Shown: positions 1 to 64,000 of the stretch, one piece after another
Position numbering within the stretch: position 1 is the first letter of the stretch
Layout of the letters: each line of letters opens with the position of its first letter
Source of the DNA: Massalongia carnosa
Lineage: Eukaryota
Assembly (NCBI GenBank): GCA_965645245.1
Contig: OZ287073.1
Span: 930,001-994,000 of the forward strand
Length of the DNA stretch: 64,000 bases
Direction of reading: 5' to 3'
Notes under the pieces: model-generated
What the model was told of the DNA's origin: nothing
The model's input: the letters and a program-made list of their open reading frames with translations, nothing else
Databases searched by the model: none
Made by a program: the position numbers and the translations under genes

Positions 1-1736
1 AGCCATAGCACCTTTGAAAAAGCGATCGACACGCAACCTATAATTTCCGTCCATAGCATCATTTGTCTGTGTTGAATGGCGGTTGCGATTATGGTTATAA
101 TGGCTTGGGCTCACTGCCTCATAACGTGGATAGCGGGTAGTCTAATCTTCTCTAGGAAGGTTTTAGGTTTAGCGTGCTTTGCCCTTTGGTGAAAAGTCTG
201 CTCTTTTCCTTTTAGATAGCTTCATAGTCAATGCGATCACCTGCAACCAGAGTCTCCTTTTAACTGTCTGCATGCTTCTTTGAAGTTTAGTGCCAAAGAT
301 GATGACCTCAGTGGAAGTGCGAGGTGTTCTGGCCAATAATGGGGCCGATGGTGGGGGTGGAGGGGGAGTCGGCCTTTGACGACTTTGCGCCTCGATTTTC
401 GAGATGACCACATTCGGATTATAAGGCACTAGTCCTGTGTTTCTGAATGCAGCTAAAATCGTCGATTTGGTGAATGTTTTGAGGCGCATATCCTGAAAAA
501 TCGACAAAAAGTCGATCTTGTTTAACTCCCCTCCTCCGGCACGAATAGCCTCATCAATGGCCTCAGCATGATAGTGTTTAAAAGGCTGAAACCATCCAAC
601 GTCCAGTGGTTGGGTTAAATGAGTGGAATGAGCAGGTAATCTGAACAATTCGATATGCTTGCTCTGTGCATACTCGAAAAATTCATACGTCATATGAGAT
701 CCATATCCGTCCAAAATCAACAACCTCCATGCACCAATTTGCCCTTTTGCACTATGTTTATCAAAAATTTTCAACCAATCAATAGCGAGATCATCATTCG
801 AATAACCAGTTGAACTGACGGCGAAAAGAATGTCATCATCCAAATCATTTTCCAGGGCCCATTTCTCTTTGCTTTTACGCCAGGAAGTATGATCATGGGG
901 GGAATATCCCTTCCTCCACCACTACTACTCTCCACCGAGGTAATGTAGTCTCTGTTGTCTGGATCCTTCATCAAAAGAGGCTTATGAGAATGAGTCGAAA
1001 TTACCCAATGAGCTTTTCCACAGCCAATTCGAAAGCCCGTTTCATCCATGTTCCAGGTGTCCTCGTCCACGATTCCCCTCAATTCTCGAAGGACCTTGTA
1101 CTGCTCAAAATGCTTTATCATACTCTCCGAATCGTGTGAATGTTTACGCTAAACAGCGAGGGGTTTCTGTTTACGTTTGAAGTACTCCGGATGACATTTT
1201 AAAAATCGTCTGGTCCACATGGCGCTTACGGTAGGAAGTGGAGTGTCGGTTTGATCACGATCAATTTGTCCAACTAATGCTCGACCGAGCAGGTAATTAG
1301 CAGCTCCACGAACCATCGAGAGCTTAGCTGATTGTTCCATATGATCCAATCGCTCAATATAAGCACAAATAGCTTTTTCTTGTGCATCTGTAAGTGCTTT
1401 GTTGCTTGGTGAACGAGTTGATTTCGAAGCCCCTCCATTGAGCCTTCGACGAAGTGTCCTCGAATCGACGTGAAATTTTCGAGCGACAGCGCTGGCACTA
1501 GAATAATCACCACTGTTATACGCGCTGATGGCCTCATCTAGACGATTTTCAGAGTCCCAGAACGAATCAGACATGGTGGTGTGGAGTAGGCACGCGTTTG
1601 GTGAAGGATGAAATAAATGGTTAATTTGGTCTTTGAACCGTTTTGGACTTTGAGCCGTTGGGCACTAGTAAGCGAAAACGATTACTGGTGGTGTGGCACG
1701 ATTAGCCATTGTTGTCCGCAATTAGTAGCGAAGTGG
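1..1736 (-). mobile_element. pogo/Fot1-like DNA transposon, degenerate (frameshifted transposase 1574 to <1), interrupted by a solo LTR; other end outside the window
   Basis: ORF fragments 1149-1574 (HTH/CENP-B-like), 771-1121 (WNMDETGF) and 169-843 (RLLILDGYGSH, HLTQPLDVGWF) are typical DDE_1 pogo motifs. Right boundary inferred from TA at 1737-1738; the partner TIR is not visible. Confidence 0.85.
70..265 (+). mobile_element. Solo LTR of the copia family at 11195-16431
   Basis: Near-identical to the LTRs at 11195-11392 and 16242-16431; TGTTGA...TTAACT; 5-bp TSD GTCTG (65-69, 266-270). Confidence 0.95.
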
Positions 1737-2287
1737 TAGTCAGTAGGCTGAATGCGTCAGTAGGGGGCACTAGACCCTGACTCGGTGGGGGTTTAGTGTT
1801 TTGGGATCATTGCAGCTGCCCGATAATGCAGAGCGAAACTCATTGCTGCTCAAATTCCTGCCGCGAGCCGCAATGAATAACTCTTGTAGCGAAAATGCAG
1901 GGCGATAGGCTCACTCTTTTATCATTTACGAGTTCTCTTCTCATTTTCTTGGTTACGGATTATGATCTGTGTGATGTACAGAGCAACAAGACTCTGCCCG
2001 AGTGATAGATAGGACAGCGGATGGGTTTTACTTCCTACCTCTGCGAGCATCAGCCTCGAGTCAGCTCGCTGGGCCACAAATCTGCATGGTGGCTGTTTTC
2101 AACATTTCAAATTTAGGCTTCAGAGGCGCCCACGACTAACTCTACACCCCCCCTCCCGCTTTACATCCGTCAACCTAAGTGTACATAACACACGTCAAGA
2201 ATTTCATTCATTTCTCTTTCCTCGTCTCCTGTTTTTTTTCGTCTTTCACATTTTTAGTATTAGCTTTTGTTATCTTTGGCCGATACA

Positions 2288-3786
2288 ATGCTAGGTTCTA
2301 CGCTGAGTCCCTTAATAGGCGCATCGGCCACAACACCTGCAACCTCTCCTATTATAACCACGACCGGGAGCGAGATTAGTAGTGTACCTAGTTCTATTTC
2401 ATCAACTATAATCCTTCTATCTACGACCTTAGAATCAACTCCTGGGCCCACACCTACAAGTTCTCAGACCTCTCCAACAACCAACTTAACCTCATCTTCG
2501 GGATCCCAGACCCCATCAATAAATCCCGCAGCCTCATCAACAGAGTCCCAGACCTCAGCAACAAACCCCGCAGCCTCATCAACAGAGTCCCAGACCTCAT
2601 CAACAAAGTCCTCAAAGACTTATCTACCGAAGATAGACTCTAGTAGCCTACAAGCAGCTTCAAACTCAAATTTATTGACTTCGACTTCATCATCTCCAAC
2701 TTCTACACCAAGGCCGCCACCTAAAGACTCGATCGCGCCTGGCACAGCTGCTGGCATAGGAGTTGGAAGCGCTATAGTTGGTGCTCTTTTGGCGGCCATC
2801 ATATTTTGGATTATCATGCGCAAATCCCGGAACAGTCAAGGCAGAGCGCGCATAGAAGAAACTCATCTACACAACCCTGTGCATGGGGAGAACCTAGTGC
2901 GGTCAAGTTACACTGACACTACAAAAGTCACAAATGAAAAACCAAACATTGAAGTAATTGGTGAAGGGTCTCTACCGCAGCCACTAGATGACCATGCCAT
3001 TGGTGGAGAAATGTCAAAATTCCGTACGCTCATTAAGAATCATGTCAAAAGCTATTATCAAACCGCCTCGTCAAGCGCGATGGCCAACAATATTGATCAT
3101 ACCATCTCAGAAATGCTTGGACGCAATGCTCCTATGATAGCCTCAACCCTGAAAACGCTGCTTTCAAGTCCACACACAAGGATCATCGCTATAAGGTTTT
3201 GCATCGCATGGGTGGTATTCTCAAGAATAGAGCCTAGTTGCGGACTTTCTCTAACATTCCTCCCACCCGAGATTGCAGAGTGTTTAAGGTTGATATCAGG
3301 GCCAGAGGATCATCAACCAAGTAAGGGCTCTCGTGGTATCTAGCTCTTGGAGCTTATTGGCTAACAGCTTTATTAGGTCACGCAGCTTTTGTGAGTCGTT
3401 GGCGTACGATCTCGGCTTTCCTCCTCCAAAAAACCTATGGCGAAAGTACTTTTCCGCGCACTGATTCTCGTTGGCGTAATACAAAAAAGGCCCTCCAGAC
3501 TCTAGATGTTATCCTCTATCCATACGCCCATAGACGGTATGATAACGCTGAACGCCTAAATAAACTCGAGGAGATACTCAAACGCGGCGCTCGCTTTGGC
3601 TTCTTAATTTTCTCGCAGCCCAGCCTCTTGCACTTCGATTGGGATAGACATGATGATACCTCCACAGCGAGTGTTATAATTTTCCCAGCTTTGCTGCAAA
3701 TTTCGGATGACAATGGACAGATTCTGGTCAACCCTAGGGTCCTGGGTGACCAAGAGATTGTACCGGCGTTCAATGGCGCGCCATGA
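2288..3786 (+). CDS. Ser/Thr-rich single-pass membrane protein (Mid2/mucin-like architecture), one intron 3321-3376; true 5' end may include an upstream exon
   Basis: S/T-rich N-terminus and TM helix GTAAGIGVGSAIVGALLAAIIFWII followed by RKSR. The GTAAGG...GCTAAC...TAG intron joins ORF 2267-3343 to ORF 3391-3786 in frame. Internal 42-bp duplication (NPAASSTESQTS x2). Confidence 0.75.
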
Positions 3787-4252
3787 AGTTTCTGTTGCCT
3801 TGCTGATTAGAAAATACTCGTTCCCTGCAAGTCATTCCCTATCGTAAAAATACATGCTGATATATATTCTCCTCGTAGGTTGACAGTCTCTAAGCGAGGA
3901 TCTGGGTGAGACTGAGATTTTTTTCGCTCTTTACTTTAGTTTAGCTTACATAATCAAGAATTTAATCGTTGTTTTAAACGACTCTTACTTCGCTCACACA
4001 ACAATAATCATGTCTCCTAAACATAATGCTGCGGTTATCGAAGATCGGAGGAAAAAAATAGAATTCGAACGGGCGAAACACAAGAAGCCTGCTGAGAAGA
4101 AGTATCTATTATCGCTTGACATGAGCTCGTTTTAAAGTAACTCGTTATTAATAAAGACAAATAATTGTTTATGAGGCACGTTGGGGTCCTGAGGCAGAAA
4201 TCGAAGGTGAAGAAGGCGAAATTTTGGAGACAAGAGTTCGGGCTATGCCCGA

Positions 4253-4577
4253 TGTTGGTGTTATGCTAAAATGTTAGCCTAACGGGTAAGGTTAGGCAAC
4301 TGGTGACTGCTTAACCGGAATAGGCTTAGGATAGATTAGCCAGTGGGTGTTCCCTTCCAAATATTCGCACCAAGGTGATCAATTCTCCCTCTAATTGTAA
4401 CAGGGGTGGTAATAAGTCACCTAAGCCACTGAGCCAAAAGGCTACTATGGTAGTTCTCCTATGGAGACACTACCGCTATATATAGGTGCCCGCGCCCGGT
4501 ACGTCACCGTACCTCCTTAGGCGCTCATGTATTGCGCCCGCTGGCTAGCAGTACTGAGTACCGCTGTAACACTAATA
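4253..4577. mobile_element. Solo LTR (325 bp)
   Basis: TGTTGGTGTTA...TAACACTAATA (terminal IR with two C>T changes); exact 5-bp TSD CCCGA. Confidence 0.85.
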
Positions 4578-4906
4578 CCCGATTTTTTGAATGTTATCGG
4601 TCATAAAAGGTATGAGCTCGTTATAAATGATGATATTTATTACTGATGAGCTTGTTTAAAACGTATATAGGAGATGTCAAAGGGCGAAAATATTTCGTTG
4701 GGTTTAGACGAGGTTGATCTCGTGCTTATAATGCGTCGATGCTCGAACAATGAATGTTCGAGAAGCAAATTATTTCAAATGCCAAAATAAAAGTAAAATC
4801 ATCAATATCTGCTCGTTTTATACGAGCTCGACCTAATATTTGATATTTATAGAAAGCGGCGCAAGAGGAGTTGACTTTCGAAGATCGTCGAGAGCATTGT
4901 GTTTGT

Positions 4907-5158
4907 TGTCACGATTCTACCTTTTGCCTTTAGGAACTAAGCCTAATCGAGCACCTACGGAAACCGTAGACCTGTCGGCCGGCCGGCAGGAGTCACGAGA
5001 TAGCGCGGAAAACTCTTTCGCAACCTTACTGAATAGGGACTAGAGAGCGCGTTGCTTTATAGGGAACGAGTCCGACTTTTCGTGTCTTTCTTTCCTCTTT
5101 ATCTTTATTGTTTTCGTTCATGGCGTCCCTATGACTAGCCTCTAGGTAGACCGTAACA
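4907..5158 (+). mobile_element. Solo LTR (252 bp), related to 16771-17020
   Basis: TGTCACGATTCTAC...GTAGACCGTAACA; TSD TTTGT; inserted at the very end of the next LTR. Confidence 0.9.
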
Positions 5159-5160
5159 TT

Positions 5161-5529
5161 TGTGACGGTTCAACCAGGATGTGGAATTGACTATCTACTG
5201 GGAAGCTATGCACTAGAAAATATCAAAGATGCAGAAAGGAAACAAGCAAAAGGTGCCCTCTCTAGGAGTCTATATAGATAATCGCTTGGCCCGATCCAGC
5301 TGCTTGTGTCTTCATCAATAAGTGAACAGTTTGGTTAAACAGTCTTTCTGCCCTTTGTCCCTTTTATCCATTTGTGTTTGCTTTAGAAGGTCGTTCCGAT
5401 GCGTCCCTTTCAGACCTCCGTTGATTGCCCCTATGATTGCTAAAAGGGTTGAGTAACGGAAGCGGTTAGTGCGCCGGCAGATGCCGTACTTTCTTTTGAT
5501 TGGCCGTGGGTGGATGTGGTTGAACCGTG
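5161..5529 (-). mobile_element. Solo LTR, inverted copy of 17219-17585
   Basis: Reverse-complement near identity to 17219-17585 over about 365 bp; terminal ACA missing at the right end. Confidence 0.85.
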
Positions 5530-5950
5530 CGTCTTTTTGAGATCATACTGAGCGAATGATCTTATAAAAAAGTAAGTAAATACATCGAACATGTTTATTG
5601 TTAACAAGCTCGTTTGATGATGATGATGATGTATTCATACTCCGATATGTCACCGGCCGTAGGCCGGCCCATGCGGGCAAAGCTATCTAAGTTATGTTAT
5701 ATGGAAAACCTTTTTCAGGTGTAAAAACCATATCCCTTGATACCTGTCCGATGTGACACCGGGTCGACGTCGGACAGGAGACGCAGAGCGAAAATCATGT
5801 GAGAACTGTGACGCCTTGTGAGATAAGAAGGAAAAGAGAAGTGAAACTACTGTTAATTGTACAATAGTGTAGATGCCAGTGAGAATTGGGTCAGTAGACC
5901 TGTTTTCATTAGCCAAGTAGTTAATATCTTTAGAGTTTTTGATGTTTTGG

Positions 5951-8900
5951 TCAGCTGTTGATAGTTGTTCGTGCCAGCGGCGCGAACATCTGTTCTCTAT
6001 TGTCAATAAGTCTACAGAACATAATTACGTGTTCTGGAGTTTGTCTGTGCCAGCCACATGGGCAGGCCGGTGAGGTGACGGCGGGGACCCGTCGCTGGTA
6101 GAGGAAATCAGCTAGACCGATCTTACCGGTGCGGATCTGTGTTGCCAGGGCGCTTTCTGCCTTTTTTAGCAGCGTGTGTATTTTCAGTCGTTTTTCGCTC
6201 AGTGGGACTGATTGCGCTATGGAGGGTTCGGCGACGCGATTTTGATATGCGCTCCACAAGTCGTTCCAGACTTTCAGCTGTCGTGATTTAATTGTCTGCA
6301 TTTGTTTTTGACGAGCCAACGCTGCTACGGAGACTCCGCGGAGATGCGCTGGGGAGGGTTCGGACCATGGTGGGTGTGCTTTGGGTGGTTGAACGAATTT
6401 TGCGTCGATCAGTAGGTTTTTGGCCCAGATGTGCTTCAGCTCTCCCGGAGTGGATTTTTGAAGGCATTTGCGACCTGCCTTGCCTCGGAGTTTATTAACT
6501 ATTTTGCTGCATGCAGAAGAAATGACCTTCGATTGACCTCCAGCTCGAAATCGATGTCTGGCCTGCGCCTGTAGCGTGTCGAGGTGTACATCTATGGGTG
6601 CTATGTATGTCTCTGCTTCAAGAACTGGAATGGGAGTGGCTTTAAAGGCACCGGCTATGGTGCGAAGGCAGTCGTTTTGCATAACGGAGAGCTTGCTCGT
6701 TGACGTTTTTGACTTTTTGACTTCTTTGGGCATGTGCCATACGGTTGACCCGTATGTCATGACCGGACGCACTACGGCGCTGTAAACTTGCCTTGCTTTG
6801 GTGAAGGTGGCACCCCAAGTCGATGTGGAGATTTTTGTCAATGCCATGGATTGTTTAACTATTTTCTTTTGCGTTTTGCGAACGTGCGGTCCCCATTTCA
6901 ATTTGGTGTCAATTTGCAAGCCTAAGACTCTAATGTCCGTTTTTGGTTCAATTTTGGTACTTGCAATGTTGATAGATGCAGCTATATTGAATCTTTTGGG
7001 ATTTCTAGACAAGTGAATGAGTTCGTACTTCGTAGGATCGAATAGAGATCCGTGTCGTGAAGCCCACTTTTCGCATTGTCTGTGTATTGACTCCAGAGTC
7101 TTGCAACTCTCTTCGGTGCTTTTTCCATATGCCAAAATGTTGGCATCGTCTACAAATCCTATGGCACTTGTGTTTGTGCCTGGTCACTCACATATTTCCA
7201 ATAGGTCTGCATTATAGAATAGATAAAGGATGGATGAGAGAGGGGAGCCCTGTGGTATGCCAGTTCTCACCGCGAATCGTCCGGTCGCTTTTCGATTTAT
7301 AGCTAGAGTTGTGCTACGATCATTTAAAAAGCTGCTTAACCAATCAGTAATCCATTTCGGGATTTTTCTTTTACGTAGATTGTGCGTTAGTCTTTGATGT
7401 GAAACTGTATCAAGCGCGCCGGCGACGTCCATGCTTAAAAGTGTGGCTACTTTATCTTTTCCTTGTCCCCAAATCGTGTGAACCTGTTCGGTTAACAACT
7501 CCAGAGCTGATTCTGTAGATCTGCCCTTTCTCGCTCCCATCTGTGTGTCGGGTAGGAGCCGATGTGTTTCCACTAAATAGGTTATTTTTGATCCTATGAT
7601 AGATTCCATTACTTTGCTGAGCGTGTTGAGTAATGCAATTGGTCGGTAAGCCTTTGGAGTGGTGTAATTTCCTTTGTCTATTTTTCTTAATGCTATTGTG
7701 TTTGCCATTTTGAAGGCTCGGGGATGGTACGAAAGTGTAACGCACGCCTGAAACAGAGGTGTTAATAGTTCAACAAGTTTTTCCGCGCATGCCTTGAGTA
7801 CTCTATTAGATATGCCGTCAGGACCCGGTGCTTTATCGGGCTTGAGCCGATGCAGGGCCTTCGACACTTCTGACCTGGTGATAATCATTGGACAGTGCGG
7901 CGATGTTGGATAGAAGGATCCTTCTATATCGCTTAAGTCGGCCGGTGGTGGTGCGGGAAAGAAAATGCTTTTCAGCATTTCGGCTTTCTCATCAAACGTG
8001 TCTGCTATTTGATCATTGAACTTTAAAGTCGGCATTTTGGGTACTTCTCTAGCTGAGTGACTTTTGTCTTTGGCCCATTTCGCTAGCCGCCACAGACCCT
8101 GAGGCGTTTCGGTAGCCTTACTGATCTCTTGACGAAAATTTGTCCTCTTTGCTTTTTGGATAATTTTCTGTTTCTTGTCATTAGATTTCATGTAGTTGGA
8201 CCAGTCCGCTGGATCTCGTGTGTCAGACCATATGCGGCGTAACTTTCGTGTGGCTTTGGTGGCAATATTGCATTCTTCTGTCCAGAAAGGCTTAGCATAT
8301 TCGCTAGGTTTCGCCCATGGAACGGCTGCATTGATGACATTTTGTAGGAATTTTTGAATCGATTCTGTGTACGTATCGATCTCGGCAGGTGTGCAGAGAG
8401 ACGTCGGTGGAGGTGCGTGGCGCTCGGCTTCCTTTAATTTTTCCAAATTCAGAAGTTTCCATGCCCTGCGTTTACTTTTTGGTTGCGACTCACTACCGAG
8501 TAGGATGCGGGTTGATATCGGTACATGATCGGACGATTGATTTAATTCTGGTCTGGTCATGCAGTGTTCAAGTCTTTCAACTAGATATTCTGACATGAAA
8601 ACTAGATCGATCGTGCTAAACGTGTTTCTTGCTTCCCATGTTACGGTGCCTTTCGGCAATGTTAGCGAAAGATTGAATTCATCGATGATATCTAACAATT
8701 GATCAGCTGCAGCAGGTTGTGTGGGTCTTGAAGGACCGTTCCAAAATGGATGATGCAGATTGAAATCACCAAGCAGGATATGATGCATGCCTTGGGTTAG
8801 CATGCTCCGAGCGGTCGATAGAGTGGAAGGGCTGTCAGTGGACGAATAGGAGGCAGGGGAGGGATTGTATACGTTGTGTATATGGATCACCTCCGCTACG

Positions 8901-9212
8901 CCTTCGGTGCATGTTTCTATTTTTAGCGTGCACATGTCGGCCGAGGGAAATTCTACTTCCCAGCTGTCAGTGTCTATTGAATCGTTGATGTAGAAGCACA
9001 CTCTGGTGTCGCCTCCTGGGCGGTATAGAAGGTGAAAGCCACTTTGATGTGAACTGAGCGATGTGGGGGGCGGATGGGTTGCGCCACGGCTCCTGTATTG
9101 CAATGATATCATAGTCCTGGGTGTTTGTGTCTGCTAAGAGGGGTATCATAGTACTCACTCTGTCATTTCTGACATTATACTGCAATATCGAGAGGGATTT
9201 TGTGTCCCTCAT
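5951..9212 (-). pseudogene. LINE ORF2 (endonuclease-reverse transcriptase), frameshifts near 9080 and 7185; no recognisable RNase H
   Basis: ILQYNV, IIAIQEPW, LLGDFNLHH, SDHVPI (APE); KAPGPDG, YRPIALL, GIPQGSPLS and out-of-frame FVDD (RT). Confidence 0.92.
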
Positions 9213-10690
9213 AGGATTTCCATGGTTTCGACCACTGTGACTGGGGTGGCCTGGGTACCTGTCGTTACTACGGATTCTGCACGGGGTCTACCTAGCGCTG
9301 GTTTTGCTAAGGCTTTGATCATGTTTTCAAGATTCATAATGCCTATATTAGCCCAGGTTGATACTTGCTCTCCTCGGGGGAAGCCAGGTGATAAATCGGC
9401 TGAGAGCCCCGCGTTGTGCATTTTTCTTTTCTTGCCGTTCACAATCTTCCACGTTGACGAAATTTCGTTCGTTTGTGTAGCTGCGAGTGTCGGCGCTCCT
9501 TGAAACTGGAATGAGGGCGACTGTGACTCGATTGTGTATAGTGGAGCGCGATTTTGCATAGCAATTTCAGTTTTTCGCTTTTCAGCCTTTCTAATTTTGC
9601 ATGCTGTAGACCACGCCTCGTGTCCCTTCTCTCCGCATACGGCACATCGACGGTATTGCCCCGTTGTCTCCAAGTTGCATTCTTTACTTTGATGTCCACC
9701 GGCACAGTGACCACAAGCGGCGGGATTGCGACATGATCTACCTATGTGGCCATATTTCTGACAATTGAAGCATTGGGTCATGGTGCAACCGCGTGTAAAA
9801 CGCTCACAGTCTTTTATTTCGTAGTCCTCCATCAGGCCCTCGGTGATGAGCCGGTTGGCCATCTCGGTGGTAGCGAACTCCATGTGTAGCGTGGAGTATG
9901 CTTTCTTCTCCCTGATGGCCTTGACTGACCAAGCTACTTTGATGATCTTGAGGTCAGGATGCAGGCGTGCGTTAGCGGCCTGCAGGTACGCGATAGCAGT
10001 TGATTGATTGGCCACTTTGATGTTTTCCACCCTGATTCCATTTGCCCTTACCGTGAAGGTACGAGTATTCACCGCTGCGGAGGCGGCCATTATGCGGGTC
10101 CAGTCGGTCTTTTCCTGCAGAATTTTCTTTGCCTCCAATGACTCCGTGTGAATCCTTATGTCGCCATTTAACAAGCGCGACACTCCTCGTATTCCTTCCG
10201 CTCAATTTTGCAATGTTTCTACCAGCTCTTTGGTTGGCCTCAGCTTTATTTTTTCCCTATCTGCATTCTCCGTTATGTGAACAGTGATTTCTCGAGCGCG
10301 TCGCGCTTCCTTCGGTGTAGGTGTTTTGTCCTTTGAAGTCGGTTGGGACTTGACATTTTTGTTCGCTGGGGGTGCGGGTCTATCACGACCTCGCCCTGTG
10401 GCGGCAGCGGCGTAGCTTTGGGGAGTTGTATCCTTCCGTTCTATGCGTGTCAGTGTTTGTTGAATAGATTGTAGAGTGTCATTGAGGATATTGGGCGCCT
10501 TTGCGACTTCGTCGTCGATCTGCTTTTGCGCTTCCAAAAGCTCCGCTGAATTTTTCAGCAACTGTAACGCCACCGGGTCACCCACAGTGCCCACACGATC
10601 AAGATAATCCTTGATTTTCTCACGCAAGCTTTCCTTCTTTTCGCTATGTTCATTCAAGAACGCGTTTTGCTGATTGAATGAATTCATCAT
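9209..10690 (-). pseudogene. LINE ORF1 (gag-like), frameshift near 10200
   Basis: ORFs 10202-10690 and 9209-10183; QCFNCQKYGHIGRSC, CGHCAGGHQSKEC and CAVCGEKGHEAWSTAC knuckles. Confidence 0.9.
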
Positions 10691-10787
10691 TAAAATAAAT
10701 CTAAATCCGAATCGGTCAACAAGCTCGTTTTAAACAGTATTAAATAATCATTAAAAACGAAAGAGCAAATGTTGCTGTCGATCTTTT

Positions 10788-11150
10788 TGTCACGGTCTGT
10801 AGGCAGAGGTCCTATCCATGTGGTGAACAGTGCTTTATTATGAAGTATGCTACATGATAACTAGACAAGACGAACACGAAGAGAAAAGCATTGCCTGTGT
10901 TGTAGAGGTGGAGTGGACCTCCACCAGATGGGCAGATGACAGGTGTACGCGAGGGTCAGTGCTACCGAGCACTACTGCCGGCAGTCACATGATCGCCCCT
11001 GAGCTGTCAGTTATAGTCCCGCTCGCCCACTTCTTCTGTTCAGTTTATCCTTCATCTCTTCATCCAGTCAGCTAGTCAGTGCGCACGTAGCAACTTGACG
11101 ACGACGATGACCTGATCATTAATTTCTTTTCATATGATGGCCCAGTGACA
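10788..11150. mobile_element. Possible solo LTR (363 bp)
   Basis: TGTCAC...GTGACA termini and typical size, but no matching TSD. Confidence 0.45.
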
Positions 11151-11194
11151 GTACGATTGATTCATAGACGCACACTACCCAGTTTATCCTCCTT

Positions 11195-14100
11195 TGTTGA
11201 ATGGCGGTTGCGATTATGGTTATAATGGCTTGTTGGGCTCACTGCCTCATAACGTGGATAGCGGGTAGTCTAATCTTCTCTCGGAAGGTTTAGGTTTAGC
11301 GTGCTTTGCCCTTTGGTGAAAAGTCTGTTCTTTTCCTTTTAGATAGCTTTATAGTCAATGCGATCACTTGCAACCAGAGCCTCCTTTTAACTGGTTATGA
11401 GCACGGTCAGCAACAAGCTTCCGAACATCAGAAAAGGATATAGCTCTTCGCAAATCGCTATCTCGGCAGCTCGACTACGATTCCTTTAGGTAGGAAGAAT
11501 CAGCACCTCGGCAGCTCCTTACGATTCCTATGGTAGGATAAACCAGCACCTCGGCAGCTCCTTACGATTCCTGTCGCAGGATAAACCAGCACTCCCGGCA
11601 GCTTGATACGACGGATCCAACAAGCACAATCAAATATCAAAAATGACAACAATCGCAGACGATCTAGCGAAAAGAAGACCCTTGCCCGTTCTGACAAGGG
11701 AGAACTATCAAAGATGGTTCGAGCTGGCCGAAATGCATTTCGAAGCGGAAGGCATCTTTCATACAATAAGCGAGCCACTGCCCAATTCCTCGTACCTTCA
11801 GCAGCGAATGGACAAATTAAGCCTTGATGGAAAAGGAATAGAGAAATCAGACACACCCCTCACCCCGGAAACCCCATTCATCGATTCAAAGGACAACGCT
11901 AAAGCATGCTATCTTATAACCATCTGCTTAAGCCAATTCGATCAAGAACGCGTAAGAGTGATGAAGACAGCGGCGGAAAAGTGGACCTCGCTGTTAAGCA
12001 AGTACAACAACATCCTTCCTACTTCAGGAAGGCATTACCTTCAAGAGCTGGTGTCATAAAATGAAAGAGAACACCACCGTTCAGGAGGCATGGGGGGAAC
12101 TTTTGTTGTTGAGAGATAAGGTCGTCATGGCCACACCCACACTTCGAGACGCATTTCCCACTCAGCAACTATTCCAATTACTCTTACAATCTCTCCCAGC
12201 CGAGTACGCGGTCATTAGGGACGGAATTGATGCAATTTGGGTAGTAGATGCCGAAATTGGCATAAAAAGGTTGGAAGACAAAGAAATGCAGCTAACACAG
12301 GCGAAAGCAGATTTAGCCTTGCTCGCAAAGCAGAAAGAACAGCGAAGAGAGCAGCGACGGCCTCTCAACCCATCCAGAAGTCGAAGCACATTCAACAACT
12401 CCAGGCAGGAGCGATCCAGACGGCACGAAAGGTCCTCAAGTGCAAAGAGAGAAACGAAAACAAGGTCAACTCGCAAAAGGGATGCTTAATCTGTGGAGAA
12501 GTCGGCCACTGGACCGAAGAGTGCGAATTCTTGGAAAGCACTCGCAGCCACGTCAGGAGCCTCGCGAAGAAGAAGAAAGAGGTCAATAAGGGCAAATCAT
12601 CCGTCAAGCGACATCGGAGCTATCTCGCTGGCGAGTCAGAAGAAGAGGACGAGAACGATAGCTTCTCATCAGGCGACAATGACGATGATCTGATGATCTC
12701 GAGGAAACTGCGGCCCTCTCCAGAGAAGCTGTCTGTAAGATTCCCAGATCAAAATTTGAAAGAAGAATAAAGGTCGGCGGGGGAGAATTGAGAGCATGTC
12801 ATCGCGGTACGTGCGTGATCAAGGATGGGCACGGAAATCAGGGATTTCTTTCTTCTGTCCTTTATGTCCTAAGCTAGGGGTTAATCTCTTGTCTGGAAGG
12901 CGGATGTGCGAGAAGGGCCTCATCGGAAGTTTCGATCAGCACGGGCTGAAGATGCATGACAAGCAAGGCAAGGAGATCATGGAGGCACGGCAGCGAGGGG
13001 GAGTATATATCGTCGAGAAATAGCAAAGGATCTCGATGATTTCACGTTAACCGCGTCCATGCATCATGACATTGCCTTTCCAAGCAAAATTGATATTGCA
13101 TCACTCTCGTCTTCATCAGAGGCGTTAAAGCCGCGCGGCGCGGGTTTAACATGTCCAACAACACATAACAATATGGAAATCAAGATTGAGTCAACACCCG
13201 CACTTAACCCAACTAAGACGGACAAACACTCTGAAACGTACAGGCTATGGCATCGAAGATTCGCTCACCTAGGCCGAGAAAAGCTTCGTAACCTCCATAA
13301 GGTCACCACCCTAGAAAAGCCTATTCCGGTCAGCAAAGAAGAGGATCACATTTGCGAGGTATGCGCGCTCACTAAGCTCACCAATAAAAGAGGTAAAGCG
13401 ACCGAGCGAAAAACCTCTCTTCTGGCCCTGGTCTCCATCGATATTTGCGGTCCTTTGCCTGCCTCTCGAGAAGGATACATATACTTTTTGGAAATTGTGG
13501 ACAACTATTTTAGAAAGATATGGTCCATTCCACTCAAAACGCGAGACGAAGCACCAGGTGAATTGCGAAAATGGAGAATAAAAGTCGAATTACAAAGTGC
13601 ACAAAGACTATTGGCTGTACGGAGTGACAATGCCACCGAGCTGAAGGCTACTCTTGATGAATGGTGCTCCTCAATCGGTATTATTCCGCAATACACCGTT
13701 CCTCATATGTCTATTCAGAACGGAGTCGCCGAGCGAGCAATTCGTACCACCGAGAACTCGGTGCGAGCCATGATAAAGGACGCAGAACTCCCAATCGAAT
13801 TCTGGAAGGAAGCCATGGAAACTGATGCATATCTTCGGAATCGCACGGGATGCGGACCGATCATCGACGGCTATGCTAGCACACCGGAAGAAGCCTTCAC
13901 GGGCGTCAAGCCATCCATTGATCACATTAGGGTATGGGGATGCAAATGCTATTCGTACGTCGATCCCAAATCGCTACCCGCGGAGGACAGAAGAGACAAA
14001 TTCATGGACAGAGGCAGAATCGGAGTCTTTATGGGATATGTAGAAGAGACCACTAAACAGTATCGTCTCTAGGCACCCGACATGGGAAAAATCATCAGAA

Positions 14101-16431
14101 GCCATGTGGTAAAATTTGATGAAAATTTAAAAGGTGGCAGCGTTGATTTAAACTTGCGGAAGCAGACACCCAACGTGCTACCAGAAAGACGGCCAGTAGG
14201 AAGACCACAAAAGACAAAAGAAACGAAAATCAGCGAACCTGCCAAATTAGTAGAAAGATTTTCGCATGTGGAGGTTCCTAGTCAACAGAATCAAACTCAT
14301 GACCAACCAAACCCGAAAGATGATGTCACTCAAAACGTACCACCAATCCCAACTTCCGAAGAGTCGCCCATAGCGAATGATTCAATCCCAGCCGCAGCTG
14401 TGCCTAAGGCTAGCACTAGCATATTCTCTCATGTTGCGATCCCGAAGCGAAAGCGATCTGATGAAGACTTAGTTCCCGAAGAACCGGCTTTCAAAATACC
14501 GCGCGCTTTTCTAGCGCTGTTCGCCGACGATAATAACGAGGATGAAGATGGCTATCTCAAATTCGAATCTGCCCTATCGGCTGGTGCTTCTTCATTTGAA
14601 AGAAACATACCCGAGCCTAAGTCTTACAAAGAAGCAGTAAATGACCCGGTGTGGGGGGAACTATGGAAAGAAGCAGTGAACACCGAGATCAAGGCGCTCA
14701 TCAGTAATAAGACTTGGAAAGAAGTTGTTCCACCTCCCAAAACGAACATCGTCACCTGCAAATGGGTGTTTAAAGTAAAAACCAACCTCGATGGTTCATT
14801 GGAGAAGTTCAAAGCAAGATTAGTCGCCCGTGGGTTTACTCAAAAATACGGCATCGACTATGAGGACACTTTCGCCCCCACGGTAAGATCGGATACCCTA
14901 CGTGCAGTGCTTGCCATAGTAGCGATGGAAAACCTGGAATGTCATCAAGTGGACGTGAATAACGCATTTACCCAATCAACCTTGAAAGATGTCATTTACA
15001 TGACCGCACCAGAAGGAGTAAACGTTGCCCCTGGTAGAGTTCTTCAGATTCTGCAAAGTCTATACGGTTTAAAGCAGTCCGCCAGAGAATGGAATAGCCG
15101 CTGTACAAATGAGCTGACCAAACTAGGCTTCATTCAATGCTCATCTGACCCATGCCTATTCACTCATCCTAAAAAGGGAATCATTATATTCATGCACGTA
15201 GATGACCTGGTGATCGCCTCCAAAATGATGAAAGAGATTATTTAGTTCAAGAAAGAGTTCAATGCTGCCGTTAGCATCAAGGACCTAGGAGAAGTGTCGA
15301 AGGTTCTGGGCATACGAGTAACCAGAGATCGGAAAAATCGAATACTTCGAATGGACCAGACGCATTATCTCAAAGATGTGATGGAGAGAACACATATGAG
15401 CGCTGACAAACATAGGCCTACCGAAATTCCAATGAACGGCTATGATTCATTGCGACCGGCTGGAAAAGATGATAAGCGCATAGATCAAAGAGAATATCAG
15501 CAAATTGTTAGAAGCCTGATGTACGCGGCAATTCATACGCGGCCAGATATAGCTTTTGCTCTTGGAAGGCTAAGCCAATATCTCAGTGATCCAGCTGCTC
15601 ATCACGGCCATGCACTAAAGACGCTGCTTAGATACGTTCGGTCCACCATTGACATCGGTATACTGTATGGGGCTGGGGGGAATCATGGCCAAGGCCTCAT
15701 TGGGTATTCCGATTCAGACTACGCAGCTGATAGGCTCGAAAGAAAATCGATCTTGGGATACGTGTACATGCTAGGGGGAGGGCCTATATCGTGGATGAGC
15801 AGAAAGCAAAAGTCGGTTGCTACGTCTACAACGGAGGCAGAATATATGGCCTTATCAACTTGTGCTAAGGAGGGTTTATGGCTCGTTCAGCTGATGAAAG
15901 ACATAGGCTTCGAGAAATATTTCAGTCATAACGTCAATATTCGTGAGAACTTGAAGCATCAAGCTGACTCCCCGATGCGGTTAAAAGGAGATAATCAAGC
16001 CGCTATCCAACTGGCAAAAGATGCTCACATTCATGATAGATCTAAGCATATCGACGTTGCCTATCATCACATTCGGGACCTGCACAAGCGAAATCGAATT
16101 CAGGTCGAGTACATACCCAGCGGAGAGATGATTGCCGACGGCCTAACCAAGCCTCTAAATAAGCCCATCTTCAATCTGTTCATTGGTCAATTGGGACTGC
16201 AAAAATGGAAAGAATGAGGTGGTATCGCACCGCAGGGGGACTGTTGAATGGCGGTTGCGATTATGGTTATAATGGCTCACTGCCTCATAACGTGGATAGC
16301 GGGTAGTCTAATCTTCTCTAGGAAGGTTTTAGGTTTAGCGTGCTTTGCCCTTTGGTGAAAAGTCTGCTCTTTTCCTTTTAGATAGCTTTATAGTCAATGC
16401 GATCACCTGCAACTAGAGTCTCCTTTTAACT
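11195..16431 (+). mobile_element. Full-length but defective Ty1/copia LTR retrotransposon
   Basis: LTRs 11195-11392 and 16242-16431, TSD TCCTT, PBS GGTTATGAGC, PPT before the 3' LTR. Gag knuckle CLICGEVGHWTEEC, GAG-pre-integrase WHRRFAH, integrase, RT (FKARLVARGF), RNase H (YSDSDYA, ADGLTKPL). Multiple stops/frameshifts; the protease active site appears deleted near 12755. Confidence 0.97.
11461..11605 (+). repeat. About 3.5 copies of a ~43-bp tandem repeat in the copia 5' leader
   Basis: CAGCACCTCGGCAGCTCCTTACGATTCC...AGGATAAAC repeated. Confidence 0.85.
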
Positions 16432-16770
16432 TCCTTCAGTGTTATTGGAATTTGCCGACATACCTGAATATTTGCGACCGAGGTTCTTTTGCCTCCTGCT
16501 TACTAATTTCCAAATAAGGCAATCATATGCTATATGCGAAAAGCTTCAGATATCGGCACGACTTCGGCAACTACGAGGAGGCAAAGGTATGCAGCAAAAA
16601 TGCTACATTTCGGAGGCAATTCAGCTGTTCATGATCACTGAGTGTCTCGGTGTCTCCGGTCAGCGATAAGGTGTATTTTGCCCAGCTGAAAAGGTTCAAA
16701 GGAAGCAGGTTCATGCATTTGATATAGGCCGAGATGGAGGCCTTCAAGCAGTATAAAGAGACGGTGATTC

Positions 16771-17020
16771 TGTCACGATTCTACACGGCACGACCTCGGC
16801 ACTCGGCACCGCCTAGGGCAATCGTAGATGGAACACGCAGGCACTTTCGATTTCGTTCCCGCAGCTACTAGAAGGTTCCATAACGACTATACCACATGGG
16901 CAATAGCGCAGTAGAGGATATATAGGGTCAGGTTCTGGTTGTCGATTGTCTTTTCCTTCTTCATCTTGATTGTATTCGTTTCTAGTGTCCTTATGACTTG
17001 TCTCTAGGTAGATCATAACA
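16771..17020 (+). mobile_element. Solo LTR (250 bp)
   Basis: TGTCACGATTCTAC...GTAGATCATAACA; exact TSD GATTC. Confidence 0.92.
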
Positions 17021-17218
17021 GATTCCTCATGTAATTTAGCTATTCAGTCGTTCAGAATTCAGTTCAGCAGATAGCTAAATTTGGAGTATCTTCACTGGAA
17101 ATACGGAGTACCTGCATCACGTTTGCCAAGCACTTCTCTTTGCCTATCCTTGATAGCCCTAGACCCTCTTCTCCCGCATCCCGCTGCCGTATGCCTGGTT
17201 GATTTTTTGTTCAACAAG

Positions 17219-17585
17219 TGTCACGGTTCAACCACATGCACCCAAGGCCAATCAAAAGAAAGTACGGCATCTGCCGGCGCACTAACCGCTTCCGTTACTC
17301 AACCCTTTTAGCAATCATAGGGGCAATCAACGGAGGTCTGAAAGGACTGAAAGGGACGCATCGGAACGACCTTCTAAAGCAAACACAAATGGATAAAAGG
17401 GACAAAGGGCAGAAAGACTGTTTAACCAAACTGTTCACTTATTGATGAAGACACAAGCAGCTGGATCGGGCCAAGCGATTATCTATATAGACTCCTAGAG
17501 AGGGTACTCTTTGCTTGTTTCCTTTCTGTCTAGTGCATAGCTTCCCAGTAGATAGTCAATTCCACATCCTGGTAGAACCGTCACA
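17219..17585 (+). mobile_element. Solo LTR (367 bp)
   Basis: TGTCACGGTTC...GAACCGTCACA; second copy inverted at 5161-5529; flanks ACAAG/GCTTG do not match. Confidence 0.85.
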
Positions 17586-17789
17586 GCTTGCTTGCAGAGA
17601 TTTCCTATATGCCTCCCTGAACGGCATCCTAAGCCCAATGCGGTTAGCTCGTAGCAGCGCGGAAGTAGCAACATACGAGCTGGTCAGTGCGACCGAGTTA
17701 AACCTTAATGGTCTACCTACGGCAACCCTAGATAGAAGTTCAATGAACCTTCTGATGTTCAGTTCACATCAACACAAGATCGTTTTGCT

Positions 17790-18980
17790 TACGCCGCGCA
17801 ACGGGTCGGGTTTCTCTACGGAGGATGACACAGGAAGTTCTGGCCGACGCTAATATGCACGCTAAATAAGCCACCTACAAGGGGCTCAGCCCTACGAAGA
17901 TAAACTCCTTTATTTACTCCATTTTTACCTTCTTATCCACCTCCTAATCAGTCTACATTGGCCCACTCCTCCTCATCTTCAGTAGGACTTCTCTTTGAAC
18001 GCAGATATCGACTGCGCCGCTCCTCAGCATCGTAAGGTCGTACCATTCCTCCTGTTCTTCCTTCTCTGTACTCGTTTCCTCCTTCAAACTCAATGACAGT
18101 CTGTATGTGACGAGGCATTCTCTCTATCCAGCTTTGTATTTGCTCCTGCGATAGCTCGTCCCAACATTCAGTCTATGCTACTTCGGCCTCCCGTCTGCTT
18201 CGTGGAGCTCCGAGGAGGGTCGTACGTCTTTTCATCCAAGGCCAGCATGGTTCAATCATATTGAGATCAGGTGAGTTGCCAGGCCACAAAAAGCGAAGCA
18301 CTCGAAAGTCCATAAACACCACATCCTGATGTTTGGAGGCATGACAAGGGGGCCTTATCTTCTTGAACCACCGTGTTTGGACAATCTTCCCTTCCGTTTC
18401 GATCTTTGCGTACATCAGTCAATATAGCCTCCTCCAATGCAGGTGTTACTTTAGAAGGTTGGCCTGAACGAGGTGCATCTTCTACATATTCCATCTTCAA
18501 GACTCGTGAGATCTCGGGATCATATCCTCTGCTTCTTGCTTTCTTCTTGATATGACTGATAGATCTCGTCGAGACTTCAGTGATTTCCTCTACTCTTTTG
18601 GCTGATACTCCATGCTCTACGAGAGTCAAGGCCTGAAGTCTTTGAGCGAGAGTCAGTTTGTTATCTTGAGGACGAGTCATGATGATGATAGCTACAAAAT
18701 ATCAACAAATCAACTATAAATTATAAATATTGAAGCATTTTATCTCTTAATGCCCGGAGAACCTTTTTTTAAAATTTTTACCACCCCCTTGTCTAGTGGC
18801 GGAAGCTAATGCAAGCTAAAATACGCTAGCCAGAACTTCCTGTGTCATCCTCCGTACTCAAAATCCAAACCCGTTTGTGGCGAACCCTATGATTTTTGGT
18901 GTCCGGGTTGAGTTTTGAAAGAAAAACCCGGTGGCGAAAAAGCAATTTTGTGGCGAAAACCCAACCCGTTGCGTAGTATA
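17790..18980. mobile_element. hAT-like MITE (~150 bp without the nested Tc1 element)
   Basis: ~24-bp imperfect TIRs (TACGCCGCGCAACGGGTCGGGTTT vs TATACTACGCAACGGGTTGGGTTT); 8-bp TSD GTTTTGCT/GTCTTGCT (one mismatch). Confidence 0.7.
17819..18854 (-). mobile_element. Internally deleted canonical Tc1/mariner element with TA TSD
   Basis: 26-bp perfect TIR CGGAGGATGACACAGGAAGTTCTGGC flanked by TA; ORF fragments with an HTH and WPGNSPDLNMIEPCW; central DDE region missing. Confidence 0.92.
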
Positions 18981-19062
18981 GTCTTGCTGTGACGAGTTTA
19001 TATTCAACGAGCTCAAAACAAAAATTTAATTATTATTAAACGTGATAATAAAACATGTAAGA

Positions 19063-20560
19063 GTCCACCGAAGAGAATTGCAAAACGCTGGAAAAAATAC
19101 ACGACTGCGAACGATGGGCCGCTCGCCACGGCTCCGTATTCGCGCCACACAAATACGAGCTGATACACCTAGCAAAGAATCCAAAGAAATTCAACCTGGA
19201 CGCATCCTTCGCGGTAAGAGGCAAGATCCTGAAGACCAAGACTTCGATAAGAGTCCTGGGAGTATACATTGACACTAGACTCGATTGGGCAGCGCATTAC
19301 AAGGAAATTCAGAAGAAAATGACGAGACAAACAATGGCACTGACCAAAATCGCAGCCTCAACCTGGGGGGCGACCCTCCTACGAGCCCGCCACGTGTACA
19401 CAGCAGTGATACGCCCCGCCATGTCGCACGGCTCGATAGCATGGCACATGCCAGCCGAAGCAAGAAAGAAAGCCAAAGTCGAATCAAGAAGCAAACTCGA
19501 AGTCATACAAAACAAGTGTTTACGAGTCATAGCCGGAGCGTACAAGGCTACCCCAATTGAAGTATTACAGGCAGAAACCCACATCCCTCCCTTAACGCAA
19601 CATCTAGACCGCTTACAAGCAAAAACGAGATCCAGAATCTCGAACAGCGAACAGGAAAAAATTATAAAGCAGGCGTGCAATAGAATTCAAGTGAAACTCA
19701 GAGGTAAAAGAGGTCAATCGCGAGTCGCAGAGAAAACACCGGGAACTCGTAAACGAGAATGGGTAACAAAGATGACGAAAGACGCACCGAAAACAATTAA
19801 ACTGGATCAACCCTCTCCCCCTCCCTGGACAACGATCGACGAGGCACAGAAGAGACAACGCACAGCGCAAGTAACGACGCAGAACCAACGAGACGGGATA
19901 ATAAAGAAGCACTTTGAGAATCAGTGGATCAACAAGTGGAAAGCATATCAAGCAAAACACACGTTATATCCCACGATCACACAACAGGCGCCTATACACA
20001 GGAAAAGGCTTAACGCACACAAGTTACTAGACAAAGCGCAAAGCTCACTAGCAACACAGATAAGAACGGAAAAAATCGGACTGGCCAACTTTCTATATCG
20101 GCGCAAGGTCCCAGGTGTGAACTCGGCGGCATGTCCCTGCGGAAGCCTCTTACAAACAGCCAAACATGTAATCATGTTCTGCAGACTGCACGAACACAGA
20201 ACGCACATGCTACGAACGGCAGGCTCGTCAGACTACCGCAAGCTAATCACCGAACCCAAAGCTCTCAAAGTAGTAACCGCGTGGCTCATGCGCACAGGTA
20301 TTTTAACACAGTATTCCATTGCCACGCAACTGCTTGAACAGCAGCCGGGCAGTCTCTTCAGTTTGAAAAACAGGTATCGCAGATTTTCGAGATACAGGAA
20401 TCAATCTGCGGGAGCGGCGAACCCCCGATGAAGCGGATACGCAGGAGTAGTTTTTCACCTTTGGGTTTTCTACTTATTACATAGCTTATATAGCATCTCC
20501 CGCATGGGCCGGCCTTCGGCCGGTGACACAACGGCGTAAGAATAATCAAATCAAATCAAA
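19063..20560 (+). mobile_element. 5'-truncated Tad1-like LINE (second family)
   Basis: ORF 19319-20431 homologous to the C-terminus of the LINE ORF2; conserved 3' hairpin; (ATCAA)n tail; approximate TSD AAAA(C/G)ATGTAAGA. Confidence 0.9.
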
Positions 20561-20607
20561 AGATGTAAGAAACGAGCTCGATGTGTAAGAGATGTGAAAA
20601 TATTAAC

Positions 20608-21096
20608 TGTCATGGAATTACTTCGCACCCTCCCACGTTTCCTGATCGGGTTAGTATTTAACAGGCTCTCTTGCCGTGAAACCTGCCCTGCATGTTGAAT
20701 GGAACCGTGGCCCGTTATTCCGAACTATCCTGAAACCTCACCCCATGTGTTCAGACGTTCTTCCGCTGCCTTCAGTGCACTCCCAAACTCCTATATCCCG
20801 AATCCAATCTCAACGTCTCCATTATCCAAGCCTACGACTGGGATTGCCCAGCAGAGAGAGATTGCTTCGGCATGGAGAAAGGCGGAACAGGTCAAAGCGA
20901 TCATGGTTAGGAAATTAGAACAGGAACAGAAATGAGGGCAAGTCAAGAATAGGGGAGTTGGAAGCCATGGCTATAAAACCTATGTGGTTTCTCAGGTGTT
21001 TGGAGCTCTTCGTCGGACGTCTTGTATACTATCCCTGGACCTAGCTTTCTAATAGTAACTCTTGCATATCTCCCTATCTGGACCTTGTCCGTGACA
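20608..21096. mobile_element. Solo LTR (489 bp)
   Basis: TGTCATGGA...TCCGTGACA; exact TSD TTAAC. Confidence 0.9.
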
Positions 21097-21194
21097 TTAA
21101 CACTAAGAAACAACGCTTGCTCTCTCGCAAGCAACCCTTTTTTTTTTCAAACAAACGACATACGGTTGATTTTCTTTGTCAAATTATCTATTTG

Positions 21195-21432
21195 TGTTGA
21201 ATATCCAACTCCTATTAGTACAATAAACACTTACGAGTTCAATGAACTAGGAAACCGTAGAAGCCGCATTAGGCCTAGTCTCAGGATAAGATAAAGATTA
21301 CCTCGCTTAACAGAAGGTGACCAGTAATAGGATAAAGATTGCTGAACAGTATTCTTCATCCTTAACATCACGGTTATACATACACTTATTATTACATAGT
21401 CATATAGCTATAGTCATATACCTATTTCAACA
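21195..21432. mobile_element. Solo LTR (238 bp), related to 23232-24766
   Basis: TGTTGAATATCC...CCTATTTCAACA; exact TSD ATTTG. Confidence 0.92.
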
Positions 21433-21490
21433 ATTTGATAACATTTATAATATTAAAGCTCGTCGTGAACGTGCTTTTTTAAGTCGAAAG

Positions 21491-21805
21491 ATGCCTCTCA
21501 AAATCAAGAAACAAATTCCAGTTCGAGGAAATCTTTCTATACAAGACGCTGTTAGGAAAAGTCACTTGAATAACGAGCGCGCTGATGACGATCTTCGTAC
21601 TTTCGAGCAAAGAGAAGCGAGGGTAGCTTTTGCTCATAGATATTGTCTTGCGAGTAAAAAGACAATGACTGAAAAAAAGGAAGATACACGTCTGATCGAT
21701 ATGTTAAAACGAGCTCGATTTAATGGAGGACAATTACTTACATTAAATAACCACTACTGCTGCGCTGAATGCCACCACTATATTAAATTCTGTGATGAAT
21801 TCTGA
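21491..21805 (+). CDS. Small basic hypothetical protein of the scaffold element (MPLKIKKQIP...CCAECHH)
   Basis: ATG in good context, 104 open codons, C-terminal Cys/His cluster; no family recognised. Confidence 0.35.
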   Translation: MPLKIKKQIPVRGNLSIQDAVRKSHLNNERADDDLRTFEQREARVAFAHRYCLASKKTMTEKKEDTRLIDMLKRARFNGGQLLTLNNHYCCAECHHYIKFCDEF

Positions 21806-21940
21806 CACTGCCTTATCTTCTTCTCGACCTTTTGTCACATTCGTTCTCAATGAAAGTGATCCCTTCATTTCTAAATGAGCTCGTTTCAAGAGATCAATCT
21901 CAACTAGTCTTTTCCCGTATAGAGACTCCATTATCCAGTA

Positions 21941-23212
21941 ACGCAGGAGAAGATGGTCAAGCAGAGCATGGCCTTAACAAAAATTTCCACGTCTACCTGG
22001 GGAGCTTCGCTAGGGCCAGGCAAGTATACACGGCGGTGGTGCGGCCGGCCATGACATATGGTTCAATCGTCTGGCACACCCCGAAAGACGTAAATAGAAA
22101 TAAATCCATAACGTCCAAATTGGCGGTCATTCAGAAGAGATGCCTACGCACAGTCGCCGGAGCGTTCAAGGCTACCCCGATACTGGTGCTGGAGGCAGAA
22201 ACACACATAGCCCCAATAGATGTGTATTTGGATCAACTGCAGGCTAAAGCCAGATATCGACTACGAATCACGGACTCGCTAACTCCGCATGCAAGATAAT
22301 AGCTAATAAGCTACGGGAAAGAGCGGGTCGAAGAAGAACTCCGCCGCCAACACCCAGAGAACTGAAACACACATGGGACAAGGCAATGTTAAATGGAGAG
22401 GCCGCCGTCAGATTACTGCCTTCCGCGCCCCTGTGGTACGACGCCAGTCCAGAATATCACAAGGAGCTGAGTGAAGCGCGAACGGCCCAACGGGCACATC
22501 ATACGCGGCTCATGGAGCATCATATGAAAATATGGAAGTCAACATGGGCGACTTATCAAAATCACATTCCACTCCCCACCGAGGCTCAACAAGCTTCGCT
22601 TGACAAAAAGAGATTAAAAATTCCACAGCAATTTAGCAAAAGCGGAGAGTTCACTAGCAACGCAAATTCGCACGGAGAAAATCGGGCTAGCCAACTTTCT
22701 TTTCAACCGAAGGGTACCCAATGTAAACTCACCGGCGTGCATATGTGGATAGCCAAGGCAGACGGCCAAACAGTCATCATGCACTGTCAGCTGATAGACG
22801 GAAGAAATGAATTATTTAATCAAGTGAAAACTAACAATTATCGCATGATAATTGAAAATTCCGCAAAATTGAAAAAGCTGACAGCATGGCTAATGCGGGC
22901 AGAATATACTAAATAAGTTTTCATTTGCAGCGACCATGCTGTACGGATAATTCCCGTCGACACAGCATTTGAAATGTTTGACTTCTTCCCCTTTTCTTTT
23001 GTTCTTTTCCTTTTTCTTTCAAGGACCTCACAGATACACGTTATTAGGTACACTGAGGGGTCATGGGGATCCCGCAGGCGATAATACTGGTTACTAAGTT
23101 TTTATTCCTTAAAAGGTTTTCCTATGTACAATAGTCATATAGAACCACGCCCGCATGGGCCGGCCTTCGGCCGGTGACATATAGGTGTAAGAATTTATCA
23201 TCATCATCATCA
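21941..23212 (+). mobile_element. 5'-truncated Tad1-like LINE (third copy), frameshifted
   Basis: Homology to the ORF2 C-terminus (ARQVYTAVVRPAMTYG, AFKATPI); conserved 3' hairpin; (ATC)n tail; 14-bp TSD TCCATTATCCAGTA. Confidence 0.92.
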
Positions 23213-23231
23213 TCCATTATCCAGTACATAT

Positions 23232-24766
23232 TGTTGAATATCCAACTCCTACCAGTACAGTGAACACCTACCAGTTCAATGAACATAGCACCTACGACTG
23301 CCCAGACACGCGGGTGACAAAATAAATTGCAACGTGTAAGCGAATTTACCCCCCCTTTTTTATTCAAATTTTCATCTCATCATCAACCATCATCTGCATA
23401 GCTGATAAAATTCATCTAAATTACATGAGATCAATAACCAGTCATCGCCCCCTTTGCATCTTTCACCTCTTCAATCTTTTGGGCATGGATAACACCCTTT
23501 CATTGATAAATTCTTGACTGACTCGAGCCCATCCCTCCCTAATCAGCTGCTCCAAACTTGCATCGTCCCAATGAGGAAATTTACGAACATGCTGCTTTGC
23601 GGGCTGCCAGCAATTTTCAATGGGAGCTAGATCAGGAGATGAAGCACAATTGAAATAGTGCTCTAAATCGTGATCTAACTTCCACTTTTTGACCGCGTTT
23701 CGTGTCTTGCCCGTGCCATGACCAAAGTCTCCATCTTCTTCAAGTACGAAGTCATCTCCACGCTCCAACCAGGGCTTGACGACGGGATCAAGAATAGCGT
23801 CAATATACACCTGATGAGTCATTTTTCCATTGCTATTGCTGGGCACATCGTAGAAGTAGATATCCGACTTGAAATTGTAACCAACTGCTGCCCAGCAGTG
23901 CTTTCTTTTACGATCTTTCTCAGGTGGTGCATCACGATGCTGAATACAATCCCAACGATATCTTGTTCCGGGCTTACGAATGATTCGTAACTGTCCTTCA
24001 GGCCCATAGCCAAAATGAATCTCATCGCTGAATCGTACGCGATGCCAGTCTTCGGACCGAGGATATTTATTTAACATAACTGTAGCAAATTCTTCTCTTC
24101 TTTCTTCTGATGCCATTGCCAGCCACCCTTTGACACAGGCTAGACATTTGTGATAATTCAAGGCAGCTGTAAGAGTTCTCTTCATTGTACGTCCCATCAC
24201 GTCGGCCCCAATCTCCTGTGCTAAAGCATCCCATGTGTAGCGTTTTCCTTCCAATTGTAGATCTTGATCCTGCAGAATGTGATCTGCCTCCTTCAGCTGA
24301 TCATCACTAATCTTTCGCTTTCGACCCCGAGTCTCAACGAGAGAAGAAGCTCCGCTTTTGATGATGTTATAGCCCGCGCGCTCGGCCACGCCAAATTCCT
24401 GAAAAATGGCCCGTGGATCGAATGGAATTGCATGTGAGATGAGAAATTGATAAGCTCCTTGAACTTTGGCCTTTGTGGGAGTATCATAATGAGGCTTTTT
24501 GGGTCGAGACATTGATGATGAGATAAAAAGTTGAAAAAAAGGAGGGTGTTTTGATGGGGCATTCAGGGGTAAATTCGCTTACACGTTGCAATTTATTTTG
24601 TCACCCGCGTGCCAGAGCAACCACCTACGGAAACCGTAGATGCCGTATTAGGCTTAGCCTAGAGATTAGATAAGATCGGCTCGGATAATCTTATCACCTC
24701 GCTTAGCAGAGGGTCATACATATCAAAGCCATACCATATAGCCATAGTCATATACCTATTTCAACA
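23232..24766. mobile_element. Solo LTR interrupted by a DNA transposon
   Basis: TGTTGAATATCC...CCTATTTCAACA; TSD CATAT; similar to 21195-21432. Confidence 0.9.
23307..24611 (-). mobile_element. Tc1/IS630-type DNA transposon with 46-bp perfect TIRs and a 5-bp TSD (CCAGA)
   Basis: TIR CACGCGGGTGACAAAATAAATTGCAACGTGTAAGCGAATTTACCCC at both ends; transposase 24512-23463 with FSDE, EEDGD and SPDLAPIENCW (DD38E); 1-bp frameshift near the C-terminus. Confidence 0.95.
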
Positions 24767-27067
24767 CATATCATCATTATCATTACATCGTTTCATCAGA
24801 TAAAGCCACAGATAATTTAGAAGAAATAATGCAAAGAATTGTACAGGAGGCAAAAGCTAGTAAATCAGGAACATTAGCAACATTGTCTCGTTCTAAACGA
24901 GTAAATTCTCAAACGACAGATACAGCGAGTTCATCACCAACGAAGAAAAAAAAACAACAACGACTGTCATGTTACACGGTCAAATGACTTTCACGATTGA
25001 TGATGTACCTGCTCCTCCGCATGTCAAATATGCTGAAAATATGAGCGCCTTGTTTGATGATTAGGAGAACAAACATCTGCGCAAGTGCATGTGAAAGGTG
25101 TCAGCGTATCTGTAAGTTATTGAGGAACGTTATACAAAGGTCAATATGTCAGAAACATGGACTCTCATCAAAGGATATTACAGCAATTGAAAGATATGTT
25201 TTGACAAGCTCTTTTAAAAAGGACACTTTTAAAACGAAACAAAGTGCATCGTGCAGGAACGACGCAGTTACGCAAATGAAGAGGATCTTTGGAATGCACG
25301 CATGCGATGTGCGAAAAAGACGGGAAATATGAAACACATGAGTCAAACAGAACTGTTAAGAGTTATTCGTAAAAGACGAGCAAGCATCAACGCGCGAGAT
25401 GCAATAATGACTACTCTGGATGACTAGGATATGCAACAAACCTAGATATGCAACAGCACTAGTAGGTGTTTATATCTGATGTTTATCCGATGTGTTTATC
25501 CTGAAGCATTCCTACCAAAATTTATACTGTACCGTCTCAACAGCCCTTACAAATCAGCCAATTGACCTATACCTACTCTCCAACCCTCAACCCTGGCCAT
25601 TGAAGCTATAATTGGTCTCAGCGCCTGGCCTAGCCATCCCTCCGTTACCAAAATATCATGCAAGCTGTTGAGGAAGACCCATTAGAAGGGGAATCAGATA
25701 CAGAGGTCATCCCAAGGCGTGAGCGCATGGAGCTTGCTCTGATCTCCTTTGCCAAAGCTATAAAGCGGTGGGATGAATATGAACTCCAGCCTGAAATAAA
25801 GCCTAAGCAAGAGAAGCCTTCATTCCGCCAATATGCCATCAAATACAATGTTTGCCATACAACATTATATCGACGATACAAAGGAGAAACATTACCTCAT
25901 CACAAAGCTCATCAAGCCCAACAACGCCTCACTTTCATTATGGAGGAATGCTTAGTAAACTGGATCGAATTATTGGCCAAATGGGGCTTCCCTCCAATGA
26001 TTTATCGAATCAAGTTACAAGTAGAAGAGATTCTCCAAAAAAAGGAAATCATACCCCATTGGGATGTCACTGGGTGGAGAAGTTCTTGAATCGACATCAT
26101 TCGTTAAAATCTCGCTTTTGCACTCCGTTAGATAAAGAGCGCATCAATGCAGTCAATTACGAAACAATCAATCATTGGTTTAAGCTCTTTTCGGACACAA
26201 TGAAGCAATACAACATTGAAAAAAGATACGTATATAATATCGATGAGAAGGGCTTTGCAATAGGCCAAGCAGGCAAGAAGAAAGTAGTGGTTTCAAAGGC
26301 AAACCTCAATGCATACATGTGTCAGAATGGGAGCCGGGAATAGGTGTCTCTTCTTGAATGTATCTCTGCAGATGGAGCACTTCTTCCTGCTTTCGTCATC
26401 TTTAAAGCAAAGACTCAAAGGAAGGCCTGGATGAATGAATTGGAGCGAGGTAATAACATCGCTATCATTGAGAAGGGCTGGACCAATAATACACTCGCTT
26501 TCGAATGGTTTAAACGTGTATTTGATCCATATTCGAAGAAGCGACAACAAGGCGAATATCGCTTGCTTATCCTCGACGGGCATGCGTCTCATATTACGTC
26601 GGAAGTTATCCAATTCTGTATCAATGAGAAGATTATTCTTGCTTGCCTTCCAGCTCACACGACTCACGTCCTCCAGCCGTTAGATGTGGGTTTCTTCCAG
26701 CCACTGGGGAGTCTCTATCGGACCAAGCTACTGCGTCTGATAAAGTGGGATAGCAGTGCTAACGTGGATAAGGTCGATTTCATTGATTTATATCAACGAG
26801 CTCGGAGTGAGACAGCCAAACTCACTACTATTCTCAGTGCTTGGCAGAAAGCACTTCTATTTCCTCTGGATCCAGAGAGTCTTTTGAAGACATTGCTATA
26901 GCCGAAAGATGTGATAAACACTGTTACTCTAAGGCCGTATACGCCACCAGAAGTATACTTCCGATCGTCGGATGGCGTCGCTATATCCGCTCCTACCAAG
27001 ACTCCAAGAAATGCAGCTGAATTCGATGAAATCGTCCACAAAGCTATTGATGGGAAGGCTACCCAGC

Positions 27068-27439
27068 TGTCACGGTGCGAGGTCAGGTAGAAATTCAGAT
27101 TGTGCAAACGTATTACTTGATTGTCTAGCTAGGTGGACAAGACGTTCGACAAGGAGAAAAGAAACAGAAAATCCAACGTGGGCGAGTATAAGACTCTGGC
27201 GAACGGAACCAGTCCCAATCCAGCCGTTGATCCAATTTCCCAAGTCCCTGGCATGAAACTATCGCTATGACACTATTGACAGTCCGAACACTTACCTTCA
27301 GCCGGAACACTTACCTTTGCCCTGACTAAACCGGATTAAGCTTAGTTCCTTTCGGATCGGCTAGCCGGCTAGTGCTTCGTTCAAGCAGCTAAGGTTGGTT
27401 CAATGAACTAACTGGCAGGTGCCCAGTCACTCCATGACA
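27068..27439. mobile_element. Solo LTR (372 bp) inside the pogo transposase
   Basis: TGTCACGG...CCATGACA; TSD CCAGC. Confidence 0.9.
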
Positions 27440-27676
27440 CCAGCAAGAGATTATGAAGCTAGGCAAGGCTGGATCAAAAGCGTACGTCGAGAAAGTGTTA
27501 TTAGAGACTAAAAATACTGAATTGTTGAAGAATCAACAGTGTAAAAAGGAGAAGGCCAAACGTTCAAATCAACAGCTCGGTAAAGGACGTATAATGAATC
27601 ATGACGTCCTCGAAGAACGGGAGATGAAGAAGCACACAGAGGAGCAGAAGAAGCGTGCAGATAAACAAGAGAAGGA

Positions 27677-27999
27677 TGTTGGAACTGTGACTGCAACAGG
27701 CGGAATGGTAGCACTGGGTAATTGATATGACTAGTTCGACAAACGAGTTCTTGCACATGCAAAACAAACTGGGAGAAACGATTGACTTTTTACAACTACG
27801 TAAGGTAAAACTGCTCCTATTTATGCCCGTCCACCAGCGATTCCAGAAGCTTCCATTTCCATCTCATCGGTTCCTTCTTCCGATGCGCTTTCTGACTTCA
27901 TACAAATTTGCCACCGCCACAAGCCTTTCCTTGCCGAGTGTAGATGCAAATTGCTTTGTCAGCTGGTTTCGGTACTTGGCATCGGTTGCCGTTTTAACA
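27677..27999. mobile_element. Solo LTR (323 bp) inside the pogo transposase
   Basis: TGTTGGAAC...GTTTTAACA; TSD AAGGA; removal restores KQEK|EFWEAW. Confidence 0.88.
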
Positions 28000-29283
28000 A
28001 AGGAGTTCTGGGAGGCTTGGAAATCTGTGTGGAGCCTCATTGCAGAGCCCAAACCTCAAACTCTAAAAAACAAGACAAATAAGAAGGCACAGGCTATCCA
28101 GCCAATTTCCATCGATTTAGACCCTTCAACACTTGCTCCGCCAGAGCCCTGCTTAGAGAATGAGGATCCGGAGTTCGCTATACAGACTGAGGTACAGGAT
28201 GTTAGGGGTAAAGGGATGAGAGGTAAAAGAGGCAGGAAGTCAGCCAAGGCCCGAAGTGAGGGAATACATAAAATCAAGGACGCTGTGACGGTATTGCCTG
28301 TATATACGGCTTCTGGGAGGATAGTGAGACCTCCTAGAAGGCGAGATTGACTGCTTTATATACTACATCATGTATAATATAGCACTGAGCCGGCCTAGCG
28401 GGCGGGGCCCAAGCACCAAAGCTTTCTAACCATTAATTCGGCCGTTGCTTGCAATTATCAGTGCTCTGAAGATACTGCAGCCAAATTCGATAAGGAAGAC
28501 TGGCAATGCTAATCAGAAGATTATCGGTCAAACTTCGGGTAAACCCCTACTAGTGCTGTTGCATATCTAGGTTTGTTGCATATCTAGGTTTGTTGCATAT
28601 CTTGGTTTGTTGCATATCCCAGTCATCCCGAGTAAAGAGCTCGTTCCTAACGAGGAGTTTATCAAGAACTTCTCTTACAAGAAGACGGGTAAGCAATATA
28701 TTTTGACTAAACCGGGTGATATTGCGAAGCAATATCGCAAGTTGATGGGCAAACCTCAACATTGGGATGAGGATCAGGATCAGGACAATTAAATCGAGCT
28801 TGTTATAAACATCAAATTAACTATGTTATCGCATTGTGTTGTGCAACATTTTGCATGAATAATGCGCTATATAAATCAAGTGCGCTCACATATAGATAAC
28901 TCGTTGAAAACAAGCTCGTATTAAACGAGGACATATATTTAAATTAAAGATCTACGCCCATATGGCCTACATGATTACAGGTTAGTTTACGAACGGGTAC
29001 CCCACCGTGCCGCTATAAATGATCGATGACCGAAATTTAAGTGATATCCTCATGATATGTGCGAAGATTCATGATTCAAATCTTGCGGAGTCCTATTAGT
29101 TACTATGCGAATATTTTATTTTTGGTTCGTTTTAAACGAGCTCGTAGAAAATTCTTTGAGACTGTCAATTTTCATTGTGAAGTCCTCCGTGCTCGTAAAT
29201 TGCGGGCTCTAAAGACAAATGTGAAATCAGTTTCAAGATCAAGAGTTGACAGTCTCAAAAAAGACCTCTAGTCCCTTGAAGTT

Positions 29284-29555
29284 TGTTAAATGGTGAGGCT
29301 ACCATCGGTTAAATGGTGAGGCTACCATCGGTTAGATGGTTAGGCTACCATCCATCGTGAGTCCCACGGGTGCCTGCCAGGCATCTATAAGAGGTGCCTA
29401 ATAGGAGGTTATGGAGGTGCCTAACAGGCAGCTATGGGAGGCCTACAGCATTACTGTATGTGACTGCTATAAAAGCAGGTAGATAGCCCACATAGATAAT
29501 TACCTTCAATGACAATCATGCTATTATACCTACACGTGAATTTTACTATTCATCA
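29284..29555. mobile_element. Solo LTR (272 bp) with 3 x 23-bp internal tandem repeat
   Basis: TGTTAAATGGT...ACTATTCATCA; TSD AAGTT; unit GTTAAATGGTGAGGCTACCATCG. Confidence 0.75.
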
Positions 29556-30245
29556 AAGTTTAGGTAGGATGAAATCGTGGCTTAAGATGAAGATACGGGG
29601 ATTACGAGCTCGTTTTCAACGACAATCATGCGATTTTGGCTCGATTTTCAAGGACATAAAGCTATCAATGTCTCACAGATGTGATGCACAATTTATATCG
29701 CTTTTATTACTGCGCGTTAACAACGAGTACGTTGTAAATAATTGTTCAATGGTTGTTGTTCTTGGTAGGGTAATCGATGACAAATCGAGATGTGGGCGCT
29801 AGGCTCAACATGGACGCGCTAAGTGAGGTGGGGATGAAGGTGCGAGTTCAATTCCTGCCAATGGCGACTTGAAGATCGACCATGGCTGGCTGTATCTAGC
29901 TAAGACAATACAATTAAGATACTAGAGAATTATAAGGTGCTGCAGAGTGATAGGTAAGATATGCTAAGTGTCCAGTAAGGTGTCTATGACAGGGTGATTG
30001 CCCCTGCCATGATTCCATAAGCGCCCGAATGGTGTGCTTGGATAATTTCCCGTTTAGGGCACCAGCTGAAGGCGGGGCACAAACCCTACATACCTACTCC
30101 ATATTAGTACAGAGTACTCCGTATCATGAACGATAATCTTCCTTCTCTTCCGTTCATTATGGACGACCTTTGCTATTTCTTTGCTTCCTCTGGTCGTTGT
30201 CTTTCAGGATTGCCATAACGGAATACAGAAGACTACACAATCATC

Positions 30246-31278
30246 ATGGCAGACCCATTTACAATCTCCGCGGGAACCGTCTTTTCCGCTATCAGCACGA
30301 CTTTCAAACTTGCGGAGTTCTGCCTTGCTCTCAAGGAAGTGGACTCCGAAAATCTTGTCTTCCTTACTCTGATTGCCCGTGTGCGAAAAGACCTGGACGA
30401 AGCATTTCGAGAACGTGGAGAGAAAACAGCCATTTGGGAGTCATTGCCGTACGGTAAGCGAGCCTGGATCGATGGCACAATTCTTGACACTCGACGCGCG
30501 CTTAACGATATTGGATCGTATGTCGAAGATGCAAGAATTGATCTGGAGCAAGGAAGGGCTGTTACTCTGAAACATCGATTTGAGTGGGTATTGACGAACC
30601 ACCAAAAGTTCATCACACGAGAAATGTAGGTTATCTTTTGTGTCTTTTGTTCTCTTGTCTGAACTGATAGGCCCTTCAAGGGCGCTTGCAACATGTCATC
30701 AGTCCTTGCTTGCTGCTATTAATGCGATGCATTGTCTCCAGGTGGTTCAAACTCCAATGCCGCCACCGGCCTATAACGTGACCACATCTCCAGAACTTGA
30801 CATCATTGGAAATGCTCCGATGTTGATGCGTCCTTCTCGACGGCGGCCAAAGGGGAACTCCCGAAATACCTCCCAGACTTCAGTCATTACTTTCCCCGAC
30901 AATACCGATGGGCTTAAAGCTTCGCCCATCTCCATCTCCCCCTACTTAGACTCATATGGTTCCAAACAAAGATCTGAGGTGCACATAGGCAATCTCCATG
31001 ATGCGCAATCTACCTTATCGTTATCGGAAACCAATCTCGAGTCACCAACAAGCTACTCTTGGCCACTTCTGCCCGAGATTGAGCAAAGCCCGTTTTTAAT
31101 AAAGGACTCTACTTGGACTGTCGAACAGAATGAACTTGAAGTGTTGTCTGCGGCTGCCGATGCTTTGGATGCTCAAGGAGTCGGATACACTAACATATCA
31201 TGTATGGCTGACTCGCTCCGTCGGACAGCAACCCAGGAACGACTGCGAAGAGCAAGAGCTAGGTTCGGAGCCAAATAG
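30246..31278 (+). CDS. Hypothetical protein with a fungal HeLo/SesA-like N-terminal helical domain; intron 30626-30680
   Basis: MADPFTISAGTVFSAISTTFKL start resembles fungal STAND N-terminal domains; GTAGGT...AAG intron joins ORFs 30246-30629 and 30640-31278 in frame. Confidence 0.7.
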
Positions 31279-34200
31279 ATCTTAATCAGTCGCAGCTGCG
31301 GAAAATACTCTAACTTTTTCTCACGATTTTGCGCCATTGGATCGTCATTGGTAAAAGAATTTTTTACAAGCATACAGGTCAATCCACCAAAATCATGATA
31401 CTTTAACTTATCTATACTTAGCTCAAAAAGCCGATCTATGTCATACGTTACTTCTTCGTGAAGAATGGTCTGAGGAAGCGAGCGTGCATATGCATATGAA
31501 TGTCTATTTGGGAATCTGGATCAACACCAATTTATTGAAGCTTATTATACATAAATGGGGTATAGGACCCACGTCACTCTCTGATGCCCTTGAATCATCA
31601 CACGAAAGAAAAGTCTAGTTTGGCCTGCGTGATCTACTCCATCAAGGCTTCAAGCGACTGGCCGTTCACAACTCAAACATCGCATAATCCCTTGCAGAGA
31701 CTACATTCGCCAGCAATGGTAGCTTCGGAAGGAATCTTAAGGAGGAGCCAATCATCAAAGCTTTGGTTTTTCTGGAACAATATCAGCCGAGCTCACATTC
31801 CAGAATCAAAGCACAGAAGCGCCATACTATTCCCATTCTCATCGCTTTGGGAAGCGCGTCCCCACGCAAGGTCCCAATCCTGAAGGTATATAGCCATGGC
31901 TTGGCCTTGATTATGGTTGGCGCCACGCCTACCGGCGAAGAAATTGCTGCTAGGATCGATATAATACTCGATTTCCGGGATTTCTATTTGCTCGTTGTGA
32001 GGGGGAGGAGGAGGAGGACCAGTCTTTGATTTCGGGCCTCTGATCAAAGTTAGGATTGAGACGATAAGTTCACCTTCCAAGCATGTTACGATGATGATGA
32101 GACGGTAGGTAGACTTACGCCATGAGAATAGACTCGATTTAAGATACAAAGTCTTGGTTGGCTTTTACCCCGCCGAGACGTTAGGTGATGTAACTGACAA
32201 CGAACCGAGATGACAATGGACGAGGGTGGCAGGGATGGAAACTATAGGCAACCAAGCTGGTGAAGGGACAACTTGAGTACGAGCGTCGATGGGAGGATAC
32301 AGATGAGGAGGGAATGCGCGGTGGATCCAAAATGCTAAGAGAAGCGGGAAGAAATGAATGCCGGCCTCGGCACTTGGTCGGGTTGGATGGAATCAGATGC
32401 CCCTATTTAGGAACGATGGGGGGACAAATACGAGGATGCGGCCGCGTCAGTCTTTGCTTTTCCAGCCTTGATATAAATTAGTAGACTTGGAGAACAGTTT
32501 GGATGCATGAACAGGAGGAGGGGATGAGCGTCTATGTATATATGATGGTTCATCTTCACCCACATGGCTTGTGTGCGTAAAAGGAGGTGAGAGCATGCAC
32601 GAGGCATGACAACCGTGCAACGCAAGCCCAAGCTATTCTACGACCATTTGCCTAGTTACTGGTTCCTTTCCTTAACATTAAAACTGTTGACGTGGTATCA
32701 TGATAGTACCGCGATAACGCTAAAGTTCACTCGTTACATTGAAACTCACCTCCCATGATTGGTCTGACACCCATGGCTTTCTTCCACACTATTTTTTCCC
32801 CTCCGCCGCCTCTTTGGTCACTCCTACCTCTCCACTCCCCACAGCGGCTAATAAATAAGCAAGGATTAGCTAAGGGTGGCTCAATCCTAAAAAGCGATTG
32901 GCTTCCACCTCTCACTGTCTTTCCCTAAATATCTCGCTAGGGCAAGGCAGCTCGACTTTCAGCGAAAGACTGCAAGGTCAAGGAAACCTCCGTAATTGTA
33001 CCCTGACGTATATAGTCCCTATCAGGTGCATCAACGCCTCTTGTTTCGGTTTTCGTTCTAGTGTGCTTCTAGCGCTGCTGAACTTGACTTCCTCTTTTTT
33101 GGCTGCACGTATTGAATACCTTTAGTCAAGTATCGGGTGTTTGATTGGATAGTCTGAGAATCAATGATGCTGTCTAGGGCTAGACTAACCAAGACCTTCG
33201 TCACCACAAGCCCGGGCGGCCACTGTTGGCCGTTTCAACAGCTTTCGAGCAACCACTTTAAATTTATTGCGGATTATGTTAACAGCAAGCAACGCGCGTT
33301 CATTTTAGGCGCTGAGTGCATAGATTGGGTATTTTCAGCTCTTCCTTGATTCTATGATGTGCAAGTTATCTGACCTACTCATTTGCATCAAAATCTGACA
33401 AGGGCGACAGGGGCATTCGTGGAGTGATTCGCTTGTGATTGGCTAGCCTTGTAGGACCCGGAAAAAGCCAATTGCCGTTGGCCAACCCTTTCGTCCGTTA
33501 ACACATTACTCTATCTGGTATCGTCGTTTTTTCTGTATCAAATCCCCAAAGGGACAAAGACCAAAACCTGATGGTTAGGCTGGTCGGATATCTCCACCAG
33601 CCAACAAAGGTTAAAGACTCAGGACGTATTGGCCATCCAGGTGAAGAAGAAGAGGGTGTCGAAGCTTGCATCACCGATCAGGAAAGCACATCTGTTTTCA
33701 TCCTTGTAGTAACTACTGGGTTTTAAAAGGGATCTAACTAATACTGGGACACCTTTTCTCACCACCTATCTTGACACCTTTTCATTAACACCCTTCGAGT
33801 AAGCTAATCAGATCGAGTAAACAAGCCCCTTGGGCACAGAAACTGATGAAATTCACATGCGTTTTAGACGGCCGTTCGATGCTTTCTCAATGATCATCTC
33901 CATTGAATCAAGCATTCGAATGATGTCATCGTATTTACACTGAAAGCCCTGAAACAAATAAACCGCATCTAGTCAAACAAACCGCATCTAGTCAATTCAA
34001 CCGGTCGAATGATTTCACCAGACACCTCCTCTTCACCTGGTGACCGTTCATCATCCCTTCTCCTCCCTCCACCACCTCATCCCCCTTCTCTGGCCCTCAC
34101 TCCGGCTCGCGTCCACGGCCCCACGTCCACGCCAAAACCCCATTCGATGCCTTCCCCACATGTTCTCCAATTAACTCTTGATGACATGCAGATGTAAGTA

Positions 34201-34292
34201 AAAAAAAATTCCGAAGTTCGTTCGGAGCGGATAAAGCATGCAACTATTTATAGTTGCTCGATCGGGTTAGCTTACCCGAGGGGGTGAAGTGG

Positions 34293-35620
34293 CACGCGGG
34301 GGACAAAAAAAAAACTACACCAAAATTTGACCGGGCTCAACTCCCCACCAAAACACAAGCAATTTACATACGATTTTGATGGGATAATTATCATTATTAT
34401 GAATTCTAAACATATCGAGACTCCTACCAAAGCTAAAATTCAGGGAGCCGTTGAATTTTGCGAAAAGCAAGGCATTTCTTATCACAAAGAGGATGTTTTT
34501 CGCACATTTGATGTGGAACGTACGAGGGGCTATGCATACCTGCGTGAAGGAGCCTCATCACGCCGTCATCATAATAATTCCGATGTTTCTGAAGCTCGTG
34601 GGCGTCACAAAATTGTTACGCCTAAATTGATTAGAGAAATGGAACGGCTATTGGAAGAAGAAGGTATGGAGGCGCGCGCTCTTACATGGGAGCAATTGGG
34701 CTTCGAAGTAGGCCTAGACTGCAGTGGCAAAACCATTCAACGAATCATGGGCACCATGGATTATCACAAATGCATTGCGTGCAGAAAGGGATGGGTGAAC
34801 GAGAAGACAAGAAAGCTTCGTATGAAGTGGTCAGATGCTATGCTTTCTAGATATCCAAATGCAGAAGACTGGAAACAAGTTCGATTTAGTGACGAAGTGC
34901 ACTTTGGATGGGGACCTCAGGGCAAATTACGCATCATACGAAGATTAGGTGAACGTTATTGTCATGATTGTATTCAAGAAGCAGATGAACCAGACGAGGC
35001 CGTCAAGAAGAGACATCACTGTTGGGCTGCTGCAGGTCATGACTTCAAGTCAGATATCTACTTTTACAGAGTTCCTGGAAACTCCAATGGAAAGATGAGT
35101 CAACGAGTCTATATCGACTCTATATTGGAGCCTATTGTGAAGCCCTGGATTGAAGCAAAACACGATTTCGTCTTAGAAGAAGACGGTGATTCTGGACATG
35201 GACCAGGCAAATCAAACATTGTACGCACTTGGAAGCAGAACAACGATCTGAAGCACTATTTCAACTGTCCATGTTCACCTGATTTGGCCCCCATAGAAAA
35301 TTGCTGGCAGGCCCCGAAGCAATATTTAAAAAAATATCCTCATTGGGATGATGATACGACCAAGGGGCTAATTTATGAGGGGTGGGCGAACGTTTCCCAG
35401 GCATTTATCAATGAACGGGTGTCTACTATGCCAGATAGATTGAGAGCTGTTTTGGATGGTGAGGGTAAAATGACTGGTTATTGAATAGATTGAATGAATT
35501 GGATGACTGGTTGTTGAAATGGTGATTATCCCATCAAAATTGTATGGAAATTGCTTGTGTTTTGATGGGGGGTTGAACCCGGTTAAATTTTGGTGTAGTT
35601 TTTTTTTTGTCCCCCGCGTG
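34293..35620 (+). mobile_element. Apparently intact Tc1/IS630-type DNA transposon with ~100-bp TIRs and a 5-bp TSD (AGTGG)
   Basis: TIR CACGCGGGGGACAAAAAAAAAACTACACC...; AGTGG at 34288-34292 and 35621-35625. Confidence 0.95.
34399..35484 (+). CDS. DD37E Tc1/IS630-like transposase, uninterrupted
   Basis: RFSDEVHF, FVLEEDGDSGH and SPDLAPIENCW; 37 residues between the second D and E; clearly homologous to 23463-24512. Confidence 0.93.
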   Translation: MNSKHIETPTKAKIQGAVEFCEKQGISYHKEDVFRTFDVERTRGYAYLREGASSRRHHNNSDVSEARGRHKIVTPKLIREMERLLEEEGMEARALTWEQLGFEVGLDCSGKTIQRIMGTMDYHKCIACRKGWVNEKTRKLRMKWSDAMLSRYPNAEDWKQVRFSDEVHFGWGPQGKLRIIRRLGERYCHDCIQEADEPDEAVKKRHHCWAAAGHDFKSDIYFYRVPGNSNGKMSQRVYIDSILEPIVKPWIEAKHDFVLEEDGDSGHGPGKSNIVRTWKQNNDLKHYFNCPCSPDLAPIENCWQAPKQYLKKYPHWDDDTTKGLIYEGWANVSQAFINERVSTMPDRLRAVLDGEGKMTGY

Positions 35621-36333
35621 AGTGGAAAGGGCATTAGTAACTAGTCCAGAGCTCTTTCACCGATTTCATGATCGGTCGGGATTTTCTATCATCTACCTTT
35701 TCATTGGTAGCCTACATCTTTTCCAAGGCTAAGGCACATAAGCCAACAAACCATAACCACGTATCTAGAAAAGGCAAGACGCTAGAACAATTGGGCCTGG
35801 CCTTCCATTGGCAATCCATTACAGAGGCCTTCCATCATCGTGCTTTAAGTTTCCATTGGGGAGATGGGACGAGAATAAAGCCTCAACTACTGCACGATAT
35901 CGAGCAGATGCTCCTTCCCCCTTCCCGCCCTTCTCCCCCCTCGCTCCCCCCTACAAATCCATGCATGACCGACCCCTTGGGCCTAAACCCCTGCATCTGG
36001 AGGCAAGGTGCAGGCTTCCACCTTCAAATCCTCTCACAGCAATAATCCCTGAGGATTGAATCACCAGGTCAACCACTTGGCCCCCCCGCTAGGAATTATT
36101 TCCACACACAATACCATTAGTACCTGCCTACATGGCAGGCAAACAGGAAGGCTCCGTTTCAACCCAACCATCTAACATCAGTCTTCACGTCCACTGAGTC
36201 ATTTTTATGTTCAATTCCTCCAGGCCCCCCTGATCTCTCCACCCAACCCACACCCAACAACCCACACCCAAATTCACACCCACCCAACCCACACCCACAC
36301 AAATTCTCAGGGCTGCCAAAAATGTAAAAAGAG

Positions 36334-36452
36334 ACATACAACAACCGGGATTCGCTGGTGGTCACCCACCCAACTACTAATCGATCGATCTGAGTCTTCA
36401 GTATGGCAGAGCGGACGGGATACCCTGTTTTCCTCAGTCTGTGGTTGTATGT
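36334..36452 (-). rRNA. Dispersed 5S rRNA gene
   Basis: 119 nt ACATACAACCACAG...CCCGTCCGCTC...TTAGTAGTTGGGTGGGTGACCACCAGCGAATCCC...TTGTATGT, followed by an oligo-T terminator; TA-rich box about 25 nt upstream. Confidence 0.96.
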
Positions 36453-39400
36453 GGAATTGTTCGAAGATAATTTGATATATCAAGAGGCGACGTGATCTAC
36501 CAGGATTAAAGGAGGAGGATTGAATGAGAACGGATTTAACAAGGATACGGAGATAAGAAATGCTTAACTTTATGTACACAACTTTAGGTCGAATTATAAT
36601 TAGCACGTCATTTCAAAAATACCTCCCCGCATACCTAGTTTTAGTGTAGCTACAGGTAGTTTTCAGCAGTCATCGTAAATCAAGTCCCGCCGCTTCTTTA
36701 TGAAAATTCTATTATCACTTTACCATCTTCATCTACTTACATATTTACATTATAATTAGATACGTGCAGAAGTATTTTTAAAGTGACGCAATCCGACCTG
36801 TAGTGTCAGACCCGCTCCGAAGTCCTATGCCAAAGAAATGTCCTTCCTGAACAACTCCGATGACGTATTTCAGGTTCTACTTACAAAGTGAGACGCCCTC
36901 ATGTCAAGAATAATACAACCTCCAATAATTACATAGCAGGATTTTGAAAATTTGACCACGAAACTTAGAAAATATACTACATATATATACTATATTTCTT
37001 ACTATAAATAACCCCACACGAGCCACCGGGTTGGGGATTAAGTCCTCCAACACAATAACTCACGCTGTCTCTCTCCATGAAGCTGCCGATGAGATAGCAC
37101 TATTCAACAACCTACCAGATAAACGATGCGTTGGTTTTACAAGACATCATGAGCGGCATTTATCAAATAAAAATCCGAGTTGGCACCTTAGAGACATCAG
37201 CTCACAATCTCAAACAGCGATTATAACACACGCTGTCAGTTATTCAACCCAGTAATAACCAACTCGGGCACTCAAGTTCAAATTCTTAAAACACCTGATG
37301 GTTTATTTCTGGATAAATTTCCCCTCACCTCCCTTCAGCACTCTTCCTGCACAGGTGAGAGTGCTTTTACTCGACTTATTTATATTTAACTATTACCTTT
37401 TAAATTGCTTCGGTAACTTTCTGTTTACGACGATACGAGCTTCCTGTCACTGGGACTCACAATTGATTATGGCTGGATGACTTCTATATGAAGCTTTACT
37501 AACTTGTGCTGTGTGTCTATAGATGATACGTTAGCGATAATAAAGCATAGCTAAGCTTAGGCTAATGTATTTTAAGCAACAAAATTAATTCCTATTCTTT
37601 CTTGCTCATGTTTCTCCCTCGCGTCATCGTCATGCGCTCCCCTCAGCTCTTCATCGGGACTAGAGATGTTCTACCATGAAATCTGCTTGAATTGACCATT
37701 TAGTAATACTTTTCGCACAAGGTTGAAAAAATATTTGCACAAAAATGGGAGAGTGGAAGAATCAAGCCAAGTTCTCCAAATAATAACAGCTAGGCTGCCA
37801 ACCTCTCCATTATATCCCTTGTGTCCATGGCAGCTTCTAATCAACATTTGAGAAACCCGATATATGGAGGCATGCAAGTGCAGCCCAAAGCATCAGAGTG
37901 ACATTCTGCAGGAGAGCTCCAATAGCGTGACCAGCCCTTAGCTCAAGAGAGCATAACTCGGCCCAACCAGCTAATATATTTCCAAGTTAGGAACACTTCA
38001 AGACTTTTATAAAACTCATGGCCATCCCGACAACACCACCAGGTATGCGTAGATCCCTGACAAATTTTCTGACTTTGACTAGAGTTTTGGCTTCCCTTTT
38101 ACCACTGTTAAGAACGGAAATCTGAACAAGGGATGGAGAATGCGTCTACCTTGATCCCCACTCCTGCTTGGGGAGGTATCATCATGCTTTGGATTGGCCT
38201 CCCGAGAACTTGAGAGCACGCCGTGGTTCTCCTGCTGGCTTGGATCTTCTTGCCCAACAAGGAATGCTTTATATGCATCCTTCTCGTCCAGGTATGTGGC
38301 CATGACAAGATCTGTCTTAGATTGGTTGACAACTTGATTATTAAAAGCACAGACCTGAAAACGCTCCGGATCTTGACTACCGCGAAGGACAAAATGGGGT
38401 TGATTGGTATTGTTTTTTTTAGAAGCAAGGCAGCCGCCTTCTTTGCTAAATCTACCATACGAAGGCTTTTGAGGAGTATAGGAACCGCAAGGTAGTGCGC
38501 TTAGGGTATCGCTAGGGTTTGAAGCCCTGATCCATGGTAATCATTAGCCAAACCAACAAAATTCCTGTATATGGGCCTAGGAAGTATCAAACGTTGAATG
38601 AAATGAGAACAAACGGCATTGTCATTGATTTTCGCTGCGTCTCGAAGGGAAGTGTCAAAGTTGACAGCTAAAATAAATATTGAAATCAATGGCTCAGGAC
38701 CCGAAGGAGCAAGCAAGCTTCAATGTGGTATCAAAGTACCGCATCAGCTTCCGAGCGAAGTTAGGGTTGATCTTATATACAAAAATGCATGAAGAGACTT
38801 GACGAGAAGACTCCCTTTCCGCTCAACTGAGTCTTCCAAGATGGTTGCCTTGCATTGGTCCAAGACCTGCATGATCAGGAGCACTAAAAATAAATAGTTG
38901 AGGCGACATGGATGAGTGAACAACTGCTGCGGAGTCAAACATATAGCGCGAACGTCCATACCTCTATTTGATGGCTCTCTTGACTTCAGTGGATCATTAA
39001 GAGAACCTTGAAGTGTAGGTACAAGGCTTTTGTGTTAGGTTGTTCATAAACCTCATTGGCCAGCCATGGAGGGCTTGGGCATTTCCCGTGGGACCTTCAC
39101 TGCTCCATATGCAGGTTCCTGGCCCACATTCATGACTACACAGCCTATCAACTCGCCTCGAACCAGCACCAAGGAAAGCGGATCGACGTCGTAAAACGCC
39201 AACCTCGTGCATCCCAGGGTCGTCCAGAACCTGGACTGTTACTGGAGGGCTTAAAAATGCCACGCGATGGCAAAATGTGGTACCTTTAGGAATAGATGAT
39301 GATTGGTTTTGATACACGCTAAAGCATGCAAAGGCCCCATCATTTGTTCTCCTACCCGTACTAATAAATATATTTCCCGGCATCAGCCATCATCACATAC

Positions 39401-40361
39401 CTCTCTTTGTCACTTTATGTATTGACAGCAGGATAAAACTCTGCCTTTTGCTGTTTATGATCCTTGACAGTCTCAACAGTACCCAACCAAGTAACGTCTA
39501 GATTACGATATTAAGCACCAAGAAGTGGCTGCACGGACCTTGTGTCAAATTTCGTCTTGTCCCGTGATTATCCCCCAATCCTCCCTTTCCTAGACGAAGT
39601 ATAGGTTTGCATGTCACCAGAATTCTGTATCCTTTTTACATCCTTTGTATAGAGAAGCTCTTTCTTTGCTCGCACCAATCCTTACTCCGCACGCAGAGCT
39701 CTTCACAATCCTCGGCAAATCACTCCAATCGATTGCGTTATAGGCATATCTGAAGCCGCTGCTGTACTGGAATGGCAAGCGTGAGATTTGCAGATAAAAG
39801 AATATTGAGATTTTGCATTTGTTCTAGTGGAAATGCCAAGGTACACGTTACACGGTCCCCCACACGCACGATTCGGAGTTCGTATGATCGCAGATCAATC
39901 CACCTGACCCCCATAGCATTGTGTCACCGTTCAAGCGGAGCGCTGCAATCGGAGAAAATCGCTGATCATTTGCGCGATGGGCTGAAACCTGGAAAAATGA
40001 ATTGTACAGAGTAGGAAAGAGCCGATCGGGCGTCTGCAGGTAACCAACTTAAGCTCTTCACAAAACTTGGCTGTTGCTTGGTTGTTACCTTTTTACAGGG
40101 AAGGGTGAACCAAGCTAGCTCAGCGGCTGCCGATGTCAACCATAACTAGATGTGGGGCTGCCACGTGGGACCTCGTGTTCCTGAGCTCCCGAGCTCCCGA
40201 GGGTTAGGGTACCCGGCTAAACCCGACTCATGCTAGGTTTTGCTGGCTGCCCCGTTTACCGTACTGGTTCCCATGCGGGAAAATATTTCCCCTTCTACTT
40301 TGCAGGGTTGCTGCCCCTGAAGACCTTCGTCCGTCATCGATAAGCTTGCTTCTAGTATCGT

Positions 40362-41090
40362 TTACTCAATCGTACCCCACAACAGCGGAGGCAAGTATGC
40401 CGGCGCTTGTGTAAGTCGTGGCGATTCGGTTTTTTCTCTGTCTTCGGATGCTCCGACTAGTGGAATATTCCTGATTGCATCGAGGAATTCCGCTTTATTG
40501 GCCATGACAGCTTCTTCAAGTGAGGCAATAGTTTTAAGCAGCCGTGCCAATCTTCTAGTTCGTGCTACATGATCGAGCTTAGCAGTCGTGCGCGTTTATT
40601 GGTCATGATTCGCATTATGGGCATGGGAAGGGGGTTACATGAATACGATAAGAAAAAACCCCGCCTCGTCTCCACGCTTTGCTTTTTTTCTAAGCCCGAC
40701 GGTACAGGGGGCGCGGTTTCCAACCCCAGCCTTACGCGATTAGCAATCGCCGATGTTGCGTTTAGCTTCGGCACGAAAACCACTTCACACCCCCGACACA
40801 ATCTCCACCACCTCATAGGCTGAAGCATTAACATCTAGCTCCAAAGCAGCCACAGATTGCAAGCATTCTGGGTCTTAGGCTCAAGTAAATCCCGAAGGAA
40901 CCTCGTGCAGCATTTAACGGGGCTAGACCTCTCTTTCATAGCCTCAACTATGGGATTCGACTTTAATTCTCATCCTTCTCGCGATACCCTAGTTAAGATT
41001 GAAAGCGGACCACCGGCCCCATCGATGTTGTCAGGAGTTAGAAGGCTTGGAGCGCTAGTCAATATACCAACTGTCTCATTTAGCACCATT
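40362..41090 (-). pseudogene. Probable degraded coding sequence of unknown family
   Basis: Chain of protein-like ORF fragments (40565-40834, 40362-40550) separated by stops/frameshifts. Confidence 0.25.
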
Positions 41091-43149
41091 GAGATGATTA
41101 TGTGCATCAGTATCAGAGTTGCGGACGTCTAGAGTCTTGACGACCTTTCGCGGAAACTGTAGCTTTGGAAGACTCTGAGATACGGAATAAGAGAGCGAGA
41201 CGTGGAAAATAGAATATATTTCTAAAGGGAACCAACAGACTGCTATTTTCATTTCGCAAGGACCACCAGTTATAAGTAACGTACGTTAAGCAACCAAATG
41301 GCTACCTACCTATATCTCCGCCTTGGGAGGATGTGGGAAGCGACCTCGTTGTAGAACGTCCTTGTCCCGTTGTCATAACTATGGCGTACTATTTCCACCA
41401 TTTACTCTCGAGATTTCGCTGAGTTTTCGCCTTTATGGCATAGTAAGATGAAATTTTGCGGAGCTGGGGATCCTTGTAAAGACTTCTTGGGCTGTCGCTC
41501 TACTCATGGTGAACGTACGGTGTTTTCAGAGACCTACTTCAAGGCGAAAATCGCATCTTGCAGCGTATATTTCAAACGAAAGGGAAATGAACCACCTTAT
41601 CGAAAAACTCGGTACCGCTGACTCCCGTCTCCCTAGGTTATCGTTTCTTCATCCAGCCATTACGGAGTTGTTTCCTCTTGACGGTCCGAGGTGTCATGAT
41701 GTGTATAGCCCTTACAGCGATAGAGAGAGAGGGAGAGGCTGGAAGTATTCTTCCCGTGTATCGTTCCAGAAATCCACGATTGCAAGGGACGTAGAATCCG
41801 ACATGTCATGCGATCGAGGGTTCGGAGTAGACAGGTATCAAGCATCGAGCCATTCGCACGGATCACCAAAAACAAGGTGTGGGCTTGGTTGGGGAATTGT
41901 TCGATGCCGTGAAGCAGCTCAACCGAGGTTGGTTGGTGGTGCTCAAGACTTGTTGCATATACCTACCTACCGAGATTGACTTAGCAAGGCTTCATGTACT
42001 TGTACGAAGCACGCTCCATCCAGCTTCCGGGATTTTTCATTTTAGCTCCCGTCTCACATTCCTCCCGGTCCTGATTCCGATCCCGTCGCGCTCGCGTGCG
42101 TTCCCCGTGCTCATGCGCCTCCGGATCAACAAGCCGCAAACTATGAACCAGGCAATAGCAACGATATGAAACCTGTGGATCGATTCGAAGCGCTATCTTT
42201 CGGCTTATAAGACACATCACAGCTCCGATAGACCTTCCACCAACTAACCAACGCGCTCTCCCCACGGGGCTGGGAGAAGGATGTCGTCTGCCTGTGTTTG
42301 GTAGCTCCCGTTTAGGGGGGAAAGAGGGAGGGAGATTTGCTGAGGTTCCCCAAAACTCCATGTCCAATCGATAAGTCAAATTCTAACCGATGTTTGGATT
42401 GTATCATGTCAGAGTTTCGGTCTTGATGCTGGCATCCTTTGGATGTGAAAAGCCCAAGGTAAGTAAATGTAACGCTATTGCTAATTCTTCTAAGTATGTT
42501 CTCGTTCCCCGCTTGGGGATTTGGATGGTGAGGACTTTGCATGGAGTTCAACATCTATTTCGATTGAGCAAAACCTAAGAACGGGGTTGGCTGTCTGGGG
42601 CTGAAGCGTGAGCTCAACTGCGTTTACAAATGCAATAGCAAAAGCAACGGCAGCTGCGAAAGAAGCGGGAATGAAATGAAATTCCCAAATTGCATTTTCC
42701 ACTGCGAAATTTCATTGAAGCACCAACCCTCTTTCCAATCTAATAACTACCTATTCAACCGGTACGGTAGAGCTGTGAAAGTAGGCTCGCAATGAACCAT
42801 CCACTCGGGTATGTATAAGAGCAACTAACGCAGGAAATTATCTGGTTATCGCAACTCGTACACAAATCATGGATTGTTATCATGATGGAATCCCGGCACA
42901 AGATTAGCCAAATCGGCCTCGTCTGTAGATTGAAAAGTGTGCCGCGCCCCCCGGCAACGGTCAGTCATTTTTTGACTTGCTGGGAGTTTAGACTAGCAAT
43001 ACCCAGGCTTAGGCTGACCGACGCCGAAAAAGTCACAGCCATTCTGAGGTTTTTTGCAATTGGAGAAACAGTCGATGATTTTGTTGTTCTGTGTCTTCGG
43101 TCAATAACTCCGTTCAAGGGGAAATGATGGTACACAGACTGCAGGGTGC

Positions 43150-43806
43150 TCATCTTCGCCTAATACTATTGGCGAAGGGTGGAGAACGGATGGGACCACT
43201 GACCATTTGAACAACCCAAAATTTTACGCAGTTGTCAAAGTATTGTGGCTCAAGACACTTTGGAACGAGCCCGAAGCCAGTAAGTTTGGCTGTACCAGAC
43301 TCTTCCTCTGACTCAGAAATTAGTCTTGTCCAGGAAGCAAATTTTGACCAGGGGTATTGCTCCGCGTGAGGGGACCTACTGTAGCTACAACTCCAACGAG
43401 CGCCGTCGCCATGGGTGTTGCCCATGCAGCAGACGCTTTTCTGGAAGCCACATTTGAAACGCGCGAACTCTGCCTCGGATTTTTGCGCTTGGGTTGTCAA
43501 TGCATACAGGCCTCCGTCTGTATTATCTGGCAGCGTGTTGTCGGAAACCCCGACGGAGGCAAGAATCTGATCGGATAGGTTTGGGAAATTGTTGGCTGCG
43601 TCATTGGACGCGATTCCGTTGATCTGGAACTCGGCAGGCAAGGGTTTGGCATACGGAACGTTGAGGTCGCCGAGCTGTGAATCGGCACTATTGACATCAC
43701 TCCAAGTATTGTCCGTGGTGAAACCGCCCAAAGCAAAGAAATCCTCCGGGACTGGATTGGCCATAACCGTGGACATGGCAGCCGCAAGGAAAACCCGAAC
43801 GCGCAT
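43150..43806 (-). CDS. Small secreted protein with a Cys-rich C-terminus; probable intron 43379-43308, 3' end uncertain
   Basis: Signal peptide-like MRVRVFLAAAMSTVMA-NP; acidic middle; C-terminal Cys pattern (C..CC..C..C..C); GTAGGT...CTAAT...CAG intron. Confidence 0.65.
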   Translation of the reverse strand: MRVRVFLAAAMSTVMANPVPEDFFALGGFTTDNTWSDVNSADSQLGDLNVPYAKPLPAEFQINGIASNDAANNFPNLSDQILASVGVSDNTLPDNTDGGLYALTTQAQKSEAEFARFKCGFQKSVCCMGNTHGDGARWSCSYSRSPHAEQYPWSKFASWTRLISESEEESGTAKLTGFGLVPKCLEPQYFDNCVKFWVVQMVSGPIRSPPFANSIRRR

Positions 43807-45437
43807 GATGCAGATGGCAAACAAACTCTTTCGATGGTTTTCTTATCAAAGAACCCGCCGCAAGGGGGGAAGGTTTCCTATCGGGAGATTGTCAAAGACG
43901 AGATGGGGGTAGCAGCGAAAGGATGGAAAGAAGGAAGAATTCTATAACAAGGATATTAGATACCTATGTATCCTCAAGCATTCAGAAGGTTCCTTGGCGT
44001 TTCAGAACGATCGGGACGACACGAGCGGACATCATAAAGATCAAACCCCCTCCCTCCCCTCCCCGGTTATAAAAGTCCGAAGCTACTTGCCGCATGTGCC
44101 CTTACATCCAGGAAACTCCCGTCGACCGTCTTAGCGGCAAGGGATGGCGAAGCAAGACAGACAGACAGACAGACATTTCGTCGGTCTGAGTGAAGCTGGC
44201 GATCAAAGTTCGAAAAACTATTTTTGCGGTGATTTGTCATTAAATGGGATGGGATGAGTTAATCAACTCGGTCAAGTTTACTTGTTTATTTATTTATTAT
44301 TATTATTCATAATTATATTTAAAAAACCAGGTCTCTTCTAACATCCATATTCCGCTTGAGGGAACTAGATCGATCGATCAATCGATCGATAAAAGATACA
44401 TACCTACACCAGATAGTAGATAGGAGGTAGTAAGAACTTAAGAAGTCAGATTAAGTCAAGGGCGCACACCTATCGAGTTAGCGTCAAACATTGGGCGCCC
44501 TCTTCCCCCGACAACGAATAGCCGTGACGGGATGATGATGATGATTGGTTCGGAGCTGGCTGGCAGGTTGGAAGCTTTCTTCGGTTTCGACGTTTCTTTC
44601 TTTCCCCTTTGCTAGTTTTGGTTTAGTTAGTTTATCCCTATCCGACCTCAATCATCACACAGTTTTCAAGTAACTAGCTACTCTAGAGTAGTTAACTAGG
44701 TAGTGTAACCAGAAAAAAATAAGAAACCCCATCTAATTTACGACATATTGAATCGGTTATCACTCATTTTTTTTTAAAAAAAGAAAATAGAAAAATAGAA
44801 ATACCCAATTATAAAATTTACCTCGGCGCACGATAAAGTACATATGTATGACGAGATGCTTCTGATCGAAAGAACATCAGCTCACCACTACTAGACATGG
44901 TTTGACAAAATATATAATAAAATATAATTGACACAAAAAATATTGTTTTTCAGAACTAAAACAAATCAATTGAAAACCAGAAAAGAGCGCCAGACTTGTG
45001 CGGTTTCCCACGTTGTTCCAAACCACCCCTCCCCCCCACCACTTAGCCCATACTCTTCATGGGAAGTATTTTCGGAGAGGCTTTAAATAGGTACCCTTAG
45101 GCTTTCTCTTGATATGTACATCTCCTAGACGGAGTAGGTCTAGACGGAGTAGGTACTCGATGTCTAGCCAATTCAGGGGGTTTCTGAAACATCGGATCTG
45201 GGGTTCGCATGTGTGCCGAATAAATCTCCGCGTGGGCTCTTAGCAGATATGGAAAACTGATGTTGAGATGATGCAACCTATCGGTTGGTTGGATTTTACT
45301 TACATCAAAAAGGAAAATGATCGAAATGACTATGTATATGTATGTACCTTTTAAAAAGGATTGATCAGATGAAAGAGCGCCTACGCATAACACCCAACGC
45401 CTCATTCTGCCAATACGACAACGCGATCCCATCCGTG

Positions 45438-47742
45438 TCATCCAAAAATCTTATCTAAACCCTTGTAAAACCAATTCCTGCGTCACGTTAGCCAACTCCC
45501 CCGACTAACACCTCCAGCGCGGATTTCGAAACTGAAAGAAAATGGTAGAAAAGAAAACCTTACTCAGCAGGCGCCTCCACGTAATCTCTCGTATAATCAT
45601 CAATCTCCCTCACCCCCGAGACTAAATCCACCTCCTCAGGAGCCAACCACTTGGTTTTCTTCAGCACCTTCCAAAACAAAAACAGTACAGGAAATAAGCC
45701 AACCATTGTGTAGGAAAAGAGGAAAGTTGGCACGTCCCATTTCCCAGGGAGAAAGACCGTGTACCCCGCTACAAAGGTCATGACGAAGCACGCCATTAGG
45801 GCGTACCATGCCACGTAGGGTTGCCCCCATCCCTTGTAGGGGAGTGTGTCGCGGGAGATACCTTGTGCCTCGCATGCCTTCTTGAAGCGGATATAGGTGA
45901 GGCTCATGACGGAGAAGTTAATCAGTTGGGATGCCGTAACCTGGTCAACGCATCAGCCATGAAAGCCCCCAGGATATGCGTTAGCAAGCACCAAACTAAT
46001 AAACCAATTGAGCACAACCGCACTGCTGTTGCTGACTTGCAGGAAGCTCAACAGGCTGATCATCAAGACGACGAGGACGCAGTAAATCGGTACCCCTTTC
46101 CGGTTGACCCTGGTGAGAAACCTAGGTGCTTTGCCTTCCAGCGCCAAGCCGTACAAGCTCCGGCTGGCGCAGTACACATAGCTGTTCCCTGCGCTGAACG
46201 CTGCCGACAGCACTGCCGCGTTCACGATATGTGGCAGAACTCGGATCCCTAACCGGTTCATCGCCACCACGTAGGGACTCGCTGCTGCTCCTGGTCTGCC
46301 GCTGTTGAACGCGTCAGCTAACTCTGGGTCGTTGTACGGAACGTTGATGCCGACAGCCAGACTTCCGCATATGAAGAATCCCATTAGGCGCCAGACGACT
46401 GAGTTAAAGGCCCTTGGCATTGTGGTTCTCGGGTTCTCTGCCTCACCGGCCGCCATGCTGACATAGTCGGGCCCAGCAATGGTGAAGCTAGCCTGTATCA
46501 GGCATTGAAGAAATCCCAGGAAGCGGCCCAGTCTGCCGGTTTTATAAAGTTCAGCGAATGCTCCCGGATCTCGCCAATAGCGAAACCCGAACCTGTCGTG
46601 CTGAGGGTTGCCTCCGAGCATGGTGATGAAGGTGTAGATGATGAGTGCGACGATCAGAAAGACTTTGCCGAGGGCGAGCCAGAACTCGGATTCACCGTAC
46701 CACTTGACAGCGGATATGTTGATGATACTAGTTGTAGATTATTAGAGGTGTATTCAGTTGTGGAACACAATAGTCCTCCATGGACGATTTGCGGAATCTC
46801 ACCCATATAGTACGATAATCATTGCATTCATGCCACCAACAGGTACCGCAGCGCTCCAATAATGAATTATGATATTGCAAGCAACGATCTCGAAGGGGAC
46901 CAGAGCGCATTGGAAGATGAAGAAGTTCCAACCTGTGGCAGTACCTAATGCGGGGTCGACGAAACGTCCAGCAAAGGTAATGAATGGGGAAGATACTGGA
47001 AGGTAAGTCACCGGTTCCGCCGTGCCTATTTATGGCCACGTTAGCAGCCTACAGGAATTTATGCTTCAAATATATAGGGATGATTTTCAACGTATAACGT
47101 TGAATCATGCGTTGTTGCACTCTCAGAACGTGGTTGTTCATGGTCTTTTGCTGTTACTGCGAGAAAGCTAAGATATAGCAAGACAAAGAACTGGACATAC
47201 TTATTGTGACGGAGAATATGACTGAACACCTAGAAAATACACCATGAATTAATATCCGAGGCTTGGATGCTCAAGAGGTAGGTAGAGTTTCCGCTGATTT
47301 TCGCCCTAGCGGTGTATGGTTTTTTGCAAGCTGGCTCGTAGTCCAACGGATGCGAACTTGATAAGAAACTCACCACATCGAAAATGCTATAAAAAGCGAC
47401 CCTGGTCCACCCTGTTAAGCAATAAGCCAACTTGCCTACATGAACCGACATTTTCTGTTATTACGCTGATAAGCGCTCTCCCTGGTCTAAACATTAGCGA
47501 AGTAGTAACAAATTGCTATTATTGACGACCGCACCGATTTGCACAAATAGTACCGTTCCAATGACTCTAAATTGTCCTGAATATCAGCAACAGCCTACTT
47601 CGCAATACAATGGTAGATAGCCTCTAGTAGCATATACACACCCCCCGATGCCGATTAGCTGAATATGTCTTGCCCTTAATTTTCGGTGAGTGAGGTCACC
47701 CAGTGGCTTTGAAGTAATCTCTTCCTCTGCTGAATACTGCAT
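45438..47742 (-). CDS. APC-family amino-acid permease (AGP2/general amino-acid permease-like), multi-exon
   Basis: Spliced exons give HRKLRARHIQLIGIGG-VIGTVLFVQIG, GGPGSLF, FVDPALG, YGESEFW, RFGFRYWRDPG, AAGEAENPR and SRSLYGLA; about 8 GT-AG introns. Confidence 0.92.
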
Positions 47743-48471
47743 TGTTTTTGTAAGTATGCAACGTCTTCGTTGGGGGTCGATAGATGTAGGAGAACCTTCT
47801 CCACAGCCGTCGACCGAGCCATGACCACGGAATGGGTATCAATGCTTGTGGAAGCCATTTTCGAGGAAATGTGCTATTCTTGTGGATAATGAGGTTCGAT
47901 TAAGTTTTTATAGTATAGCTACTCTATAGAAGAGGAAGAAAGCATTGGTATATGGGGAGAAGAATAGAAATATAGTCGAAGAAAATACATAAACCAGAAA
48001 TATGTAGAGAGAGAAAGAAAAGGAAACAAGACTGAGGAGAAAGACTACTATATGTAAAGTGGGAAAGCACGCCCGAGGGAGAACCGCCATTCTGGGAATT
48101 TCGCATAGTTAAGTCATTATCAGAACTCGGCGGAAAGGAACCAGAAGGTTGTCTAGAGGTTGGAGCAAGGTTTGTCGATCCCTGCAGATGGTGCGATTAG
48201 ACTTTCACCGGATCAGACGCTTGGGCGGAGCACGTGTTCACGGCGCTCATCCCTGCAGCGCCACATCTCCCCAAAGATTGGTGTGGCTTGCATGGTGTAT
48301 GTTGAGTTTCCCTGGCTCGCCTCGACATGATCGGAGGAATCCTCCGCCGTCGGTTAGCAGTACAAGCAACTTGCATCAGGTGATCTTTCCGAGGAAAAGG
48401 GCGATAACGTGACTTCCGTTTCCGCCAAAGTGCGTCCATCCTCATCCTTCCACCCTTGATCAGTTTCCGCC

Positions 48472-49502
48472 ATGTCTTCCGCTCCCGGATCCAGTGCTCA
48501 GTCCCAACCCCAAACGAGTGAGTTTTCCTCTCCTCTTCCCTCACCACACAAACTAACATAAGCCCCTACCCACCTCACCAGTCGATCTCTCTACAGTCCC
48601 CACCCCGCAACTCACCCAGCTCAAGAGCCAATTCACGCAAGACCTTTCGCATCTCACCTCCTCTTTCACGCAGCTGCGCGCCGCTCAGGCCAAGTTTCGC
48701 GATTGTGTCGCTAGCATTCGGGATGGCGTTGCGGCGAAGAAGGAAGGTTCGTAGCTGATTTGTTTCCCCGGGCGGTGTGTAGTTTGAGGAAAGTCATTGC
48801 TTCGAGTCCGTGAGGATGAGTTGCGGGTTCGAGGGAATTTATTCTGTGTCTGTTCGTTGGCAGGGCTGTGAGCAGCTAATTTTGAGGCTTGCGCTTCTAC
48901 AGGGACACCCGTCCTAGTGCCCTTAACACCATCTCTCTACGTCCCTGGCAAATTAGCTTCCACATCCACCGTCCTAGTCGATGTCGGGACAGGGTTTTAC
49001 GTCGAGAAGGTGAGCACTTGGTTTCGGTTCCCATTCTAGACTTTGTGTTTCTATCGGTATTGTTGCACTCAGTTGCCTCTGCACTCTACCAACCACCTCC
49101 CCCCACTCCCCAAAAAAAAATCCAGTTATCCAATTTTTAACCAACCCCCAGACCCCTTCCTTGGCCCTAGAATTCTACACCCAAAAAGTCGCCGAACTAG
49201 ACCGCAACCTAAAAGACCTCGAGTCCATCGTCACGACCAAGCAGGCAAATCTTCGCGTTGTGGAAGACGGTGAGTAAACGCCGGCCAACACTTCCTTAAC
49301 ATCTCTCCGAGCTATTTCTTTCCCCTTGGGCAAATTAATTCCCTCTCCCTAAAAGCCACACTTAAAATAGTCCCACAACCCAACCCCACCCCCAGAACAA
49401 ACTCAGAAGTATTTACTAATCCTAACTTCCCCTCATCCGAATATAGTTCTCCGCCAAAAACTTCTCAACGAGCCTACTTCCAGCGTCGAAGCTACAGCCT
49501 AG
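48472..49502 (+). CDS. GIM5: Prefoldin subunit 5 (alpha-type), 4 introns
   Basis: Spliced product contains [11 protein letters not shown] and [28 protein letters not shown], the prefoldin alpha signature; missed by the ORF track. Confidence 0.93.
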
Positions 49503-49810
49503 CCTGGATTGGGTGACAGTTTCTTTTATGATGCTCTCTCTTTCTCTCTGTGTCTCCGCTTCACCAACCTAAATACTACATACCTACTAACAACCCCCAC
49601 TCTTCTCATTCTCTCAATTCCTAAACACCTCTTAACCGTACCAATAACTCCCCTTGAGAAAGATCGAAGCTACCTCCCTACTCATATTGTACACCAACCC
49701 CAAAATCTCTCCAAAACCAAAATACCCTTCTACTTAATCTTTAGTTTCCTTCTCTCTGAGAACCAAAAAACCGAAAGAAGAAATCCAATTTTCCATCTTC
49801 CCCCCCCTCC

Positions 49811-50080
49811 CCAATCCAGTATAACATACATCTCTATTCCTCTTCTGGGTATATTCACAACCCGATTTTTATTTAATTTTATTTTATCTTTTAAAAAAAA
49901 CCCCCCCAATCCAGTATAACATACATCTCTATTCCTCTTCTGGGTATATTCACAACCCGATTTTTATTTAATTTATTTTATCTTTTAAAAAAATACATCT
50001 CTATTCCTCTTCTGGGTATATTCACAACCCGATTTTTATTTAAATTTATTTTATCTTTTAAAAAAAACCCCCCCCAATCC
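49811..50080. repeat. ~95-bp tandem repeat, about 2.8 copies
   Basis: ATACATCTCTATTCCTCTTCTGGGTATATTCACAACCCGATTTTTATTTA... occurs three times. Confidence 0.9.
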
Positions 50081-50562
50081 CGGAAACCCGATTCATCAAC
50101 CCCTTCACTGCCCACATTGAACCCTCACAACCCCCCCCCCCCAAGCATACCCGATTTCTATTATCCTCATCCCCTCTTCAACGCTCCCTCTCAAGAATCT
50201 GTCCTTCTCTCTTCATCAAGACCCTTCCCAAAACAGTATATCCCAAATCCTAAATCCCATAAACGAGAACCCAAAACAGCGCTGCATTCTGTAAAGATCC
50301 CCACGCAGGCTGATAGGTAGGCAGATAGATAGATAGATAGATAGATACAGATAGAAATAAATATACCTTAATACCTGCTTACCTAGCCAAATCCTCCTAT
50401 TCCCATTACTTCTTAAACCCCGCCGCGCCACATCCATTCATCTCCTCCCACCCCTCCTCTCCTCTTTTTCTCCTCTCATCCCCTTCCCCTCCCCTCCTTT
50501 TCTTTCCTTTCTATCCCCAACACCCCTAAAGTGGAAATTCAAGATTCAAGAGTCAACTAGCT

Positions 50563-50606
<44 letters not shown>
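50563..50606. repeat. (GCAA)11 microsatellite; (GATA)n at ~50325-50345
   Basis: Direct reading. Confidence 0.95.
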
Positions 50607-51029
50607 CGGCCCATCACATCTACGCATTTTTGCGGTACCATCATGCAACTCCTTTCGGAAAACATGGAAAAAATGGGGGAGAGCTCATGTCCATATATGT
50701 GTAGTGATTTCTCAAAAATCCCATCGCATGTTTTTCATTGCTTGCTACTTGTGTACGTATCTACATACATAGGTACATTCATATCCTCCACTGAAAGGGA
50801 CGTATCTAGAATCTTCATCCATCCGACACGGAAAAAAATCCCTTGTTTTAAGTTTCTCCTTCGTGAATGAATAAACCCGGACTCGTAATGCTGAACTTGA
50901 CGCATAACCGCTGGAATTATGTTTTAAAACGACAGACCCGTCATTTAAGCTTGGAAACCACTATTTGGGAACATCGTCATCCATAAATCTTCGCCATCAG
51001 CCACCAATCATCACCCAATGAAACATCAA

Positions 51030-53525
51030 CTATTTAACCACTCTGAATCGAGTTTGAACCTTCATCCCATCCAACAATTCCACAATGGCTTTTGTATACG
51101 CCAAGAATTGCTTTAGCCCCTTCCCGTCTCCTTCACCCCCGGATATCGGCGGCTGATGGCCACTGGGAAAAAATGTTTCCAACTCCGCAGCCCACGGCGC
51201 TTCCTTCCCAATTTCCAGATTGGCGTTTATCCCCAGGACACGGTCCCATTCTGAGTTCCAGAAAGTTCCGCCCCAATGGGTTCCTGTAGGGGTGCTGTCG
51301 ACGGCTCCGCTGTAGGTATCGTAGCGAGCGAACTCGAACACCCAATCGCTGTTGTCAATCATTCGATAGCGTAGCGCGGTTTTCTGCTCGAAGATAAAAA
51401 CGGGCAAGGTACTTGTCCAGGTGAAAACTCTGTGACCGGAAGCTGTTGGCTTGATGTCATTCGGGGGCGGCTTGAATCTGATGCTATTAACAAATTTCGT
51501 CATCACAGGAGTAATGCGCGAAGAATCTAGTGTGCTGAAGGACGATACTTGAAATTCCCAAGAGATGCCTCTAAATACCATTGTTGGTTAGTGAAGTAAC
51601 CATTAGCAAAATTGGGTGCAAGACAAACCCAAGAAGTCGAATCATGAAAACCTCGATAGGGTGCACGGCTTCTACTTTTTCAGACTTCCTTGTCCATTGA
51701 GACTGTGTAATCTCGTACAACTCGCCAGCCGTGCTAGGCCTACCCATCTGGACCTCAAGTTGTACCTTTCCTGTCGCTGGAATGTCAAATTCGAAGCGCG
51801 CTGTATACACAGGAGAGACATCCTCTAGCCTAGTTGTCAGTGCATCTGCAGGAGCAAATATTCCAGTTGCAGTATGAATGTAGGCAAGGAGAACATCTGC
51901 TTTGGCTTTTACTTGCAGACTAGATAGGTTGTATCAGCAGGCCGAAGGCTAATTATGTCCCAATACACTCACTCTTTGATCATACGGCCCTTGGTGGCTG
52001 ACAAGTCCATGTCTTTGAGAAACCTATCGAATGGGATGCTGTTGATGCCCTCCGGCCACCGGCGAAATGTCGTCAGGGCAAAAGTGCCCAGAAGCACCCG
52101 CATCTGGATACGGCCACGGTAATAACGAAGACGTTTTATGGCCATACCCAGAAGCCGGCGCCATTGTATAAACTGAGCGTCCTCCACGAGCTCGGTCTCT
52201 TTCTCCCACTCGATCTGTTCAGACGGCGCCAGGGCTTTACCAGTGAGCAAGGGAATCTTTGCATTGTCCGTTCCCTGCCCAAAATCTGGTCCTTGTACCA
52301 CCATGACTTCTTTTCGCATGCTATGCGCATCAGGCCTTTCAACCATGTGCACTGTTATCTCTCTGCTGTTACGTGCAACAAACTCTTTCATTGTACCTCC
52401 AATGCGCTTGGTGGCCTCGCGTACACCATCTTCCTTGTCAGTGAGAATTTTGAAAGCAGTCATATGATTATCAAAGATAATATAGGAGCTGTAATCCATG
52501 CGTATTGGATCTAATGCTTCATAACTTGGGCCTAAAAGATCCTCGGGCCGGATTTCGTCCACAGGCCAGAGAAAATACCCGTTATAAGAGGAAGTCAGGC
52601 TTTTATCTGGTACTCTTTGATACTTCTGCTGCGTCGCTTCTTGCTCCATCTTTTTGTCCAGAGATTTGGCTTTGTCCTGGGATAGTAACCCTGTTTTTGC
52701 GAAATGTGCACCGCCTTTGGTAGTATGGAATGGAACATTGGATTGTTGCACCCAGGTCTGAAGCTCGGTTGTGGTCTCGGATATCTGTTGTTGGTTCCCC
52801 CAGATAAGTAGTTTACAATCCTGAACGTTTTGTGGTGGACGAACGAAGGATCCAAGCCGGACTCCTATTTCTTCCAATACATCGTACATCCGCTTCCGAT
52901 CGGGTTCAATATGATAGCAGGCTTTACTCAGCACGAAGATACTATTATGCGGCTCTTGTGCTCGAAAGGCAGCTCTTGCCGGATTGTCATTTTTGTAGGA
53001 AAATGTCACCATACGCGGTTTCGGTAGGGGTTGAGGGGCTACTGGTGGGTGGGGTAACTTGGTAGGCGGGTTTGCGGGAAACTTAGCAGGAGATGTTTGG
53101 GCAAAAGCAGTCGATCCGGGGGGTAGAGGTGTATTATTATGTGGCCTTCCAATGACTTGAATCGTAGGCCTCCCAGCTGGCTTCGAAGGGGACTTTGATG
53201 CCATCTTTGTCGGGAGCCTTGGTGATAGGTTTACCGGTGGGTTTCCCGATGGCTTTGCCGACACCTTCCCCGCTGGATTTGCAGGTTGCTTAGCAGCTGC
53301 TTTCGTGGCTGGTTTCGCGGGCGTTTTTGCAGGTCGCTTCTTGTACATCACTTGCTGCCAGCTAGAACCGCCATCATCCACGGCCTCATTTGTGTCTTGC
53401 ACCTCTGGGGCATGGTCCCCATCCTCAAACCCCCCATCGGAAACATCAGACCCTGGGATTCCTGCTTGAGGGCGAGAGCTGGAGCCAAGTTGCCATTCTT
53501 TGGCATTCTCCCTCTCGTAATCCAT
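51030..53525 (-). CDS. Uncharacterised fungal protein (Pro-rich N-terminus), introns 51972-51920 and 51628-51571
   Basis: 518-aa first exon plus two downstream exons joined by canonical introns; no function recognised. Confidence 0.8.
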
Positions 53526-55022
53526 GTTGTGGCTGTACGATACTTATTCCGATGTGAGCTTGAGCTATACGAACATGATAAAGGTTAGTTAAAAAATGGA
53601 AGACGACGAAGTAGAAGTATGATAGAAGGCGTTATTGAAGAGAAGGAATTGGAAGAAAGTCACCTTTCGATGAATGGTGCTAGCTTAACCAACAGGTATG
53701 AATGATAGAAACTCGCTAATCTAGAGTAAAGACCAGACAACTCCTTACATGCTCAATCGTTCGATGTTGGCTTGAAGTATAGCTAGAGAGATGTAGGGGA
53801 AGATCTTCAGAGAGAGGGACTGGTCCAGATGAGATAGGAAGCTTTAAGAAGGTTGAGCAGAAAACGTAGACAGGTTCTATTTTGCAGGATTTTAGGCTTG
53901 CCGATGGTCTGACACAACAAACAAACAAGGACTATCGGTCAGCAAAGCCGAGTGTGCCCTAACTATCAATTCTGGTCTACGCTGTTTCCCCCGTATCCTA
54001 CAATCACAGTCATACACGCATTCGATGTGATCAGTCACAGCGTATCTTAAGACGTGAAAGAAAAACAATCCATGCACGATCCTTTCTCGGAGAATGGCCA
54101 AGATGAAGGAGGAAGAGAGTGAAGTCGATTGACTATAGGAACAGATCTAGCATGGTGACAGCTTTTGGAAGTGAATTGTTTATTTGGCTCGCTGTCGAGG
54201 TGACCTCCAAGGGATAGATATGTTAGGTATGTTAGATATGTATCAATTTCCAACATTCATTTCTTCCGATGAAGCCGATGAACGTCCCAGTAGCTGTGTC
54301 GATATTCATGATGGGCAGAAATTCTGTATCACGTGATGCATGGATTATGGGACATGCATAACTAACTAATCGAACGCCGTAGTAGATGCTAGATAAATGT
54401 GTCACGTGATATCAGTTTTGGTCCTTCAGCTCACTTGATGGTAACCGGTCGAGTCAATAGTCGTATCAAGTAAATAATTGTTGTTTATCATCCCAAGTGA
54501 TCTAATACGATTGAGACTTCTGGCTCCCCACAATGATGGGAATGACATTTTCTCTGTTGAGTACAAGCACAAACCAAATTAATGTAAAACTTAAGCGCTT
54601 TACGTACTCTACCAGAGCGCATCTTTCTCTTACATCCTCATGGCACCTCGTAGCCGCTCTCTTGTTGGGCGTATGTGAAAGGCGTCTGCTAATGGAGGAA
54701 GGATACGGTCATCTTGTCGTTGTTCCCAAAAAAAGAGGGTCCATAGCAGTTTTTTCCATAGATTCTAATGTATTGACATCACTTCAAGCTGTGATTGCAC
54801 AAATGCCATAGGGTCCTGGGCGCAAGCTATCATGAGCAATTTCATGGGTGATGCAGCGGTACCCGGTGGATAATGTTTTTACGGGGCGTTGTTCCACCAC
54901 ATATGGCGGAACAGCAGATTAGGGGAGATCCATTGTCGAGCCTTGGCGAAGGTGTAATGCTCGATGAGCTATACAATATCTTAACAAGTACCAATGCGAT
55001 GGAAACCTAGGCGAATCATCGA

Positions 55023-55797
55023 TCAAAGTTGGAGTCTTAGTTCTGTCTTAGTTGTTCTCGATACCGTGTTTCCAGGACCACCAGAGCCTGATGAAGGAGG
55101 TTTTCTCCCTCCTTTCCCGAAAACTCTCTTCACCATATTTGTGAAGGGTACGATGGCAATCCTGGCAAACCAAGGGGTGGCTGAAACGCTTACAACCAGC
55201 CTGACAGGCAAGAGAGCCTTTGTGACTGCGTATGCTGTTGCAAATCTTTGATATTATGTCAGCCTTGACAGTTAGCTGAATTCTATAGGGCATGTAGCCT
55301 ATCTCAGGCGCTGCTGGTATGAGCAGAAAAGAAACCTACTCCACAACAACTCTTACTCCCCCTTCGCCTCGTCCCCACCATCGGTATCTTCTCGCCTCAT
55401 CCTCATCCCCTAACCATCCCTTCCTCCTAAAATAGCTCCCAAACATTTCTACGCCATTACTGACCCATTTGCCCTCGCTAATATATGGGGGTAACCACTG
55501 GGTATAGTGAAATATTCCAGTCAATGTGAAAAGCGGAACGATAGCTGTCAACTCATGCAACAGCAGAAAAGCACTGATATGAGTTAAAGGCGCATTAATA
55601 AGCGGAGTAGTGTAACGTTGGAGAAATCGAGGGAGTCGTGAGGTGAGGCGGATCAGACGAGCCCGAGGCTTCTGAATGGCTTCGGGATTGACACGGTCTG
55701 GCTTGATAGAAAAATAACGTCGTAAAGTGCGGTTGACCGGAAGTGATGGCGAAACGGGTGATGAGCGAAAAGCTCGAAAGGATCGGAATCGAGACAT
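55023..55797 (-). CDS. MRX11: Mitochondrial MRX11-like membrane protein, intron 55339-55246
   Basis: Arg/Ser-rich presequence; AFLLLHELTAIVPL and ATAYAVTKALLPVRLVVSV motifs. Confidence 0.8.
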
Positions 55798-55963
55798 GGA
55801 GTGTCGCGAAGGAGGAGCTTCAACTTCACAAGGGAAAGTGCTTGCATTAACGCAATGTGTGGGCGCGTCGGCGCGTCGGCGCGTCATCGCCTCGTCTATT
55901 TGTCACTAGTTATAATTATCGCGTCTCTCTCATAAGTTAACATCTATTCGGCAATATATTGCT
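55798..55963. promoter_or_regulatory. Short bidirectional promoter with four CGCGTC (MCB-like ACGCG core) motifs
   Basis: GGCGCGTC x3 in tandem at ~55862-55885 plus CGCGTC at ~55920, upstream of ORC1. Confidence 0.6.
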
Positions 55964-58549
55964 ATGCCTCGCAAAACACAGACTGAAGCTAATACGAAGG
56001 ATACCAAAGCTGAGCGCGCACCGGGATATCTTTCTGGTGGCGGCGTTACCAGAGAAGATTCCGATGATGAGCTTGGCCTGGAAGATCACCCGTGGCAGTG
56101 GATCTATGCAGATGTTTCGCAGAACGATAATAGAGATATTGGGGCGAAGAAGGTGTTCGATGCAGTAGATGAGATTGTAGGGGCGAGGATGGGTGCTTTT
56201 GAATGTCGACTTGGAGACTGTGTTTTACTCAAGGCTGAGGGAACGAATGAAGCATGGATCGGCATAATCTGTGACTTTGAAGAAGACGAGGAAGATGGCG
56301 CGAAAGCCGCAAACTTCATGTGGTTTTCCACTGAGAAGGAGATCCGGAATAAGCAAAATAAGAGAATGGATGCTATGCAGGTGCGCGCAAATTTCAATGG
56401 CGACAATATCTTGCTCATTCAACGATAGAATGAAGTCTACATCACCCCTTCATGGGATATCAATCCTCTAGCTTCAATTAATGGGAAGGCATTTATAGTT
56501 TCCTCCAAGTCCTTTTTCGCAAAGTATCCATCTGGCAAGATTCCAAGAAACTCCAAAGACCATGGGAAGTTATTTGTCTGTCGTCGAGGGTGTAACACGC
56601 GCACGGCTACCTACACCAATGAATTCCTGTGGGAAGACACATACCGAGGGTTCGAAGATCTTGCTTCGCTGATTGAGAGAGTGAAGAGCCAGACCAAGGC
56701 CACCAGAAAAAGAAAACGCGACGTCTCTTATGAGGATGCTGAAATCGATGTATGCTTTCATAGAATCCCAAATACAGAACAGATTAACGTTTAATCAGGA
56801 CGGCGAAAACGCAAACATTCTCAAAACTCCAAGCAAGAGACAGAAATTCCAGCAAGCCTTAACCCCATCTAAATCGATCAAACGCACTCCACAGAAATTC
56901 ATAACTCCAGCCCACAAACGGTATAATTTCCCCTCCCCTATCGTAACATCCAATCTAACCCCAAACCAAGCATCATCATCAAGAAGCCCCTTGAGTTTAC
57001 TCCACTCGGCACCCGAATCCTCTCCCCAGCTCAAACTACATCCTCTCCTTTCCAACTCGCTCGGACAACTCTCCACGTTTCCTCTGTCCCTCTTACCCTC
57101 CCCTGCCGCACAACCGAATTTACCACCGTTTATACGTACCTTGAAGCCGCAATCTCTGCTGGCACTGGCGCTTGCATCTACATCTCCGGCACCCCCGGTA
57201 CCGGGAAAACAGCGACGGTCCGCGAAGTCGTTGCGCAGCTCAATGCCAGCGTCCTAGCCGAGGAGCTGGATGACTTCATCTTCGTCGAGATCAATGGTAT
57301 GAAGGTCACCGATCCTCACCAGGCATATTCTCTACTGTGGGAGGCGCTGAAGGGCGAGCGTGTAAGCCCAGCGCACGCGCTTGGGCTATTGGAGAGAGAA
57401 TTCGATCATCCGAGCCCTCGCCGAGTGCCGTGCGTAGTGTTGATGGACGAGCTAGACCAGCTGGTGACCAAGAACCAGAGCGTCATGTATAATTTCTTCA
57501 ATTGGCCTGGGCTTCGACACAGTCGACTTATAGTGCTTGCTGTAGCGAACACCATGGATCTCCCTGAACGCACGCTAAGCAATAAAATCAGCAGCCGACT
57601 CGGTATGCTCTCCTTTTTCCCACTCCACTTTCGGCCGCTTTCTCTCCCATACTTTTCGTCCATGATATCTTAGAACGCCTTCTAGAGCTGATTTCTAACT
57701 TTCTTCAACGCAGGCCTTACCCGCATCACCTTTCCCGGCTATACGCACGATCAATTAATGCAAATCATCCAATCACGCCTCTACCTTGTCCCCCAGGGCC
57801 TTGTCGACCCCGACGCCATCCAGTTCGCCAGCCGAAAAGTTGCCGCCGTCTCCGGCGACGCTCGCCGCGCCCTCGACATCTGCCGCCGCGCCGTCGAGAT
57901 CGCCGAAACCGAGTCCCTCGCCTCCTCCTCCGAATCTCTACATAACCCGCTCCTCAACACCCCTAGCAAATCCCGCCGTGGCAACCGCGCCCAAGCAGCC
58001 CCAGACACCTCTGCGCTTACTAGAAATGCACAGCCTAAGAAAGCTAAAGTTACCATTGCTACCGTCAAGCAGGCCATCTATGAAGCAACCTCCAGCCCTT
58101 TGCAAACCTATCTTAAGTCCCTCCCTCTCGCCTCAAAGCTCTTCCTTGCAGCCCTACTCGCGCGCGCGCGGCGCACCGGCGTGGCGGAATGCGCGCTGAG
58201 CGACGTGGTAGAAGAAGCGCAGCGGTTAGCGCGCATGGCGGCTGAAAACCCGCTTGTAAAGGACGTCTTGCTTACTGACGCTATCCATGCTGACGCGGTA
58301 AGCGACATGCCGGGAAACGGGAAGGGACCGGGTAAAGGAGAGAGAGAGAAGAGAAGAGCCGGGGGAGCGGCGAGGGTGTTAGGGATAGGGCTTGCGGCCG
58401 GGGAGTTGGCGGCTGCGGGGGTGGTAGGGTTGGAGGGGGAGAGGAAAGGGGAGAGGAACGGGAGAGTGCGGTTGGGGGTTGGAGACGAGGAGGTGAGATT
58501 GGCGCTGCGAGATGATGGGGAGGTAAAAGGTTTGGGGTTTGGCGGGTAA
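55964..58549 (+). CDS. ORC1: Origin recognition complex subunit 1 (BAH + AAA+), introns 56381-56428, 56750-56798, 56921-56970, 57603-57713
   Basis: BAH domain; Walker A ISGTPGTGKT; VVLMDELDQL; AVANTMDLPER; SGDARRALDICRRAVE. Confidence 0.97.
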
Positions 58550-58804
58550 CGGATTTACAAACGAAGTGAGAGTTTTAGTTTGGAGCTCGGTTGTATAAAA
58601 TGGCCACTTGGATGATACCAGGCAATTCTGATTTAGATGAAGAAGCATATGCTGTAAGGCTGCGCTATGGCCTTGTCGGCCAAGGGGGTATGTATAAAGA
58701 AAAGTACAAAATGTGCAGCACTTCATGAAATATTTTTTCCAAGCAACCTTCCTTCCCTCGCCTACCCTTTAAAACTTCTGACGCCCCAACGTTGGTTCCC
58801 ATTC

Positions 58805-61800
58805 TGTTGTAATGTGCAAAGTCACCCGGCTGATGCCTAGTAAAGTGTTCAGAGTCACATAGTACCGCATTGGGATTAGTGCGTTGGTAAGAACATTAGG
58901 CAACACATAACGACCTCGAGAAGCACCGCAAAAACTTCTATGAACATTCCCATCGAGTCATAAATTGGATATGAGTCAATCACCAATCTTAGATTTCTAG
59001 GAAGCAGGAAGGTGAGTCATAGGGAGAACGGTTTTCGGCATGTTTTTCTATCTATATAAACACGGTCCTTAGATAGGTAGATAGAAAGATCAATCGTTTC
59101 AAAAGTGAGCTTTTTACTATGCCAGCAGAGCTTCAATTACAATAGGTTATGAGCCCGGAAAGCAATTTTTCTTCCGCATAAATTAATCTATCTATTCTGT
59201 TGTTTTTCAAAGTTACGAAGCCATACTTCTCTTCGTTCCATCCATCAGTTCTCCTATTATTGGACCATGTCTGGAAAAGAGAGCGATTCCGCAGCTCCCG
59301 CGAAAGAGGGCACAACCCCTGATGGATCATATTCAAAAGCCATTCGAAAAGGAGACTATAAAGTAGAGCCGAAGCTTGGGTCCAACAACTATCTGACCTG
59401 GGCCGATGACATGCAACTTCTTCTCAAATCTAAAAGGATGTGGAGGATAGTAAACGGGGCCATTTCTTCTCCAGACCCTGTCACCCATCCAAAAGACTAT
59501 GAGGAATGGTTTACTGATGACACTCAGGCACAGCTCTGGATCAGGGGCAATATAGAAAAGTCTCAATATGTCACTGTTAGGAACAAGGAGACCGCAAAGG
59601 ATGTTTGGGCAGCATTGAGGAACGTCCATGGAGTCAAAGCCAAAAGCAGAATATGTGTGCTTCACAGAAAATTCTATACATATGAAATGTCAGTCGATCA
59701 ACCCATCGATGAGGTCGCCAATGAATTGCAGAACCTTGCGATGGAAATCGCAGATATAAAGACTTCAGAACAGCCATCAGATCTGTCTGTGGCCATGACC
59801 CTCATGAACGCCATTAAGGACCCAGCTTATGACACCGCGAAGTTCATCCTTGAAGACCTTGGTGATCCCACATTAGAAAAGACTCTGGAAAGCCTAAAAC
59901 GGGTGGAGCAACGACTAAAAGATGGGCAAGAGACCGAGACGGCCAATAAGGCCATTAACAAGGGTAAGGCAATCCCCAAATGCTCACATTGCCCAAAGAG
60001 GCATAATAGCAATGATTGCTGGGACTGGCAGGACAACACAGATGAAGGTAAAAAATGGGTCAAAGAACACCCTAATGAGGTGAAACCTAGACCAGAAAAT
60101 AACCGAAAATCAAAGAGTGATAACAAGCAGTCCAAAAACAAACCGAGAGGAAGGGGGGCAGCACGAGCAGCAAAGGATGAATCGAATAGTGATAGTGAGA
60201 ATAGTGCGTGGATGGCGCAAGATGATCAACACTCACCTGGATGGGTAATCGACTCAGGAGCCTCCAGGCATATGACATACAACAAATCGATCTTCACCCA
60301 AATCAAGCCATACCGGACCACCATTAGAATTGCAAACGGCGAAAAACTCTTCTCCGTAGGAGTAGGTACGATTTGCACCAATATCGATGGGAAAAATATC
60401 CGGATGACAAACGTTCTATTCGTGCCTGAACTAGACGTCAACTTGCTATCAATTGCAGCCCTTAATCGGAAGGGTTTGAACGTTTCATTTAACCGGAGAG
60501 GTGTCGAGATTTTCAGGGATGGTACTTTGGTCGCTACCGGAATTCTTAGGGGACGGGCGTACTTCCTCCACACATCTCATGTGGCCCTCGAAGCCCATGA
60601 TGAAAATGATGATTTAGATGGCCCCGAACTACCGGCAAACCTTAAATCAACCACATATCTGACCTCGCTTTCCTCCGGCGAAATTCAACCCAAAACTCCT
60701 CCTCCTATTACCCCTGACTGCATCGATAGCGATCCAGTGGGAGCATCCAAAGAGACCACCAATGAGGCCACCAATGAGGCCCAATATTGGTTATGGCACA
60801 CACGATTGGGGCACCCCAATGATATACGACTTCAACAAGCAACAGGGAAGAAATTTTCAAAGGCAATTCTGGACCTACCGTGCCAGATTTGCAATTTAAC
60901 TAAGATGACCCGTACAATCAGCAAAATTCCTTTCTCGAAGGCAAATAGACCACTCGATAGAATACATACTGACGTTTGGGGTCCATATAAGAAGGCCAGT
61001 TTAGGTGGGCATACCTATTTCGTTTCTTTGATAGACGACTATACCCGAAAATCTTGGCTCTTCTGTGTGAAAAGTAGGGCAGACATATACCGCATCATAA
61101 AAGACTGGAAGGCAATGGTCGAGTTGGAAAAGGGGCTCAAAATCATTCGCTTTCGTGCTGATAATGCCAAAGAGTATAAATATCTCGCAGAGCAACTTCA
61201 GCCATTAGGAATTCGTATGGAGCCAACCACCGCATACACGCCCCAGCAGAACGGTGTCGCCGAAAGATTCAATAGAACCATTGTTCAAATGGTAAGGTCT
61301 ATGTTGGTATGGGCCAAATTGCCACAATCTTTCTGGGGGGAAGCAGCAGTAGCAGCAAACCACCTCAGAAACTTCTTACCTACCACCAACACCACGTCGC
61401 CTAATGAGTCTTGGACCGGGCTAAGACCTAACATCAACACTCTTCGTACGTTCGGATGCGTCTCTTTTGTGCATGTCCCAAAGGAAAAACGCTCCAAACT
61501 AGATAATGTGTCATATCAGGCAATATTCACCGGATATCATTCAAGCAATCAATATAGGTTATACAATGTGGAAACAAAAAAGGTGGAAATTCAGACTTCA
61601 ATAAAGTTTGATGAAAAAAGACCGGGGGGATCCTTACTTACAAAAGGCCTATCATCCCCGTCCGTCGTCCTAAATGACGATGACTCTTCCGATGACAATG
61701 AATCGTCACCACCAACCAACCACCCTACTACTGATCAAGTGGGAGTTCCTACTAATGGTGATCAGCACCAGGGCGATGGTATTCAGCATCAGGATGATGA

Positions 61801-64000
61801 TGCAGGTGCTCAGGATAATCTGCACCAAGATGATGCAGGTGCCCAGCACCAAAACAACCAAACTCAGGAGACAAATAGGACCCCTTCTTCATCACCTACC
61901 AGACGTTCCAACCGCAGGAAAGATGTGTATAACCGATACGAATTCGATAACTCTTATGGAAACAAAAAGGACCGGGACCGGGCAAATATAGCAAAACAAC
62001 CATCCAAAGTGTACGAGCCGCAGTCATATAATCAGGCCATGCAATGCACTGACCATCGCAAATGGAAAATTGCTATTCAAGACGAATTAAATGCTCTCGC
62101 CGCCAATAATACATGGAAATATGTTGAAAGACCAGCAGATAAGAACATCATCACCGCTAGATGGGTCTTCAAAGTGAAATACACCCCTACTAACCATGTT
62201 GACCGCTATAAAGCACGATTAGTAGCAAGGGGCTTCAAACAAATCCCCGGGACAGACTATGGGGACACGTTTTCACCCACCCTAAGGTATGAATCCTTAC
62301 GAATGCTCCTATATTTCGCATGTAAATATAACTTCCATATTGAGCAAATGGACGCACCAAACGCATACTTGCAAAGCTCCCTAGATGACGAAATCTATAT
62401 GGAGCCTCCCCAAGGCTTGGTGCTTCCCCCACATCTGACGAACCATGTGTTGCGCGTTCTGAAAGGACTCTATGGTCTCAAACAATCTGGCCGAGGATGG
62501 AATAAAAAGATAACCAATTATCTAACATCCATTGGTTTCAAAGCGCTCTCAGGAGACAATTGTGTGTTCGTTAATCACACTACCCACGTTATCATTAGCC
62601 TTTATGTTGATGATTTTCTGATATTTTCCAAAAGCATGACAGCCATAAAGGAGCTCAAAAGTCTACTAATAAAGGAATATAATATGAAAGACTTAGGGCC
62701 AGCAAAGTTCATCTTAGGGATTCGCATACGTCGCGAGAAAGACAAAATAATGATTGACCAATCATCTTACATTCGCAGCTTCCTGCAGAAATATAAGATG
62801 GATAAAGCAAATTCAGTCCTTACCCCTATGATCAACTATGATGCATGCAGTCCTGCCATCGTCAACGAACCTAGGACAAACCAATTAGAATATCAAGAAC
62901 GGATAGGGAGTTTGATGTTTTTGATGATCAACACGCGACCAGACATTGCCCAAGCAGTTGGAAAGCTTAGTCAATATACGCACGATCCAGCAATTAGGCA
63001 CCGAAACGCGGTAGACCATCTCATGAAATATCTGAATGGGACCACGAATTTGGCACTTACCTACGAACCCAATGACACCGGACCCACTAGTTATGCTGAT
63101 GCAGCGTATGGTGATAACCATGATAGAAAATCATCATATGGCCACGTTCTGATGCTAGGAAACGGGGCAGTTATATGGGCCAGTAAGAGGCAACGGTCAG
63201 TCGTCACATCCACCATGGAAGCAGAGTATTCTTCCATGTGCCAGGCTTCAAAAGATATAGTGTGGGCAACTAGATGGTTCGGAGAGTTGAACTCTCCAAA
63301 GATATGAACCTACCAATTATCCTAAATGGCGACAACCAGGGTACGCTCGATTTGATAAAAAACCCTGAGCACCATAGTCGGTCCAAACATATGGATATTC
63401 AGCTTCATTATCTTCGGGAGGTCGTTGAAGACAACTATGCCACTATACAGCACGTATCCACTCACGATATGGTGGCAGATATCTTCACTTAACCACTGGC
63501 GGCACCTATCTTTCGAAAGTTGCGCGAGAAATTAGGCCTAAGAGAGGCATAGGAAGATGGAGGACGCTTCATCATAAGGCCACCTAAATTGACCACATAG
63601 GCCACACAAAATCAGATTGGAAACCGGCGTTTAGGATATTATTACTCACCTGGCAACTTTGCAGTGGGAGTGTTGTAATGTGCAAAGTCACCCGGCTGAT
63701 GCCTAGTAAAGTGTTCAGAGTCACATAGTACCGCATTGGGATTAGTGCGTTGGTAAGAACATTAGGCAACACATAACGACCTCGAGAAGCACCGCAAAAA
63801 CTTCTATGAACATTCCCATCGAGTCATAAATTGGATATGAGTCAATCACCAATCTTAGATTTCTAGGAAGCAGGAAGGTGAGTCATAGGGAGAACGGTTT
63901 TCGGCATGTTTTTCTATCTATATAAACACGGTCCTTAGATAGGTAGATAGAAAGATCAATCGTTTCAAAAGTGAGCTTTTTACTATGCCAGCAGAGCTTC
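58805..64000 (+). mobile_element. Young Ty1/copia LTR retrotransposon; 3' LTR runs off the window
   Basis: 5' LTR 58805-59144 and 3' LTR from 63671, identical by eye over the 330 bp visible; PBS GGTTATGAGCCC; PPT before 63671. Confidence 0.97.
59267..63552 (+). CDS. Copia gag-pol polyprotein; RNase H disrupted by a frameshift (~63300) and a stop (63490-63492)
   Basis: 1346-aa ORF with WVIDSGASRHM protease, WHTRLGH, integrase, YVDD RT and YADA RNase H; the final ADIFT(K)PL is split by TAA. Confidence 0.95.

Follow-up and report, generated by a model that had tools for sequence, protein, structure and literature searches.

Both the TnpA 12-bp subterminal repeats of En/Spm (CACTA) and the AAACGG hexamers of Ac are present in many element-specific copies in both orientations. 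Inverted pairs of these motifs form strong sites for an element-encoded protein, and the motifs cluster within the ~200-300 bp adjoining the terminal inverted repeats. The CACTA-type terminal inverted repeats come with a 3-bp duplication. In the Arabidopsis Mutator-like family VANDAL21, the targets of VANC21 are described as evolving via repeat formation (PMC5735166). Among fungi, the AflR target is given as TCGN5CGA (PMC3202775), and CryptonF elements are described as mobile elements that measure a few kb, lack inverted termini, and encode a tyrosine recombinase together with a GCR1_C DNA-binding domain (PMC3212892).

The window, i.e., the whole stretch of 64,000 nucleotides analyzed here, contains old DNA interrupted by younger transposons. 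We refer to the 4,113-bp reconstruction of this old DNA, with the nested insertions excised, as the scaffold; the remainder of the window amounts to 59,887 bp. The scaffold is a repeat with a gene family of its own, and a palindrome with the 10-mer core ACGAGCTCGT is enriched in it, with half-sites standing at two fixed spacings.

Results

Enrichment of the palindrome

At up to one mismatch, the core was found 11 times in the scaffold compared to a mean of 0.12 and a maximum of 2 in dinucleotide shuffles (0 of 1000 reached 11), and at up to two mismatches it was found 19 times compared to a shuffle mean of 1.38. The exact 10-mer occurs twice (29136 and 29604; 0.06 expected; 0 of 100 shuffles reached 2), while a 14-mer at up to two mismatches occurs nine times, all within 4119-29615 (0.29 expected; 0 of 100 shuffles reached 9). 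Outside the scaffold, there are four core sites at up to one mismatch (5604, 10719, 26796, and 52186), and 5604 and 10719 are a single site doubled as a LINE target-site duplication. Core density in the scaffold thus exceeds that of the remaining window about 40-fold and that of shuffles about 90-fold. When k-mers of the scaffold and of the remaining window were compared without bias, ACGAGCT/ACGAGCTC came out as the top enriched word at k=7 and 8, counted 16 times in 4,987 bp of scaffold and 7 times in the remaining 57,663 bp. The 31 of 221 non-scaffold tiles with a GC content of at most 0.43 contained one core match and a half-site density of 0.19/kb, compared to 4.86/kb in the scaffold, indicating that within this window the enrichment is not a property of AT-richness.

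The palindrome is therefore genuinely concentrated in the old DNA between the nested transposons, as the sequence-only reading had proposed for ~4 kb of non-inserted DNA. The near absence of the motif from 30-58 kb was likewise borne out, 52186 being the single core site in 30-64 kb. A density no higher than a dinucleotide-matched background, or equal to that of AT-rich DNA, had been named as speaking against the proposal; neither was found within the window. Of the 18 places listed earlier, 14 are good matches, whereas 17774, 21455, 25204, and 29722 are weak (at least two core mismatches or half a site).

Half-sites and their spacing

The half-sites ACGAG and CTCGT stand head-to-head with spacer 0 in 11 cases and tail-to-tail with a spacer of exactly 5 in 10 cases, the remaining spacers from 0 to 20 accounting for just 0-2 pairs each; half-sites in the same orientation occur 10 times with spacer 10. 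The tail-to-tail form with spacer 5 has 0 occurrences in the other 59.9 kb and a shuffle mean of 0.08 (0 of 500 shuffles reached 10). Since only the spacings 0 and 5 are used, the period is 15 bp, and the palindrome is what shows most clearly of a 15-bp lattice, in which ACGAG and CTCGT are followed by five A/T-rich bases and then by ACGAG and CTCGT again. In triplets, CTCGT-N5-ACGAG reads TCG-N7-CGA (inverted) and the core reads CGA-N2-TCG (everted). The lattice is present as 15 short arrays of one to two units each, dispersed over ~4 kb. Similarity between array flanks ends about 14 bases from the centre, and lacking common flanks past this distance, the arrays do not descend from a longer segment that was duplicated. 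The positions below, given without strand, are those of the window copy of the repeat, the one copy from which they are known as DNA:

4121..4130, head-to-head pair ATGAGCTCGT with one CpG transition
4612..4621, head-to-head pair ATGAGCTCGT; weaker copy ATGAGCTTGT 34 bp further, at 4646
4812..4831, 20-bp array of three half-sites, CTCGT-N5-ACGAG then CTCGA; as single-stranded DNA, folding at -6.1 kcal/mol (z -3.98)
5604..5613, ACAAGCTCGT, within the 13-bp target-site duplication of the LINE 5616-10717 (second copy 10719-10728), between two inverted LTR-like units
19006..19015, AACGAGCTCA; next site 56 bp away after removal of the LINE fragment 19062-20557
20572..20581, head-to-head pair ACGAGCTCGA, immediately after the target-site duplication of this LINE fragment
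21459..21473, tail-to-tail pair CTCGT-N5-ACGTG
21709..21718, head-to-head pair in the 105-codon open frame 21488-21805, reading KRARF
21875..21884, head-to-head pair ATGAGCTCGT; peptide across the site NELV
24887..24901, perfect tail-to-tail pair CTCGT-TCTAA-ACGAG within the broken gene G2, coding SRSKR
25366..25380, tail-to-tail pair TTCGT-N5-ACGAG within G2, coding IRKRR
28635..28654, 20-bp array AAGAG-CTCGT-N5-ACGAG within G2, coding KELVPNE; pogo inserted at a TA just upstream
28794..28803, TCGAGCTTGT, two mismatches, directly past the G2 stop codon
28900..28929, longest array, four half-sites in 30 bp, i.e., two full 15-bp units
29126..29145, 20-bp array TTCGT-N5-ACGAG-CTCGT including a perfect 10-mer
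29604..29623, 20-bp array ACGAG-CTCGT-N5-ACGAC including a perfect 10-mer
29713..29727, weak tail-to-tail pair CGCGT-N5-ACGAG

The scaffold is a decayed repeat

The scaffold is an old, low-copy, decayed and now dead repeated element of a probably lichen-forming ascomycete. It has since received at least nine insertions, younger transposons or LTR relics, among them:

5161..17585, no strand, block between two inverted ~370-bp LTR-like units, containing a LINE (5616-10717) and a Copia element (11192-16431)
19062..20557, plus strand, 5'-truncated LINE fragment, target-site duplication AAAA(C/G)ATGTAAG
20608..21096, no strand, solo LTR-like insertion with TG..CA ends and TTAAC duplication; missing from the other repeat copy (joint 20590 to 21100)
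21195..21432, no strand, solo LTR with TG..CA ends and ATTTG duplication; missing from the copy encoding P0002
21941..23213, plus strand, 5'-truncated LINE fragment, target-site duplication CCATTATCCAGTA
23232..24766, no strand, another solo LTR from the family of 21195..21432, CATAT duplication; itself containing a Tc1/mariner element at 23299-24619
25414..28632, plus strand, pogo/Tc5 transposon (HTH_psq, DDE_1) with TA duplication; empty site in other contigs

A 4,810-base contig (run X5) aligns to 21433-21940, 24765-25409, and 28634-28759 at 88%, 89%, and 93% identity and joins straight across the nested elements, representing a second copy of the repeat without the nested insertions; the same joints are present in runs X1 and X4. 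In the aligned pieces, the two copies diverge by 7-12%. Summed contig depth in pure scaffold bins was ~4 to 9x the depth of contigs identical to the window, which is not a copy count, and the copy number of the repeat appears low. Further copies, on other large contigs, encode protein fragments that correspond to both of the following:

21488..21805, plus strand, 105-codon open frame upstream of G2
24829..28792 (parts 24829-25413 and 28635-28792), plus strand, broken gene G2 of ~250 codons, interrupted by the pogo element

Six in-frame stops were counted in the read-through part of G2 (24897-25412), and its alignment suggests two frame changes. The relatives of G2 (P0004-P0008) are all fragments; with the window's own gene, 6 of 6 family members seen are broken or fragmentary, and tblastn with the family detected a single gene copy in the window. 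P0002, a copy elsewhere of the upstream frame, is 78% identical to it and terminates sooner, which agrees with neutral drift. Pfam returned no DNA-binding domain in any scaffold frame or in P0002-P0008, and its only matches among 23 + 12 open frames in 1-32 kb were domains of the pogo/Tc5, Tc1, LINE, and Copia types, each within a nested element. Neither a DDE or MULE transposase nor a TnpA- or VANC-like protein was found in the scaffold, and no element termini were found, the arrays being spread over the whole 4.1 kb. The C-terminal half of the G2 family gave no usable match, and its structure, modelled with confidence (pLDDT 80.7), resembled none of the solved folds; the top scores were E 2.1 in Foldseek and Z 4.1 in VIA.

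Decay of the sites

The 19 sites carry 25 mismatches in 190 core positions, a mean of ~13% from consensus. Since this is near the divergence between copies, it fits perfect sites in the founder, and since the sites are decaying, no present constraint is visible. Ten of the mismatches are transitions at the two CpGs, three are transversions there, and 12 lie elsewhere. CpG transitions are thus the commonest variant (10 of 25), which bears out in part the earlier reading that the variants are mostly of this kind. The observed/expected ratio of CpG is 1.17 in the scaffold compared to 0.87 in the whole window; the scaffold is hence not depleted in CpG and shows no bulk sign of methyl-CpG decay, which the sequence-only reading had held responsible. 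With this ratio, a TpA/ApT of 0.88, and a (CpA+TpG)/(ApC+GpT) of 1.10, the scaffold does not show the loss of CpG or CpA and the excess of TpA expected from repeat-induced point mutation or methyl-CpG decay.

Discussion

Comparison with described systems

Like En/Spm and Ac, the locus carries many short element-specific motif copies in both orientations; in contrast to these, the arrays extend across the whole 4 kb and termini were not located. Membership in CACTA was rejected, since Pfam identified neither a CACTA-type DDE transposase nor a TnpA-like protein in the 23 + 12 open frames of 1-32 kb. VANC21/VANDAL21 is similar in that a short motif is highly enriched in a single family of elements and seldom found outside it, with density reported to matter for recognition (PMC5735166). 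However, the VANC21 motif YAGTATTAY is non-palindromic, in one orientation and mainly non-coding, whereas here the half-sites alternate on a 15-bp lattice and lie partly in former coding sequence. VANDAL is, moreover, a plant system, while the present locus is fungal and without a MULE transposase or VANC-like protein in the scaffold frames and P0002-P0008. Despite the dense motif, VANDAL/VANC membership was therefore rejected, as orientation alternates strictly and three arrays lie in former coding sequence of G2. The earlier analogy with CACTA TnpA or VANC sites thus holds for arrays with a strict 0/5 spacing on a repeated element with its own gene family, but does not extend to membership in CACTA or VANDAL, for which neither transposase, TnpA- or VANC-like protein, nor termini were found.

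AflR-type zinc-cluster sites are likewise palindromic TCG/CGA pairs at a fixed spacing, read by a fungal dimeric factor (PMC3202775). The spacing here is, however, N7 (inverted) and N2 (everted) instead of N5, and ~15 arrays lie in 4 kb without biosynthetic genes nearby; since TCG-N5-CGA spacing is not shown, the arrays were not classed as AflR-like sites. Like CryptonF, the repeat is a fungal element measuring a few kb. The two nearest language-model neighbours of the N-terminal part of the G2 family are GCR1_C clusters at a score of 0.85, which one third of shuffled proteins also reach, whereas Pfam does not call GCR1_C in the family even at E <=10. CryptonF membership was rejected because the tyrosine recombinase domain is missing in every frame scanned and a search for longer fused forms of the family found none.

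Origin of the arrays

Two fixed spacings, 0 and 5 and nothing else, are as expected of binding-site arrays for a dimeric protein, and on this pattern we tentatively favour that a dimeric, sequence-specific protein acting on the element once bound the arrays cooperatively. Candidates for such a protein are the G2 product, a host factor, or a transposition protein that has been lost; its putative sites would since have decayed at about the neutral rate. We infer the binding itself, as well as the identity of the binder and the effect of binding. In favour of binding, the diverged copy P0007 retains NELV at site 21875. The 15-bp period would also be expected of a decayed micro-repeat. Unlike VANC or TnpA sites, the present ones do not keep clear of coding DNA: at least three arrays (24887, 25366, and 28635) lie in former coding sequence of G2, and one lies in the open frame upstream of it. 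The earlier placing of the motif in introns is not supported.

The main rival, which we consider possible though on balance unlikely, is that the arrays are a neutral relic of 15-bp micro-repeats, a palindromic unit having spread in the founder by slippage, hairpin-driven misalignment or unequal exchange without any protein partner. The strict period, the limit of two units per array, and a decay rate of the sites approximating that of the rest of the repeat agree with this, and an indel between motif copies could have caused the gap in alignment of the other copy across 19004-20567, which covers the LINE fragment and 56 bases between sites 19006 and 20572. Slippage, however, normally yields one or a few long arrays, whereas here 15 unrelated contexts over 4 kb are involved, the gene interior included. 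Moreover, flanks that are unlike beyond 14 bases leave no dispersal mechanism evident, and hairpin stability was unremarkable in 5 of 6 windows tested, where 8 to 175 of 200 shuffles folded as well or better. Since VANC targets are reported to evolve through tandem-repeat formation (PMC5735166), a micro-repeat origin and protein binding are compatible.

It is improbable that the arrays are host transcription-factor sites, i.e., targets of a dimeric reader of CGA/TCG triplets such as a zinc-cluster protein, in promoters or untranslated regions of small genes that belong to a segmental duplication and not to a mobile element. TCG-N7-CGA and CGA-N2-TCG are of the same kind as the AflR target TCGN5CGA (PMC3202775), neither a transposition protein nor element termini were found, and copy number appears low (depth ~4 to 9x that of contigs identical to the window, not a copy count). 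On the other hand, a family with 6 of 6 members broken or fragmentary would be unusual for regulated host genes, sites also occur in coding sequence and downstream of the gene besides upstream, and the motif is missing from the promoters of two flanking host genes and nearly absent from the other 34 kb.

We regard it as highly improbable that the arrays acted as intron or RNA-level hairpins in pre-mRNA, or as a preferred landing site of other transposons. Arrays do lie in two AT-rich GT...AG stretches (4611-4671 and 4798-4856), but they also lie in former exons, and the pseudogene at 4010, each of whose four introns had been said to carry the motif, is without support: its ATG opens only 41 codons, with no Pfam match. 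Three of 10 nested insertions adjoin an array, namely pogo at 25414, the LINE fragment at 19062, and the LINE at 5616, which duplicated the motif as its target site. However, the motif is the target-site duplication in only one of three LINE cases, the T- and A-rich array flanks are ordinary LINE and TA targets, and 2 of 9 scaffold insertions adjoin sites covering ~7% (estimated binomial P ~0.14).

Least likely of all is that the arrays are remnants of pentapeptide-repeat or basic-patch coding sequence: the period is divisible by 3 (15 bp being five codons), two of three frames stay open whichever strand is read (R-F-K-R-A and V-L-N-E-L), and two of the G2 arrays code for basic patches, SRSKR and IRKRR, retained as RSKR (P0005, P0007) and as VKRARIN or RKRRKSIN (P0006, P0008), but all frames are closed at most arrays, tblastn with the family gives one gene copy in the window, and the arrays use two reading frames within G2 itself (R-x-K-R at 24887 and 25366; E-L-V at 28635).

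Transposon nest and scaffold

The long open frames between 1 and 32 kb carry Pfam domains of pogo/Tc5 (DDE_1, HTH_Tnp_Tc5, HTH_psq), Tc1/mariner (DDE_3), LINE (Exo_endo_phos_2 with RVT_1) and Copia elements (rve, RVT_2), and the window is a eukaryotic, fungal-type transposon nest; a lichen-forming ascomycete is its probable host. Its boundaries were drawn from a reading of the sequence, from self-comparison and from contigs of other sequencing runs that join across the insertions.

Elements of the nest (window positions)
~4283-4578 and ~4907-5158, probably further LTR relics in the scaffold, from our own reading of the sequence and self-comparison
5161-5533 and 17219-17585, two inverted LTR-like units of ~370 bp (378-bp apparent "terminal inverted repeats" of a 12.4-kb element)
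5616-10717, LINE inside the inverted LTR-like units, target-site duplication AACAAGCTCGTTT
11192-16431, Copia element inside the inverted LTR-like units
~17792-18973, small inverted-repeat element containing a Tc1-like fragment (17818-18857)
19062-20557, LINE fragment
20608-21096, solo LTR, TTAAC duplication, joint 20590 to 21100
21195-21432, solo LTR, ATTTG duplication, same family as 23232-24766
21941-23213, LINE fragment, CCATTATCCAGTA duplication
23232-24766, solo LTR, CATAT duplication, same family as 21195-21432, containing a Tc1/mariner element
23299-24619, Tc1/mariner element within the solo LTR 23232-24766, joint 23304 to 24622
25414-28632, pogo element, TA duplication, joint 25409 to 28634

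Both ~370-bp units (5161-5533 and 17219-17585) bear their own TG..CA-type inverted ends and resemble two opposite LTRs, which could have arisen by inversion or by two separate insertion events; target-site duplications that match were looked for around them and not found. The empty form of the Tc1-like fragment at 17818-18857 is present in five contigs of sequencing run X1. Inverted ends of 103 bp, at 34293-34395 and 35518-35620, mark another Tc1/mariner-type element, whose similarity to the nested one at 23299-24619 is 67% (compared stretch 23431-24053). The three LINE 3' ends (5616-5730, 20464-20563 and 23098-23212) share a conserved GC-rich palindromic stretch and have short (ATC)n or (AATC)n tails with no poly-A, and their target-site duplications, of 12-13 bp, are mutually unrelated.

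Enrichment of the palindrome in the scaffold

A palindrome dispersed through the DNA between the insertions had been proposed by the sequence-only reading, and its concentration there was borne out. In the window, the 10-mer ACGAGCTCGT occurs exactly twice against 0.06 expected, and the 14-mer with at most two mismatches nine times against 0.29 expected, always inside 4119-29615. When all words of 5 to 8 bases were compared without bias between the non-inserted DNA and the rest of the window, ACGAG, ACGAGC, ACGAGCT and ACGAGCTC ranked highest at their respective lengths, with 16 copies of ACGAGCT in 4,987 bp of non-inserted DNA and seven in the 57,663-bp remainder. Once the insertions had been mapped, a scaffold of 4,113 bp was rebuilt, leaving 59,887 bp as remainder. 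This scaffold holds 11 cores (10-mer palindromes of two head-to-head half-sites, ACGAG and CTCGT) with at most one mismatch, a count reached by 0 of 1000 dinucleotide shuffles (mean 0.12), and 19 with at most two mismatches (shuffle mean 1.38); the remaining 59,887 bp hold four with at most one mismatch. The cores at 5604 and 10719 are a single site doubled by the LINE insertion.

The enrichment would have lost its meaning if the motif were equally common in all AT-rich DNA, and within the window this was not so: the 31 of 221 tiles outside the scaffold with a GC content of at most 0.43 were nearly motif-free, at 0.19 half-sites per kb as compared to 4.86 per kb in the scaffold. The motif enrichment is real, is local, and does not stem from base composition. 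No published account of the motif in fungi was found; the 10-mer appears in 35 papers, and the titles of the 15 listed suggest cloning or primer sequences. The motif was also considered as a landing site for LINEs and rejected as such, as only one of the three LINE target-site duplications is the motif.

A 15-bp alternating lattice

In a symmetrised profile of 13 sites, information was found in CTCGT and then again at +10 to +14 (A A C G A). We counted half-site pairs with at most one mismatch for each spacer length between 0 and 20 in one repeat copy read as DNA, and found ACGAG-CTCGT 11 times at spacer 0 (0-1 at other spacers) and CTCGT-ACGAG 10 times at spacer 5 (0-2 at other spacers), together with 10 same-orientation pairs at spacer 10. 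The spacer-5 count was reached by 0 of 500 shuffles (mean 0.08), and the other 59.9 kb of the window contain no such pair. These counts show two fixed spacings and strict alternation, and the palindrome is therefore one part of a lattice that alternates with a 15-bp period.

Merging the 21 half-site pairs gives 15 arrays with lengths of 10-30 bp. The longest (28900-28929) has four half-sites, or two full 15-bp units. In four arrays (21459, 24887, 25366 and 29713) the spacer-5 pair has no head-to-head pair next to it; near matches at 21455 and 29722 had already been recorded close to two of these, which leaves 24887 and 25366 as the new locations. A reading of the arrays as hairpins or cruciforms was rejected: in folding, one of six array windows beat all 200 shuffles, and the other five were equalled or bettered by 8 to 175 of the 200.

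The scaffold is a decayed repeat

A single 4,810-base contig of run X5, which is labelled "lichen metagenome" and contains 28% of the window's sampled words, aligns to 21433-21940 (63 differences, one gap), 24765-25409 (69 differences, five gaps) and 28634-28759 (nine differences). Judged by these alignments, the contig represents a repeat copy about 7-12% diverged and devoid of the nested elements. Joints in X5, at matching depth, skip from 19004 to 20567, from 20590 to 21100 and from 25409 to 28634, and the same joints are present in runs X1 and X4. The stretch 19004-20567, unaligned in the diverged copy, lies between the motif sites 19006 and 20572, and an indel flanked by a motif copy on each side could explain this gap.

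The X1 contigs that match the window exactly show a depth of 670-850, and in this run depths summed over pure scaffold bins were 2,946 (24930-25337) and 6,551 (28602-29009), which suggests a handful of repeat copies, summed contig depth not being equal to copy number. Moreover, a protein search with the frame 21488-21802 identified P0002, a relative with 78% identity that is encoded on a contig of 2.02 Mb, and this relative is continuous across the place of the window's solo LTR at 21195-21432. The scaffold is an old repeat with several solo LTRs, and not host intergenic DNA. Three tandem 23-bp units at 29287-29352, where every run shows a very high summed contig depth, are probably part of a high-copy small element within the scaffold.

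G2, the gene of the repeat

The stretch 24897-25412, read through six stop codons, was searched against 1.84 billion representatives, and three relatives were found by protein search and two more by profile search. Back-mapping of these by tblastn defined one broken gene, G2, of ~250 codons (24829-25413 and 28635-28792), which is split by the pogo element and carries six in-frame stops and two frame changes. The five relatives, each a fragment (60-212 residues long), come from at least four contigs; one of them, P0007, is encoded on a 4,810-base contig, taken to be the X5 contig.

Neither the scaffold frames nor the G2 family matched Pfam, even at E <=10, and no G2 relative was found among sequences of solved structures, no longer or fused form among 8,000 candidates, and none in metagenome contigs scanned with N- and C-terminal family profiles. 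By language model, the nearest neighbors of the N-terminal part were two GCR1_C clusters (0.85), rated as a lead only, and the C-terminal half gave no usable match. The structure model of the C-terminal half was confident (pLDDT 80.7) and matched no solved fold (best Foldseek E 2.1, best VIA-align Z 4.1), and that of the N-terminal part was unusable (pLDDT 32.9). GCR1_C is presented as the DNA-binding domain of CryptonF elements in PMC3212892; unlike in CryptonF, no recombinase was found here.

Position and decay of the arrays

Upstream of G2, the stretch 4119-4831 contains four or five arrays and 21459-21884 another three, with single arrays at 19006 and 20572; three more lie within G2 (24887, 25366 and 28635), and five in the 1 kb past its stop codon. 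The arrays in G2 are read in two different frames, as SRSKR and IRKRR or as KELVPNE. The placing of the motif in the introns of a pseudogene starting at 4010 was not upheld: the frame there is open for only 41 codons and has no Pfam match, and three arrays are inside former coding sequence of G2. Two GT...AG stretches near the supposed gene, at 4611-4671 and 4798-4856, appear intron-like by eye only, and nothing backs them.

The 19 cores carry 25 mismatches, of which 10 are transitions at the two CpGs, three are transversions there and 12 fall elsewhere, five of these at the outermost base. CpG transitions, which had been thought to make up most of the variants, are therefore the largest class but no majority, and the scaffold, with a CpG observed/expected ratio of 1.17, shows neither CpG depletion nor a signature of repeat-induced point mutation. 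Per base, the sites diverge from their consensus by ~13%, similar to the divergence between repeat copies. Separately, the scaffold contains three copies of an 11-mer, TTGACAGTCTC (3879, 29158 and 29247), two of which make a 14-bp inverted repeat ~80 bp apart (29155-29262).

Possible roles of the lattice

The arrays keep to two fixed spacings, alternate strictly, are dispersed among unrelated contexts and are restricted to a single repeat family. On these grounds we tentatively favor reading them as putative sites where a dimeric DNA-binding protein, acting on the element, would bind cooperatively. A decayed 15-bp micro-repeat without a protein partner, and so a neutral relic, would account for the 15-bp period equally well but less well for the dispersal of the arrays, and we consider it rather unlikely. 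The remaining readings rank below both. Among these, it is possible that a host factor reads the sites, since the triplet geometry, TCG-N7-CGA and CGA-N2-TCG, recalls fungal zinc-cluster sites such as those of AflR; the AflR target as reported in PMC3202775 is TCGN5CGA, with N5 between the triplets in place of the spacings observed here.

If the protein encoded by the element's gene does bind the putative sites, the lattice would provide a function for an unnamed protein family together with a ready-made recognition sequence, and should it be no more than a decayed micro-repeat, it would still be a useful diagnostic marker of the repeat family when such genomes are annotated. Some plant transposons recognize themselves by element-specific motif arrays (TnpA, Ac transposase, VANC). 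To our knowledge, comparable systems have hardly been described in fungi, and the transposons of lichen-forming fungi have been little studied.

The arrays resemble the TnpA sites of En/Spm, and an analogy to CACTA TnpA or VANDAL VANC sites had been drawn from the sequence. They also resemble the VANC21 sites of VANDAL21 as described in PMC5735166. In contrast to TnpA and VANC21 sites, the arrays here are palindromic, and their distribution is not limited to non-coding DNA. The features tested did not place the repeat among CACTA, VANDAL or Crypton elements. The repeat might even represent a new kind of fungal mobile element without DDE transposase, reverse transcriptase or tyrosine recombinase, whose only gene, of the G2 family and at most distantly GCR1_C-like, would encode a putative dimeric DNA-binding protein for the 15-bp ACGAG/CTCGT lattice on its own DNA, as a fungal counterpart of plant VANC/TnpA self-recognition; we regard this as highly improbable.

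Other features of the window

Rfam detected nothing in the window besides one complete 5S rRNA gene (36333-36452, minus strand, RF00001, 66.7 bits, positions 1-120 of 120), which stands isolated among transposon relics, and neither tRNA genes nor telomere repeats were found. Direct repeats at 58805-59134 and 63671-64000, the second clipped by the window end, are 100% identical over 330 bp and 4,866 bp apart, and probably belong to a very young LTR retrotransposon. At 49806-50067 there are ~2.75 tandem copies of a 95-bp unit with a terminal A-rich run.

Follow-up and report, generated by a model that had tools for sequence, protein, structure and literature searches.

A TA target and its 2-bp duplication serve to define and detect transposons of the IS630/Tc1/mariner (ITm) superfamily, and among fungal Tc1-like elements impala of Fusarium oxysporum, known here by description only, duplicates TA. 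Excerpts of PMC10045372 and PMC2817418 present TA as the norm for IS630, Tc1 and mariner, and duplication of TA by IS630 itself is given in parts of PMC7325037 and PMC10045372. A spacing of 37 residues between the second and third catalytic residues (DD37E) is reported for impala and mimp (PMC7325037, in part), whereas strict Tc1 elements have 34 (DD34E). Zator, which falls within the wider ITm grouping, shares with the elements described below a non-TA duplication but one of 3 bp, and is related to ISAzo13 (PMC10045372, in part); the two are set apart here by description only.

Within the 64,000-nt stretch of Massalongia carnosa DNA analysed here (the window, to which all coordinates refer), a first-pass annotation had described an intact DD37E transposase between ~100-bp terminal inverted repeats (TIRs), flanked by an exact AGTGG repeat with no TA at either junction, and we could recover each of these features. 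The element (element A) spans 1,328 bp (34293–35620) and its junctions read GGTGA AGTGG/CACGCGGGGGACAAAAA ... TTTTTGTCCCCCGCGTG/AGTGG AAAGG, the left and right copies of the target-site duplication (34288–34292 and 35621–35625) being identical on direct reading and in a script re-count, with no TA at either junction. A repeat search and end-to-end alignment delimited TIRs of 103 nt, 92% complementary, at 34293–34395 (plus strand, starting CACGCGGGGGACAAAA) and 35518–35620 (minus strand, ending GTCCCCCGCGTG); the inverted repeat stops at CAC/GTG. Between them lies an intact, intron-less open reading frame on the plus strand (34399–35484; 361 amino acids and a stop) with an N-terminal HTH region and a DDE_3 domain, as identified from the ORF list, Pfam, NCBIfam, the Sleeping Beauty SB100X sequence and a structural model with fold search. 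Its catalytic codons, also on the plus strand, are D165 (34891–34893), D262 (35182–35184) and E300 (35296–35298), and by hand count 37 residues separate D262 (in LEED) from E300 (in PIEN), the D being assigned via alignment to SB100X. Two other transposons in the window, proposed earlier as internal controls, did serve as such: the Tc1 at 17819–18854 reads TA/CGGAGGATGAC...GTCATCCTCCG/TA, and the pogo at 25414–28632 reads TA/CTCTGGATGAC...GTCATCCCGAG/TA.

A search with the TIR motif allowing two mismatches, together with blastn and inspection of the sequence, located a diverged relative ~10 kb from element A. This second copy (element B; 1,305 bp, 23307–24611, minus strand) has ends of the same kind, CACGCGGGTGAC...GTCACCCGCGTG, which match as inverted repeats over ~46 nt, and is flanked by CCAGA on the left (23302–23306) and right (24612–24616), as read from the sequence and re-counted by script. 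The two elements are 67% identical over 626 nt in blastn and their proteins 53% identical, the element B transposase being encoded on the minus strand from an ATG at 24512, with a D-to-E spacing of 38 by hand count on the alignment. Near 23469, element B is apparently one base short relative to other copies, and the last ~12 residues are cut off; alignment with the intact relative P0044 and contigs of X5, X4 and X2 that insert a base behind the T at 23469 support the loss.

The element A transposase shares 99% identity with P0001, which stands for 42 member sequences clustered at 90% identity, and this cluster, the 43 members of P0044 and the breaks of X2 and X4 metagenome contigs within the inverted ends suggest that there are multiple copies. 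Bins of the element reach ~35–40x flank depth in X2, summed contig depth being a sign of multiple copies and no copy number. Among the 15 joints listed, out of 69, between contigs of four metagenome runs and positions 22000–37500, none crosses element A, as an allelic empty site would. One 2,688-nt contig of X1, which carries a lichen metagenome label, can be aligned as far as 34287, directly before the left AGTGG, its 688 further letters lying outside the alignments listed; it would fit an empty site. At the element B site, contigs of all four runs skip from 23304 to 24622, replacing the interval by 12 other letters, and have a single CAGAG. They represent other, diverged copies of the repeat that hosts element B and lend weak empty-site support, because the aligned sides are short (19–42 nt) and show a substitution of the sequence in place of a clean excision. 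A paralogue of this host repeat within the window (21183–21451) has ~30 bp absent around the site.

The first-pass annotation had also pointed to CAC termini plus a 5-bp duplication as a signature of the Transib/RAG enzymes. The 5-bp duplication stood; the likeness proved coincidental. In element A, Pfam DDE_3 scores above its cut-off (E 8.5e-8; 32.6 bits against 28.6) and HTH_Tnp_Tc3_2 below its own (E 1.1e-5; 26 bits against 31.5), the latter being precomputed in many relatives, and at E<=1 Pfam gave nothing besides DDE_3 and the Tc3-type HTH, with no RAG1-core-like family. Among sequences of solved structures, the SB100X catalytic domain (PDB 5cr4; E 1.2e-17) is the sole match below E 0.5, and in Foldseek the predicted model best matches Sleeping Beauty (TM 0.74 on the target), then Mos1 and Metnase, with no RAG1 chain among the fold-search matches listed. 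A Transib/RAG-like element, or one from another 5-bp superfamily, that happened to carry a Tc1-like motif would explain the 5-bp duplication and the CAC ends of elements A and B, but it is refuted at the level of the fold, and the family as a whole has CACG, CAAG and CTCG ends; we give this reading next to no credence. By sequence and predicted fold, the protein groups with Sleeping Beauty and Mos1 and not with Transib/RAG, an unrelated protein family and fold.

Helical bundles occupy residues 10–48 and 75–128 of the model, whose confidence is low at ~173–195, between the first two catalytic residues. A CxxC...HC motif between these two residues was considered and dropped, since element B and relatives are without the first Cys. 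In an alignment of 27 sequences, each of D165, D262 and E300 is either invariant or conserved to 90% or more, and protein-atlas cluster labels for the transposase are DDE_3/HTH. The NCBIfam IS630 profile aligns along nearly its full length, with 267 of 299 positions in element A (E 7.6e-9, below cut-off) and 283 of 299 in P0044 (E 3.3e-16), but the scores (35 and 60 bits) lie far under the 100-bit family cut-off, and the 10 closest prokaryotic loci are partial matches at 25–39% identity, with no sign among them of a recent bacterial source. As judged from profiles and model, the protein has the Tc1/mariner-type RNase-H-like DDE/D domain of the ITm superfamily. It also has the N-terminal HTH region (below cut-off in element A) and the single ORF between inverted ends; it does not have the TA target with 2-bp TA duplication.

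Copies were collected and their flanks tabulated on metagenome contigs. A protein-guided scan yielded 79 related loci, 39 of them with an inverted-end pair, which together with the two window copies made 41 items; removal of six without family ends, two duplicate records and two without one flank left 31 distinct elements in which the family ends could be recognised and both flanks were present. The duplication is an exact 5 bp in 20 of the 31 and a match at four of five bases in two, both mismatches being transitions; among the 11 without an exact 5-bp duplication there are further one case of 6 bp, two of 7 bp and six with none. TA on both sides was found in none of the 31. When each left flank was paired with the right flanks of the other elements, only 7 of 930 combinations gave an exact 5-bp match (binomial tail 3e-35), and replication on this scale rules out chance. 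Constant repeats, which the first-pass annotation had foreseen as a contrary outcome, were not seen: the target pentamers are distinct in all 20 insertions, so that each insertion arose independently and the repeat lies outside the element.

These counts also bear on the reading that we are dealing with an ordinary TA-duplicating Tc1 whose true ends lie further out, the pentamers being element sequence or chance. TA is, after all, the superfamily rule (PMC10045372, in part), and gapless extension sometimes carried the inverted repeat a few bases beyond the chosen end, but a partly palindromic pentamer accounts for every such case, and the element A flanks beyond CAC/GTG are not complementary. 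The absence of paired flanking TA throughout the 31 elements, set beside its presence in two outgroup elements and in the two other window transposons, together with the variable pentamers, refutes this reading, which we regard as virtually impossible. We instead conclude, with a probability of nearly nine in ten, that elements A and B are autonomous cut-and-paste IS630/Tc1/mariner transposons with a 5-bp non-TA duplication that is clade-wide. What had been proposed from one copy as a fungal IS630/Tc1-type lineage with such a duplication is now backed by 20 independent insertions and a supported clade.

The three elements with longer repeats may indicate that the stagger is not strictly fixed or that their ends are off by 1–2 nt. 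The repeat is an exact 6 bp in L060 and an exact 7 bp in both L016 and the 621-bp L070, and L001 has either a 3-bp match, the only one among the 31 of the length expected for Zator, or a match at five of six bases with a C/T transition. L016 moreover forms with L018 a long-branched subgroup of its own with CAAGGYCTGG ends. Such cases would be expected if duplication length were flexible, with a 5–7-bp or subgroup-specific stagger of which 5 is merely the commonest value. Against 20 exact and two near-exact 5-bp cases there are, however, only three or four longer ones, 5-bp cases turn up in all major subclades and also beside L060, and L070, a fragmentary match, has flanks that likewise form an inverted repeat with one another, so that we consider flexible length unlikely.

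Comparison of the ends across the family showed that only C at position 1 and G at position 4 are common to all; CAC, present in both window copies, is confined to some subgroups. To the eye only, the ends resemble the mimp end motif (PMC6131394), with a CA start followed by a G-rich and then an A-rich stretch, and a search of the full-text literature with the end-sequence variants returned no matching paper. Within the duplication, C occupies position 1 in 14 and position 2 in 15 of the 20 insertions (p about 2e-5 and 2e-6, respectively), and 14 of the 20 have CC.. or ..GG, against 7 of 40 control pentamers. On these counts the target is non-random, C prevailing at duplication positions 1 and 2.

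In phylogenetic trees, all 20 elements with an exact 5-bp duplication fall within one clade, of 68 rows (SH-aLRT 96) or, in a second tree, of 39 rows (97), both trees being quick searches with SH-aLRT support only, in which several rows are long or RIP-altered and many are translations read through stop codons, each of these shown as X. A quick tree placed seven named or Tc1-like proteins outside a 42-row clade (SH-aLRT 96) comprising the family and its nearest outgroups. Judging from these trees, the 5-bp duplication characterises an entire transposase clade that spans the Pezizomycotina and is apparently large and recently expanded. L069 and L073, the only outgroup elements with a readable duplication, lie outside the 5-bp clade and both duplicate TA; the closest outgroups, L067 and L079, have no usable end pair or an end at a contig edge, and L075 has 205-nt inverted ends with no recognisable duplication. 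From the two TA-duplicating elements, taken with the general TA rule (PMC10045372, in part), we infer that TA was the ancestral state and that the change ran from TA to 5 bp. Of the earlier proposal that the lineage had lost TA specificity, the non-TA target holds as an observation, and loss is the direction that the same two outgroup elements and the TA rule would imply.

Set beside canonical Tc1 elements, element A has the same size class (~1.3 kb), inverted ends, a single ORF with HTH and DDE_3, and the SPDLxPIEN motif, and SB100X, itself of the Tc1 family, is both its only significant solved-structure match and its best fold match. Unlike them, its family duplicates five variable bp and not TA, the catalytic spacing is 37 in element A and 38 in element B in place of 34, and in the quick tree the family does not group with canonical Tc1 transposases but forms a separate supported clade; identity to the canonical Tc1 L073 from the same scan, whose named relatives are called 'Transposable element Tc1 transposase', is only ~25–28%. 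It is, as read from the flanking duplications, the insertion geometry that sets the family apart from every described relative compared.

Whether this is also a first is evenly balanced in our view: the family would be the first ITm lineage whose non-TA duplication is fixed at 5 bp and whose target has a C-rich motif of its own, possibly in one orientation, with a single origin on the stem of the clade, hosts among Dothideomycetes, Leotiomycetes, Sordariomycetes and lichen-associated fungi, and sister lineages that still use TA. Conversely, the lineage may be real but already catalogued, as a Repbase Mariner/Tc1 entry or a Dfam/RepeatMasker subclass with 5 bp recorded, the present elements then being new members. 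This is a reading we take seriously while holding it somewhat doubtful. Sequenced Pezizomycotina harbour many relatives (422 proteins at E<=1e-3, named hosts including Bimuria, Clathrospora, Pyrenophora, Botrytis, Colletotrichum and Rutstroemia), so curators have probably met such elements, and TcMar-Sagan and TcMar-Ant1 RepeatMasker labels are used in fungal genome papers. On the other hand, the full-text literature searched (Repbase and Dfam lying outside its scope) yielded no description of a 5-bp duplication in any Tc1/IS630-like element, reviews and surveys give TA as the group rule in the excerpts concerned (PMC10045372, PMC7325037, PMC13728883), and the relatives bear source names such as 'hypothetical protein', 'HMG box protein' and 'Tc1-like transposase DDE domain', impala or Fusarium appearing in no source-given name among the matches listed. 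Should the 5-bp duplication already stand in Repbase or Dfam, the finding would be worth no more than a well-documented example.

For the clade-wide 5-bp system that we favour, we propose that the transposase would bind at the long inverted ends and cut out the element, whose 3' ends it would then transfer to a non-TA target at two strand-transfer points 5 bp apart, gap repair after this staggered attack then giving the variable 5-bp duplication; both the cut-and-paste chemistry and current activity are predicted from sequence. For annotation, this means that TA-based pipelines will miss or mis-delimit elements of the 5-bp fungal clade, and for mechanism, that strand-transfer spacing can shift from 2 to 5 bp inside one transposase fold, with TA-duplicating sister lineages at hand for comparison. 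The system is moreover compact, single-protein, intron-less and of Tc1 type with another target preference, which gives it potential as a tool. If this is indeed the first lineage with a fixed 5-bp duplication, the transposase would be a candidate for a Tc1-type tool free of the TA constraint, the two sister lineages would amount to a natural experiment in how the stagger is set by transpososome geometry, and the TA hallmark of the superfamily would be evolvable.

Element A, the Tc1/IS630-type transposon of the window, spans 34293–35620 (1,328 bp, with ends CACGCGGGGGACAAAA... and ...TTTTGTCCCCCGCGTG), and direct reading gives AGTGG as the five bases adjoining it on each side, the exact repeat reported in the first-pass annotation. 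Its inverted arms, put there at ~100 bp, comprise 103 nt that are 92% complementary, and they stop at CAC/GTG, since the outer flanks beyond are not complementary. The transposase ORF (ATG at 34399 to stop at 35484) is uninterrupted and encodes 361 aa, with Pfam matches to DDE_3 above the cut-off (E 8.5e-8) and to the Tc3-type HTH below it (E 1.1e-5). When the protein is aligned with the catalytic domain of Sleeping Beauty, its catalytic residues are assigned as D165, D262 and E300, the last two separated by 37 residues by hand count, which bears out the intact DD37E transposase claimed at 34288..35625. An end-motif search of the window with mismatches permitted revealed a second end pair at 23307 and 24611, delimiting element B (23307–24611; 1,305 bp, transposase gene on the minus strand), a diverged relative of A (~67% DNA identity over 626 nt and 53% in protein) with exact CCAGA on both sides. 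With A and B diverged and each bearing an exact 5-bp repeat, chance was already an unlikely explanation. Compared to other copies, element B is apparently one base short near 23469, giving a truncated C-terminus. It sits within repeated sequence (20033–21432 / 22639–24766) with another copy in the window; further B-free copies of this host repeat occur in the sequencing runs and are not clean empty sites, because small indels differ at the site.

Flanks in other copies were tabulated by scanning metagenome contigs with an alignment that joined A and B to 25 homologues recovered by protein search. The alignment-guided scan yielded 79 related loci, with an inverted-end pair found in 39 by scripted search, and each end was located on its own by aligning it with seven end sequences drawn from the family itself. 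From these 39 loci plus A and B (41 items), six without family-type ends, two duplicate records and two missing one flank were removed, leaving 31 distinct elements for the duplication count. An exact 5-bp duplication lies directly against the ends in 20/31, and two more match at four of five bases, both mismatches being transitions. The repeat is exact over 6 bp in one element (L060) and over 7 bp in two (L016, which forms with L018 a separate subgroup with CAAGGYCTGG ends, and L070, a fragmentary 621-bp element), while six are without a duplication, among them L001, which reads 5/6 with a C/T difference. When left flanks were paired with other elements' right flanks as a control, 7 exact matches occurred in 930 pairs, a rate at which the probability of 20/31 is ~3e-35. 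Constant pentamers or TA duplications, named in the first-pass annotation as evidence against its reading, were also sought: none of the 31 distinct family elements has TA on both sides, and the 20 pentamers plus their surroundings all differ from one another, so that the insertions are independent and the repeats are target duplications rather than element sequence. The 5-bp duplication, first seen in one copy, is confirmed as a clade-wide property.

Among the 20 exact cases, C stands at duplication positions 1 and 2 in 14 and 15 respectively, A or T at position 3 in 14, and G at each of positions 4 and 5 in 10. Pentamers starting with CC or ending with GG account for 14/20, compared to 7/40 control pentamers 12 nt away. 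Viewed in the direction of the transposase gene, the right-hand duplication is immediately followed by [C/G]TA in 9/20 and by NTA in 10/20, with T at flanking position +2 in 13/20 and A at +3 in 15/20; at the mirror position on the left, inspected by eye, the motif is present in only 2/20. An orientation-specific target motif with TA one base from the duplication may exist; as the data comprise 20 sites and were examined several times, the right/left asymmetry is a lead and not a result.

Two distant relatives from the same scan are flanked by TA, L073 reading TA-CAGTGGGG...CCCCACTG-TA and L069 reading TA-CACTGCTGG...CCAGCAGTG-TA. The named relatives of the L073 protein, a 'Transposable element Tc1 transposase' from a bee and Tc1-like proteins from fishes and Rhizophagus, mark it as a canonical Tc1. 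Within the window, both elements cited earlier as internal controls do lie between TA dinucleotides: 17819–18854 is a Tc1-like element with an internal deletion, whose inverted ends are perfect over 28 nt and flanked by duplicated TA and which holds broken DDE_3 gene pieces that include the motif NSPDLNMIEPCW, and 25414–28632 is a pogo-like element likewise flanked by duplicated TA. Contigs of three runs jump from 25409 to 28634 with GCC in between; a copy or allele without the pogo-like element thus exists, its junction 3 nt off a simple empty site. Elsewhere, a metagenome contig (L075) has 205-nt inverted ends with no recognisable duplication found, and its Tc1/IS630-like protein is nearly identical to that of L081, a 1,119-bp scaffold titled Flavobacterium poyangense in a bacterial assembly (branch lengths 0.025 and 0.056, SH-aLRT 100).

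Searched against solved structures, the alignment profile matched only the SB100X catalytic domain (E 1.2e-17), with no mariner or RAG1 chain at E≤1. An AlphaFold model built from the 27-sequence alignment (mean pLDDT 75.9) has the SB catalytic domain as its best fold match (TM 0.74 on the target, 24% identity), followed by Mos1 transpososome chains and Metnase. The match to the NCBIfam IS630 profile spans almost the whole profile but scores far below its cut-off, and the nearest prokaryotic loci are 25–39% identical, over parts of the protein only. Together, the structure-profile, fold and IS630-profile matches place the transposase in the IS630/Tc1/mariner (ITm) fold, closest to Tc1. CAC ends with a 5-bp duplication had been noted at the outset as the signature of Transib/RAG enzymes, and element A does have both; however, the family's ends open with CACG, CAAG or CTCG and agree throughout only at positions 1 and 4, and with CAC kept in some subgroups only and a Tc1/mariner fold the likeness is superficial.

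The two joints of family elements are separated by 5 bp at a non-TA site. By homology with Tc1/mariner enzymes, a dimer of the transposase would bind the inverted ends, cut the element out and attack both strands of the target; staggered attack with gap repair, the standard explanation of target duplications, would yield the 5-bp duplication. One place to seek the cause of the changed stagger may be residues ~173–195 of A, between the first two catalytic residues, which are modelled with low confidence (pLDDT below 50) and carry a Cys/His pattern, RYCxDCIQ...HCW, partly conserved in the family; we take their counterpart in Mos1 and SB to be the clamp loop, involved in dimer contacts. In the public runs compared with the window, neither a clean empty allele nor a transposition event was seen, B having paralogous sites only and A a suggestive contig end.

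Element A is 99% identical to a protein of a 90%-identity cluster with 42 members, P0044, an intact relative of B, belongs to a cluster of 43, and contigs of window-holding runs break within the inverted ends; cluster sizes and breaks indicate that both families are multi-copy in the source organism or close kin. Every named relative belongs to Pezizomycotina (Bimuria, Clathrospora, Pyrenophora tritici-repentis, Ophiobolus, Macroventuria, Rutstroemia, Botrytis and Colletotrichum), and one run that shares roughly half of the window's words carries the label lichen metagenome. Several metagenome copies have stop codons throughout. Against the closely related L001:2374–3665, 153/156 differences in L008:2398–3689 and 172/175 in L012:2398–3689 are C>T or G>A, the pattern of repeat-induced point mutation. 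Other repeats in the window include a 330-bp direct repeat (58805–59134 and 63671–64000, 100% identity) around a 1,384-aa open frame (59153–63307), which looks like a young LTR retrotransposon reaching the window end (58805–64000), and a ~200-bp repeat in three copies (67–266, 11192–11393 and 16242–16431; 92–96% identical), the latter two bracketing long open frames at 12960–16217 that may be another LTR element.

In the portions of the literature accessible to search, ITm elements 'generate 2 bp TSDs of TA in general', with 3 bp for Zator (PMC10045372), TA is a shared feature and impala is listed as DD37E (PMC7325037), the TA rule is repeated (PMC13728883, PMC2817418), and Sclerotinia pogo-type elements have TA (PMC4188875). 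The corresponding portions of fungal and cross-kingdom Tc1/IS630 surveys (PMC5751038, PMC11544213) mention no 5-bp duplication in the group. Searchable full texts, excluding supplements, contained no description of a fungal Tc1 with a 5-bp duplication, nor was any paper with the six end-sequence variants found in searchable full texts. TcMar-Sagan and TcMar-Ant1 occur as RepeatMasker labels in excerpts of fungal genome papers, and we put the chance that curated repeat databases (Repbase, Dfam) already record the family at a little under even.

For phylogeny, each tree row was a translation read through stop codons, which were written as X. A 74-row tree unites all 20 elements with five-base duplications in a single group of 68 rows (SH-aLRT 96), every major subclade of which contains some. 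A 54-row tree, to which seven named or Tc1-like proteins and two bacterial loci were added and from which most rows without known duplication state were omitted, places the 20 in a 39-row clade (SH-aLRT 97), outside which lie L067, then L069 (TA) and L079, within a 42-row clade (96), with canonical Tc1 further out. The order of nearest outgroups is provisional, because both trees are quick searches with one support type and some rows are long or compositionally odd. The observation made in the first-pass annotation is confirmed and its interpretation, a fungal ITm lineage with a 5-bp non-TA duplication, is supported; of the proposed loss of TA specificity, non-TA 5-bp duplications hold across the clade, while the order, TA first and 5 bp later, is what we infer. 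The family has the protein features of ITm elements and lacks their TA duplication, and the simplest reading of the trees is one change of insertion geometry on the clade stem.
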